A stretch of 64,000 bases of DNA, taken from NCBI GenBank assembly GCA_037379345.1, contig CM074512.1:62021597-62085596 (forward strand). Reading direction: 5' to 3'. Source of the DNA: Perna viridis (lineage: Eukaryota). The stretch's first letter is position 1. Every line of letters starts with the position of its first letter. The notes below the pieces were generated by a model. The model did no database searches and was not told the origin of the DNA. It saw nothing but the letters and a program-made list of their open reading frames with translations. This document shows, in pieces, positions 1-64,000 of this stretch. A program made the position numbers and the translations under genes.

Positions 1-214
1 TATAGTATTGTTGCTAGGTTTCAAATGTCTCTCAATCACTGTGTTGGTCTATAGTATTGTTGCTAGGTTTCAAACGTCTCTCAATCACTGTATTTGTCTA
101 TACTATTGTTGCTAGGTTTCAAATGTCTCTCAATTACTTCCTTGGTCTGTAGTCTTGTTGCTAGGTTTCAAATGTCTCTCAATTACTTCCTTGGTCTTTA
201 GTCTTGTTGCTAGG
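1..214. repeat. 49-bp minisatellite, at least 4 copies, truncated by the window start
   Basis: Unit tatagtattgttgctaggtttcaaatgtctctcaatcactgtgttggtc. Confidence 0.9.
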
Positions 215-2495
215 TATTTCTGTACCTGATTCAAGTACTACCTTGCTGATAATTTTATGCAGAAACTAAATGAGAACATTTTTGTCCTTAAATATACCAA
301 ATACTCAGTTTAAATGATGTTAGATTCCCCTTTTTGGCATTTGTTTTTGCTACAGAAGTATAAGTGATTATAGGCATTCCATCTTTCATAAGAATAAAAT
401 TTAAAACATTCTGGAAGATTGTTGATTGTATGCAAGCACATGCATCATGGTACATGTACTAACTAAACAACTGGATGGAATATTGGAGTCACCTTGTTTG
501 TCATTAGGTCTGTTTGAATTTTGTCACAATTATCTCATGTATCAATGGATTTGTTGATTATAAATTTGGTATATGGCTTTATCAGAACTTTACCATTATG
601 TTTCTCTTTTGACCATGTTTACTTCCAATTTCATCAATTTCCTCTTGTTTTGATGGGTTTGTAAAATAATGTCTGCTTTATATAAATTTGGTAACACATT
701 GTAAGTGAATTTGGTTGCATTTTAACTTCCTACTTGATGGGACTTTCCCACTTTTTTCACTACATGAACTGATAGAGAATTGTTTATCATAAAAACTGGT
801 TGAATCAAAATCAAGTGTAGTATTTGGCTTTATATATAGATTGTAAGTGATTTTTGTTGCTTATCACAACAAGGTATACAACTCCATGTTAAACATTGCC
901 TAGTTTTGGGTTCTGAATGATATATATCTTGCTTGTCTGTCACTGTTGCCTTGTCTCATTGGATATGGCTGTTTCTGGTGATTGTTGTACTTGCTGGTTA
1001 ATATCTTATTTTTTGCTTTCATATAATATAAAAAGTGCTTAATTGTATCTAGATGAATCATGTCAAATCTGTGTACATCAGTCACCAATGGGACTTTCTA
1101 AATTCAAACATTATAGTGAGATAACCTCTAAAATGAGGATGTGGTTCTTTTTGCTTGTTTAATTAGTCATTAACAAGAAGAATTTCAAAGTGACTTTGAC
1201 CATGAATTTGACTTTCAGATGAAATAGTTAAATCAGTCACTCTTGGGACTTTAAAATATCAAACTAAATTGGGAGATAGCATAAAATGAGGGAGTCTTTC
1301 AAAAATCAGATTTTATTTGGAGATAATCTCTGTAATGAAGATGCAAGTCTATTTACTTGTTTAATAATCTGTGTGCAAGAAGAAATTCAAGGTGACCTTG
1401 AGTGTGGATTTGACTGTTTTCATCCATTACACAGCAGCTTGCCTATACACTGCACTGGATTCTCTTTACCATATATCTGATATTGTTGATATATTGATTT
1501 TGTGTCTGTAATGTACCAATCTCTGTAGTATTTGAAGTTATGAAATTGAATTCCTAAAGAAAATTACATTCATGTAAATAGGAAAGTCGTATAAAATGGA
1601 AAACAACATTTTAGTCTTACTGGTAGATCATTTAAAGTCCAACAAAGTAAAACTGTTGCTAATGTGGAAATTTTCTTTAAAGTCATTTGACATGGTTAAG
1701 GGCTGTTCAAGAATCATTTGTGGCAGGTTTGGATCAAGAAGTATTTTCCAGTAATGGGTTGTGGGCTTTTGTTTTGTAGAGAATAGAGAAAAACATCAAT
1801 TTTGATTTTTGGGTGGCAGAGTCTTGAAAAAAAATCTGATACACTCCCATATATTTAATACTGGAGCTGCAAATACCATTAAAATTTGTACCATACAAGT
1901 AATGACTTCTGTATTTTACATTGTTATAATCAACTCTTAACTTGTAGAATTTTATTGTTGTAGTTTTAAAGGATTTCAATTTTTTTGTGAATTGATTTGA
2001 TTGAAATTGTCTTTAATTTCAGTGCATCAGTATAGTTTGCATTACTATGCTATATACAGTGTTGTAATATTATCATATATTTCTGTTCAATTTAATATGA
2101 ATCCTTCTAGCCTTTTATGTTTTTTTTATGTTTTTTCATGTCATTTTCTCATTTACACTTGTTTGCCTCCTTTGCAATGTAATTGTATGTTGTATGGGTT
2201 AAAATAATCTTAATTGAAGTAACTTTGGATTCAAGCATTATTCCTGATACTGATTAGCAATCCACAGGACTTCTATTTCTCTGAAAGGGGGAGACATTAT
2301 GTTAATATCAAATCTGGAAACTTGATTCAGTATTCAATATCTTCAAGGTATTTTTTAGTTTAACCTTACCATTTCTAAGTTTGATAGTTTATGCTATCCA
2401 GATGAAAATTGTATCAACATATACATTGCAGAGAAGACATTTAATTGTGATACATAATGATCACTAATTCATCTCATGATATTTCTTTCCCATAG

Positions 2496-2522
2496 GAATG
2501 GGTGAAAATGAGGCTAACGGGA
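2496..2522 (+). CDS. Candidate 27-nt DLG micro-exon (HOOK region)
   Basis: Acceptor tttctttcccatag, donor gtaagt, phase 1-1, open frame (G)MGENEANG; joins in frame to the 4169 exon. Confidence 0.7.
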
Positions 2523-2865
2523 GTAAGTAAAGCACCCTGTCTCTCTATCTCTCTGCTGCCAACGGCCAGCATGATCAAACTCTCTCACTGTATTGCATGA
2601 ATGTCTGTCAAATTGCATCTAAAAATGTATAAAAAGATCAGCTGGTGATAGAATTGTATAGTTTAATTTACCAGTAAATATCTCCATTTAAGGTTGAAGA
2701 TTGAAATGTTATGTGTGGAATGTATCCTTGTTATGTCCCTTTATTCCAAAAAGTATATTGCTAATTGATATTAATTAGTATCATTTGTATAAACAAAATA
2801 AAATGTTAACTACTTGCATGGTTCCCATCCATTATACAAATTCTACTTTACGTTAAAAAACAGTT

Positions 2866-2973
2866 TGGAATGACACATGAACTTCAAACTAAATTCCAAT
2901 GACACATGTGTGATGGAATGACACATGTACTTCAGACTAAATTCCAATGACACTTGTGTGATGGAATGACACT
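2866..2973. repeat. 48-bp tandem duplication, about 2.3 copies
   Basis: Unit tggaatgacacatgaacttcaaactaaattccaatgacacatgtgtga. Confidence 0.85.
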
Positions 2974-3465
2974 TTTATGATGAATGTTGGATTATTTTAC
3001 AGTTTTGAACAATTCTATCTCAGCTATGAATATTATATTTATGACAAAAACATTCTACAAAAGGACTTACACAAAAACATGTACAATATTGCATGAGAGA
3101 TCGAGAGCTTTTAAATAATTGGCATTTTAGTATAATAATGATAGCTCTAGTGCACTGTGGTTGATGGGTAGTTAAATCTGTGGTTCAAGGGAGTTAACTC
3201 AGATATATACACGAAGAAACGTGGTCATACAGTGTTGTATTCTGTTGCTGTTTTTTTTTTATAAAATTTTGAAAGGTGAAATCAGTAATACATGTATCAA
3301 AGTTTCAGTCAAATCAGATAAGGCTATTTTCAAGAAAATAAAAAAAAAATTAAAGACTGATGACTTTGGTTTGTAGTAAAGTGTAAGTAAAAGTTATTTT
3401 TGGTCATCAGTTACTAAGGTGTTGAACTTGTGTCAAAATTTGTTCATGATATTTTTGTTTCACAG

Positions 3466-3507
3466 ACACAAATGGAATGACAACAAAACCAACTGATAGT
3501 TTAGAGC
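3466..3507 (+). CDS. Candidate 42-nt DLG micro-exon (HOOK region)
   Basis: Acceptor tttttgtttcacag, weak donor gtaaca, phase 1-1, open frame TNGMTTKPTDSLE(R), continuing in frame into EEPILSYE. Confidence 0.5.
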
Positions 3508-4168
3508 GTAACAAACTTGTATCAAGTGGGTGATAATCCTTGGCTTTGCTAGATTAGAACTTCTCTGTGGACATATTATGATAAAAGCACAGGCTTTTTT
3601 GGTGGTGTTCTGATAGTGCTAGAGTGGGCCATCACATCACAAACTGTTTAAAATGAAATCACATTTTCCTTCAAACTGCTTAATCTTTGTTCAAGAGCAA
3701 GTTCTGTAAACTGCTTATTAAGTCTCACTATTTGGTGTACTGTGAAAGTATATATACTGTTTGATATAAAAAAAAAATGATTTTTTAGCAACACCAGTTT
3801 GTCTCTTAGAGTTCAAAATTGAATTATATATTAGATTTTTCACACATGCTTTTATATTAGATTTTGAGGGAAAAAAAAGGTGTGAATTAATGTGAATTGA
3901 TAATGATACTTTCACAGAAATGTTTCTTCACCTCTCTTGATAAATCAGGCAGCATTTATGTCAAATGGGTGCTTAACTTACTGCTTAGAAATACAATTTG
4001 AAATATATATTGATAACAGGCAGGAGCTTTAAATGCTTTGAATTATATTTATGCAGTAAATAAAAGACTGTTTTCTGATAAAGTTTTACTAGAAATAATC
4101 ATAAATTATAGTGCCATTTTTCTGTTGTCATTCATCTTTATAATCAATGCTAATGTTTATATTTACAG

Positions 4169-7100
4169 GAGAAGAGCCTATCTTATCATACGAAGCTGTT
4201 GTACAGCAGGAGTGTAAGTGGCTTGATTCTTATTAAATGCCTCATTTGTTTCAGGTTGGCATGCTTGCATTAAGTGTGAGAGGTCTTAGGGTTTGACCTT
4301 TAGTCAAGTCCCACTAAAAAATTAATGGGATTGAATGACAACTTTATCTTAGAGGCAAAAATACTGTGTCCATGTGGGGTGACATGCCTACCTCTTGTTT
4401 TTGTGAGCTAGCACTATTAAGATTTAGACTTGTACAAAGCAGGTTCTGTGTGTTCAGTTGGTTGAATGTTCATGTCCTGAAATGCATAAAATACCTCGCA
4501 TAGATAGTTAAACCACAATCAATCTTTTTTAACAACATTGACATTAAAAACTGGACATAAATGCTGAATAAATGCCTTTTGGTTTATGATTGATGTCCAC
4601 CACTGTGGTACATGCACATGTATCAGATGAGCCTGCCTGTAAGTACAATTTATTTCATGTATTTATGTACAAGTCTTTGTAAGAATCCGGTATAATGGGA
4701 AAAATCTGGAGCATACATGTAAAAAATTAATCAGTCTTCATTGAACTTTTGTTTAAGGAAGCTTTCTCTATTTGTAATGACCTTTTAACTGCATCACTAC
4801 TTATAGTTGCAAAGTTTTCATTAGAATGTCAGAAAAAAAGAGGTTTTTGATAGAGTTATCTGTTCTTGCAATGTTTATTTTTAATGCATTACATTACAAT
4901 GAAATTATGATTCATTCTACTAATATAATATGAAAATCTTGTCTTTATTTCTTGATGTTGTCAAAGTTCACTTTCAAAGTGCTTTATTATTGTATACCAT
5001 GTTTCAACTATTGCCTGATTCTTACAGAAACTGACAGGTTGTTATTGTTGTGCCCTTGTCCTATCTATCCTACTGTTATCAAGTACCATGTCTTCTTATG
5101 ATTAGAAATATGTTTTCTTTTCAGTGAAGTACACACGACCTGTGATAATCCTTGGTCCTCTTAAGGACAGAATCAATGATGATTTGATATCAGAATTCCC
5201 AGACAAATTTGGCAGCTGTGTTCCTCGTAAGTATCAAGTGTTTATTTTAACTTGTCTAAAATAGGGGATGTACCACATAAGTATCTAGATTTTGATATAC
5301 CTTGTGTTAAATTGGATGCATTTCTCATAAGTTTCAAGAGTTTAATATGCTTGACCTAAAATTAATCTGTTGGAATGTCTTTGGCAATATAAGTTGGCTC
5401 TGACATTTTTATGGAAAAAAAATTAGTTTATCATGTTGTAAAAGTTTATTATTTTATTTTCAGACACAACACGACAGAGAAGAGACTATGAAGAGGATGC
5501 TCGTGATTATCACTTTGTAGAGTCACGAGAACAAATGGAGCGTGACATACAAAACCATCTATTTATAGAAGCAGGACAGTACAATGATAATTTGTATGGT
5601 ACCAGTGTGGCTTCTGTAAAAGAAGTGGCAGAAAAGGTTAACTAGAATTTGCAATCTATAAAATTTTCATTAATGACTAGGGATTTCATTTCAGTCAGGA
5701 AATAAAATTCAATTACTCATTGCATTTTTTTAGCAATTTTTGTCAAAACTTGTTGACATCTATATTAATTATGAAGATTATAATCAAGAAGTAAACTGTT
5801 ATTTCTAATCAGAAAACATATTACAATTTAGAATCCTATGATTTCAAAGTTGGCTATATTTCCTAGAAAACTGTCCTTATTATATAGACAGCAGTGATTT
5901 ACCAAATGTTTCAGTGTAAATATTTTTTGTTGATTCACACTGTGAAATAAATTCAGTAAGTTCACAAAATTAAAAATTTATGTTGAAAAAAAGGACTGAA
6001 TAATGGAGGATATCTATGTAATAAATAGAATAATTAATTGGTTATCATGAATAACCAAAATATGATCACTCATGCCAAGAACGCATTAAGATTTAACTTG
6101 TGTGTGGAACGGGTTCTGTTCACTCGTTAAATCTAGGTATTCTTTGGCACTCATGATAATATTTTGAGTATTCACTCTTTCCAATTAATTATCCTATTAA
6201 TCACAATGTAAATGTATGTTTATTGCAGCAATACCTATGTGAAGTTTAACTTTACTTAATTTGTCTGTATGAATTCGATATTCAAAATGTAAAGCATTTT
6301 ACAAGAATCAGTCTTAATTAGAAGGGATCCTGTTAGTTTCAAAGAGAAATTTTGTTTCAGGGAAAACATTGTATCTTAGATGTAAGTGGTAATGCCATTA
6401 AGAGATTACAGGTAGCTGGACTGTACCCAGTAGCAATTCTTATCAAACCAAAATCTGTAGATTCTATTATGTAAGTAATACTAAATTGATGATCTTAGAT
6501 TAGATAAAGCAAGGTTATTTGTGTTTATTGGGATGTGTAGACTGATTGTGCAGTCCTTCCCTCCCTCCTTCCATCTGTTGCTGTGTGGCAGAATATTTAA
6601 AATTTATTCATAAGGATTGTGGATAGAACTACAGCTTTACTATTTCTTTTTTATAGAACAACAAAAAATCTGTGGTTGTATATTAGTATGGCACTGTCAT
6701 TGTCACCCATAGGCACTTGGTTTTCATGCAATAACTTGATCATTAGTCAGTTGATTGTTATTAAATTTTATAACAAGGTAACAAACCACAAAATGAAGGT
6801 TGATGTTAACTTATTGGGATTCTAGCCTCAACCATTTTAGAATTATGGGCCAAAAAGGGGCCTTAAATAAGCATTTCATATAATTCAACCATAAAACTCC
6901 AGTAAAAACAGGAATGTCAATGATATTGTTTCACATTATTCTATACAACAATGGTCAGATTGATTTTGGGGGTAAAGACTTGAACTTTTCAGAAATTAGG
7001 ATTAATTATATCTCTTACAGCCATCACTTGGCATCCATCGTTGTCTTCCATTAAAAAATTTTTAAAAACCTTCTCCTCTGATACTACTGAGCAGAATTTT

Positions 7101-8779
7101 ATGAAACTTTGCATAAATGTTCCTTAGGGTATCTTGCACAAATTTTTGTTTAGAATTTTGATCTGTCAGAAAACATGGCCACAGTTACTAAAAATAGAAG
7201 GTAGGGGTCTGCTGCTGCAGTTTTTCACACATATCTCCAAAACCGTTAGGTTTAGCCAAATTCTGATTAGGTAGAAGTGTTCAGCATGATGAGATTTATC
7301 TGGGTTCAAATTTTCATTTTAATCTGTTTTGCCATTTAGGAGTTATAGCCCTTTTTCGACGTTTTTTTTTTTGGCTATTTTTACTGACTTCTTTCAAAAA
7401 TCTTCTCCTCTGACCCTACTTGACCAATTGAGATCAGACTTAAAATGAATGTTTCTTGGGGTTTCTTTCACAAAATTTTGTTTAGAGTTTTGATCCGTCA
7501 AAAAACATGGCCATCGTTACTAAAGATAGAACAGGTGTCAGACTGTAGTTTTTCACATATATCTCCAAAACAATTTTTAGCCAAATTCTGACCAGGTAGA
7601 AGTGTTAAGCATGATGAGATCTGTGCTCAAACTTTCATTTTAATCTGTTATTGCCCTTTTTCAACATTATTTTTGCTATTTTTAATGTTATTTCTTTCAA
7701 AAATCTTCTCTGACACTATTTAACCAACTGGAACCAAACTTTGTATGAATGTCCTTGGGCTATCTTGCACAAAAGTTTTGTTTAGATTTTTGATCCATCA
7801 AAAAACATGGTCACTGTTACTAGAATAGAACCTATGGGTCAGACTGTAGTTTTTTATTATATATCTCCAAAACTGTTAGGTTTAGCCATATTATGACTTA
7901 GGGGTAAAAGTGTTCAGTATGATGAGATCTATCTGTGATCAGATTTTCATTTTTATCTGTTCAGCCAGGTATTGATCCTTATGGTAAGTCCTACCAAAGT
8001 CTGCTTGGGTTAAAATTATTAGTAAACTTTTTGTTAAATTTATTGCCATTGAATGACAAAATTTAACCAGGTGAGAGATTCAGGCTCCTGGGAGCCTCTT
8101 GTTTTTTGTTACTTTATGTTTTTGATGGTACCTACTTATTGTAATCTGTCACTTTAAAAGTATCGAATCAATGTTTTATTCAAACTTATCTTTGATGTGT
8201 AATGAATATTGTGATATTTCAGGGATATGAATAAGAGAATAACAGAAGAGCAGGCCAGAATGACCTTTGAAAGAACTATGAAATTAGAACATGAATTTGG
8301 AGAATATTTTACTGGTTGGTTTTATTCTCATGTTTAAAATATACTACAAAAACAGACTTAATTTTTTTCTGTTTTATCAAATCTGGATTCTTCTTTTTAC
8401 TGTATATTTTCTTCCAATTTTTCCCATTTCCGCGTTGTTAGTTGACTTTGTATGATGTCTGAAGGAAGGCATTGCTACTAAGTAAATTACAAATATCCCA
8501 AAAATCTTACATAAACATTGATCTCCATTAAAACTTGCTTGGTTTGGTTGTTATTAATATCTTTTGGAAAAGGAAAAAATATATTTAAATAAAACAGTCA
8601 TTTATGAAATGTTTGGAATATCAGTGTGAAAAAGATGATAGATAAAAATAAGTCATTTTTATTATTTTTTAGCTGTTGTACAGGGAGATACAGCCACAGA
8701 AATATACGCAAAGGTGAAAGAGGTTATCAGAGACCAGTCAGGACCAACAATCTGGGTTCCAGCAAAGGACAAGTTGTGA
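4169..8779 (+). CDS. DLG1: Discs large (DLG1-family MAGUK), 3' partial: end of HOOK region plus guanylate-kinase domain
   Basis: Phase-consistent GT-AG exons 4169-4213, 5125-5226, 5464-5636, 6361-6470, 8223-8314, 8673-8779 (TGA). Translation: [97 protein letters not shown]...[17 protein letters not shown]...IWVPAKDKL*, the canonical Dlg/DLG1 C-terminus. PDZ and SH3 exons lie upstream of the window. Confidence 0.97.
4255..4525 (+). mobile_element. Degenerate SINE copy, same family as 44335-44815
   Basis: Shares blocks gtgtc...acatgcctacct...gtgagctagcacta...tacaaagcagg...atgttc-tgtcctg with the 44 kb copy; caat-type tail. Confidence 0.55.
6022..6200. mobile_element. Foldback (palindromic) MITE
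   Basis: Imperfect inverted arms: aatagaataattaattgg...agatttaac pairs with gttaaatct...ccaattaattatcctatt. Confidence 0.7.
7020..8103 (+). mobile_element. Helentron-associated non-autonomous element (HINE-like) with three internal units of about 300-330 bp
   Basis: Units start at about 7064, 7396 and 7699. The 3' end caggtgagagattcAGGCTCCtgGGAGCCTcttgttt has a subterminal motif, a GC hairpin (8082-8097) and a T-run, typical of bivalve HINEs. Confidence 0.75.
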
Positions 8780-11700
8780 AAACAGAGAGACTTTTTATTG
8801 CTATCATTCTGAGGATGATTGCGTTCGTATGGTTGTAATCTGATATGTGATGGTCTGCCACGGCCACTGGCCGAAGTGTTGGCTTATTTTCTGTTGACTC
8901 ACCAATGGTCTTATTTCCTGATTTGTTCAAAGAACAAGTAGAGTTATTTTAGTTGTCTTTGACACTACAAGAAGGCATAGATTGGGGCTTAGCTTCCTAG
9001 ATCCTAATTTAATCACTAAATATGTCATCAGCTATTTAAAAACTCCCAAATAGATCATGGTCAAGATTTGGAAACTAGAATATAACTATTTATTATTCAT
9101 CTGTTTTCTAAAATAAACCAGATTTTTAGTCTTGAATGATTATGGAAAAGCTGTATGGATTTATGGTTTTTTTTTTTTTTGGTTATTTTAAGGGTGTTCA
9201 TGATGAATCAAGTATTTAATGATTCCTGAGATTAGATTTAAATGTATCAAACCAGCCAAGCATTTCTCTGAAGTGAGTCTTGTAGGAAGTTCTATTTACC
9301 ATTAAAACTAAAACCTTTCACACTTCTTGCATTATTAGTAAAGAAAAAGATATTAATATTTTTACTGAACAAAATAACTGTTGGCAGCGTATGTCACGAA
9401 GTAGACAATCACTTTCTGGTCCTGTATTTATGGTATGTTTTAAACAAAATAATCTATTTGTCCGGTCTGAAGGATCTCTTCTTCAATACCTTAATTATCA
9501 TCGATTTTTTCACCCGAAAAAATTAAATAAAGATAATATCTTTTATTGATAGGAAAAATTTTTAATAACCTTTTTCTACATATATATGTAAATCATAATA
9601 TCCATTTTTTTTCAGTTACTGTGATAGAAAGAATTACTGTTTCATTATGAATACCCTTAATAAACTTTGTTTTGTAATTCTTGTAATATTCCATAACTTA
9701 TTTGTAGTTTTAGCCAACAATGACACAATTAGTGGGAGTTGTAAATTGTGATTCCATTTGTACAGAAGTAATGTAATTGTTTTAGCTGTATATTTTATCG
9801 TTTTATTAATTTTATGGTGTAATTTTTATAGAAATGATTTACCTCTATGTTGCCATGGTGATTAAACAATTCTGTTTGAGAAAGATGATTTTGTGTATTA
9901 TTGGGTGGTCTGTATTCTGTAAACATGGATATGTTTTCAATAATACTTTTCCCTCTTAGTCTTTTTAATGTGCATGTAGGTGGCATTTCTAATGCAATTA
10001 TTGGTTTTTTTATTTATTTAACAGAATATTCATTTCTTTTCATCTTATAAAAGAGAAAATGATAATGTTAATTCATTTTATGAACAAAATTATGCTATAA
10101 CATTGTGGATTTGTGAGTTCAGTAAGTTTCTAGATTGTGTAATTATCTTATCAGTATAATGTACAAGTAGTTGTTACTGATGCACATCATATTTGTGTCA
10201 CCTTGGCTGATTGTTTGAATGATTTATGCACTGGATAAGTATAGTGCAATCTGTCAATCTGTTGAAGTGATCCACTGGATATCAATATATATTTATCCAG
10301 GGGATAAAGTTTTGAACTAATTGGCCCTAGAGAATAAAAATGGTATCATTCTGTATCTTTGTATAGTAAAAGCTTTATAGGGAATATAGTGCAATGGATA
10401 TCTTTATATTCTACCAATAGGAAACTGAAATCAAACAGCTGTAAATAGACAGATACAATTGTTACTCAGAACATTTGTTATGAATTTATATAGGCTTGAT
10501 GTGTAAGTACTGATTAGGATATACATTCAAAATATTAAGCATTTATAATAGTATGCTGAAATATTGAAAAGGGACTTGCTTTGCAGACCTGTTTTTTTCT
10601 AACTAAATTTTTTTTTATATTAGTTCTTTTTTTAATTAATATTAATATTTGTGAAGAGAAACAAATACATTCTGAAGTTTATCTTTTGTAAGACTGTTTA
10701 CAATAGATTTATTTACAGATAACTATGGAAAGCAAATAGCCCAAACACTAACAACATGCTCCTGTTGTCGTAGCTTAGATACTTTCAGAGATTTTGGTGC
10801 CATGGTTTATTTTATTTTTCGTTACCTCAGAATGATATCTGTACAATAAACTTCTAGCCATCTCAGTGTATATTACATTTGACTTCCATAAAAAATCTTG
10901 CCCATATCTGTAAATTCATATTTAAACTAGTCCATATCATTTTCGATGATGTAAAATATGACAAATTTCCTGTGAACTTCTTTCCTGATCCTAATATATT
11001 AATGTTTTCAGTAATGAGTGACTTTTGTGTTTGTGGTTACTTTGAGAGAGAATAATAAATGGATTTTAGAATAGTTGAATATTTTCCAGCATTGTATATG
11101 TATTATAAAAAATATGAAAAAGATCGCTTTTATGTAAGTTTTTAAGTAGGAACCTCTTTTATAATTCATTTCATCCATTGCAGAAATTCCTTCAGGGAGC
11201 AGTGACAATAAAATTATTAAAGAAAGTTTCATGGTAATCTTCTCAAACCATACCAGTCTTAAGTGTATTTTACATGATTTTGGTTCATGAAGTCATTGCG
11301 ATCTGAAAGTTGGTGTTTGTTAACACTCTAACTTAAACATACAATGTTTTTTTTATGTAATATCACAAATGCTTTATATGATTTTCAAGTGGCTAAATAG
11401 ACTTGCCTGAACTCCTTTTGAACATTTTTTTTTCTTGTCACCAGATGAAATGTACACTTTGATACTTGGATGGATTTTACTTATATAAACATCATCAATG
11501 TATTAAACTTCAGAAATAAGATAACAAGGTAACTATATGTCCATTTCTAATGAGTAAATCATGTATTTAATGTAACACTATTATGTCAAATGTTTAATCA
11601 TGTTTGGATATTTTCATCATACATGTATTCCTGTCATACAAAAATATAGAAAACTCATTTACCATTTTCTTATTAAAATTCATAACTCAATATTTGGTCA

Positions 11701-12165
11701 TAGCCCTATTTTTTATTTAGAAAAACAAGTTCAGATATGTCTTTCTTTTGTGCTGAAAAATTATAAAGAAAAAAAATTATAAAACTACTTTTGAACAAAC
11801 AATTCAGTTTTATCTAGTAATTGAATGACTAGTATTAATGTAGATGCAGTAAAATGATTTGTACATGAATAAATTTGTACTTTATCAGTAAGTTGTCTCC
11901 CCTGAGATACCGGGAGATTGGTGATAGATTATATATCAAACATTGTATCACACTAATCATTCTTTCTTTTTTTTTTAAAGAACAATATAAAAATATAAAA
12001 CCATTATTTTTTGTGTCTTTCCTTGCAAAATGCCAACAGCAAGTGATGATTAAGGATTCCAGTTAGGACACATGATTCTGTATAAACACTTAGTTTATCC
12101 TTGACATCTTAATGATAGTGACCATCTCTGTTGCCATCTTACCAATAAAATCATGTAGAACTAGT

Positions 12166-13350
12166 ACAAGAGGCTCTTGAGGACCTGAATCGCTCACTTG
12201 GACAATTTGAAATCATGTGGACATATAATTTGATCATTTAAACAAAGGGTTTGGAGTGTTATCTTTACTTGTATACCTGCAATCCCCTAGCCATCTGAGC
12301 CGTACAAAAAGAAGACTATTTGTAAAGGACCTTGAGGTCATTAAACCAAGGGTCCTGAAACAGTAAAAAAAGCCAGTCATTGACCAACAAATTTTGCAAA
12401 TAACTGACGACCATTTTCCAATATTGGACATAGATTAGTCTACATGGATTGATTATTGTATAAACATCCTGTCTACCTGTCTGTAATTGTTTACTGGAAA
12501 TTAATTGACAGGTGTGCATCAATATTAGCTGATATTAGCTGATGTGCAGCCACGTGACTGTGATTTACCTGTGACTGATCAGTTGATTGCATTATTTAAT
12601 TAATGGTACACGTGCAGCAGGTATACGAATTAATTGAAGTGACTCAGAGAATTTTCGTACGTGTATTACTTGATTTAATTAAGAAACAGATTGCCAAATC
12701 CATCATTTTCCCATCGATCTTTCAGTGGTAATGAAAGCACATGGTCACATGGCACTGAAACTACGAATTGGTTGTAGTTTGTCATTGTCAATTTATCGAT
12801 TGAATCTTTTTAACACAGAAATCAACAACCCATTTAAATCAATACACAAAATGTATTCACGATTTTCTTTTACAAATAATCAACATCACTCAAAAGTTTT
12901 CGGCTGTTTGCCAATGTGATGAAAAGTCCGAGAGATACACTGTTTTGTTAACATGTTTTGTAAAAGACAGAGTGTGATGAAATAACACAAATTCCTATAT
13001 GTTTCAATAACAAATAGGTGTTGTTTTTTTTTAAGTTAATTCCTGATCTGAGCATGTAAATTACTGACACAAACATCAGCTGAAGTATGATAAAATGACT
13101 GACATGAGCTGTCAAAATTTCTGGACTTGCATTAAACCCATCATGTTTCAAAACATTGCCACCTGTGGTTTCAGAGAAGTTGATCTTTGAAATTTGACCT
13201 ATCAGAAGCTTATATAGCCTCTGGTTGCCATCTTGTATAATTAAACACAACCAAAATTTTATCATATGTTTATTTGTCCCTTTTATTATTTCTGCCAAGT
13301 TTGGTCATCATTGGCTAAGTAAAAGCAAAGATATAGGACAAAATGTGTTT
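12166..13350 (-). mobile_element. HINE-like remnant interrupted by a hAT MITE
   Basis: The reverse complement of 12166-12200 is caagtgagcgattcaggtcctcaagagcctcttgt, the same terminus as 8068-8103. Core-like sequence resumes after 13137; the far boundary is approximate. Confidence 0.55.
12347..13129 (+). mobile_element. hAT-type MITE, copy 1
   Basis: Ends CAAGGGTCCTGAAA...TTTCTGGACTTG; perfect 8-bp TSD cattaaac (12339-12346 and 13130-13137); collinear with 22940-23791. Confidence 0.9.
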
Positions 13351-14998
13351 CCCTCTAGGGTTTCAATGGCAATTTGGAGTGGTTTTGCATTTTTTGCTAT
13401 GACAAATTTGTTTGATATTGTTGTGATGTTAATTATTGCCAAAAGGGATTGTTGCTACTGTAGAAAACAGCTCAATAACAACTTAAGTTCTTCCTTCATT
13501 TATTTGTCAAAAAAGAAACATAAAATTCTTCATATAACAATGCACATGATTCCATTATGTATGAAAACTAAAGACAGAAACAACAAAGCTATGAATGTTT
13601 TCAATTTCAAGATACAAATAATAAGACAAAACCATAAAATAATGCTAAACATTCAAAATGTGTTACAGTCTTAATTGACTTGGCAAAGCATTGTCACATA
13701 GACCAGGTGGTCTTTACATACTGATTTTACAAAGAATGCTTTTCAGAAAGGTTTTTGCCAAATACAGGCGGTTGCTACGACAGGTTTGACTTAAATAGAA
13801 AACAAAAGTTCCTTATCAGCTGTTGTTAAGTGGAAAAAAAAGTGTATGCAAGGCTGGCAACTTCTCAGCCAGGGTGTGTAATACAAAAAATACAAAGAAC
13901 TCGTAAGAAGTTGTAAATTAATTAATACAAAATAGATTCAATGTTTCTTTTCACTGTATAAGGCACAAATCATTACAAATACAGAATACAACGATGTTAT
14001 ATGTACATTTCATATCCATGATTATTTCTTATTAACATATACAAACATTGACCAATATTTTTGACAGTTTTTGTGAAAAAAAATGTGGCCACATGCGTGT
14101 TCATTCTTGATCTTTATATATATTGTGTTGTATTGTGAGATACAACATATATGTTAATATTTTGGATACCATGGATGTGGCCACTTCCGTTTTAGGCAAA
14201 AACCATAGAAAAATATGTGCAAAAATACAACAAAGTGGAAGATTTCACTAACATTGTGTTAATTTGGACTGCTATTAGGTCAAGATCATTCATGATGTTA
14301 CCAAAATCTGCTGATTTACTACAACTATTATCCTTTCAAATAAACTAACTAGTATAGACCATAACAAAATTTCTTTATAGAACATGAAGTTACAAGCATG
14401 TCACTATACAACACACTCTCATTTGTTTGAAACCATACTTTGTCCAACAGGAATCTAAAGTTTTGGATACAGGGTGTATTAAGTCATGATAAAACTAAAC
14501 ATAAAAGGAAGTCAAGTTACAATTCCAGCAAGTAAATTGTTAACTCCAGGGAATAGAGTTGGTCTTCCCTTGATTGAATGACTATTACTTAATGAACTGG
14601 ACAATTAACAAGGAGATATAACCTTTATATTATTTCATTGGTATTTTATTGTAAGTTCCCACCCCCCTCGTACACAAGTAGATGCAGTAAGACCTTGCTT
14701 TTAAAATGTATAGGAAATAAAAGACTGAAGTTTAAACTATCAGTATAGCTACTTATGTATAACTATAAACATAAGTTCCTGTAAACCACAGACAGATTCC
14801 AAGCCAAAAGAATCATCTCATATGTAGATGATGGATTTCACTGGAAAGAACAAAACCAGAAGTACAAAATATATATCATGATGTTAATAATTAAAACTAC
14901 ATGTATTTGAAAAAAAACAGTATAAAACAATTAAGAAAATCTCCATTCTTCAAAATGTGTAATAATATGACTCCTGATACAAAATAATGATCATAAAT

Positions 14999-15105
14999 AA
15001 ATGTACATGTACACACAGCTCCAATCACACACACAAATGTACATGTACACACAGCTCCAATCACACACACAAATGCATATGTACACACAGCTCCAATCAC
15101 ACACA
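14999..15105. repeat. 36-bp tandem repeat x3 in the ENOX 3' UTR region
   Basis: Unit aaatgtacatgtacacacagctccaatcacacacac. It explains the spurious ORF at 14897-15184. Confidence 0.85.
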
Positions 15106-15239
15106 AAAATCCATAAAGTAGAAGCTTAAAAACACTAACAAAATGACACTTAAAATGATGGTGATCTATCACCCCCTTTTTCAACTTAATGTATGTTCAT
15201 GTGTAATGGTAATGTTATTGCACATACAACATGCACATA

Positions 15240-15600
15240 ACGGTGATCTATCCTATACATGAATAGAATGCTGATCTATATAAATGGTGATTTATCATAT
15301 TACAGAATGGTGATTATCAAAAAAAATGTAAATATTGGTGATTGATCAAAACATGTACAGAATGGTGATATATCACATACATGTACAGAATGGTGATATA
15401 TTACATTCATGTACAGAATGGTGATGATCAAAATGTACATAATAGTGACTGATCAAAACATGTACAGAATGGGGATATATCACATACATGAAAAGAGTGA
15501 TGATGTATCATATACATTTACAGAATGTGATGTATCATATACATGTACAGAATGGTGATATATCATTTACATGTACAGAATGGTGATCTATCATATACAC
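15240..15600. repeat. Degenerate minisatellite of about 28-31 bp in the ENOX 3' UTR region
   Basis: Recurrent acatgtacagaatggtgatatatcacat variants. Confidence 0.75.
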
Positions 15601-15727
15601 ACAGTCATTTCCTTGTACAACAAACATTTCAGTAATAATGACCCCATATCATTCACACACACACAGACATGACCATACTAAGCTTTAAAAGGTTGAGACT
15701 TAACAATTCTAACAAAAACTGTCTCAC

Positions 15728-18700
15728 TCACAGAAAACTAAGAACATTTGTGTCTTTATACCCAGTAAACTGCCACTTTCTCTCTATCAATGCTCCAACA
15801 CCTGTGGTCTGCATATTGAATAGGAAAGGTAGTTTTTCCAAAAGGTCTTCTAAATGACTGGTCTTTGTTGATAGTCCTAGCTGATTCAGATAGGACCAGA
15901 TATACTCCACACTTGCTCCCATTGGATGTACATGTAAGAAACACGCAATCAGACCTGAAATACATTAATAAGAACATTTATAATATGAACATAACACCAA
16001 TTTCATCTGAGTTATCAATTATCTTTGAGTTGTAGAATCCTGTTCTCTATGATAAAGGTTCTTTCAATGACACAAGAAATTGAATGTTTACTGTTTAATA
16101 TGTAAAAAGTGATATTCAACTGCCCACCAAGAAAGATTCTGTTTCTACAAGTTCTAAAAATAAGGTATAAATCACTAAAAAAGGAAATGATGATCCCCAT
16201 AATAAATCCTTTCTGCAATTTTTTCATGAATATTCATAGATGGAATCTGGGTTTTAGATTGGGTGGAGGGAGGGGGGGGGGCACAGTTAAAATTTTTTTA
16301 GTTAAATTTTTGAAATATTCGTCTAGAGTGGTGCAATGCAGATATCTTTAGTGGTAAAATTAGCAAGAAATTAAAGTTTCAACCTTAACCGCCTATATCT
16401 ACCCCTGACAACCCATGCTTTGCAAATTTTAGAGGGGGCGCACACCCGCCACGCCCTAGCCTGAATCCGCCCCTGATATTGTACACCACAACTACAGCTA
16501 TCAAAGTCAATTACAATTTTCTTTTTTAATTACAAACGGCTGATTTTTGTATTTATAAAAAGAAATAAATAAACATTTACTGAATCTAAAATACTATATG
16601 TCTGTTGTTAATAGTTCTAATCATAACCAATCAATACTGTCAAGATAGATCAAACCTATTACACAGAGCATTCTTTTCTGTTATCTTGCAAAATCATACA
16701 GAAGTATGATTATTCAGGGTTTGGTTTAGACAGGTTTTTGGAGTAAACAGGGTTTGGTTTAGACAGGTTTTTGGGATATTCAGGGTTTTGGTTAGACAGG
16801 TTTTACTATATACAGAACAATAACTGTACCAAGTAGAATGGGAGAAAATTAACAATGTTAAAATGGCGATTGAACTTGAAGGACTTTCCTGGTCTTACAC
16901 ATAATAAATCTAATACTGTAACATACCAATAAGTTTAGCCTCATTCTCAGTCAGATTGAGACCAGAACTGCTCACACTGGTATCTGCGACCTCTTCTTGT
17001 ACTTCTGTTTCAGATTCTTCTTCAACCTGTCATTACATTAAACAATATTTTCATATCTGCATTAGTTCAGACATATTTGGATTTTATTCATTGGCCTTTA
17101 GTTTAGTATCAGACTTCTTAAATATTGTTATACCATATGGTTGGTAATGTTTTTCATTATTTTTTTAGCTCTTTACCAATCATCTCATGTTTTTCTGACT
17201 TTTTTAGCCCACATTTTCAAAGTAAACCTTCTGACATTTCTTATAGTCCACAAACATAAGGATCAAATTGATTGGCTTTGGGTATAATATCAGACTTCTT
17301 CAAGGCCTTTTACCATTTCATATCATTATATATGTTTAGTTTCATTTTGTCCTCTGTCACATAGCATCTTTCAAAATAACAAAGGCACTATAAACCCAAA
17401 GGTCAAGACCAGAACACAGTACTAGGTATAAGATCTGAAAAATTGTTTTTGCACTTTTATACAACACCTTTTTCACATTTCTTTGAAATAACTTTTCAAA
17501 ATGATTTGACAAAATACATACATCATTTCCTTTGTCTTCCTTATCTTTATCTGTTTCATCTCCTTCCGTTGTATCTTTGTCTTTTTCTTCACCATCGACT
17601 TCCTTTTCCTTTCCTTCTTTAGATTCTGAAATTGATTGTTTCTTCCTCTTCACCTCAGCTTTAGCAGTTTTTACTGCTTGTTTCAATTGTTCATTTTCTC
17701 TCTCAACAGATTTCGATTCTTGTTTTGCTGCTATAAGTTGCTGAAAAAATGTGCTTTAAAACTAACAACAATCTAAAACTAAATACAAAAGATGTAAATT
17801 CTTTAGGTAATTAATTAATCTTAATTATTATTTGTGTAAATGAGAGTTAATAAATTGGTGCAGACAATAGTTTAACAACTGAAATGTGTGCTGTTCACAC
17901 TTGATAAAATAATTAACAAAATAATATCATTACCACACTTAAAACACATTTGCACAAAACTGATTTTTTCAAGAAACAAACTATACTTAGAAGCAAATAT
18001 TCTTCAGACATCTAATGAAAATATAAAGGACTCATTTCAAAGTATTTTTTCTATAAGTAAACCATATTTGATAAAGTCTTCTATTAGGCAAAAAAAAAAC
18101 ATAATAGTCTTGTTTCCTGCTACCAGCCAAAAAAAATAGGGTAACCAGGTAGAGATATTATTTTAATTTACAAAAATATTTTATATTGAGTTAACGGGGA
18201 AACAATCTAGACTTTAACAGTGCTTGAGCCAAATTGGCCATAAAATGTTTAGAGTAAGCACAAAAAAACCTATGGTAGGTATGGTAGCAGAAAACAGACA
18301 TACATTTTTTTGCCTTAGCACAGGGAATGCTCTCTCTGAACTGAGTCATCTATGAGCTACACTCAGTACTGGGATTTTTAAGACAGACTACTCTCCTTAC
18401 CTGTTGCATGCCTTGTAATGCTTGCTGCAACATTTTGATCTGAGCATCTTTAGCTCCTGTATCTACGACAGACTTCTGCTCTGCCTTTATCATTTCTACT
18501 TCATTCTTGTAGGCATCTAGTTGACACTTCAGAGAATCATTTTCACTCTTCAAGTAATTAATATGTTCTGGAAAAAAAACAATTCATTTATTAACATCAA
18601 ACAAGTACATGTATTGGAAACACAGTGAAAAAAATGTTTATAATACTCAGTAAAACTGAATGTGTTGTGTTTTTTCACTTGAAATATTTTCTTACATTTA

Positions 18701-21700
18701 GTTCCTTTAAAACATACTGTGGAAGTATTATTGTTTATTGGTTACCAATTTTGTTATCTTCATGGGTTTGCTAAACCACAAAATTTGGTTCCCAATGGAA
18801 AGGAAATATCCCATTTGTATGTATGATTAGAGTTCAAGAATTTACGAAATGATCATTTTCACTTAAACCACGAAAATAGGTAGCCAGAAATAAAATAACT
18901 TAAACAGAATTTATTCTATGTCCGTGTTTATTGACGAGACATAGTATGATATACAGTCCATCTGTCAATCACAATAAGGACAGTTACTCAACAATGCTTT
19001 CAGAAATTTCATGAAATTATTTAAGTAGCAGTCTTTCTAACAATCAGACAAGGTTATTTGTGCATGTCAAAAACCCACCCAATTCAGTTTTATTTCTTGT
19101 TCAAAAACAGTTACTGAACACATAACAAGTCTTAGTTTTTTCATTTGGTTGTTGCGCTTTTGAGATAAAATTTATATAGATTGTACATGAAATTGGTACT
19201 TTGTAAGAGTTAATGTTCTTGATTTGGTTTCATTCGGTTAATTTTAATGAGAGATGAATGTATGATTTTCTAAAGAGTGCAGATCTGAATACAGAAATGA
19301 TTATTGTTATATGAATGTATAGTAAATGTAGACTGAAAAAGCATCATGTTCCATGGGTTTTTCTTCACCATGAATTACTTTACCATTGGCAGTGTCTGAA
19401 TTCTATGTGGACTGGTACTTAAGTTTATAGCTTTGTTTCAATCTTTCCCCCATTTTTTACTTCCATTTCATAAATAGGTGGTTCAACCAGTTTTCACTCA
19501 ACAACTAAAAATAACTTTGACAAAGTTTTATAACAATATGGTACAAGTACTGAAAATTCTTTCACAGCAGCTCTCTATCTGTTACTAGACTATAACAAGA
19601 CCACCCCACTTATTTCAATCTTAGAACAGGGCAAATTTAACCTATTACCTTACTTCCTTTTAGGAGTAAAATATCCTTCCATTATTTAGAGAAGTGCTTT
19701 TTGCATATAACTTTTTAAACTGATTGTACCTTGGTTAGCCTTTTCAACCATTTCATCAACAGTAGTGGTTGAGAAGTTTTTCTTCTTTTTCTTAGAAGCT
19801 GATGGTTCATCATCATTATCTGACATCTCCATGTCATCTTCTTTACGGTCACCGAAATATTCCTCTATCTGATTCTGACGAGTTTCCTATCAATACATCA
19901 ATCGGTTCATTATAAGAAACAGAAAATAAATTTCAGACGACTGAAAAAGAAATCATGATATCAATGTAAACCACAATTTTCAATTACAATTTTTTTTTTG
20001 CTGTACCATGCCACTGTAGTATCTTCCTTTGTTTCCTTATCTATTGTTTCAAGTGAACCTTTTTCACAATATGAATATTTTTAAAAGTCATATGTTAAAA
20101 CGCCAGGAAGATCTCTGGCACACGATCACTGACCATGATCCCAAATTTCAAAATGATGGATCAAATCAACCAAAACCATATATCTCTGACACACAATGGC
20201 CGATCAAAAAATTCAAAATGAAGGATTAAATCAACCCAAGCCAGAGTGTTTGGTATGATTTACTGATTCTAAACTGTACCATACTTACCTGCAAGATTTC
20301 CCAAAGAAAGATGTGTAGATAAACATTTCAACAAAATTGACTATGCATATGACTGACCCTTTAGTGGGGATTAATTTTATAAACCTTTTTTTAACTTTTT
20401 TCAAAAAAGTGAATTCAAATACTTTGTTCATAGAATATTAGCATAAAAAACGATAAAATTATGAAGAGATTGTTCTTTTATTGATTTGGCAATAAAAGTG
20501 AGTTTTTTTGGGACCTCTTCACAAGAAATCATGGTAGGACTTAGAAACCAGAAAAAAAAATTTTGAGGCCTGAGTCATTCCTTTATAAGGATAACTGTAA
20601 ATTGAAGTCCCTATGGCCATTTTCATTTCTATCATCAAACCCTACTTTAATGTAATATTTCTTTACAACTTCTTGTGGTTCTTATGACTGATTTTTTAAG
20701 GACAAGAATGCCTTTATTTCCAACACATCAAACTTAAGAAAATCTTTCATTCTGCATCACCACTTACCTGTATAATGAACTTTGAACTTCATAGACTGTC
20801 ACATAAGAGAAACAGGGCAGCTAAACAATTACTTAGAAATTATAAGAGAATAACTAAATCTTATTACACATCCTGAATATGTTATATTAAGAAGGCTTAC
20901 TTTTAGGTAAAGTCAAAATTTATGTCTTACAGAAGAGATTGACAATTATAGGATTTTAAGGACAGAACATTTCTTAACAAAGGGGGCCGTATAATGTAGA
21001 CCTACCCAGACCTACCTTAACATGTTTGTACCACAGCTCGATATTCTTGCGCTGAGCTTTAGTAAAGTGATCCCAGTTCTTCTGTTTTTGAGTAGCAGCA
21101 AAGACCATCTCTATCAGTTCAACTTTAGGTGGAGAAAAATACATATTATATCATACCAAGTTATGTCACATTAATTCCAGCTGCTCCACGTAGCAGCTCT
21201 TTGTCTCCATAATCACGACACTACATGGCCACTATAATGAGTTCATATGCAAAGATTTTACCATACATAGAATTAATAGGTGTTCTTCTGTCAATCATGA
21301 GAACTGAGCTATTTTTACCAACTCCATGCTTGCATCTGATCACAGTAAATTCCTAATACTTCTACCTTTTCAATATTACCATACAGAAACATCTTGTTAT
21401 TGTCATAGCAATTTCAATCATATTTCATCCTCTAATTTTGAAATCAGAGAGGAAAAATATGGGTATTCATACATCATATTTATTTTTAACTTTTTCATTT
21501 TTTAAAAATTCATACTGGCATTACCATGGACCAGTTTTTCCTTAACTCATTATACATGTACCTTGAGCGCCATCTTGAATTTTAAATGCATTAACGACTA
21601 TTTTAGATGTTATTCAACGTCTGGTTCTAAATGTGATTTTACTCAGAACCTGTGAGTCTTTCTCAGCATATTTACCACAGGACTTCAATTAGATCTTTGC

Positions 21701-24700
21701 TAAGTTTATATACTTTCCCCAGATTGACAACTTTCCACACCAAGCTGATCAACCAAGTGTATGTATTTTCTCCAGATTGACAACTTTCCATACCAAGCTC
21801 ATCAACCAAGTGGGTGTATTTTCTCTAGCTTGTCAACCTTCCATACCAAGCTGATCATCTTAGTTTCATGTATATCTATAAACTTACCAATACCTATGCC
21901 AGCTATTTGTACTTACATTGCTGTAGAATAGTTTGTAACAATTGTTGATACTTCATCTTGGCTCTCTCTATTTCTTCTTGTCCTTGTTGTTTTTCACCCT
22001 CAATGTTACGGATACGGGCATTAGCACATTGAATGAGTGAATAAAACTGGGACACATTGCGTTTGTTACAGTCTCCCCTCTCTAACCATCTGTTGAGGAT
22101 GTGAATGGCAGTGATAAAATGATCTTCAGCTACAATTAAAAATATGAAGGTTTAATAGAATAAAACCTGTCAAACTATGAATAACAAAAAAAACCAGTCT
22201 AAACAAACACTTATTAAGTCCTTTTACATCAAGGCAAATGCACTTTGAACCTTAGTAAGTTGAACACTTGTCTACACCAAACAAATTTTAGTCTAAAAAT
22301 AGTTCGGCTATACAGGTTTCACTGTATTACACATGTTCTAGTAAAACTTAGTGAAATGAGCAACATGGTCAATAGAACTTAAACCACTCTCAATGACCTA
22401 CACATCAGAATTACCAATGTACATAAGCTAACAGAACAGGTTTAACTATTACAGGGCTCTTTTTCCAGAGACGTTGCTATCCTGAACATTTAACAAAATC
22501 TGCTATCAACACTATATATTGGTAACAATACATTGTACATGTTATTTTCAAGAATAAATTTTGACACTACTATACAGATCTTCAAATACAAATGAGCAGA
22601 GGCAAATTAAACAAAACTTTCTATGCTTTAATACTATCACAGAACTCTTATTCATTGGACCAACTTTCATAGTTTTCAAGACTCAAGAAAACCAAATTCA
22701 AATTCCCAATGAAAAAAAAATATCCATTACTAAATTATAGGTTTTCCTTTAGATCCACAAATACAATTGATTGATTGATTGTTGGGGTTTAACGTCCGAG
22801 CAGCAATATTTCAGCTATATTCAGACCATCCACAAATACAAAGCCAAAGAAACTAATGAAATTTTTAAACACCATGAAAAGCAACCACGAATTAAAATTC
22901 ATTTCACAGTAATCTGAAATAACAAAAGTAATTTTAGGCCATGGATCCGGAAATGGTAAAAAATGACAGTCATTGACCGACAAATTTTGCAAATGACCGA
23001 CAACAGTTTACCAATATCGAACATAAAAAAATTGTGAACCCTTATAAATTACAGTCTGCATGGTTTTATCAGTGTATAAACGTCCTGTCTACCAGTCTCT
23101 TAATTGTTTATTGGAAATTAATTGACAGTTGTGCGTCAATTTTAGCCGATGTGCAGCCACCTGTGACTGTGATTTACCTGTAACTAAATGGTTGATTGCA
23201 TAATTGAATTAACGGTACATGTGCAGCCCCATTGCCTGTACAAATTAATTGAAATAACTCGGAGAACCTTCATACATTTTTTAATTAAGAAAAAAGATTG
23301 ACAAGTCCACCATTTTCCCATCGATTTTTCAGAGGTAATAACGAAAGCACATGGAACTGAAACTACAAATCAGTCGTACATGTAGTTTGTAATTATTAAT
23401 TCTTCAATTGAATCGTTTTAACACAGAAGTCAACAGACCATTTAAATCAATATACAGAATGTGTTTGTGATTTTCTTTTATAAATAATCAACATTTTTTT
23501 CATCACTCAGAAGTTTTCGGCTGTTTGCCTATGTGATGAAAAAGTCAGAGAGATCCAATGTTTTGTTTACATTTTAGAACGTCCATGTGAGGTCGAAACT
23601 GAGCTCTTTCACTCACTTAAAAGGCAGAGTATGTGATGAAATAACACACTTTCCAATATTTATCTTAAAATAACTACATACAAACGTTATTTAAGTTTAT
23701 TTTCGATCTGAGCATGCAAAAGACTGACAAAAATGTCAGCTGAAGTTTAATAAAATGTCCGGCATGGGCTGTCAAAATTCACGGACCCTTGTTTTAGGCC
23801 ATAAAAAAATTCCTACATGTCATTTTTGTTCAAACTTTGGGGCAGGAGAGGGTTAGTTTAATTCTTTATTTTTCATCAATTTGCATGAAAAATGCTGTCA
23901 ATTTTAAGAAATTGACATAAAAAGTTGTATGGAACTTACATTTGAGTTTATCTAACAGAACAGTAGCCTCATGGTCATTATAATGTACTATTGGGGGTGG
24001 ACTGGGTGGGCGGTTCCTCGCTTCTTCCATTCTCTGTATATGTCTCATCTGTCTGGCCATAGCACGTTGTTTACATTCAAACTCATACTGGTCATCACGA
24101 GCATTGGCATAATCAACATGGAGACGTCCTGTATTATCCTTATCATCTTTGTCTTCTATTTTCATCCTGTACCCTGTTTAGAATATGGAATGGGATTAAC
24201 CACAATCTCTCCTACAAACTCTTATCTGAGTAAAATACATGGATTTTAAGGGGGCTTTCTTTTCAGGAAACAAAAAAATTCTACCTCATTTATATGAAAT
24301 AAAATAAATATCTAACTTAAGTACTTGAGATTTCTAGATAAAACACTTTTCCTTGTGCTAAGTCTATTGGTATAAAATAAGCATTTGTATACATTTTTAC
24401 ATATTTGTTGAAATTCTAACTTTCATATTCAATATGAGCACAATACATAGCAAGGTCTTCTCTCAGACTTTCCTAACTATATTCAGTATTCAATATGAGA
24501 AGCATATTGGAAATTTTTTTGAAAACTACTCTACTATGCGCACATCAGTAACTTTAAAATACAGAAATTATATACCTGACATAAACAAGGCTCTGTCTGC
24601 ACTTTCTTCATGTTCAAATCTGATGTGAGCAAAATTCTTCTTGCCTTTCCTTATACTACAAATGATACCAAAGTTCTCAAATATTTCTCCTAACATGTCT

Positions 24701-26431
24701 TCAGAACAGTTTTCTGGTATTCCTCCAACAAAAATGGTTCTACAACCTGGTGGCCTCTCCCGGACAGAAGGTGGTGGAGCATTCATCGGAGGAGGGTAAC
24801 ATACACTGCTCTTCACCCTTAAGATTTCTTTAGGCATGAACTGAGCCAGCATGGCTAGGTCAAGTCCTGGGATAGAGGAGTTAGTACTAGCATTAAAGGA
24901 TCCTAATCCCATACCCATTCCTTGGGATCCATCTGTCCCTGGACCATTCTGCCCCATGGGTCCTCCTGGTCCAAATCCACTATACTGTAAACACAAACAG
25001 AATTACTGACTACTAATTCTCTTGCATAAAACTAACACACTTCACTTTACCATCACAAAGTCACAATCAACAATATAAGAAAAAAAAAGTTCAAATAAGT
25101 ATTAATCAAATTATGAATATCATCACTATGATAACAGATAATAGAGCCAAATGTTACATTAAGTTGTAATAAAAGACACAGACTGTGTCCCAAAAATACG
25201 TAATATACCGTTTGGCTGGTTACTTTGGCAATTTTGAAGCCAAAAAAGTGTGCAAATTTTTTTTCCTGATTCTGATTTTGATGGATACTAAATGGTGCAC
25301 TTAGTTCTCAAGCTAACAGTTAATATTTCAAAGATTTTTTTTTTGTGTTTTTAAACACACTATTAAAATACACCAAAATTAGCACCCTGCGAAAAACAAC
25401 CACTATATGGTATTTAAATAATGCATTAAGCACAAAAATATACCTGGTTGTACATCATCTGCATGTTGTTGTCACCCATCATCTGTCCTTGTCCCATCAT
25501 AGGACCACCCATCTGTCCACCAAACCCCATGTTTCCCATCATTCCTTGGTTACCACCCATCATCCCTTGGTTACCACCCATCATTCCTTGGTTACTTCCC
25601 ATCATTCCTTGGTTGCTGCCCATCATGCCCTGGTTACCACCCATCATAGGTCCTTGGTTACCACCCATCATATTCATGCCACCTCCCATTGGTCCTGGGT
25701 TCCTGTCCATAATATTCATATTGCCCTGGTTAGGCATCATTCCTCCTTGAGATGTCATGGGATTACTCATGTCATTTCCACCTTAACAGATTATAAACAA
25801 ATAAATATTATTCTAATTACATCAAATAGTGATGATATATCAAATAGATTTTCACGTCTGCTGAAGAATTATACCTCTGACACAAAAATTAATCACATCT
25901 TGATTTTTAATGCCATAAAACTAAGAGAAAGAACTAACAAATTTGCTAATTCATCATTTTTTTGTTGTTGAAAATTTCGGAACTTTGAAATTAACCTGAA
26001 AATGAAAGGGGCTTCCTAACACTAAGCCAAATAAGTATTAAAATGTTTCAACATGTTTTTTTTAATTATTGTTCAATATGTGGAGAAACTGAATGACAGC
26101 CAAAAAGTAGGAACAAAATGATACATCCAAGTCATCATGCAAAAGCAATATATCAAACATCTTAGCTTCCTCTCCAATAAAAGCTGAGTAATCTGCAGCA
26201 GAAAAATGTATCAAATGGAGTGACAATGCAGATAATATAGCCTCTACCCCCACTCATTCTACCCCTACTCATTAGAATAACTAACATTTGATGAAGTTAA
26301 ACATGTACATGTACATGTATACCTTCTATTGGCATGGGTGGTTTTCCTTTATTACTGTCAAACTGTAAAGGAGCATTATTGTTTCCAGGATCATACCCAC
26401 GATTACGTCCAGATTTCTGTGGACCGATCAT
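15728..26431 (-). CDS. ENOX1: Ecto-NOX disulfide-thiol exchanger (ENOX1/ENOX2 family) RRM protein, about 759 aa
   Basis: Minus-strand exons 26431-26323, 25781-25444, 24984-24576, 24173-23940, 22129-21917, 21122-21016, 19886-19730, 18567-18401, 17740-17522, 17026-16927, 15954-15728; phases agree, total 2280 nt. Diagnostic motifs: RERPPGCRTIFVGGIPEN (RRM), GRLHVDYANARDDQYEFECKQR, WDHFTKAQRKNI, ENDSLKCQLDAYKNEVE, FLHVHPMGASVEYIWSYL. Probably co-orthologous to vertebrate ENOX1 and ENOX2. Confidence 0.94.
16235..16475 (-). mobile_element. hAT-type MITE of the CAGGGGCGGATCCAGG family, degenerate copy
   Basis: Reverse-complement homology to 58153-58379 over about 230 bp; ends cctgaatccgcccctg; no clean TSD. 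Confidence 0.7.
16710..16812. mobile_element. Tc1/mariner-type MITE end with three ggtttggtttagacagg subrepeats
   Basis: Same subterminal repeat as in 34543-34714 and about 22155-22327. Confidence 0.6.
18087..18314. mobile_element. Tourist/PIF-Harbinger-type MITE
   Basis: TTA|GGCAAAAAAA...TTTTTTTGCC|TTA; 3-bp TSD TTA. Confidence 0.75.
21719..21857. repeat. 53-bp tandem repeat, about 2.6 copies, ENOX intron
   Basis: Unit ccagattgacaactttccacaccaagctgatcaaccaagtgtatgtattttct starting at 21719, 21772 and 21825. Confidence 0.85.
22940..23791 (+). mobile_element. hAT-type MITE, copy 2 (ENOX intron)
   Basis: Ends CATGGATCCGGAAA...TTCACGGACCCTTG; perfect 8-bp TSD ttttaggc (22932-22939 and 23792-23799). 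Confidence 0.9.
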
Positions 26432-26971
26432 TGTACACCTAAAAGAAGAAAAAAAATACTACATAGCACTTGGTAATGTGAACTAAAATCCTGTTTGGTA
26501 AAACAATACATCTTTGGACTGATTGGTAAATACATGTAATTCACCTAGCTTTTGAAGCAATTTATTTTTACAATTTCCATTTTCTAGGTCAAATTGTATA
26601 CTGAAGCAGGCATCTATTTACTTTTAAATAGCAACCAAGTTATGTCAGCTACAACTTTTATATACATGTACCTTGGTCCATATTTTACTTTTAAGATTGG
26701 CAAGTCCTAAACTTTTCCAAGTTTCAAATCAACGGTACACTTGAGGAAAACCAAGTCTTCAACAAAGTGTCAATGAATAGAGTTGAAAGTCTGGGACCTA
26801 GGTAAAGTAAATTTCAAAGCTTAGTCAGAAATGGAAGGCCCTGGATGCCAGCACAGCACTAATTTATTGCCTCTGTAATATACAGGTTTTTGATATTTTT
26901 ACGCTCGTTATAAATTGTAGATAAATATTAACTTCAGTTGCATCACTATCATTCAATAATGCTTCAACTTA

Positions 26972-27171
26972 CTGTGAAAGTTCTATTGTTTGTGGGGTAC
27001 CAATGGTCATGGTTTTTGTGGGTAGGACAAACCACTAAATTTAGTTCCCAATGAAAAGGAGAATCCCTTTGATGTTTATACTGAAAACCTCAAAACCACG
27101 AAAATCCACGATATTGTGTTTCTTCCCTTATCCATGAAAACTGGTATCCACGAATTGAAGTACTTTCACAG
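26972..27171. mobile_element. TA-flanked MITE (Tc1/mariner-like)
   Basis: TA|CTGTGAAAGT...ACTTTCACAG|TA; related degenerate copies at about 18715-18908 and 22640-22765. Confidence 0.75.
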
Positions 27172-28280
27172 TATATGATAAATTTATATTATAGATTTTC
27201 AGCTTTTCACAGAAATACATGTAGATAGCAACAAAAGGCTATATCCTTGCTTTAGGTCTGCAGCAATATCATGAAAGTAGTTATAAATTTATATTCAAGT
27301 GTTTTTTTTTAGATAATATTAAAATTCACTAAGTGGTGGAAAGGTTATATTTTTATTTTACTAGGATGACATTTAAAAGGTGTCATAATTCTGTAAAAAC
27401 CATGCCTAGCTTTTTTAAATGTCAATGTCCAGTATAGGGTAAATGCATCTAAGAGATACATTTACATGTTTTCTCATGGGCATGCCATGTACTTTTTAAC
27501 TGTTGACTGAACACCATACAAAGTGCTGCTATGCTGTACAACGATTAGCCTTTTTCTTCAGAGACAAATGTGACAGCATTATAGTGGTGTACAAATGTGC
27601 CAATGGCAATAAATTTTGTTGACCTATGCCCGGGCTAAGCCCAATGTTCATGGAGCCTCAATTAAGCTACTAAGTAGTTTGCTTTTGAAGAGGAAGATTT
27701 TCATGACAGTTTTTTTCACCATCAATAGGGGTTCAAATTTACTTTCAAGAATGGAACGTCCTAAACATTCTTGAATTCTAAATAAGTACATTGGTACACC
27801 CGAAGGAAGTAAAGTATGGTAGGTCCTGGATCTAGCTAGATTCTAGGTAAATGAAATTTCAATGGACCAGAGCTTACTTGAATCACTGATTATTAGCATA
27901 AGAAAACTGCTGGTATATAACCACCTGAGAGCTATTATAATCAAAATCTATCTTCGTGGTGTTTGCGTTTTGTTCTCTTCAGGAACGAGATTGTTTGACG
28001 TATTAGTAAACTGTGAAACGAGGTGTAACTTAATAGAGTCAATACAATTTACAGATTTAACAACGAAACGATTAAATCGAAAACTAATCAAAATTTGTGT
28101 TCCCTGCACACAGCTTTGTTCTGCTTTGTCAACCAACACAGCGGTCGGGGGAAATGGCACTGATACAATGTCATCTTGTATGTTAAACGTCTTTTTTATA
28201 TTTTTGCAATAGGAAATATAAAAACCAAGATTTCTTCAAGACACAGAAAACCTTAATAAAGAAGACTTCGTTTACCTTAC

Positions 28281-28400
28281 CAAAGAATGTATATTATCAA
28301 GTGAAACAGGTAACGAAGCACATATTTCATAAGCAGCTTCACAAACTAGTCAAAGAGAGACAACTGCATATGGTATCAATCAACATCCTTTGCTCCGTTC
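28281..28400 (-). other. Probable non-coding first exon of ENOX
   Basis: Minus-strand donor TTG|GTAAGG at 28281/28280 inside the CpG-richer region; the ATG exon (26438-26323) begins with its own acceptor, so an upstream exon is needed. The 5' limit is approximate. Confidence 0.5.
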
Positions 28401-29248
28401 GAACTTTTCTGTATGCAATTCTTTTTAATCAATGGGTAAATAGGATATACTCTCCATAAATGTTTCATTTTGGAAGGAAAAAGCAAAACAGGAGCCAGAT
28501 TTTCTAGTGATAAAACAGTATACTGTACATCCTATCATATGACCTCGAAAACGGAAAACGGACAAAAAGAGACAGGACAACAAGTCACAGAACACTAAGT
28601 CACTATGATATTTAATTTTCATTTCATAGGACAAAAAGTCACAAAAATATTATCAGACATCACAAAAATCATTCATCTACTTAAAATTGAGTTTTAAAAA
28701 TATTTTAAATTGTTACTGTAATAACATTTAAAGAATGAACAATCTTAAAGCTTTATGTTCGTCGGTTAATTTAGCTCTTAATAAAAAAACACTACCCAAT
28801 CAAGTCTTGTGTATTAAGTATATCGAAATTTATGGATTCAAACAAATACGAAGCTTCTAAATTTTATGTACAACATTTTCTAGAGACACGCAAGTTTTTA
28901 ATTAGCTGTATATACATGATAAAGGGGTTAATTGGTAGGTTTTTCATTCTTTAGATAGTAGTCAATTCATATTCAGCTGAAAGTTTTCGTAAAGAAGAGA
29001 AAAAATATTGACACTTACAACGATTATAAGAAGAAAAACATTTCTGTGTTGAAAACAAATCTTTTTCTTCTCACATTCTGCATATTAAAGAAATACCAAG
29101 ATGATTTATCTAGATAAATATTATCATTGTTTTCAACGAACATGTTAACTTCACTTAGTGTAAAAATTAACTAAGAATGTGATTGGGATTAAGTTCTGTG
29201 TAACAAGGATTTATCTATATTTAACTCCTTATGTGTATAAGTCACTGT

Positions 29249-29377
29249 AGCCCTTTTCACAAAAAAAATCGTATGAGTAAAATTAATCGTAAGTTGTGAC
29301 ATCACAATACTTAACTCTACTATGACATCATAACTTACGACTAATTTTACACTTACGATTTTTTTGTGAAAAGGACT
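29249..29377. mobile_element. Short foldback MITE in the ENOX-CENPI promoter interval
   Basis: ccttttcacaaaaaaaatcgta...gtaaaatta-tcgtaagtt pairs with aacttacgactaattttac...tacgatttttttgtgaaaagg. Confidence 0.75.
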
Positions 29378-29836
29378 TCTGGTTACTAGGATTTTCTGAG
29401 GAAAACATGAGAAAAACTTAAGTATAATAACATCATAACAAGAATGGGTATGGTATGTATGTCAAAAAATGTTCGTCGTGTCTCTGGTTAACAGACAAGT
29501 ACATTCATATGTAAAAACAAGGATTTTTATTGTAGACTACTATAAAAATTCAAGAATCTTGATCATATTTAACGATTTCAGGAAATACTGGCCACAGAGG
29601 GTGAGGTAAATACACGAATAAAAGATGTTTATGGGGTGTTCCTGCATAAGAAGTCTCTAATTATAAAATTGGTGATAATACAGATAGAAAAGAAAGATTT
29701 TGTATTTGAAAAAAAAATAATCCGACCAATTTCGGTTCACTTTGTTGATATTTTTCGTTTCGCAAAATACGCGTTTTTATTAAAATCCGGCATTACTGTC
29801 ACTGACTCAAAAATTATTATGAACTTCTTACTCTTC

Positions 29837-29922
29837 TTCGCGTTTAAAATATTGTTTGTTTGTACTTCGCTTTTAAGAACAATTTGACTCAGATGGGCGG
29901 AAATTTCAATTTTTGTTTTGAA
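29837..29922 (+). promoter_or_regulatory. Cell-cycle promoter motifs (E2F site and CHR-like elements) upstream of CENPI
   Basis: TTCGCG followed by TTTAAA (29837-29848); GGCGGAAA (29896-29903, reverse TTTCCGCC) abutting TTTCAA; TTTGAA (29917-29922). All within 110 bp of the ATG in CpG-retaining DNA. Confidence 0.55.
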
Positions 29923-29944
29923 TAGCAGTCTGATATATTTTAAG

Positions 29945-32900
29945 ATGAGGCAGAGTCGTTCTCCATCTAACTTGAACACATCACAGGGTAGAAAATTCGA
30001 AGATGCAGTGAAATATCTAACGAGTGGTAAAATCAGATCTCTACACTTTTAATGGCAATATATTTGTTTCAGAAGTTCTTTATTATTACATCATGTACAT
30101 GTAACTAGACATGCCAGAGATTGCAGAATATGTACTTGTCAAGGAGTAGTTCTGGCCAGCAAGTATTTCTAGCCAACCAGTTTTTCATTCTCTCCTGTGA
30201 AACAAATTAATGCCCAAATTATAAGAAAAAATATATACAATGTAACAGATTACTGATATTTTGGAATTTTTGCTCACCTAAATGTATTTCCTTGATTGTC
30301 ATTGAGGAAATACATTTAGGTGAGCAGGTTGGCGAGAATTGCTTCTGTCTTGAAAATGGCAACATATACTCTCTGACCAGTACAGAGTATAGTATTAATA
30401 TCCTAAAATCAAATACATAATATTTTTCTCCAATTTTCTCCAATGGAGCCCTGAATATATACTGTAGTACGTGAGCTGAGGTACCCCCCTTGTGTGCACC
30501 CCCCCCCCATCAACCAAAATATGATTTTCAGTACCCATATACCTCCCATTCACATCCTTTTGTTGCCAAAAAATAAACTGAAGCATTTTTTGGCTACTTT
30601 TTATACCTCATTTAGGCAAAAATCAGTTTTTAAAGTTTTTTTTTTATTCTACGAACTTTTTCTTTCTACAGAAAGAAGTAAGCTGACATATGTATGTATC
30701 AACATGTAGCCCAATGTCTCAGTTTCACAATGGTATCTAGAAAGTTGCAGTAACACTAAGGGTTTTGCGATAAAATAAAAAATATGTACCCCCTACCCTG
30801 CCGAAATATTGCTTAAATTGACAAATTTTTCAATGTCAAAACCCCTAGAGTATTAATGATTCAGTAAAAAATAGCTTATTTGATATTTTCTGTTTAGTAT
30901 GATCACAAATTATACTTTTGGGTTTTTTTGATGAATTTTGGCAATTTTTGTAGTCAGAATTTATCAAAAATGCTAAAAATGGGATTTTCGATTATTTGGT
31001 CAAAAGTCACATAAATTGGACTCTACAAGTTTTTACCCGACCAAAACGTCTCAAATTTGATATCATTTGATAAATAATTTAATCGTCTACATAAATGAAC
31101 CACGAAAAACTAATTTTCAAAAAAGGATTTTCCAAAAATGTTAAAAATATTACCCCTACCTCTAGAAAACTGGTCTCAGTGTCAAACTTAATTCTCTTTC
31201 ATAGCGTACTGACATTGTAGAACTCATGTTTTAGGCATTCCTAATTGGAATGATGATGAACCCAAAATTTCTGATCAATTCAGGCCCTTAGATTTTCCTT
31301 TTGGGTGACAATTACTATAACATAGCATAACAATGTTGTTTACCTGTTTGTTGAACTAAAATAGTTATGATTTTAATGTCATTATAAGAACTGATCTTTG
31401 TCTTTATTATCCAAGATGGTTGGCAAGATTGCATGTTTACATTGTGAGAAAAACACATTTTAGTTAGGTGACCTATTAATGACTTTATGGGTACTACATC
31501 ATCAGTTCTCGATAGGGATATGACTTTCTGTATGGAGGGCATGAGAGACATAATTGGAAATTGAAAATAAAGAAAATAAATAACTCAATATCTTTTCATT
31601 GATATTTTATATTTTCAGGGTCCAGTGAATGTTATATTGATTAACTTTAATATGGCTAAAAAATTTTAATCACATCTTATATCTTTTAATTTGCTGTGAT
31701 ATGGTGTTCCAAGCATAGAAGCAAAGATATACAAGGTTATTTGTATTATAAATCTCCCAAAAGTAATAGGCTTTTCATATTATTGCTCTTCTCTTAAAAC
31801 GTCAATAATGTCCTGACATTTTGAACGTTTTCTGGTAAGAAATATTAAGATATGACCAGTACTGAGTACCATACAATTTTTTTACTGACATAGCCATGCC
31901 TATATCCTGACTGCGCATGACTGCTGAATATATGACCTACCACTTGCAATAAAATTTGTTTACATTCAAAATGTGTGTTGGGAGAGGTAGGCACTTAAAA
32001 TATTAACTTTTTAAGTTTAAAAGAAAGGTAAAATAAAGGGGTACTAAAGTTTATTGGTATTATACATACCTTTATATGCAACATAGTGAAATTAAAGCCT
32101 GATAGAAGTGAGGAAATGTTCAATAGGTTAAAATTCTTTGTGAATAGATGAAACGTGCGATTTCTCATTTTATGTCATATTGCCTATGTGCATCGTTATC
32201 GAGAACTCATGACTATCGAGAACAGATGAATGCACGATACCCAAGTCAAATAAACAACATACCCTTGAATAGTCCTTTTTCATATTTATGAAATGTGGGC
32301 CATTTTAGCAAGTATTCCAAAGGGACAAACTCACCAACATATGACAACCTGGTATGCGCAGCTACAAAAAGTCAAATATTTGAAGTCTACTGCTGTTCAT
32401 TGCTCCATTGGACAGTAAACCAGTCTTTTGGATTGGACAGTTACTTCCCTTTACTCAAAATAAAAAAAAAACAAAGTTGGGAATATGTAAAAAGTCTATT
32501 AGACATCAAAGCTCTTGCAGTTGACATTTAGGTGTCTAAAACTTCTTTTTATTCTTAGTGATAGATAATTAAATGTATTTCTCCCTTACATATTTTAATT
32601 TCTTTAACAATACAATCCAACTTGTAATGTTGTAGATTAGATCAAATCAATAAAAATATCCATATGAATGGCTTGCTAATGGACTTATCTATAATCTGTC
32701 TTCCTTTATTAATTATGATGTTCTTGTATTTTTCATAAAATATTTGAAATGAAAAAAAGCAATCCAACTAAGAATTTTCTTTTTTTTTGTAGGAAGAGAA
32801 TCAATTCGTGTCCGAGGTAACATTCAGCTCCAAAATTGCCTTGAGAGTTTAGAGAATACGTCAATTACCAAAGGACTGTCTCCAGAACACATCACAGATT

Positions 32901-35900
32901 TAGTAGATGTAATTGGCACTTGTAAACATGGTAGGTCAACTGCTATGTCTCTTGTCATGTTCACATTTCTGTGAAAAAATGCGTGACCAAATGTTAGATG
33001 AAGGTCTAGATTACTCACAAAGTCAATTATGAGTGGATATACATTTTGTTGAGGTGCAGTTATTTATTTCGAATTTTATTTAGTCAGCTTATGCACTTAT
33101 GAAAACTTATATACAAATGTATTTTGTAAAGAGAGAGAACAATTGACACTGGGAATGTTTAGATCTAAAGCATTCCTGATTATAAATTGATTTGAAGTAA
33201 AGTTGTTTCAATTCTTTACTTATTGTATATCGTTAAATTGTAATATATTGTATATCGTTAAATTGCTGTGATAGTGTTATTCTTCAGTTACATGTATTTG
33301 ATGGAGACCTCTAACTATAGAGTCAAATGACTATGATTTGGTATGTAGTTCTCTGAAAATGTTTGTGGTATAAGGGACCTTTTTTTTTCATACTACATGT
33401 ACATATATAGTGTAAGAACAATATTTACTAGGTTTATTATAAGTACATAAACAAAGTTAATATCCACAGGAACCAACTTCCTGATTTCTCTTATAAAAAA
33501 AAACAAGGAACAGCTCTTTAAATGTTAAAGAAACAAGAAATTTATTCTTTTTTTATTAATCAAGCTAGTGTAATGATGTTGGATTTCTTTTTTCTTGCAG
33601 CTGAGTCAGTTAATACCAAATTGATCAAGTTCCTCATTCCAGAGACGTTTGTTCCTGAGAAGGCAATAATCAGATGTGTGTCCTACATGTGTACTAATAA
33701 ACCATCTACAAATATCCAGGTATAAAATGTGTGTCCTACATGTGTACTAATTGACCATCTATGAATAATTGAAGCTATCATTTTGACAAACCTCAATAAT
33801 CAAAGAGGCTTAAAGCATGTTTTTTTTTTTTTTTAAATCAGTCTGAGTCTAAAAGTTCTTCCATGTTTTAACAAAAACCACAATTTAGCCCATACAACTT
33901 GAACCAAATTATTGTACATATCTGTATTTAATAACTGGTTTCTACATGTAATAATGTCATTATGCTTTGACCAATATACATGTATGTTTCCACACTTTTT
34001 AGATGTTTGATATTAATCAGTCTTAACTCTAAAAAATATAAGTAGGAATAATTTGTATACTGGTACACGTTATACAGGTCGCATGAAAATGTCAAATTAA
34101 ATTCTGTCTTTTGTTAATATTCTTGCTATTTTGAAATGTGTAATAAAGAAAAATGTTGAAAATTGATTCTGAAAGATAAATATGTAACTGAATTTACCAA
34201 CCACCATTACAACTACTGAAAACTAACTTATTTTCGTGAGTGATTTATTTCGCTAATTTTGCAAGCAAGAAAATAATTGTACATATATCATTGCAAATTA
34301 GTCATTTCATTACAAACTACATAATGAAACTGAATGTTAGTTGGTAAAAAATAGTAGCGAAATTGAATTGCTATCCAGAAACAAAGTTGGTTTACTCTAC
34401 AATATAGTTGTATTTTGTAGTGTCTCTTACTACGTTGGATTCTAGTAGTATATGATTATATAGACAGGAAAGATGACATACATAAACTCTATGGTCTTAT
34501 CTTCTACTTCCTGGATAATCAGACTATGGTAAGACTGAGTTACAGTGAAACCTGTCTAAACCAAACTTCTGGGCTTTAAAATTATTCAGTTTAGACAGGT
34601 GTTTGGTTTACCAAGGTTTAAAATACATTTAAACTGATATAAATTACTTTTAAAAGTGTCTGGTTTAGACAGGTTTTCAGATTATTCAGTGTTTGGTTTG
34701 AACAGGTTTCAATATATTTTACTTGTTTAATTGTTTCCCCAAAACATTCTTGTTGACAGCAAAATTGGTAAAATGGATCCATCTCATTTTACATTATCAT
34801 TGTACCTTTAACAAATGCTGTCTTCACATATTGAGATAATCTAGGACAGAGATAGTTATAACTTTTCCCTATTGTTTTAAGTTTAATAAGGCCACACTTA
34901 AAATAATGTGTGTTTCCCCTTACCAGACCTTAGCTCTTGGATTTGGATAGGTATGTAGCGAAAATTTTTTTTTTCCCCAAGTTCATATGAATCACTTAAA
35001 ACCTTGTCCACAACCAAAGAAGTGGAAAATCTTTCCTTGAAAATCATAACAAAAATCTTATCAGAGAATGGCAATAAAATTATTTGGAAAGGGCAAATTT
35101 TTATGGGTAGGGAGATTAGGGGATACAAACTTAACTTTAATTTTGGCCTAATACAGTTGAAAGATTGCAGGGATGTTAAAATGAAGTTACTGTCAACTGA
35201 TATAAGAATTGTTTGAAAAATAGTATAAATACTAACCAACATACATGTACATGTATGTGAAGACAAAAATATAACTTAATTACATATACGACACCACAAA
35301 CCTCATGATATATTCCTGACTAGAATCTATTCTGAGATATTTTTTTCATTTACCCCATTCCATGTGATATATTTTCAGATGCCATATGTTTGCCATTTGT
35401 TATTCTTGTTGACGAGGAAAGAAGATGTGAGACTGTTTAGAGTTAGGAAACTATTGAACCTTCAAGACAAAGTTGTAAGTTTTTAGCAATGATTTGTAAA
35501 ATGATGCAGGTCTAAAGAATGTCAAATAGGATGTCAAGAATGTTGTGTTATATAAACATGGTGTTTTAACAGATGTCTCTATGGGTAGCATTATTATGGT
35601 GGCTTCTTAAAATACATGTTCATCACATATCTTTATATTTTGTATTTGTGAAAAATTAGTATTGAATGGTATTATGGCATCTTTTGTTGATGATTTTAAA
35701 GATGGGGAACTATTCTCTTTTTAAGTTACATCTATTGAAATGCACCCAGCCACCAACAAAATAATTTCTGTATCAACATAATATTTCAGATCAATTAAAA
35801 AGTACCTAGTGAATTCGAGCCATATGAGTTGTGATTGAGAACATTAATCCACAAAACTCCTTGTTATACTTTATTCATGGCATTCATTTTACATTACAGG

Positions 35901-38900
35901 GACAGCAGCCATATTTAACAGGATTGTTATCGATATACAAGTTGTATTACCCAAATCTAGTATCAATGGTCTTACCTAGGAATAAAAAGGTAAAAATATA
36001 TTCTCAAGTCACTGTCTATTGACTTAGAAATTTTACGGTTATTTTTTTTTTATTAAGTCAGTGTAATATAAATAATTTGTTCAAGGTCAATGGTATTTAG
36101 TGTAAAATTCCATTAGCATCACAACATTATTACACTTCCTATTACATATCTGCTTCATGTATATTCCCCTGCAGGTAGGGTGTATTGACTTAGAACTTAT
36201 GAATAACTGCAACCATTTGCAACAGGCTAGACATATTTTTGTGACAACAGTTTATTCTTTATTCTCAGTAATAATTTATGATTACATACATGTACATGTT
36301 AATTTATAGTTCCAAGTTCTGAGCTCAAATAAGACAGCTTCAGCAACCTTCATTTTTGTCTTTTTCAGTTATTTTTCCCAAGTAAGGATAGAAAATGGAA
36401 AGTTATAATAGAAAATGTTCAACAGAATAGACAGAACCAATCCAGTATGGATTCTTCCCTGGCTTCTGAGAGACTACAGTTAGCTGATGCTACACAGATC
36501 AGAGGAGGTCCTGTAAGTAGTGGTAGTAGTATATGCTAGCAAAGCTTGTAAATTTGACAGAGAAGTTAAATTTCGTAAACGCGGTGATGCTGAAAAGCTT
36601 TCTGCCTTTTATTATTGGAACATACAGTGTATAGCTAGTTAAAATAGACCAGTTCCAATTTCAATACAAATTTCAATAGGGTAGTAATTCAAATAGCTCT
36701 TTAGGTAGAAATTTGCCGTACATTATACCAATGTGTCCTACTTAACAACCACTGAACACCTGTGTGATTTTTTGATTTTTGGACACTGTATAATGTAGGG
36801 CAGATTTCTGCCTAGAGCTATTCGAATTACTCACGAGCCTAGCTAGATTTGTATTGAAATTGGAACTGGTCTATTTCAACTAGCTGTAAAAAAATTGCCA
36901 CAAAAATTTACCTAATAAGATTTTTATTGATTAGTCACAAATATCTAATCTCACCTTTGCAACTTTAATTCCTGAAACTTATCATGATGAATTGATACAA
37001 AATGTATATAATTAATATTTAAATAATCTGTATGTGGAAATTGATTCCAGAGGTCTAAGAAAAGAAAGCCAGATCCAGTGCCAATTGTCCATTCCAATGC
37101 CTCTAGTAACACAGGAAATCCTGGGAAGGATACTGTTGAGGACATGTTGTATAGGAATAAACCATTTATTCAGGTCTCTGACCTAAAAGCTCTAATGATG
37201 AGACCTGATTTTGTTGAGGTAGTATTATCTCTTGTCATATATATTTTTAAAAATGTCTATTTTAGGCTAAAAAAATATGCTAGGTTCTCAGGCACCACCA
37301 CATCCCTAAAAACCCTCCTGCATCTGCAATTTTTATTACAGTAAAATCCGAATTTTCATATTCAGTCCAGAATCAACTTTTAATTAGTTAACAGATTCGT
37401 CTGCCCGCTTGACAGAAAGGTAAAAAGTATGATGCGAATGAGGCTGTTATTTAAGATTGATCATTAAAAACAAAAGTATGTCTCATGAGGGAGAGATAGC
37501 TCTTATTTCTTGCCACATCTCATCTGCAAGTAAAGTATTAATGCTATGAAGTATTTCATTTAACTTCTCAACATCCTGAACGTTTACAGAATTGTTCAAT
37601 TGAATGAAATTTCTCGAAAAAAAAGAAAAATAGAAAAAAATAAGCCTCCCTCCCTCATCAATTTTTTTAAAAAGTGAACTGAGAATCTAGGCACCCTCCC
37701 ACATCATTTTTTTTTAATAATGAACTGAGAATCTGGGCACTTTTTTTTGTATGGCCTTACTTATGATTGAAAACTGTATTTTAAGATTAAGCCCCAAACA
37801 TGTTATGAAAAAAGTGACAAATTCATAAATTGCTAAATTTATTAAGTGTGTTATGATAATTACCTGGTCCCATAATTCATTCATTTGAAGAGGAAGCATT
37901 AGTTTTTATCATTATAGGCTTGCATTGCTACCTCATAATGAAAACAGCTTGTATCGCTGTTTATTTCATGTTTACATATATTGTTACTTAATTTTATTTA
38001 TACAGCCACCTAGCCAGATAGGAGCTGTCCTTAGAAGTGAACTGTTACAACATTTCATGTCCTACTCATTTGACCAAGTTACAGTTACAAGGTTATCTTT
38101 CTGGTTACAGGCTATTCTTTATGAAGGTATTTATTATATTTTTATTTTTTATGCCAAAATTTGGTGTTTACCACTTTGATATTGGCATAGACTGTATTTT
38201 TTACAATTTTTGTCATGATACATGTATTAAATCTTATTCCCATTTTCTCCTTTTCTATGTTGCAAACACAAAATGATAAGAAAATTTTACAGTTAATTTC
38301 AAAAACTGTAATATACTTTTATAAATCTGTCAGGCTCAATGGCTATAACCCATTGTCAAGACCAGATTACATGTGAATCAGGGATGACTTTCTTTTGCTA
38401 AAAAGTGGAAATTCACTTATTAAAAACCAGATTTTATCATTACAAATAACACATATTTATGCATACATGTATTTATTTCTGATTTTTGTCGATTTCCGCT
38501 TATTTGCTGGCTTTGGAAAATCATCCCTGCTGTGTATCAGGGATGGTAATTGTAAACAGTAATCATAATCAGCTGTAATTGATTACACATTTATAAGAAA
38601 TCAATTGTAATCAATAATCATTGTAATTTATTATTACATGTAATCAATTATGGGGTGAAAAAAATGTTGTAATTGTGATTACTTTTTTATTACATTAACC
38701 CAAAAAATGTTCTGTAAAACAGATTATTAAGGAGTATTTTCCCTTTTTTCATTATTTATCACTTAACATTTTAATTGATTTTAGCAACTGAAAATTGAGA
38801 TTGACTATTATACATTTTATTTAATAGATAATAGTGATGTTCACTCCAATTAGATTTCTATTCCCTTTTGTCTTGTTTCTTGCTTCTTATTTACCACAGC

Positions 38901-41900
38901 AAATAGAGTTTAATTTAAACATATTTTTTGCAAATAAAGCAGTAGGATTGGACACAAGTGATATTCGACTTATGAAATCCTCTACAGATACAATTGACAA
39001 CTTGTAGTTAGAGCATGATTTTATAATATACATAATTCAATATTATAGTTTGTGCATGTAAGGCAAACAATATATAAAACAAAGATAAAGATTTAAGTAA
39101 AGGGGGAGAATGTACCTTTATATGAAGAAAGGAAAAGAAGAGGAAGATGGTGGAATAGAGGACACTATAACTCTACCACTTAATAGACTAGAAATCTGTC
39201 AGATCTTTTAATAAAGTTAAGGACATTTTTAAATATCTTAATATTTTCGTCATAGCAAATGGAGACATTTAATGTTGACATAAAAAACAGTGAAACAATT
39301 GGTGAATATATAGCATTTTGTCTTTATTTGTAAATTATTTTGTTGTGGCTTGATCCAATGTTTATGAAGAAATCAATTTAATAGAATTTGATACTTAGAG
39401 CTATAATCTTAAATATTTTTATTTTGCTTCAGAGAAATGAGCTTTTTCTCATTATACCTAAAATACATGTACTTTGTTATATATGTATAAATGATAATTT
39501 AAATAAAAGATAGAAATAGCCTTAAGAAAGAGTAAATGAATGTGCATAATCAAAATACAAACAAATCAATGTTATTGTTTGTAATTAACTTTCCATTTAT
39601 GCTATACCCCAGGTACATTTGTTTGTCAAATCGTGTTTACCATAGATTTATAATAATATAATTTATTTTGCCAAATTAGTCATTACATTACCTATGCCAA
39701 GGAAGTAAATTTATTTTCTTTTATTCATGTGTGGAAATACCTAAAGTAATCATATGTAATCATGATTACTTTACAGAAAGTAATCATGTAATTGATTACA
39801 TTTTAAATTATGAGTAACTGTGATGTAATCAATTATGTTTTGTACTTATCGTAATCCTGGTGTAATCTATGACATTTAAAGGTGATCAGCCCAACCCTGC
39901 TGTTCATCATTATGACCCTTCATATTTTTTTTATTGCAAGTGCCTAAATGGACGAGTATTGGTTACACAAAATAACATGAACATCCATTGAAACAAGGGC
40001 AATAATATTCAATGATAATGAAATAGGGTATAAACTAGTATTCGGAAAATAGTTAAAGTCTTCAGTTTCTATCCTAAGCCCTAATTCAATATTAGCTCCT
40101 TGAGATGTCTGAAGATGTCTCATACATATCAATAAGCACCCATATGTCTATAAAAGGTTATTTGTAAACTGTATTAAAATATTAAAGAACAACATACAGG
40201 CATGGCAAGGGTTATACCCTACATGTACATACATATTTTGCCTCCTAGAAAAAAATACCCATTTTTTGGATAAGACTGAAAAGTAAGTGTTGTAACAATA
40301 TTTTTTATACTGTGAGAAAACATTTTCTGACTTTGGGTGGTTAAGTTGGTGAGTTTACCAATTTCTCCATGTAGTTGCACATTTAGTAAAACTATTGTAT
40401 AAACAGTTACTTTACTAATGACATTTTGCTTTTGTCTTCACATTATAGAGATACTTGACAGAACAATAACACTGGAGGACAAAGAGAGGTTAGATGGTTT
40501 ACTGACTAAGGTTGTTCAGTTCTCTAAATTTCTACAGGTATGAAGTAAAAAGTTAAGGTAAAAAGCATAAAAAAACAGATTCTTTGTCATCACGACAAAG
40601 GTGATGACTTTTCATTCAGAATTGTCAACTTTCCTTTCGTCTGTGGCAACATCCCTTCGGCTCCTGTGTAAGGAGTGTTCATATCACAACTCATACATTA
40701 TGCCAGAGCTTGCCGAAACTACGCAGACTTTTTGTATCACGCTAGAAGTCTAACAAATAGGCTTCTGGAACAGGGTTATGTTGTTACAAGATTGAAGTCA
40801 TCACTACAGAAGTTTTATGGTCGTCATCATGAACTCATGGATCATTATGATGTATCCATCAGCACCATGAGAGCTGATTTGTTCAACGGGTCATAGTTTA
40901 CCTTTCCTCGTTTGTCTACCCTGGACTTGACTTTTTATGAGCAACTCGGCGGGTGTTTCTAGAAAAGCAGAGGACGCTTACCCTACTGGTGCACCTGGTC
41001 CATGCTCCCAGTTTTTAGTGGAGTCCGAGTTGCTTATTTACTTTTGTAACTTTGTATGTATGATTTTAGTTACTTTATGTTCTTTGTTGTGTGTGTCTGT
41101 TTTCCATGTCTGGTCTTTGTCCCTGGATTACATTCTTTTGATTACCGCTATAACCTTGGTTCCCTTGATTACTCTTTGACATGCATGTATGTACATCTTC
41201 AGGTTATATTTAGAATTCATGATATGTCTTGAAAGTTTGTTTTTTTTCTACAGGACACATCATTGGTCCCACGAACAAAACCAAATCAATTTTAGTCTAA
41301 AGCAAAAAAAAGCCAATTTTTGGTAAAGAAAAAGTCTCACACTTTTTCAAACTTAAGTATTGTTGTATCTTTAAATCATGCAGAGGATGATTCATAAACT
41401 TATATTGATGCTAAGTACACAGGGAAAATTGCAGCATTTGTTTGTTCATATGATTAAGACTGCCATTAAAAACATGTGAAAAGCATATGCTCAAGACAAA
41501 CCAATTAATTTATGAAAACAAGTAAATAAAAATGTAGTATAATTATGTGTCTTTCTATAGGATTTTTTATATGAAGAGAATATGGTTTTCATATGATCAC
41601 ATAGTGAAAATCTGGTTATAGTATGGTGAATATTGGTGGATGGGCGGGCGCCTGGGGAAATTATTTACGTAACACTTTTCTCAGCAACTTCTTATTGCAG
41701 CCTTTTGATATTTAGTACTGGTCCCATATCTTGGGATATGATTTCAGGCCTATCGGACATCTACTTCCTGTTTTATGAAATTTAGCCATTTCTGTCTTTG
41801 ATCCGTTCTTCTGTCTTCTATTATGCACAATAACAAATATTTCCATATTGGTCCTATGTTTTGAATTATTAATACATATGATATGTTGTAATTTGTTCTG

Positions 41901-44900
41901 TGTAGCCTATATTTATTTAAAAATCCCTTTACATAATTCAAGCAATGTTATTTTTTCTTGGAATGCTGTATATTACAGGATAAATTTTTATGGGTTTAGT
42001 AAAATGGTGTACAAATTTAAACCCAACTTTCAATGACACCTTCATTTTAGAACCATTGTCTCTTACTTAGGCATTCTGAAGGATTTCCAGCCAAAATATT
42101 TCTTATAGATTATCTATGGCGGATGTCGAAATAAGTACTCTTCCTCTGGCACGCTGCAAACAATTTTCATGACAGCCAAGTCAAAGGATGTTTGCCTGCT
42201 ATGCCACCTACTTTTGGATGTTTTTTTTTTAACTTATCATAAGGGCAAATAAATTTCACTCTAAGCCAGTTTATTTTCAGGAAAGCTTGCCTACTTGACC
42301 AGCTGGGCAACTTTCTTATTTCTACCCCTGTATGGATAGATTTCAGTTTTTGTATGATTGTAGGAAGGTATTCCTGCTGTTGATAAGTTCTTAGCAAGAT
42401 TTTTACACCAATGGAATGGTGAGGATTTTCGTGTACATATATTTAGACTGATAACATACCACAGAATCTGTTCATTTCATAGTAAGTATAAATTATATAG
42501 TACTGACTGATTTAATCATATTTTTATGAACAGTTTTTTTCCTATGAATAGTCAAAAGGGCACTAACCCTTTCAAGATCTTTAAATTACTAAATTGAAGT
42601 TATTTTAATTCAAGAATTGACAACCATGCAAAATTGAAATAAATCCATTTTATACGTTTTCATAGTAAATGTAGTTGATGCTTTATTGTACGAATAGTAT
42701 TCAAAAACAATTTTTAGAAATATCCTCATTATTACATGAATTTATCAATATAAAGTTTACATTAAAAATATTAGAGCCTTTAAATACCATTTTGTGTAAG
42801 AATTTACAGGCCATGGATGGCAGGCACATCATTTTTCTCAATTTGGTATTTTTTTCCCCCAAAAATACAGTGAAACTTCTCCAAACCGGCCATCACTGGG
42901 ACAAGAAAAAATGGCCAGTTTATAGGGATGGCCAGTTTTGTGAAAAATAGCAATTCATTCTAAGAGCTGTTTCCATTAGTGTGTTCTATAACCTTACATC
43001 TTGTCAGTTTGTTGGTTGAGGCATGTTAAATGCAAATTCAAAACTTTTGGCCTTTTATTACATTTCAAAGCTTGCATCATTTGTAAATGATTTGATTTTA
43101 CAAACGGTACTGCCAACAAAATAATGTTCACGGTTTTGAAAGAATGTGTATTAAAGATCACAGGGCTATTGGTGGTATACTATTAATTATTTGTATTGTT
43201 TTCATAAATTACCAATCGAAAAAGTCTAATGATTTCACCCCTATGTTGTTTTTTCTTGGGCACATGTCACATTAATTGACTGTTAAAAGATCGTAAAGAT
43301 CATACTATTAAATGACCCCGGTTGCCTGACGTGTGTACACACCAATTAACAGCCAACCAGTGACAAAAGTGATTAAATTTGTTGTTTAAACTACTGTCCC
43401 CTTCAGTTATTATCTGTCCACTGATGTAATGCAAACTGGTCAGTGAATGAATTAATGATTACGTAATATTACATAATCATTTACAGTTTTGTTGACACAT
43501 TTATTATGGTGAACAATAACCGGGCGGCCGGAATTGAGAGGTTGTTTTTATTTGAAATATGTAACTAAAACTGTGAAAAACCAGCGGATATATGGTTTTA
43601 GGGGGTTGCCAGTCTATGGAAGACAAAACACAGATGTGTTAAGGTACATTGGGCGGGACTTTTGAAAACGGCCTGTTTGAAGGGAAGACCGGTTTTCTGA
43701 GGGTCCGGTTTGGAGAAGTTTCACTGTATATTCAGTGCATCTAGAGGTTAACCAAAATGCTATTTTATTTAAATTAATCCTGAAGCATCTGTGAAGTAGA
43801 TATTTTATACTGCTTACAATATAGGAAATAATGTGGGAAAAAATTTTCCTACCATTTTTCCATAGTGCATTTCAACTAAATTTGACCAATCTATATCTTA
43901 AAAAGGCAAACTTTGTAGACACTTTGATGGTTATTTCTGGAGATTATGAGGTAGAAATACTTGGATAATGCATTAAAATCTTATGCACATTTTGCCTGAT
44001 TCTTAGACAGAGAAGTACTTTAAAATTATTTTCACATAGCACATATATGAAACTGAGAATATACAGCCGAAAAAGATATTTTCACCCTTTCCTCTCATAT
44101 AGTATGTTACAATGTACTACATGTGTTCATAACCTTTTCAGGACTCCATGACAATGTTTTAGAACCATTAAGAAAACTTTATTTTTGTACATCAGTGTTT
44201 TTTAAGGTAAGTTACTCAATATTTCACACTATCAAATATTTTTTCAATATTAATTTGAATATATTATAAGCAGATGACATTCTATTGATTCTGTAGAATT
44301 ACTGCAAACATTGAGGGAAACTGACCTAGTTTTGGGGTAGTGTGTACACCTTGCATGTGGGAGGTCAAGAGTTGGATCCATGCCGAGTGCCACCAAAGAC
44401 TTTAAAATTTGAAGTTACTGCCTATCCAACAAATACACAGTATTTAGGGGAAAGAGTGATAAATGTTTGGCTCTGATTCTGAATGTGTCAGAGAGGGGTA
44501 ACATGCCTACCTGCAGGGTGTAGCTACTGTCTGATTCTGAATGTGTCAGAGAGGGGTAACATGCCTACCTGCAGGCTGTTGCTTCTGTCTGATTCTGAAT
44601 GTGTCAGAGCGGGTTAACATGCCTACCTACAGGATGTGGCTTCTGTCTGATTCTGAATGTGTCAGAGAGGGGCAACATGCCTTCCTACAGGCTGTGGCTT
44701 CTGTGAGCTAGAGCAATAAAGATCTGGCTCAGGGTGTTGGACTAGTATAAAGCAGGATCTATTTGATTGGTCAAATGTTCTTGTCCTGTAGTGCATGATA
44801 TAGGACATTAAAACAAAATTCTAACATGACATGTTTCAAAGCTCTTTAGACTACAGACATGGTAGAAAAATGATAAACACATGACCAACATTTGTTGTAA

Positions 44901-47900
44901 TTCAGTTCAAAATTATGAAGAAAATAGTCCTATTAGAATCAAAATAAATCATGGAAACTCCATTTTATTATTGTTTTACTATGGGCCGGCCTATTTTGGA
45001 CCAATCCATTATTGAGGTATAAATATTTCCTTCATCACTTGTTTTTCTTGTATTTATCCAGTGTCAAGTGATTCATTGTCTGACTGGACTTCTACACAAC
45101 ATGGCTGCATATGAATGGCAAAGAGTACTGGATAAAAACCAGAGGCAGGAAGAGAATGGGGAATCTGGTATTGTACTGTAAGTATCCACTAAGCCATAAA
45201 GAGAATGGGGAATCTGGTATTGTACTGTAAGTATCCACTGAACCAGAAAGAGAATAGGGAATCTGGTATTGTACTGTAAGTATCCTCTAAGCCCTAAAGA
45301 GAATTGGGAATCTGATATTGTACTGTAAGTATCCACTGAACCAGAAAGAAAATAGGGAATCTGGTATTGTACTGTAAGTATCCACTAAGCCATAAAGAGA
45401 ATGGGGAATCTGGTATTGTACTGTAAGTATCTACTGAACCAGAAAGAAAATGGGGAATCTGGTATTGTACTGTAAGTATCCACTGAACCAGAAAGAGAAT
45501 AGGGAATCTGGTATTGTACTGTAAGTATCCACTAAGCCAGAAAGAGATTGGGGAATCTGGTATTGTACTGTAAGTATCCCTAGGGCCAGAAAGAGAATAG
45601 GGAATCTGGTATTGTACTGTAAGTATCCACTAAGCCATAAAGAGAATGGGGAATCTGGTATTGTACTTTAAGTATTTCTTAAGTCAAAAAGTGAATGTGA
45701 TTCTGGTACTGCAAGTATCAACCAGACTTATGGAAAATTCAACATATGTGTTCAATCTCGAGTACCTCCAACATTAATAATGAAATGGTTTTGTCAGAGC
45801 ACAGATATGAACAAAAAATTCAAGTGTTTTTCTTGAATTAAAAAAGAATAAGTCTTGTAATTCATTCAAGAAGAGGTGAGAAAATCTAGCAAAAGATAAG
45901 TGAAAATTAACAATACGTACAATTCTTGATTGTATTTTCACTTCTTTAGTAGGTTTCTAACCTTATGGAATACCATTTTCTCATTACAGATCTTATCTGT
46001 TCCATGAAGAGACAGAAGAATTTGATGGAGTGGTGACCATTCTTGATCTAGTACATTACATCAATGAAATGTGTGTCTTAGGGCAACAGATAGAAAACAA
46101 CCACAATCTCCTAGTACATGTACACTTAAACTTCATGGAACTGGTAAGGGACTTGTCTAATTTCTGTAGGGACAGGGGTTAAGCAGTTTTATCTCACACT
46201 TGTTGGACCTGCACAAGGAATATTTGGTGTCAGAATTGGAGGGCAAGACTTGATACTTTTATGACACATTAACATTGCTATTCTACAGTTTAACCTAACT
46301 CGGTGACCACCAGTAATAAGCAATAACATGTCTTAAAAGACTAAGTTTAAAATATCCTTATTAAGTGCTTTCTATGTAAATTCTTATGTGATCAGGGTTT
46401 TGCTATCCCTTGGAATGTTACCTAAAACGGGTTTGACTGAACACAGTGCCTGTAGTAGAGGATGTTACAATGGAATACCTCACAAAGTAAATATTTTACA
46501 TGAGACACAGTTACCGATATATTTTAAATTGAATACATTTTTGTGTGTGAATTTAAAAGAACTGTTTCAGATCTAGAGGATGATATATATCAAGGTGGTT
46601 AATTTGGGCAGTTTCTTATTCATAAATCATTGTGTAGCGGTGGAGAAAGTAAGGAACATTGGTAGACCAACAACACATGCTAATTGTCCAGTAATGTGCT
46701 ATTATACTTTGTTTGTTTATATTAGATATCAAACACTTTTGTTTGTAGATACTTTTCTAATAATTTGAAAACTCCTTTTATGACAATATGGACGAAACAT
46801 CAAAATAATTTGACAATGATCACATTTGTGGTAGAATAGAATCAACTTAAGGGATAGAAATGTATTTCTCTGTGTTAAAAAGTGGAAAGCAATCCTTATC
46901 TTCTACTTCACTTAAATAAATCATAGCAGGCATATCTAAGTTACTTAAAATTTAAAATGACAAGCAAGTCCTTGCGACAATTACGATAGCTCTGTAGTCT
47001 GTGATGTGTGATTAGTCCGACACTAACAACTACTATAACAAGATTTATATACATGTATAACAGTTATTATGAATTTTGTTTTATCTGTGAACATATTTTT
47101 CCAATTTATCTAGGGATTATTCTTAAGTACTTTTTCTAATAATTATGAATTACGCTGTATAGATTTCTGCTTGTTGATCTATAATATGCATGTTTTGTTT
47201 TTTTTTAACAATTGATAAGAGATACTATAAAGGTTTAAGGATAAAAAGAAATTATTATATTTTAGGTGATATTTACTTACAAAATAACATGTTACTCCAA
47301 TTTCTATTTTGCTTAATTTTCAGGTTGCAAGTTTGTTTACACGGTTCCGACTTCCTGTTGTACCATTTCCTGGTAAAGAGATATTTGTCAGGACCTTCTT
47401 CTTAGATAATGCCATAGGACCAGCTCGTATATGCTCTATACTGTCCATGTAAGATCAGGTTATTTAAGAAAAAAGTCAACGATACTCCATTTTATCATTG
47501 TTTTACAATGGGCTAGCTATTTATGTCCCATTGTTTTACCCCAAGCGATAGTGAAGGGTTAAATAACAACATAAATGCCCAATCCATGGCAAAACCATGA
47601 TAATATGGAGTTTCCGTGATTTATTTTGATTCTAATAGGACTTGTTTCTTCATGTTTTTGAATAGACTTAGCCTATTTTTTGCACAAAAGGGCAACTGCT
47701 TTGGAGAAAAATTCCATTGTGACATCTGTAAAATTTGGTAAAATTTATCTATGAAGAAGACTGTTATACATCTATGACGTTTTACAACAGCTTTGAAACA
47801 TATATTAGAATTCTCTGTTGAATTGACTTCATCTGAGACAATGCTATAGACCTGGCTCGTACCATATCTGCCATAAACTTATTTCTTCTCTTATTAAAAT

Positions 47901-50266
47901 TACACTTGGAAATATTTGCCCCATCTTTGTAAAAGTTTATTGCATTTAATGTATTATACCCTGGCTTTATAGTAGGTATGTATTGATCATGGATGGTCAG
48001 TCCGTTCAGAACTCTTTCATTTTCTCTGCACCTACCTATTACAGCAGCGTGATATTTTGACAGAAGCTTTATGTAGGTTTGCAATATTGTTGGATTTGAC
48101 TTCAGACTGAAGTGGCATCAACTTCCTGTAACTTTGTTTATATTTTGACCATATGGTTACTGGGTTGGGAAGTGGGAGATATCCTTAAATGATTTTGCTC
48201 ACAGTTTTTCTTGTTATACATGCATTGAATATCATGGTATTTTTGTGAACTGAGCTTTAACATGTACTTTATTTTTTTTGTTCACAGGTATAAAACATCT
48301 CTTGAGCTTCAAAAGAAGGAAAAAGTTGGTTCAGAATATGACAATGTCGCAAAGAAATCTACAACAGTGTCTAAATGTAATGAACTTATACTAGATGTCT
48401 CTGATGCTTTACTTAGAAATAGAGCTTTTATCAGCAGCAATGAGGGCAGCTTCTTCAACTTTGACCCTACAGACTTCAACATCAAGGTCAAGGAGGATGT
48501 ATTTACAACCTATCTTCACCAGGCTTTCATTGGATATGCTGTCAAGTTTTTAAAAGAGGTTGGTTTAACAAAATTCAGTAGATTGCTCTTAAACTAAGAA
48601 CTGTTAGTTCAAAAATCATTGTATCCAGACAGGTAAAATATTACTACATGAATGTAAGGTTTTAATAATTGCAAATACAACCCAATCAGATTATATTTTG
48701 TTTATTTGCATTATATCTCATCTTAAAGAAAGCATCTCTTTTATGTACATCACTTCTAAATGCAGAGTTTAATTTGACTTATTTCTCCTTTTTGTTGGAA
48801 ACTTGCTTTTTAAAATGTGGATAAAATATTTATACCTGGTTTCCCTAGAATACCTTTACAATATTGATTTTCTCCCTTGAGCAGGAACATTTGCTGACAT
48901 GATTTTCTTCAGCCTTTTAAAGTCTGGATTATACCACTTGCATAGTTATCTACTTCTTGTTTACTTCTGATTTTGCCAATTATGCTTTGTTTGTTGGCCT
49001 CATTTAATTCAGGTCTGAAGCTGGTACTTGGCAGATGCTTAATATTCAGTAATGGTATAATTTATATTTTAGACCCAGCCAGAAGACCAGACTGTTCATC
49101 CAAGAGGCATAAAGGTAGGTTTTTCTTTATAGTACTTCATTTCAGAGCATATCACTAGCATATTTAAACAGCAGTCTTTATGAAACTCAGACTGGAGACG
49201 ATTCATGCATGATTTGGTTGATTTTATATAGACTGGTAGTGTTGTAATCAGGTATCATGTTTTAGGTTTTCAGTTAAAACTTGATTTGTGGATTTTTAAT
49301 TTATGTTTTAATATCAATCCATGAAAAGCATAAAATAACTGTATGTACAACAGTTTTTTTTTTTCAATGTATAAAGCTATAGTATTGCTATACTCTGATG
49401 TTTTGATGGACCTATTATGGTATTTCACGGTCCATCCATCCACCATAATTCAAAATCTCTTTTGTGATCATGAAAGGAAGGTTCCTTTTGATTTAATTGT
49501 TTTCTGATTTTCCTTTTAGAGTTATGGGACCTTTTAACACTAAAAAGGACTGGTCATACTATCCATCTGTCCCTCCATGCTGTTTCAATTGTTACACCAT
49601 TACTTGAGAACACCTTGTTTAAGTAACTTCAAATTTTACACAATTGTTTGTTTGGTCTTACAATCTGTATACTTTTTAGGGAAAATTCAAATTTAGTTTC
49701 AGAGTTATAGGACTTTTATCAATTTTTCACATGCGGCACTGTAATTTGAGAACTCCAGGTTCAATAAACTTCGAACTTTACCCGATTGTTTGGTATGATG
49801 TGTGAAAGGTCTGTGGAGTAGTTTTGATTTATATATTACACTCCAACATCCCATTTGTAAGAAGTCTTAACATAGTGCAAGAATTCTTGTATTGCTTTAA
49901 CATAACATATGAAGTGTAATATAAAAACTTTGTTCATTATTGGAATGGGCATATCATGCACTCATGGTGCAGCTGTTCATTCCATTCTTTTTCTGATTTT
50001 CCCCCTGACCTTGAACACTAAAAACTAGGGGACAGGCATATCATATGCTTTGGCACAGCTGTTTACTGAATCAAAAATTTCAGATTCATATTTTGATTTT
50101 AGTTATTTCTTTTTCTGGTGTTTTCTAGGGTGTGAGAGATGTATACTATCAGTTTTTGGAACGAGAACACTTGGATGATATTATGAAATACCAAAGAATT
50201 TTCATCAGGAGAGGTGGAAGTCAGTCAACGACCATGATGAACAAACCATTAACAGAGAAAGTTTAA
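29945..50266 (+). CDS. CENPI: Centromere protein I (CENP-I / Mis6 family), about 727 aa
   Basis: 18 phase-consistent exons: 29945-30026, 32793-32930, 33601-33719, 34421-34528, 35379-35474, 35900-35989, 36369-36512, 37051-37218, 38006-38126, 40449-40537, 42364-42481, 44142-44206, 45062-45177, 45990-46143, 47324-47448, 48288-48558, 49073-49114, 50129-50266 (TAA); total 2184 nt. Motifs LLRWILVVYDYIDRK, PYVCHLLFLLTRKEDVRLFRVRKLLNLQ, GQQPYLTGLLSIYKLYYP and PSQIGAVL match CENP-I. Confidence 0.93.
34543..34714. mobile_element. Tc1/mariner-type MITE starting 14 nt into the intron after CENPI exon 4
   Basis: TA|CAGTGAAACCTGTCTAAACC...GGTTTGAACAGGTTTCAATA|TA. Confidence 0.75.
34890..35148. mobile_element. 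Tourist-type MITE
   Basis: TAA|GGCCACACTTAAA...TTTAATTTTGGCC|TAA. Confidence 0.7.
36632..36886. mobile_element. TA-flanked foldback MITE with arms of about 100 bp
   Basis: agctagttaaaatagaccagttccaatttcaatacaaat... pairs with ...atttgtattgaaattggaactggtctatttcaactagct. Confidence 0.8.
37265..37756. mobile_element. Tourist-type MITE
   Basis: TTA|GGCTAAAAAAA...TTTTTTTGTATGGCC|TTA, with subterminal ttctca/tgagaa inversion. Confidence 0.65.
38379..38529. mobile_element. Short hAT-type MITE
   Basis: TIR CAGGGATGA...TCATCCCTG; degenerate 8-bp TSD atgtgaat/ctgtgtat. Confidence 0.7.
38538..39899. mobile_element. hAT-type non-autonomous element with GTAATC/GATTAC subterminal repeats
   Basis: CAGGGATGG...CCAACCCTG; many gtaatc/gattac motifs near both ends; flanks ctgtgtat/ctgttcat. 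Confidence 0.7.
40591..41177 (+). mobile_element. 5'-truncated Penelope-like (probably Naiad-type) retroelement: RT C-terminus plus 3' UTR
   Basis: The frame from 40594 reads DKGDDFSFRIVNFPFVCGNIPSAPV*GVFISQLIHYARAC...LLEQGY...LKSSLQKFYGRHHEL, an RT-tail motif common in mollusc retroelements. In-frame TAA at 40669; no endonuclease follows the stop at 40896. The clade call is inference. Confidence 0.75.
42868..43726. mobile_element. Intact Tc1/mariner(pogo)-type MITE, 859 bp
   Basis: Perfect 22-bp TIR CAGTGAAACTTCTCCAAACCGG and TA TSD on both sides; no transposase ORF. Confidence 0.92.
44335..44815 (+). mobile_element. tRNA-derived SINE with an internal 58-bp unit amplified 4 times (44472-44703)
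   Basis: Degenerate tRNA-like head, ccaaagactttaaaatt, core gtgtcagagaggggtaacatgcctacc...gtgagctag, tail ggacattaaaacaa. Units start at 44472, 44530, 44588 and 44646. Confidence 0.7.
45150..45720 (+). repeat. 49-bp minisatellite, about 11.5 copies, spanning the CENPI exon 13 donor
   Basis: Unit aagagaatggggaatctggtattgtact|gtaagtatccactaagccata. GTAAGT starts at 45178, 45227, 45276, 45325, 45374, 45423, 45472, 45521, 45570 and 45619; mutated at 45668. Confidence 0.95.
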
Positions 50267-50585
50267 AACATCTGGGATTCCAGAATTCTCTACAATTCAA
50301 CACCTGGATTTTTACAAAATCTGTAATCTAACACACCAGGGATTTCAGAATTCTGTGCAGTTGAACATTTATATAATCCAACATCTGGGATTCCTAAATT
50401 CTGTAGTGTTGAATGCCTAGATTTTCAAACATCCTGTACAATTTATCGCACAGGCTTTCCAAATTTTGTATAATTCAACTCCATGGTTTTCCAAAATCTA
50501 TAATCCATTACACATGGATTCCAGAATGAATACCTGTATTATCAAACACCTGGGGATTCCAAAATCTTGTACATGTATAATCTCC
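50267..50585. repeat. Degenerate tandem repeat of about 31 bp starting at the CENPI stop codon
   Basis: Recurrent aacatctgggattccagaattctctacaattc-like units. Confidence 0.6.
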
Positions 50586-50640
50586 CCCTATTTCTAGCTT
50601 CAAATTTTGACATAGTAAAATTTAGTATTTTCCAGTGGAT

Positions 50641-50830
50641 AATATTTAGCAAACAGTTTATGAAGTTGAGGGTCATTTTGCTATATATTGACTTGTTGGT
50701 TGCCCCAAAAAAATATCTGGGTGGAACATAGCTGAGGTCCATTGAACTTTTTGGGGGGGGACAACCAACTGGTCCATATACAAATGTATTGCAATTTGAC
50801 TCAAAGTATCATGAATTGTTTGCTATATTT
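50641..50830. mobile_element. Foldback element in the probable CENPI 3' UTR
   Basis: tagcaaacagtttatga...gttggttgcccc pairs with ggggacaaccaac...tcatgaattgtttgcta. Confidence 0.7.
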
Positions 50831-53800
50831 TACTTTTCAAATGTAGTTACTCTGGAGTATTCATGTGGAAAAAAAGAGAAAAATGTGCATGACTTTTAAA
50901 ATTATGATGTTGCATTCTAATTTGAAAGCAAAGACTGTACATATAATTTCTGTCATAAGATTATAATATTGTGTGGACCAGTAGATATATATATATATAT
51001 ATATACAAATGTATATATAAGAACATACATATATTTTACAATGAGTTTACTGTGACCTGTGACCTTATTGAACTAGAATACTAGTTTTGCTAAATGAATT
51101 GAATTATTATCATCTTTTGAATAAGTAAAAATGGAGCTTGTTTTTTTTTTTTTGGTCTTTCAGTTATGCAGGTCAGCAAGGTCAAAGGTCATGGTCAACT
51201 CACTGTAATTTGACAGGTTTCAATGTATCATAGTAATATTATTCCTTAAACACATTTTTTACATTTGTTGGTCTTTTAAAAAAAAATCCTAGTATAATAA
51301 GTTCGTAACCTCTTAGTCTATCTCAGCTTTCTATCAACTGTAAATAGTTACATAACACTATAACAATAAAATTGAAAAAGATAGCACTTTCCGTAACCTT
51401 GTTCTTGACTCCATTTGCCTGTTTCAACATACTTTTTTTTCTAAACTGTTGTTTTTATTGTGTCAAAACGCCTCACTGATCTTTTGCTCATGCACACAAC
51501 ATGACTTCAAAAGAGCTTTCTCGAAAGAAAATCCACTGATATTTTTACAAAGTTGGCTCATTAGCCAATCAAAAGTGTTACTTAAATCACCCAATGATCT
51601 GTTGCTTATGCTCATTCACACAATTTTGCAATCATTGATTAAAACCCATTCATTTTATATAAACAAAAAACAACATTATCCTCAAAAATTTTATATCCCT
51701 GCTCAACAAGTCAATAATATGAGCTGAATTTATTTACAGTTCTTTTTTTTCTCTTTTTATACCCCCTGCTTAAAAGCCGAAGATATTGAAGGATCTTTTT
51801 AAAACTCTGTGTACTTATTAAATATCCTAAAATACAGATCAAGTCTATATACAATCCTTAGCATTATTATCTCAAAATTGCAATGATGGAATGACATCTA
51901 AGACTGGCAATGTGGTCTGTAACTGTCTCTGAATTTAGATAAATGGGAGAACCTCGTTTTTTTTTGTTTTTTTTTTTTACATGCATGTATGCTGTTTGTA
52001 TAACCTGCTACTAAAAAGGGCATGGAATTTCAACAAGTGTCAGTGACTATGTATTGATAAGTTATAATATGATGGTTGAATAGATATTGTTGTTTGTTAA
52101 AAGAGAATGATATGATAACTTATTTCACACCATGTATAGAGTTTTACCAAGGGAATGCATTTTTTGCTCACAGCTATTTGAACCTTTATATCTTTATGCT
52201 CTTATGTACACGTATTTAAGTGTGTATTTTCAGACTATATTGATATATTTATTCAATAAATGTTTTTCACTGAAGTTATTGAAATGTTAAAAGAATTATA
52301 AAAGCCATTTGTCACCAAGTTAAACAAGTAAACAGGAGGAGTGTTGAAAGACAATGCATTTGATTCATTGATTGGAACATACTAATTTTCTAGGATTCTG
52401 TCAAGTGGATGAATTTCGGGTATTGATTTTTGTGGTTTCAAAAAATAATTACCATGGCATATAGTATTAAAAATCAGTTTCACAGGTACTATTTTTCTGT
52501 CCAACACAATAATTTCAAAAATTAGTACACCATGAAAATTAATTAACTGTATGACATTTTGTGTCACAATGTATATTTCTCAAATATATATCCACTTAAT
52601 TATATGAATATGCTGAGCTTGTATTGTCATACATGTAGGTGTAATACTTCTTTAAATACCATAAACATTAGTCCGGTTCATATATATATATGTTTTCATG
52701 ACATGTTTTAAACAGTGCAATATCATCTGAACATGCCTTGAATGAAATGTTCCCACTGCTTCAAAGTGCTGATACTTGATACAGATCTTGTCAGTAACCT
52801 TCGCTGTAACTGGTCCATTTTGCTCCAGATTGTAATTTAAGTACAGCTCTACCTTAAAACCAGGCAGAAGCTTATGATTAATGATTCACCCATATCTTAA
52901 TCCCAAAATTCTTTTGATTGGTAGTCCTTCAGTAAGCCTCATAGAAACTGTATTCAACAATAAGAGCTCCAATGAAAGTTTGTCACTGGAGATAAAATAC
53001 TTAAATTTGGTAACAGTCTGCAATAGAAAAGTACAGGAATTTTTTCACCATAATGTTTAACTATAACCAATCAAAAAAAATTTTCACAAATACATAGCAG
53101 ATCCAAGGACATGAAAGCAGGAAGAGTTTTTTTTTTAAGATGTAACAAATGTGTTTGAACAGTTTCATCGATTTTCTTGAGATCACCCCTGCCTGATTTT
53201 GAGACAGACCTATACTTAATGGATATAACAAACTGTGATAAGAAATATAGTTGTCATTCATTAAAAAGTTATAGTCAGAACTGTAAGCTTTTAAAGCCCA
53301 TTCAAAGCAAAGGTTTCCCTTTAAAGTATTGATATCTTATTTATAAGTGAAGTATCAGTCTCTGTAAGAATCAGGTAGAGTGTGAAACGGTATGAAAAAA
53401 GATTTGTTGGTAAATGGAGTTTTAAATTTTAAAATGAACATTTAGAGGGCAGATAACTCTGTCAAAAATCGCATTTTTCTAACATTATTGAAACATTTCT
53501 GAGCAATTCCAGTGATGCAGAGATCAAATGATGGTCTTTTCAAATAGAAAAAGCATCCTTGAGTAAAATAAGATTATTAGATCAGTGGGATTTTTATATG
53601 CATGTTTCAGATTTTTTTGCCATTGTGTCTGATTCTTATAAAAACTTACACTTAAGAATTCTCATTGTTATTGACCAATTTCTATGTTAGTATCTCTTAC
53701 CAGTAATTGGTGTATTTGTGAAAGTATGAATAGAAACTTGAAGGATGAAGAAAGCACATAGATTTTTTGGTGTTCTATCTGTGGCAGTTTTACTTTTCAA

Positions 53801-53899
53801 CAGTTTACCCATCTTAGACACTGACTAATTTAGTAGCAGAAGGGGTTGGAATCTTTTTGAAGAAAATAAGTGTTACAAATTTGGGGAATTTTGGGAATC

Positions 53900-54193
53900 T
53901 TCTGATTCCTTCATACAATCTACATACCAATCTTTCGATAAAACTTCATGAAATTCTCTGGAGCAATTTAAGGAGAAAATGCACTGACAATGTTTAACAT
54001 GTAAAACCCTTGAGTTAGATTATATCCCTTAGGAGTCCTTCGACAGAAACTATATTCCTTCATGCACATTTATATATGATTCCCAACCTTCCTTAAAAAA
54101 ATTATCAAAAATCCCTTCAGCGGAGTTGCGTTCACAAGAAATGTAGATTGACAGACGGGCTGATTCCTGAAAAAGACTGTTTGCGGGGGTATA
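53900..54193 (-). mobile_element. HINE-like remnant
   Basis: Ends gacagacgg...tttgcgggggtataa, a short microsatellite plus a terminus typical of HINE-like repeats; left boundary approximate. Confidence 0.45.
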
Positions 54194-54299
54194 ATTATTC
54201 TGTATTTCCCCATTACTTAACAGAAAATATTTTCACATGAAAAAATGTTTATATTGGTTGCAGCTGAATTATAAATAAAGATGTTGCGATTGCACGAAC

Positions 54300-54544
54300 A
54301 AAACATTCTTATCCGACCTCAAATAGTATAGATTCTGTCGGGAGGCGAGGAATGCAACTTCACATAAATGGTATATGTACAAGGCAATTTTGTTACATTT
54401 TATTGCATTGCAGAAGAAAGTAAAGCGCTAGGTGACTTTTATAATGCCGCTGCAGTTGTCGTAAAAGGAACGTCGACGTCACAAACATCGTATCCGAGGC
54501 AGACGTCGCAGACAAGATAGATGCAGGTTGAGCTTCAGGAATCG
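54300..54544 (+). promoter_or_regulatory. CpG-rich promoter and candidate untranslated first exon of the LRR gene
   Basis: CpG density rises sharply from about 54280; strong donor ATCG|GTAAGT at 54544/54545; CRE-like GACGTCA near 54475. The link to the LRR gene is inferred. Confidence 0.4.
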
Positions 54545-56057
54545 GTAAGTTGTTTCCCAATGCAAATCATCTTTTCAGTGATGATCTTAAAACATGCTGC
54601 ATGTTCGTTCGTGTTGGAATCTCCATCTTCTACTGGTAAAAGGGAGCTAAATACAGATAAAACGTAATAAAACACTAAAAATAAGGCCCAAATTTTCGGC
54701 TTTACGGCCTCATTCAGGGCTGTGGAGAGACAGACTAGAGAGATAATGAAACCTTAAATTCAAGATCATTTTCTTGACTTTACACAATTCTTATACTAAA
54801 AATTCCGTCCCAATGTGGAATCTTAAAGGTTTAAGTTTTTTTCAGTATTTATGTTTCCCGCCATTATTATTAATCCGTCTGGCTTTTTGTTATGAAATAG
54901 ACGTGTGGAGCTGAGCTGATCTTACAAAATAAAGCCAAGCGACGTATTTTCTTGACAACAGATTATATTCTCATAAAGACGTGGACGGCTTATTGTATTT
55001 ACAGACGTATTCATCCGTAATCCATTAACGGCATTGATTTTAAACTTTGTAATAAACAGTAATTTCCATAAATTGTGAAACGTTTCCTCTCCTTTCCTTT
55101 GATAGTGTGCCTTTAATCATTAAGATCAGTTTGCCTTTATGAGAATTTCAGTAGAATTCTACGTTTGTTTCTAATCGATGAAATTGACAACGAGCTGCGG
55201 GAAAGGAAATGTCACCATTAACATTAGAAACAAGAAATCGACATTGTTATGAGATCGTAAATACATCGTAAATAACTAATACATCGCTAAAAGCATTCAA
55301 TTAGTATCCCTAAACATCGTAACTGCCAGTTATATCGACAATGTCAAATAGAATCTTATTTGATCACTAAAGATGTTGCTCCGAATACGACGGCTGAGCG
55401 GGGCACCATTCTATATGAGAAAATGCCGTTTCAAAAGCGATGCGTCGGACGGCCCAGATTAAAGTGATTCCAGTACCCATCATGGAGTCTTTCTGCATTT
55501 GTATGTGTCTGTAGAATTTTCTGATCAATTTAAGCACCATCATATTGTACCTTAGTTCCTTGAATATTTGTTTCTTTGTTCTAGCATTTATCATATTTTT
55601 TTTTATTTCAAATAATCACGCGTGTTAATTTTTTCTCTTGACCTGTGTCTTGTTTTCAAAATGATTGGCTCCGTCGTCCTAGAGAACGAGTAGTTTGTGC
55701 TCGATGGTTAAGTTGTGAATCTTATCTAATGAAATCTGAAATACTTGGCTTTTCAATTTTAAAATCTCTATATTTCACCTGTTAAAAGCCATTTAATTTA
55801 AAAATCATAGGTGTTAGATGCCGAGGTAAAATTTAAGGAGATCAAAAGGGTTGATAAATGCAGGTAAATCCAAGGGGTCACCGGAGGGAAGGAAAACAAA
55901 TAAATAACGATTGTCAAGCAATACAGTTTGTTTTACGCGGATTTTAACGACCTTGTTCAAACTGTCATCGGCTGTGATATTTTAGTAAACTTAGTTTAAT
56001 TGGATTTACATGTATTTGTCGCCACATACCTGTGATAAACCTTTAGTATATTGATGC

Positions 56058-56182
56058 GTGACGTCACATCAATGTGGTCTTCTTAGAGACAAGTTGTAGC
56101 TTCTCTAGTTACCGGGTTTAAATGGAGTTTCAGGAGAAATAAACGAAAATATCTTAGCTTTTTGGATATTGCACTTATTTAG
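56058..56182 (+). promoter_or_regulatory. Perfect CRE palindrome and a second candidate 5' UTR exon
   Basis: GTGACGTCAC at 56058-56067, followed by donor TAG|GTAAGT at 56182/56183. Confidence 0.4.
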
Positions 56183-58152
56183 GTAAGTAGCATATTTATT
56201 CTGTTTCTTTATTTTGTACCAGTGTATATATATTTTTTAAATCTGAGAAACAATGCTTCCTATCAGAATCGAATTGCACGACGACCCTTTAAATTGCTTT
56301 TGTCAAATAATATTGATATTATCATCCAGATTTAAAATGCGAACATCAAAATATTTACAGATAAAATGTAACTGAATGAAAGATAGTTTCATAAGGGGGA
56401 TTTGAATATGCTGTGACATGATTATATCCGTATAAATAGTGTGATAAGGATCAGTTTACTGATTTAATTAGACATGTTGACTTTAATTACTTATAAATCA
56501 GGGCTATCAATCTAATTTTAAGTAACTGGCAACGCTTCCGATTCTTTATTTAGCTCTCTACGACTCGAAATAACATGGGAAATTAGGAAATACATATTTC
56601 CCAAACACGGTTGTTTATTAAAGGCAATTCATGTTCAAATATGTGTCTCAAATGAAGTAGAATTAAAAAGGTTACGACTTATTATAAAAGGAGATTTATA
56701 TATATACAGATATATGTCAGGATTTTTTGCATTTTTTTATGATGAATATAAACCAAAAAGAAAACAATGGTACCTTACGTAAATACGAACAATGTACATG
56801 CGGCTCGGGATAGGTTTTTATGATCAAATTTCAAAGGTTGGACTTGGCAACAAAAGATGCATTCTGCGAGCTAAAAAGTAACCTTGGAGCATTTATATAT
56901 AAGAGAACTTATGTGTATAAATCTTTATCCGTCTTATATTTAAATAACAGAACTTTTCATTATCCATTATGATAACATTGCCATTTAATCTACTTGAAAT
57001 TTATGTCAGAAAACAAGAAATCAAGCTGTATTTAAATAGCGTGAAATAAGACGTCAATTATTCATAGAGCTACATTCATGGAGTAATGTATGAACCTTTC
57101 CTTTATTCCACAAAGGAGTAATTGATTAAACCTTATGGGAAAGTACAACACAGCAAATAACTTGTGGTCACGAAATATCTTCGTAAGAATCTGTTTCAAC
57201 TAGGCTTTTGGGATTATATATACACAACATCTCTAGGTCATTCTAACGGCTAATACATACGAAGTCAGTGTAGTATTTGTCAGGTAAGCACTCTTTTTAA
57301 TGTTAAGAAAAAGGAAGAAACATTTTATCTGTTTTGAGTGGTTATATATAGACACTTGTAGGGAGACCAAAGAAGTGGAGAGATAGCGAGTTTCCCATGG
57401 GTACGTGAAGAGCATTTGTTGATAATTGGGACTGCCCGGGTCGCTAGCCGGGGCTGTTTCGTATGATAGTGCACCGGTATGTTCCTTGTGCTTTACTTTG
57501 TAACGTTAAATCTATATGAAAAATGTTCATTCTCGCTTGGTCTTGTTTTCATCGTCAATTTATTTTGGTGTTTTAACGTGCTAAAGGGTTAGTTTATGGC
57601 CAGTGTTGTGTTGGGGTTTTCAGTCAACCTAGTTGACCTTTTGAAATGCCGTGGGAAATGCCACAAAGCCACATAGTATTTACAATGGAATAGAAAGCTT
57701 CAAGATGAGTGCCGTCCGTGCGAGACCCGACAGGGTAGTCAAGGACGTTAAAAAAACCCTTAGTAGTACCTCAAGGTGAACTTTATCAATGGTTCACATA
57801 AGTCGTTCTTTCTCTCTTAGTTTCTTTTCATTCTCTATAAATCAGCTCTCGTTTAGTGTTACATGTTACGCTGGTCCAATATACTTATAATTTGTCAATT
57901 CACCAGCATATTGGTTGCTACAGGATTTTGATTATTTGTCGTTTCGAATAAACAGGTTCTTGTTTTATGGCTTGGATTAGACAAGTTTTTATGTTATTCA
58001 TGTAATGGAATAGGTAGGTTTTGGGTTTATTGTATTAATAGAGGGGACACGGGTTTATTCATGGTTATAAGCAGACAGGTTCGTAGTTTTGCTCATGGTT
58101 CGGAAAAGACAGGTCCTTGTTATATTCCTGATACAGAATTGACAAGTTAATG

Positions 58153-58379
58153 CAAGGGCAGATTCAGGCGGGGGCGTGGCGGGCGTGCGCCCCTTCTAAA
58201 ATTTGCAAAGCATGGGTTGTCGGGGATAGATTTAGGCGATTTTAGAATGAAACTTTAATTTCTCGCTAATTTTACCACAAAAGATATATCTACATTGCAA
58301 CCACTCTAGAATAATATTTCAAAAAATTAACCTCACAAAAACTTTTGCCCCCCAATCTAAAATCCTGGATCCGCCCCTG
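58153..58379 (+). mobile_element. hAT-type MITE of the CAGGGGCGGATCCAGG family
   Basis: TIRs caagggcagattcagg and cctggatccgcccctg; 8-bp TSD agttaatg/aattaatg with one mismatch. Confidence 0.85.
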
Positions 58380-59074
58380 AATTAATGTGTAGATATCCAT
58401 GTCAAGTACTGTACGTCCTGATTTGTTTGTTAGCTGTATTGTTACTAAGGTTTGGCATTTCTGAATTAACATTTATTTGAACCGAGGCCCTATAAGCTCA
58501 CTTTGACCCCATTTGACATTGATGAAAAGGTATTTTGATGAAGGCTGTATGATCACATATATATATGTGTGTGTGACATTTGCGGTTGGAATTGTGGGCA
58601 ACATAATGAGTGTTTCTGTAAAAGCGAATACGACAATGAATTTTGGAGGATACGAACTAACATCTAGACTGGGCTGCTCAGCAAAGTAAAGGCTTGTTAT
58701 GACAATTGCTTGAGTGACTTGTAGGTGAAGGGACATTTTTCTTCACTATTCTAGCTTTGACCCCTAATAATTCTACCATTTTTTGCACCCATATAATTCT
58801 TTTCTGTCAGTTTCTGTATGTTTTCTGTCGTGACGAATGTTTTGATGCATTGTTCCTTGTTTCTAATGTTTCGTCTTTACTTCTTTAACTTAAGAGTTAT
58901 GATCAATATTAATGTTTCCGAATGGCCCTAAAATATAATATTTTACAATTATACATTATATATTTCATGTTACATTAAGCACGTCACAATTATGAATATT
59001 GTTAAATCATTTGCATTTGTTTCACTATATGAATAGTTTATATCAACAAAACATCTCAGACAATATTGACTTTA

Positions 59075-59088
59075 GTAACCATGGCAAC
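59075..59088. promoter_or_regulatory. RFX X-box motif
   Basis: GTAACCATGGCAAC, a near-perfect X-box palindrome, about 3 kb upstream of the LRR ATG. Confidence 0.4.
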
Positions 59089-62000
59089 ACTATTGACATA
59101 TAACAATGACACAATGTTGCATTATCTATGATAGAAAAAGCCATCCGGGTTTTGAAATTTAAATCCATATTAAAACTACCTTTTTGATTTTTCATTCCAC
59201 GTACCATAAAATCGAAGACAATAATTGATTACTGAATCTAATGTGACAATTTCTCGCTCGCTTTGTTCTTTAAAAAAATATGCTTAGTCAGTTGCATATA
59301 TACTTTATTGAATTGTTTAAGGGCTATGAACAACTTATACAGTTCTATGAATTGAATGTTACATTATGTTGCCTTATTTTTCTGTTACCGTCATGGTAAG
59401 CCTACAACTAGTGGACGAGGTCTACTGAAGGATTTTTTATCACTAATCATAAGCTTCTGCCTGGTTTTAGGCAGAGGTGTACTTAAAAATGTATCAAGTT
59501 ATTTCAACAGCTAGCCCATTTTTTGTTACGCTTGGCCGAAAATGATTCCTAAAATGTCCATACTGAATTCTTTCAACTACCCAATTTTTGGTACGCTTTG
59601 TCTATTGAAGATATTAAGCTATGGATTCTGAATTCCACAATGCATCCTTTTGTTCAATAAAGTTAAAGGGGCTGTATGCATTTACCAATCAAGTACTTTA
59701 TTGCTTATCGTTCTGAATTCGGATTCATATTTTACAAAATGCACCGACTTGGCTAAGTGACCCAAAAACACACTCACAAAAATCTTGATGTTAAGTTTGC
59801 CAACACAGCTGATCTTTGATAATTTATTATATTGTGTGTAATTTATTTCTTTGTACATGCTTGTTCTAAATGACTTGGTAGTATGGACCAACATGCAGTA
59901 AAGTAGGGTGGCATGATGGAAAATTTAACAGTTACTTGTGGTACACTTACCTTCAATTTATTTCATTTCAATTGCATATGTATTATTTTGCATACTGTTC
60001 AAGTTCTTGTAATCTGTCGTTTGTGAGAAATTATAAAGACACTTAAGTACCATTCCATATAAAATTCAGACAATGCCAATGGTAGAAGCTTTACTTTTGT
60101 GTAACTTAAGTCCTTTCTGCATACAGATCTGTATTTTGATGAAAACTATACAGTCCTGGTCCACACAAATCAACTTAATCAAGAAAAATAACTCTTGCAA
60201 AGTTCTAATTCTATACACAATGGATGCTTTTATATCAAAAGTGCAACAAGCATATGACAATCTAAGACTAGTTATATGGTCTGTAACTGTTTCTTAGTAA
60301 GAAATTAAAGTCAAATAGGCGGGTTTTTGACATGCAGGATTCACGTCATGCCAGATCTTTGTAAAGACTGCCACTATAAACATGAAAGATAAAGTACGAT
60401 ATACTACGGCTCAGGGCGGACAATGAATATCTGTAAAAGGTATTCGCCACGTAAGTCAAGTCATATTGTCTGTCCGAATTTTTGTTTTGTAAACCGGTAC
60501 CATTTAATACATTTATATTTAGTAGAAGTCTTTACAAATTTCAAACAAGAGGTTACTCATGTTAAAAAAAACACGCATGTAGATCGAGAACGCATGGTTC
60601 GTGCGGTTTTATGTTTTTTTAACCACTTCTATCATTGACAATGTCTGAATTTTGTATGGATTGGTGCTTAAATCTACAGCCATTGATTTTAAGATTAACT
60701 TGGCTTTTCGAATACATACAGGTACATTCTTATGGACACCTCTATGAAAAGAGATTATATTTATCTCCTGGGGAGAATTTCTGTTCAATACATGCACGGT
60801 ATAATTAAAATTTTTCATATGAATATTCTTACTTTGATAACAACTAATTTAAATTTCACGTATTATCTATACTTCTATGGAGGAATATAAATATAGAATT
60901 TGATCTGCCCCGATGTAAATGCAGATACATAGAAAGTCAACTTTAAATATTTGTATTTCATCGTAGCAACAACGTACACACGAGTTTGTGACTTTCTATG
61001 CTGCAAAAGTTCACTTTACAATATAGAGTGAGTAAAGTTTACTTTCAAGTGGGAAACTTAAATATTTATTGATCTGCAAATATTTGATTGGAAACATTTG
61101 TAAATAGAAGTTGGACGGGAGAGGTCTTATTTTGTGGTTTGTCACGCTCAGTAATTTAAACATCTTTAAACATCATTTATAAAACAGCTGTAAAATCTCT
61201 TAAATCTATTTATTTACTCGTACATGTATGCTAATCGTCCATCAGTTTTATGCTAAATATATCGATTCGAATTAGTTTCTATCCTTGAAAATGTAAACTG
61301 AATTTTAGGTTTGAAACGGAAGTAAGGTACATTATCAATGTACGCATAAGGTCACGCTTTAAAAACCCTATATTGGTCGCAAAATGTGCTGAGTGTGCGA
61401 ATCCAGGCTATTGCTTGCTTATTTTCTTACCAAGATTAGCACATTTCTTTTTAATACCAAAAGGTTGTTCCGCCATTGTCATGTGATAAATTAAAATTAT
61501 GCCGAGATAGGCAACGCGGTGTGCGAATCCTGGCTGTTGTTTGCTTTTTTGTTACTAAGATTTACATTGTAATGTGATAAATTGAAATTAAAAACTTTTA
61601 CAGTTTACCTCCCTTTTGCGTGTAATGAACAAAGTGTGTTACTGATTCAGTCCGTCTTTAGAAACGCGACGTAAGTTCAAAACTCTCGGTCCCATGGCGC
61701 TTTTTATTTTGTTGTCTAAAGAACACATGTATTCTATTTTAGTATTTTAGTACTTGATGCCCTAGCATGAGAACGACAAGTCAAGGGGTACTAACTTGGA
61801 GATATTGAATGTTTACTTTTTATTTACAACCCCTTTAAATCTCAAAGAAGGTCGGATTATTTCTTGGAATAAATCAACTCGGAACTTTATCCTCTGAACA
61901 CATTATTATTTGGCTAGAGATCTACTAGGTTTATAATTTGAAAAAAAAAGCGTCTGGGAAACCGACTGTGATCGGGAAATCAGAAAAATGTAGGCAGGTA

Positions 62001-62147
62001 AAATACGTACTGATAAGAACAACGCAATATCTAATTCTAAAATCTAAACTTGAAAAAAAAAAACTATTTCAATATTGATTGTTATTTTTTTTACAGATTA
62101 TCAGAATAAAATGGTAAAAGGCTGACAGTGCAATAACCTCAGTCGAA

Positions 62148-64000
62148 ATGAGTGCAAGACGAAAAAAGAAGGATGAAAAACCCCCTCCTGCAATTGGGCC
62201 GGGGAGTAAGATTATTTCTCTACCAGACCCATTAAAAAAGCACATAAAACGTGTTGGCGACACAAAGAAAGTTCATCTAAAGTTTGGGAATTGTAATTAT
62301 AAAACGTTACCGATTGAAATTTACAACAATGAGGAGCTTAGTCAATTAACAGTAAGATTTACAGCTGAAAATAACCGTCTGAAACGGTTACCAAAGGCAG
62401 TATCTGCCTTGGAAAACATAGAGTTCTTGGACATTGAAAATAACAATCTATCTGCATTTCCGGGTTCGGTGGCAAAAATGAAAAAGTTACAAATTCTCAA
62501 AATTGAAAATAATTCCATTAAGAAATTGCCTCCATCGATTCATAAAGCCACTGGATTAACTAAAATATTGGCAAAGAACAACCGAATACGTGGATTGCCG
62601 AAAAATATTGGAAAATCCGCAGTTGCCTACGTCGATGTTTCTGGAAATTTGATCAAAGCATTTAAAAAGGGAGTCTACGAAATGACTGCTGAAATTGATC
62701 TCTCGAACAACCGACTTACCGAAATGCCACCGGCTACCGTGAAGAAACCAAACATTCAGAAAATGGTATTGGCTAACAACGGCATTTCGTATGTCCCGGA
62801 CAATATCGATAAACTTCAAAGATTGACCTGGCTTGACCTCTCAAACAATTCCCTACAAGAACTTCCGGCTCAACTTGGTGGCGTAAAATTTCTCCATTTC
62901 TTAGACCTGAGTAACAACAACATCAAGAACCTACCGGAAGAGATATGCAATTTAGGATATGCGTTAGATACCCTTAATATTGCAAACAATGAAATTCCTG
63001 TTCTCCCGCACGAGATCGCCAAGCTGAAAAAGCTTCGAGTGTTCTACGTTCAGAACAACCAAGTGGAATATCTTCCTGAAGGAATTCGTGATCTGCCGAG
63101 TCTAAGTGTGCTCGATGTTTCTCAAAACAATTTGAACTCGATGAAATTTGCTGTGTATTTGAAGCAGCTGGAGACATTACATCTTTCAAAGAACCAAATT
63201 GAAGTTATCCCGGTGGAAATCGATCACATGAAATCTTTAGTGGCTTTAGATCTATCATGGAACAAGATTCGAGAGTTGCCGGATTCTGTTGGCAATGTTA
63301 AAACTATGAAATCATTAAATGTCGCAGGAAACAAGTTATTGATGCTACCGGAAACTCTTGGACAGGAGCAAGTGCTGACATTTCTGGATATTTCACATAA
63401 TAAACTAACTGCTGTACCACAGGATCTGCGCAAACTCAGAAACCTCGAAACGTTCAACCTTAGTCACAACGAGGTTGCCGCCATGCCGAAGTCCATAGAT
63501 TTCTTGTACCAACTTCGCTTACTAAACGTTGCCAGCAATGGTTTAACCGAACTTAACTTACCTAAAACACTTACCTCACTAAATTTGTCGGATAATCCAT
63601 TAACGATCAACCCGTCGGATTTACGCTCAGCATTAGTAGTTATCGGCGACAAGGACCATTTAAGGAATATCACCGAACTGACGCTATGCAAACTTAGTAT
63701 GGATGAAATTCCACCTGCCGTATTTAACATGCGTTGCTTGAAACACTTTGACGTGTCGGAAAATGCGCTTAAGAATCTTTCCGATATATGCAAGCTGAAA
63801 GCGTTAGAATCAATTAATGCTAGTAACAATGAATTGACTGAACTACCTGCAAAAATAGGTACATTAAACAAACTTCAGCGGTTAACTGTCAACAACAATG
63901 GAATTACCGAATTTCCCCCGACAATAGTTAAACTTGTGTCTTTGAATCATTTAGATATGTCTTTCAACAAAATGGGTATACTACCTGATAATTTCGGAGA
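62148..64000 (+). CDS. Large intracellular leucine-rich-repeat protein, 5' partial (more than 617 aa)
   Basis: Acceptor ttttttttacag at 62096, ATG at 62148 (MSARRKKKDEKPPPAIGPGS...). The frame is open to the window end, which is why the ORF track misses it. Roughly 24 LxxLxLxxNxLxxLPxxI repeats, e.g. LQRLTWLDLSNNSLQELPAQLGGVKFLHFLDLSNNNIKNLPEEI. No signal peptide. Confidence 0.93.
   Translation, partial: MSARRKKKDEKPPPAIGPGSKIISLPDPLKKHIKRVGDTKKVHLKFGNCNYKTLPIEIYNNEELSQLTVRFTAENNRLKRLPKAVSALENIEFLDIENNNLSAFPGSVAKMKKLQILKIENNSIKKLPPSIHKATGLTKILAKNNRIRGLPKNIGKSAVAYVDVSGNLIKAFKKGVYEMTAEIDLSNNRLTEMPPATVKKPNIQKMVLANNGISYVPDNIDKLQRLTWLDLSNNSLQELPAQLGGVKFLHFLDLSNNNIKNLPEEICNLGYALDTLNIANNEIPVLPHEIAKLKKLRVFYVQNNQVEYLPEGIRDLPSLSVLDVSQNNLNSMKFAVYLKQLETLHLSKNQIEVIPVEIDHMKSLVALDLSWNKIRELPDSVGNVKTMKSLNVAGNKLLMLPETLGQEQVLTFLDISHNKLTAVPQDLRKLRNLETFNLSHNEVAAMPKSIDFLYQLRLLNVASNGLTELNLPKTLTSLNLSDNPLTINPSDLRSALVVIGDKDHLRNITELTLCKLSMDEIPPAVFNMRCLKHFDVSENALKNLSDICKLKALESINASNNELTELPAKIGTLNKLQRLTVNNNGITEFPPTIVKLVSLNHLDMSFNKMGILPDNFG

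Follow-up and report, generated by a model that had tools for sequence, protein, structure and literature searches.

Among the systems closest to the one considered here, the Tc1 transposon of C. elegans leaves footprints (Eide and Anderson, 1988, as cited in PMC3520976 and PMC13148408) that in the soma, as the available text of those two papers has it, are usually scars of +4 (78%), the form taCATGta being called rare; the same text attributes the somatic scars to end-joining and describes germline breaks as mostly restored by homologous recombination. For the IS630-Tc1-mariner superfamily, the accessible portion of PMC2170065 gives insertion into TA only, duplication of that TA, and cleavage that falls two to three bases in from the 5' ends. 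A survey of excisions in rice reports, in the part of PMC4423477 at hand, heterogeneous outcomes—8 of 94 perfect, with many deletions and fillers—and insertions that outnumber excisions by about 2:1 or more. In Phytophthora, finally, an abundant promoter motif, TACATGTA, is read as a transcription-factor site, and in the portions of PMC3520976 and PMC11134190 that were available the idea of a footprint is set aside because of the abundance and conservation of that motif.

The window—a 64-kb stretch of the Perna viridis genome that was analysed as a whole—contains 38 matches to this 8-letter palindrome, from 451 to 61221 (feature span 451..61228; Table 1), which number is exactly the one estimated by eye in the original prediction, all 20 coordinates quoted there being exact as well. 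The rough chance estimate that accompanied it was 2–3 copies, and we put the number due to chance at about 2–5: 100 dinucleotide shuffles gave a mean of 2.62 (sd 1.81, largest 8), and Markov models of orders 0–5 fitted on the window, with the both-strand values halved, gave expectations of 2.5, 2.4, 3.9, 4.6, 7.7, and 16.7, the nearly circular order 6 giving 31.4. The palindrome ranks third among the 8-mers of the window, behind poly-T and poly-A, and its 24 one-mismatch neighbours have 0–8 copies each.

Table 1. Positions of TACATGTA and of related features in the window.
Position	Strand	Feature
451, 3289, 4714, 11620, 14898, 15004, 15040, 15378, 15540, 15568, 15929, 18606, 21553, 23377, 26306, 26312, 26531, 26663, 27216		TACATGTA copies 1–19
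30096, 33289, 33394, 33943, 33977, 35242, 35248, 36287, 38219, 38464, 38635, 39464, 40220, 46115, 47050, 50570, 52630, 56007, 61221		TACATGTA copies 20–38
23377..23384		TACATGTA site in local duplicate 23239-23520; other copy 76% identical and exactly six bases shorter here
12624..12903	+	Paralogous copy with the short (TA) state of site 23377
26306..26319		Stacked form TACATGTACATGTA (26306/26312), further partial units alongside
35242..35255		Second stacked form (35242/35248)
14999..15110		36-bp tandem array; contains sites 15004, 15040
15301..15599		28-bp tandem array; contains sites 15378, 15540, 15568
42868..43726		859-bp non-coding TIR element, TA-CAGTGAAAC...GTTTCACTG-TA (TA-CAGTG...CACTG-TA)
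34543..34714		172-bp decayed element, related CAGTGAAACCTG type
26972..27171		200-bp very high-copy element, CT ends (TA-CTGTG...CACAG-TA)
24568..25002	-	Exon-like ORF, RRM_1 domain (E 4e-11)

In the genome as a whole TACATGTA occurs 232,827 times (0.32 per kb), the density in the window (0.59 per kb) being about twice that mean. Of 120 random stretches of 10 kb, one read as N and was left out; the other 119 contained 321 copies, compared with 39–66 expected under orders 1–3, 96 under order 4, and 141 under order 5, so that the genomic count is some 4–10 times that of orders 1–4. The comparison of 8-mer counts with a Markov background that had been proposed as a check accordingly left the excess standing up to order 5, in the window and in the genome sample alike, and we place that excess in the order of 170,000–210,000 genomic sites, with a chance share of roughly 10–25%. 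The borders are sharp: AACATGTT, GACATGTC, and CACATGTG reach only 0.7–1.0 of expectation. Also raised are TACTAGTA (42 vs. 18 expected) and TACCGGTA (13 vs. 7), TA elements with CT ends existing in this genome, along with forms of the CAATG type (97 vs. 35–39), the CAGTG/CACTG forms standing at 22 vs. 19.

Most of the excess TACATGTA very probably represents excision footprints of Tc1/mariner-type elements in which both 2-nt overhangs were kept, and the earlier inference of a large cut-and-paste turnover adding 6 bp per event gains support from the Markov excess, from 6-bp indels, and from an element found in L267, a copy of a host repeat. As we propose the process, an element with CA...TG ends enters a TA and duplicates it, which insertion step was observed here; the transposase would then cut at the 3' ends and two bases inside the 5' ends—a step taken for these elements from the chemistry of the superfamily—each flank would keep TA plus CA as a 3' overhang, and end-joining that filled both overhangs would give TA-CA-TG-TA, six bases longer than the original site. 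That superfamily chemistry predicts, as far as the accessible description goes, both this product and the 3+2 and 3+3 forms: three-base cuts or one added base would yield the rarer +7/+8 inserts, of which CACTGTA, CACGTGTA, and CAATGTA were seen. The strongly raised CAATG forms are not templated by CAG or CAC ends and fall outside the prediction from such ends, the cleavage positions being those we infer. With the element moved on, the scar would stay, be tolerated in non-coding DNA, and drift to fixation; scars that persist and become fixed would on this proposal be more plentiful the older the DNA, and exceed the resident elements in number, and each would offer two TAs in a good target context, open to repeat insertion.

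A single TA in a host repeat of about 14,000 copies per genome (28 exact empty sites in 1.454 Mb) was informative in this regard, since 13 of the 74 length variants at that TA were exactly +CATGTA, the commonest single insert, ahead of TA (8), CA (5), CATA (5), and CAATGTA (3); and by a tally from the listing, 16 of the 22 six-base inserts were CATGTA or one change away from it. The outer flanks of those 13 copies all differ, no diagnostic variant is common to them, and in a tree, weakly supported, they are scattered among the 28 empty copies. At the identical TA, L267 carries a 1,321-bp element, CAGTTGCGAT...ATCGCAACTG, with 21 of 22 TIR bases matching and TA on both sides; the CAG...CTG element that had been sought where TA or TACATGTA occurs was thus found, in a paralogous copy. 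Empty, occupied, and scarred states therefore exist at one site, as different copies of a repeat and not at one genomic locus. The occupied site is a single one: one of 7 matches in one search, and L267 again as the sole one of 15 in a left-end search, the other left-end matches being deletions, substitutions, or unrelated (in L275 the insert was of 469 bp without a TIR). Both at this repeat and at site 23377, the derived state keeps the target TA and adds further bases, the last two of which are again TA; at 23377 we infer the direction of the 6-bp change, because just two copies were compared.

Set beside the accounts of known systems that were available, these results resemble those on C. 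elegans Tc1 in the identical word, the TA target, the CA...TG ends, and the presence of DD34E transposases, and differ in that +6 is the commonest form at the tested site, is inherited, and contributes to an excess of the size given above. As in the rice survey, excisions are read by genome comparison and leave lasting marks at TA-type targets; unlike in rice, one precise product dominates, and at the tested site the scarred copies outnumber the occupied 13 to 1.

In an unselected comparison of paralogues, the modal length difference was +6 at 4 of 13 sites vs. 3 of 380 controls (Fisher p 2e-5), and a second method gave +6 at 3 of 7 sites vs. 0 of 381, one of which three cases is a different 6-mer beside a TACATGTA common to both copies. 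The sites not at +6 (9 of 13 and 4 of 7) were common to both copies, differed by substitutions, or aligned poorly. The prediction would have been undermined by substitutions in place of 6-bp indels at comparable sites; the informative copies mostly displayed the indel. The same test gave no insertion for TACTAGTA, where 2 of 48 sites were testable and both were substitutions, nor for TACAATGTA, where 9 of 111 were testable, 7 of them in one repeat consensus. An all-against-all indel spectrum of repeats contained 190 six-base events, of which one touched TACATGTA, which low share we ascribe to unpolarised single deletions that swamp the count and to the few sites that young repeats hold. A flank search with 56 candidate elements for a scarred paralogue returned empty TA sites only, among the matches listed. 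Between sequencing runs, all 8 of the window sites compared were present, with no TA allele among the matches listed, the comparison spanning 7.7 kb that contain no CA-ended element and take in neither the element at 42868 nor any site past 33700; repeats swamped the read tables, and coverage by reads of the relative X8 was close to nil. A contig from run X4 is six letters longer at some point within 27147-27716, which observation we left out of the evidence.

Within the window, 5 of the 38 copies lie in two tandem arrays, as the prediction had said of some, and 38635 also does so, in a weak 17-bp array. Sites 15004 and 15040 have one origin, and are not two events; the units of the 28-bp array differ by substitutions without 6-bp indels, and its sites are therefore not scars by this test. 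Outside the arrays, the window sites are likely to be TA+CATGTA excision scars. The two stacked forms are both real; that at 26306, across which contigs from three other runs show no gap, arose either when an element left the TA of an existing scar or when the 6-mer slipped.

As to resident transposons, L316 (1,360 bp, TA-CAC...GTG-TA, a 346-aa ORF, copies 98% identical) and L317/L318 (1,376 bp, TA-CAG...CTG-TA, 347 aa, 99.6% identical) have HTH_Tnp_Tc3_2 and DDE_3 domains, with the DD34E spacing counted on translations; by their TIRs, TA duplication, open frame, and HTH plus DDE domains, these are, as judged from sequence, intact DD34E Tc1 transposons. The CA and TG between the TAs of the scar are the terminal bases of the resident CAG...CTG and CAC...GTG families, which have TA on both sides; several families probably contributed scars. 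Intact Tc1 transposases with CA ends being still present, the excision process may be ongoing, most scars being old. The L267 family has 957 candidates, with 23 of 25 ends following TA. The element claimed at 42868 is genuine; it has 850 genomic candidates, the best copies 87–92% identical, and sits in a host repeat of which other copies show the site without it. Of the element claimed at 34543, the left end is intact after TA and the right end is decayed (CAATA for CACTG). The CT-ended element at 26972 would leave TACTAGTA, not TACATGTA. Among the 13 of 231 transposase matches that the TIR comparison took in—8 of the 13 without a clean TIR pair inside the stretch—no TIR shared beyond the first bases was found between the autonomous Tc1 elements and the non-autonomous ones (42868-43726 and the L267 family), the TIRs CACTCAGG, CAGTCTCG, and CTGTAAAC differing from CAGTGAAAC and CAGTTGCG; since only those 13 were compared, the autonomous partner may be among the rest. 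De novo scans for TIRs and termini were too noisy for counting elements by end type.

The distribution of TACATGTA follows repeat age: the 1,140 kb free of any recognisable repeat contain 427 sites, whilst repeats at <80% identity contain 16 in 87 kb, those at 80–90% 4 in 115 kb, and those at 90% or above 0 in 112 kb. Pooled ACATGT words without TA borders stay steady across the age classes at 0.15–0.25 per kb; individual control words likewise become scarcer in young repeats, so that part of the gradient is not specific. The flanks agree in kind with a Tc1/mariner target, on few element ends and with 0 of 65 CATGTA at two other high-copy sites to set against the match: those of the scars (+1 T 0.44, C 0.25; +3 T 0.50) can be set beside those of L267-family ends (+1 T 0.52, C 0.22; +3 T 0.70), and both element families tested (23 and 33 ends) fit the scar profile better than the background. 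For the predicted re-targeting of scars the support is modest: TACATG stands directly before the element-end word TACAGTGAAAC in 35 of 4,305 instances where 13–15.5 were expected (about 2.5 times chance).

A break or template switch at TACA/TGTA that copied the opposite strand and rejoined at TA would give the same word by local templated synthesis, with no transposon, which explanation we hold to be improbable. The sole hot host site is a TA with CA directly after it, a context in which TACATGTA could equally be produced by copying of the local sequence; a second +6, in L260, lies at another TA-CA; double TACATGTA is enriched (14 of 433 vs. 2.6 expected); and two sites without CA/TG flanks gave 0 of 65 (Fisher p 2e-4), comprising 0 of 13 length variants with +CATGTA at the second high-copy site (about 16,000 copies) and 0 of 52, along with one +TGTA, at the third (in the same host family, with two TAs and about 12,000 copies), for which two sites a simple flank profile predicts a few CATGTA. 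Nevertheless, just 23% of 402 isolated sites have a right-hand CA or a left-hand TG (background 16%), the +6 cases at L055:5809, L110:9262, L133:1085, and L051:7042 have neither flank, and such synthesis leaves unexplained the element at the same TA and the inserts CACTGTA and CACGTGTA, which match element ends.

We give next to no credence to CpG decay, by which TACGCGTA or TACGTGTA would become TACATGTA, or to base composition, even though the CpG o/e of the window is 0.39 with CA/TG at 1.26, some paralogue pairs differ by substitution, and density is weakly correlated with low CpG (rho -0.18): the excess survives orders 1–5, the precursor words are rare (TACGCGTA 3 and TACACGTA/TACGTGTA 37, vs. 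the 321 of the sample), other words that CpG decay could yield just as well show neither an excess nor a dependence on CpG class, and the informative differences are 6-bp indels; this explanation is largely refuted and accounts only for the chance share. It is very unlikely that the word is spread as part of abundant repeat families or expands as an (ACATGT)n microsatellite, for while arrays contain 5–6 of the 38 window sites, many copies are found in one sampled array, and the L267-family consensus itself contains the word, no recognisable dispersed repeat accounts for 427 of 447 sampled sites, the flanks are unrelated, and 1.454 Mb yielded 419 single sites, 14 double, and none of at least three units. 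We attach a similarly slight probability to a functional protein-binding site under selection, recognised through an Irx homeodomain preference or by a factor like the MYB-related one of Phytophthora. TACATGTA reaches a higher density where CpG is scarce (0.44 vs. 0.24 per kb), and CpG-poor DNA in molluscs usually corresponds to methylated gene bodies. A published Irx preference for the word and its binding by the Phytophthora factor also speak for such a role, as the available parts of PMC3520976 and PMC11134190 present them; yet TACATGTA originates afresh by insertion into copies of a repeat, its genomic sites number 232,827, and its TA borders are exact while other ACATGT words are not raised. 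The word is abundant in both organisms, to judge from those same parts, and here abundance goes with an origin by insertion; some scars may later have come into use as putative binding sites.

If the excision reading is true, TACATGTA keeps count of past jumps and is not a signal for protein binding. Surviving copies, the usual gauge of transposon activity, miss the elements that jumped away; a fixed, precise scar provides an independent count of excisions and reveals germline repair, here with both overhangs kept, unlike in the worm. The design used—one TA in a very high-copy repeat, with all copies read—yields an excision spectrum from a single assembly, and the case is a caution that the motif ranked highest by a k-mer or promoter scan may have been produced by mutation. 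The mechanism is already known; neither its scale nor the dominance of +6 appears in the literature found, and we found no report from molluscs or any other invertebrate that treats TACATGTA as a footprint present throughout the genome, most subscription papers and supplements lying outside that search. A joint reading, possible and to our minds somewhat doubtful, would have germline end-joining in this lineage keep both overhangs and nearly every Tc1-type jump leave TACATGTA, making of it a ledger of about 200,000 past jumps, far more than the remaining elements and usable as a dating clock for non-coding DNA, in which scars attract insertions and mass-seed a known transcription-factor word; motifs read as binding sites elsewhere, as in Phytophthora, might then be domesticated scars.

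By arithmetic, a CATGTA insert amounts to two codons, introduces no stop whichever frame is read (Tyr-Met, His-Val, or Thr-Cys), and could therefore add residues to proteins; 0 of the 38 window sites lie inside the 8 exon-like ORFs. Four ORFs (24568-25002, 25426-25782, 23866-24177, and 17357-17755) together form what we take to be an ENOX-type gene, and TACATGTA sits in the non-coding DNA that surrounds this putative gene.

The window (G000:C2:62021597-62085596, within a 723-Mb assembly of 46 contigs), whose G+C content is 32%, contains exactly 38 copies of the palindrome TACATGTA, in keeping with the count of about 38 in the original prediction; shuffles of the window gave a mean of 2.6 and a maximum of 8, and Markov models of orders 0-5 predict 2.4-16.7, so that the strong over-representation claimed was borne out. 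The accompanying remarks that a few copies lie in tandem repeats and that stacked forms occur proved equally correct, five sites being in two tandem arrays and a sixth in a weak one, with two pairs stacked; in the eight exon-like ORFs picked, no motif site was found. Genome-wide we counted 232,827 copies; the reversed control word numbers 94,142, but shares sequence contexts with the motif itself. Across 119 regularly spaced stretches of 10 kb the motif occurred 321 times, against expectations of 39-66 (Markov orders 1-3), 96 (order 4), 141 (order 5) and 260 (order 6); since orders 1-4, scaled up, predict only 24,000-58,000 copies in the genome, the excess amounts to some 170,000-210,000. This excess is that of the word with TA borders, other words with the ACATGT core being at or below expectation (AACATGTT, 56 observed vs 77-88 expected; GACATGTC, 13 vs 20; CACATGTG, 24 vs 23). 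Most of the one-mismatch neighbours exceed expectation, by as much as 1.6-fold, a pattern that decay of TACATGTA would produce. CpG precursor words as a source of the motif were rejected, being too few.

Comparison of paralogues shows +6 insertion at tested sites. A dispersed paralogue spanned the site for only 13 of 447 sampled motif sites and for 380 of 2,448 composition-matched controls, and the modal length difference was +6 at 4 of those 13 sites vs 3 of the 380 controls; when the flanks were aligned separately, +6 was obtained at 3 of 7 motif sites vs 0 of 381 controls, one of those three cases being a different 6-mer beside a motif common to both copies. The remaining sites had the motif in both copies, substitutions, or a poor alignment. 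The predicted 6-bp length difference is also seen in the window, where site 23377 falls in a local duplicate and the other copy (12624-12903) is shorter by exactly six bases at this position. Motif density falls in younger surrounding repeats, from 0.374/kb outside repeats to 0.183 (<80% identity), 0.035 (80-90%) and 0 (>=90%), with pooled control words at about 0.2/kb throughout, though single control words also drop somewhat. Outside repeats, the CpG observed/expected ratio in 139 sampled 10-kb stretches has a sharply bimodal distribution, peaking at about 0.2 and 0.8. Motif density in the CpG-poor class is about 1.8 times that in the other, a difference that could reflect a bias of insertion or survival towards methylated gene bodies.

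One TA within a high-copy host repeat was read across the whole repeat family. Its TA-centred 18-mer has 28 exact copies in 1.454 Mb, or about 14,000 genome-wide. Searching the genome for inserts of 2-12 bases at this TA yielded 74 variants, a few being chance matches outside the repeat: CATGTA led with 13, followed by TA (8), CA and CATA (5 each) and CAATGTA (3), the single cases including CACTGTA, CACGTGTA, CAAAGTA, CATTGATA, CACGTA, CATATA and CATGTG. None of the 74 was the mirror insert TGTA, and slippage of a neighbouring CATA can account for the five CATA inserts, so that genuine +4 scars look rare at this site. All 13 CATGTA copies, once fetched and compared, had different outer flanks, were scattered on the tree of host-repeat copies, and had a mean identity of 0.787 among themselves vs 0.790 to empty copies, both values being diluted by non-homologous columns; these inserts are separate events.

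The same TA is also found occupied. Among seven right-flank matches, one (the fetched stretch L267) is a true element of 1,321 bp that ends in CAG...CTG and has a TA at each border, the host sequence running on at either side; a further three hold short CACTG-, CACGTG- or CATGTG-type inserts, and the 15 left-flank matches held no additional element. Empty, scarred and occupied states thus occur across copies of one host-repeat site. Another stretch, L275, has at or beside the tested TA an insert of 469 bp that lacks terminal inverted repeats (TIRs). The L267 element has no ORF above 95 codons; its family comprises 957 candidates, with 23 of 25 ends preceded by TA, and carries TACATGTA in its own consensus, so that it also spreads the word passively. 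Other CAG-ended elements, the 859-bp one of the window included, lie within host repeats, and the sister copies of these repeats show a single TA, which demonstrates TA duplication on insertion.

Our best reading, which we hold likely, is that most of the excess motif sites are excision footprints of Tc1/mariner-superfamily elements with CA...TG ends. Excision would have left the CATGTA inserts, germline repair presumably filling both overhangs, and most of the 38 window sites are probably of this kind. Weighing against it, CATGTA was found in none of 13 variants at the high-copy site AGCAA-TA-TTTC and in none of 52 at a second high-copy site, GGT-TA-TA-GCG, which belongs to the host family of the positive site. 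Contigs of other runs over window 26000-33700 contained all eight motif sites, with no short (TA) allele among the matches listed; a contig of one such run, X4, shows a gain of six letters somewhere in 27147-27716, a stretch free of substitutions that contains site 27216. Local copying at TA-CA, which could build the motif as well, is a fair rival in that the positive host-repeat site is itself TA-CA, but a CA/TG-type flank to serve as template accompanies only 23% of 402 isolated sites (background 16%), and several +6 cases lack one. Also against the excision reading, the CAATG-type nine-mer is raised 2.5-2.8-fold and the CAGTG and CACTG nine-mers are not, a difference that would follow if repair added a base without a template.

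The footprint itself and its chemistry are already known: IS630-Tc1-mariner elements are cut two to three bases within their 5' ends (PMC2170065), and taCATGta is described as a rare footprint of Tc1 (PMC3520976). In the soma of the worm, end-joining produces the Tc1 scars, which are typically +4 (PMC13148408), whereas here +6 tops the single-site spectrum. No paper in the literature listings describes the footprint as genome-wide in invertebrates; the occupied site, that spectrum, the age gradient and the intact transposases of CA-ended elements are the new findings.

As to sources, DDE_3 domain matches in the genome number at least 113 and DDE_1 matches at least 118; of these, 13 were fetched. 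Among the 13 are two Tc1 families with intact genes: their frames are open, they end in CA...TG and are flanked by a duplicated TA, and their domains and DD34E spacing are consistent with Tc1; since their TIRs mismatch those of both non-autonomous families studied (L267 and the 859-bp element), no single source element is named. The motif's flank profile (+1 T or C, +3 T) most resembles L267-family ends and, less closely, those of the 859-bp family, both better than background. The pogo-type L323 and its relatives are a possible source of the TACTAGTA excess.

Coordinates and properties of elements and neighbouring features (L, fetched stretches; G000, the assembly)
Feature	Location	Size	Ends	Remarks
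Non-coding TIR element	window 42868-43726	859 bp	CAG-type	
TACATGTA in L267 family consensus	L267:454-461			
Tc1 family of L316	L314-L316	1,360 bp	CAC...GTG	~98% identical
Tc1 family	L317, L318	1,376 bp	CAG...CTG	99.6% identical
DDE_1 (pogo-type) element	L323 (G000 C5)	2,199 bp; 495 aa	CT; TA-CTGTAAAC...GTTTACAG-TA	intact-looking
Short non-coding elements	L034:2878-3055; L153:6573-6780		shared with L323	
Young DDE_3 family	L311-L313 (G000 C5, C7, C8)	432-aa ORF; 460-codon open frame	beyond fetched stretches	99.9% identical over 2.3-3.6 kb; seven matches of equal score; size not DD34E-like
Two DDE_1 matches in one open frame	G000:C12:8262821-8267137	1,676 codons		long tandem-pogo-domain protein, perhaps domesticated
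Tandem array of broken DDE_3 copies	G000:C5:41349690-41374104	period ~2.6 kb		
Exon-like ORF	window 25426-25782, minus strand			Met/Gly-rich GGNQGMM repeat; upstream of RRM exon
21-bp array	window 25535-25671			encodes GGNQGMM repeat

Regarding re-targeting of scars, TACATG precedes 35 of 4,305 TACAGTGAAAC words vs 13-15.5 expected, and of 30 such cases examined the majority run on as element TIRs; double motifs number 14 of 433 vs 2.6 expected, for which slippage can be an alternative origin. Elsewhere in the window, the low-complexity GGNQGMM segment belongs to a candidate ENOX-like gene.

Follow-up and report, generated by a model that had tools for sequence, protein, structure and literature searches.

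In the window (the whole 64-kb stretch of DNA that was analyzed), a minisatellite confined to a single locus appears to have been copied from the end of coding exon 13 of a CENP-I gene together with the adjacent splice donor, the first of the resulting donors being the one used and the nine other intact ones probably being silent passengers that play no part in regulation, a view to which we assign a probability of about 85%. The architecture is that of a junction-spanning minisatellite, of the type described for the human F7 gene and for the amphioxus "mirages," and CENP-I is a further case of this published kind: the tandem units fall in the range of 10–100 bp, the real boundary lies in the first unit, the donor is reiterated, the array occupies one locus, and both of the runs that yielded a spliced contig (X13 and X14) show the authentic donor, the first of the series, as the main one.

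The CENP-I gene and the array at exon 13

As to the identity of the gene, homology to CENP-I/Mis6 extends over the length of the protein. The exon query retrieved two proteins among 68 candidates, one of them named centromere protein I, from Mytilus galloprovincialis (P0002; Pfam PF07778), and tblastn of P0001 and P0002, along with splice-site inspection, open coding sequence and Pfam, delineates 18 coding exons on the forward strand (29950 to 50260, both ends approximate), 17 of them from position 32793 on and the first near 29950–30025. Joined together, coding exons 2–18 form 690 codons with no stop, and an alignment of the product with the Mytilus protein shows 75.5% identity over 691 columns, which identifies the organism as a mussel-like bivalve. 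When six of the exons were scanned singly with Pfam, one matched, exon 2 (CENP-I family, E 0.0015, below the curated cut-off). Coding exon 13 (45062 to 45177, 116 nt) is delimited by its AG/GT ends, by homology to P0002 and by RNA-like contigs, and its last 28 nt make up the exonic part of unit 1, while coding exon 14 (45990 to 46143, acceptor AG at 45988–45989) is delimited by tblastn, contigs and the open coding sequence. The exon number 13 and the acceptor 45990, as given in an earlier sequence-only reading of this DNA, are therefore right if coding exons are counted from the one near 29950–30025.

The array itself is recognized by TRF as a minisatellite at 45146–45675, across the boundary of exon 13 and intron 13 on the forward strand, with a period of 49, 10.8 copies, 89% matches and 0% indels. 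Both TRF and the motif positions bear out the proposal of the sequence-only reading that the 49-bp unit consists of 28 nt of the exon end and 21 nt of the intron start, and that ten donors follow each other at an exact 49-nt spacing, with an eleventh mutated: GTAAGTAT is found at 45178+49k (k=0 to 9, 45178 to 45619), forming ten identical ACT|GTAAGTAT donors. The authentic one is at 45178–45185, and the nine pseudo-donors downstream (45227 to 45626) share its 11-mer, while outside of the array the same octamer occurs only twice on the forward strand of the window. The eleventh donor is changed from GT to TT at 45668 and is followed by a degenerate twelfth unit, about 80% alike, that reaches to about 45722, and these decayed 3' units (45640 to 45722) are recognized by alignment, with unit 11 and the 3' edge also present on a contig of run X2. 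Units 1–10 differ from each other by 1–9 substitutions in pairwise comparisons, nearly all of these outside of the donor, and fall into two main types, partly alternating. A 7-nt word, AACCAGA, is located in exon 13 just upstream of the array (45137–45143) and recurs at some unit ends and at 45720–45726, and this word, being present on both sides of the array, is a possible seed for slippage. Micro-exons within the array were considered as well: AG sites exist inside it, with 11–13 pyrimidines in 20 nt, whereas the two genuine acceptors on either side have 13–16, and the contigs show no micro-exon form.

The exact 28-mer has nine matches in the 723-Mb genome, all nine within the CENP-I array, BLAST with four units returns the CENP-I locus only, and a pattern search agrees on a single locus; elsewhere in the genome, one 19-mer matches the unit with one mismatch. 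Exon 13 aligns with residues 469–511 of P0002 in a colinear and gap-free manner up to the donor, from which we infer that the junction gave rise to the repeat rather than the reverse, the 28 exonic nucleotides being, by this comparison, ancestral coding sequence. The opposite direction, in which an older repeat, intronic or mobile, would have supplied the exon end, is highly improbable: while the region corresponds to a variable loop of the protein, the exon end has the same length and similar residues as in Mytilus, and the unit is found nowhere else in the genome by either pattern or BLAST. The array would have been born when a tandem duplication of about 50 bp, a frequent event in this genome, straddled the donor, and it would have then grown and shrunk by slippage or unequal exchange, with the decayed 3' units left behind. 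Both the decayed end units and a unit variant of run X2 that the assembly lacks fit ordinary minisatellite turnover.

That the array is genuine, and not an assembly artefact, follows from unit-unit junctions being present in contigs of two other runs, X2 and X10, from two studies. The perfect 49-nt spacing with no indels is the one observation found that could speak for an artefact; against it stand the substitutions that distinguish units 1–10, the contigs of both runs that cross unit boundaries and the presence of the 3' edge in run X2, and the probability of an artefact can be considered negligible. One contig of run X2, of 1878 nt, continues from unit 11 into unique intron sequence, with a single difference, and the variant unit seen in this run is missing from the assembly. 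Taken in one register, the X2 contigs listed sum up to about 15–16 times the flank depth versus 11 units in the assembly, this being a ratio of depths and not a copy number, and one that is halved if the flank contig represents one haplotype. The number of units is likely polymorphic between individuals. Run X10, guessed to be RNA, presents array contigs at depths of 18–264 over 45150–45675 and an intronic contig at a depth of 13 (46159–46230), and neither flanking exon is among its contigs, although such holes prove nothing; this run may represent DNA, a reduced library or a filtered data set. It was set aside as evidence for expression, and the ratio of 25–33 units that it produces is not trusted.

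Donor use in assembled RNA and in known junction arrays

Contigs matching 45619–46230 were searched for in sequencing runs whose RNA status is a guess, none of them being on record as RNA. In two of the four runs (X14 and X13, two studies, depths of 4 and 12), one contig each joins the shared 28 nt to 45990, and the 30 letters ahead of these 28 nt are those of positions 45120–45149, located upstream of unit 1 only, so that the assembled mRNA is spliced from the donor at 45178. The junction of donor 1 with 45990 is thus supported as the main form in the assembled RNA, its exclusivity being beyond the reach of contigs. The contigs listed for 45619–46230 include none from a downstream donor; contigs drop rare forms, and nonsense-mediated decay (NMD) would reduce their level. 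The raw reads from the RNA runs X21–X23 (19–25% of each), placed on 44720–45226, are too sparse to inform, with four reads on exon 13, from one of the three runs, and none across the donor. Most of the reads placed there fall on a repeat at about 44907–45008, in intron 12, which is short and dispersed, has inverted parts, and attracts many RNA reads from other loci. Run X13 carries another organism label; its zero differences in 45640–45667 and 45990–46145 point to the same species relabelled or to a very close relative.

Reading past donor 1 produces GTA CTG TAA, as had been noted before, and this in-frame stop (45179–45181, about codon 484 of about 720) is contained in the products of all nine downstream donors. 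The exons predicted for the ten donors measure 116, 165, 214 and so on up to 557 nt, and all ten donors match the U1 consensus at every position from +1 to +8. In the exon-definition model, splice sites are paired across the exon, and the ten donors differ under this model because their predicted exons run from 116 to 557 nt. The description of the ten as equal donors is therefore valid for their identical local sequence but not for the exons that they would define.

The closest parallel is presented by the 37-bp VNTR of intron 7 of the human F7 gene, whose first unit extends from exon 7 into intron 7 (Borensztajn et al., 2006; PMC1557585). In the minigenes of that paper, donor choice was unchanged when monomers were deleted or added (1–6 and 8–12), splicing occurred solely at the functional donor lying farthest upstream, and only a perfect consensus competed. 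F7 and CENP-I are alike in that the first monomer lies over the exon-intron boundary and is followed by identical pseudo-donors (5–9 copies in F7), and in that the most upstream donor is used, for CENP-I as judged from the contigs. They differ in the exonic part of the unit (4 nt in F7 versus 28 nt in CENP-I), in the intronic donor part, which in CENP-I matches U1 fully and better than the F7 site does, and in the stop, which is contained in all of the downstream CENP-I products but is absent with two of the F7 pseudo-sites; finally, one array is mammalian and the other molluscan. The suggestion that the array is a natural test of first-donor choice holds in that the X13 and X14 contigs use donor 1, but it is not new, as the F7 VNTR has been dissected likewise.

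Other examples are summarized in the introduction of the same paper (PMC1557585). The arrays of human 6-16 and of CBS intron 13 are those in which two pseudo-sites are used besides, and those of LMNB2 (100 bp, 10–15 copies) and of PDGF intron 4 (81 bp, 16–18 copies) are those in which the first donor only is used. All four, as described there, share the architecture of CENP-I, with similar copy numbers, and 6-16 and CBS may differ from it in the two additional sites, the CENP-I contigs displaying donor 1 only, with rare forms being invisible in contigs. One example from invertebrates is the "mirages" of amphioxus (Adh3 and the globins BflGb6 and BflGb9), tandem duplications of exon-intron boundaries involving both donors and acceptors, which are unstable in length and have decayed boundary units, with regular splicing undisturbed (PMC3087553). 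Like the CENP-I array, these are from an invertebrate, derived from a boundary and decayed in the edge units, in a different phylum. A literature search, with subscription journals largely outside its coverage, returned nothing published about the present repeat, about repeats in CENP-I or about bivalve junction arrays, and a case of a reiterated donor was not found in the accessible part of a paper on associations between repeats and splicing (PMC10078293).

These precedents also bear on the question of leakage. The downstream donors 2 and 3 could be used at a low fixed level, unselected, with their products lost to NMD, the total copy number being irrelevant as it is the nearest copies that compete. 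Such leakage is possible but on the unlikely side: 6-16 and CBS provide a precedent, at least as the introduction of PMC1557585 presents them, donors 2–4 would define exons of 165–263 nt, and contigs are blind to rare forms, while no such contig is seen and the first donor only is used in F7, LMNB2 and PDGF as far as the same source describes them. It is also compatible with our preferred explanation, from which it differs in degree only. In the passenger explanation, the donor nearest to the upstream acceptor would win at any copy number, as both the F7 case and exon definition suggest, and the products of occasional slips to donors 2 or 3 would contain the stop and be removed by NMD, making the array cheap to keep; NMD would then act as a safety net, not as a control. 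For gene annotation and for junction calling from short reads, the array is a pitfall, as a read that covers no more than 28 nt of the exon end is compatible with all ten donors.

Donor-spanning arrays across the genome

Arrays of a period of 20–150 and at least three copies were surveyed in evenly spaced 10-kb stretches of the genome, and 66 of these were counted in 100 stretches, a base rate of 66 per Mb. A heuristic scored an array as donor-spanning if the first unit contained a good donor, with an open stretch and an acceptor ahead, and a mirror version was employed for acceptors; the CENP-I sites served as the training set for the matrices, the thresholds were fixed before and reused for both samples, and the stretches L019, L020 and L026, which are not random, were left out, along with arrays less than 330 nt from a stretch end. 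In the first sample (56 arrays, 97 stretches), there were seven donor and no acceptor passes, the donor excess over a flank-swap control being weak (P 0.085). The other sample, fetched later (45 arrays, 80 stretches), had five and one, a contrast not significant alone (P 0.22). Over the pooled 177 stretches, 12 of the 101 arrays passed for donors versus one for acceptors (binomial P 0.003). The 12 donor passes compare to 3.9–5.3 expected (P 0.0008–0.008), i.e., 2–3 times above the controls, while the single acceptor pass is not significantly below the 3.7–4.2 expected (P 0.08–0.12). Extrapolation of the excess suggests about 3,000 donor-straddling loci, or low thousands, the count being rough and including false passes, because Pfam backs only two of the 11 candidate donor exons scanned, out of 12 (TTL and ADAMTS_CR_2, E<0.001).

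One example is a 63-bp array of five copies comprising the 3'-terminal 47 nt of an exon of the TTL family and its donor (L032 5856–6173; Pfam E 4e-13). Another example is the LRRC49 gene, in a stretch that is not random, having been fetched for a chance 19-mer match, where a minisatellite of 51 bp and 7.3 copies lies over the donor (L026 5989–6356; G000:C3, about 15.937 Mb), with CAG|GTAAGT in most units, and where homology to three bivalve-type LRRC49 proteins stops at the first donor. Likely donor-spanning arrays are further found at L102 6240–6548 (cadherin-like exon, with a weak Pfam match on the neighbor exon) and, on the reverse strand, at L176 9126–9267 (ADAMTS_CR_2 match), and likewise, by the heuristic, at L062 8298–8542, in a gene that we take to resemble THADA, at L147 3530–3641, and at L178 6938–7058 on the reverse strand. 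The acceptor mirror case (L142 2959–3200) consists of six copies of about 39 bp, each with a pyrimidine tract, an AG and an exon start, ahead of an open 163-nt exon that only the last acceptor copy adjoins; this exon has no Pfam match and presumably resembles DNA-PKcs. That the usable site is the first one among donors and apparently the last one among acceptors is consistent with pairing across the exon.

The survey also bears on the proposal of the sequence-only reading that the copy number tunes CENP-I through NMD, by determining what fraction of the transcripts is bound for NMD and hence the dose of the protein. This proposal, which would make the array a splicing-associated tandem repeat (spl-TR) with regulated unproductive splicing, fared poorly, and we consider it very unlikely. 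The stop that every downstream donor would include, with five exons still to follow, the apparent variation of the array between individuals (the X2 variant unit and the rough depth ratio of about 15–16 versus 11 units) and the invariance of the donor octamer all point in its direction. However, the invariance is within chance (0 octamer changes, P 0.07–0.29 within the array), so that conservation of the extra donors beyond the neutral expectation was not found there, the eleventh donor is decayed, no downstream-donor contig is seen, copy number was without effect in the F7 minigenes of PMC1557585, and unrelated genes of the same genome, such as LRRC49 and a TTL-family gene, carry such arrays. 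If true, tuning of this kind would mean that the amount of a kinetochore protein is under a heritable control, but none of the present results points in this direction. A broader version, in which donor-copying minisatellites, at roughly 3,000 loci and with donors above chance and far above acceptors, form a genome-wide class of copy-number-variable NMD leaks that at CENP-I set the kinetochore dose allele by allele, is speculative and decidedly unlikely.

Some observations do weigh against the nine donors being mere passengers. Plain chance explains the excess of donor-straddling arrays over the controls incompletely. The octamer is unchanged in ten units and matches U1 in full, pseudo-sites are in use in 6-16 and CBS, and the evidence from F7 is mammalian, while the CENP-I junction is known from contigs only, of depths 4 and 12, with their RNA nature guessed and minor forms dropped.

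Overall, the single CENP-I locus matters little, as human and amphioxus genes have already provided published cases of this architecture and of the rule that the first donor is used, and the bias of donors over acceptors (12 versus 1 of 101) is a by-product more useful than the locus itself. If a genome-wide annotated count confirms it, position-dependent splice-site choice could be tested in an invertebrate on the many natural replicates that mussel genes would provide.

Two further repeats are present in the CENP-I gene. The last 51 nt or so of coding exon 3 are duplicated directly behind its donor (33669–33767), in two copies of period 53, with 46 nt aligned and six mismatches, the copy being without a donor and the pair being missed by TRF. 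Intron 12 contains a minisatellite of 58 bp in four copies (44472–44704).
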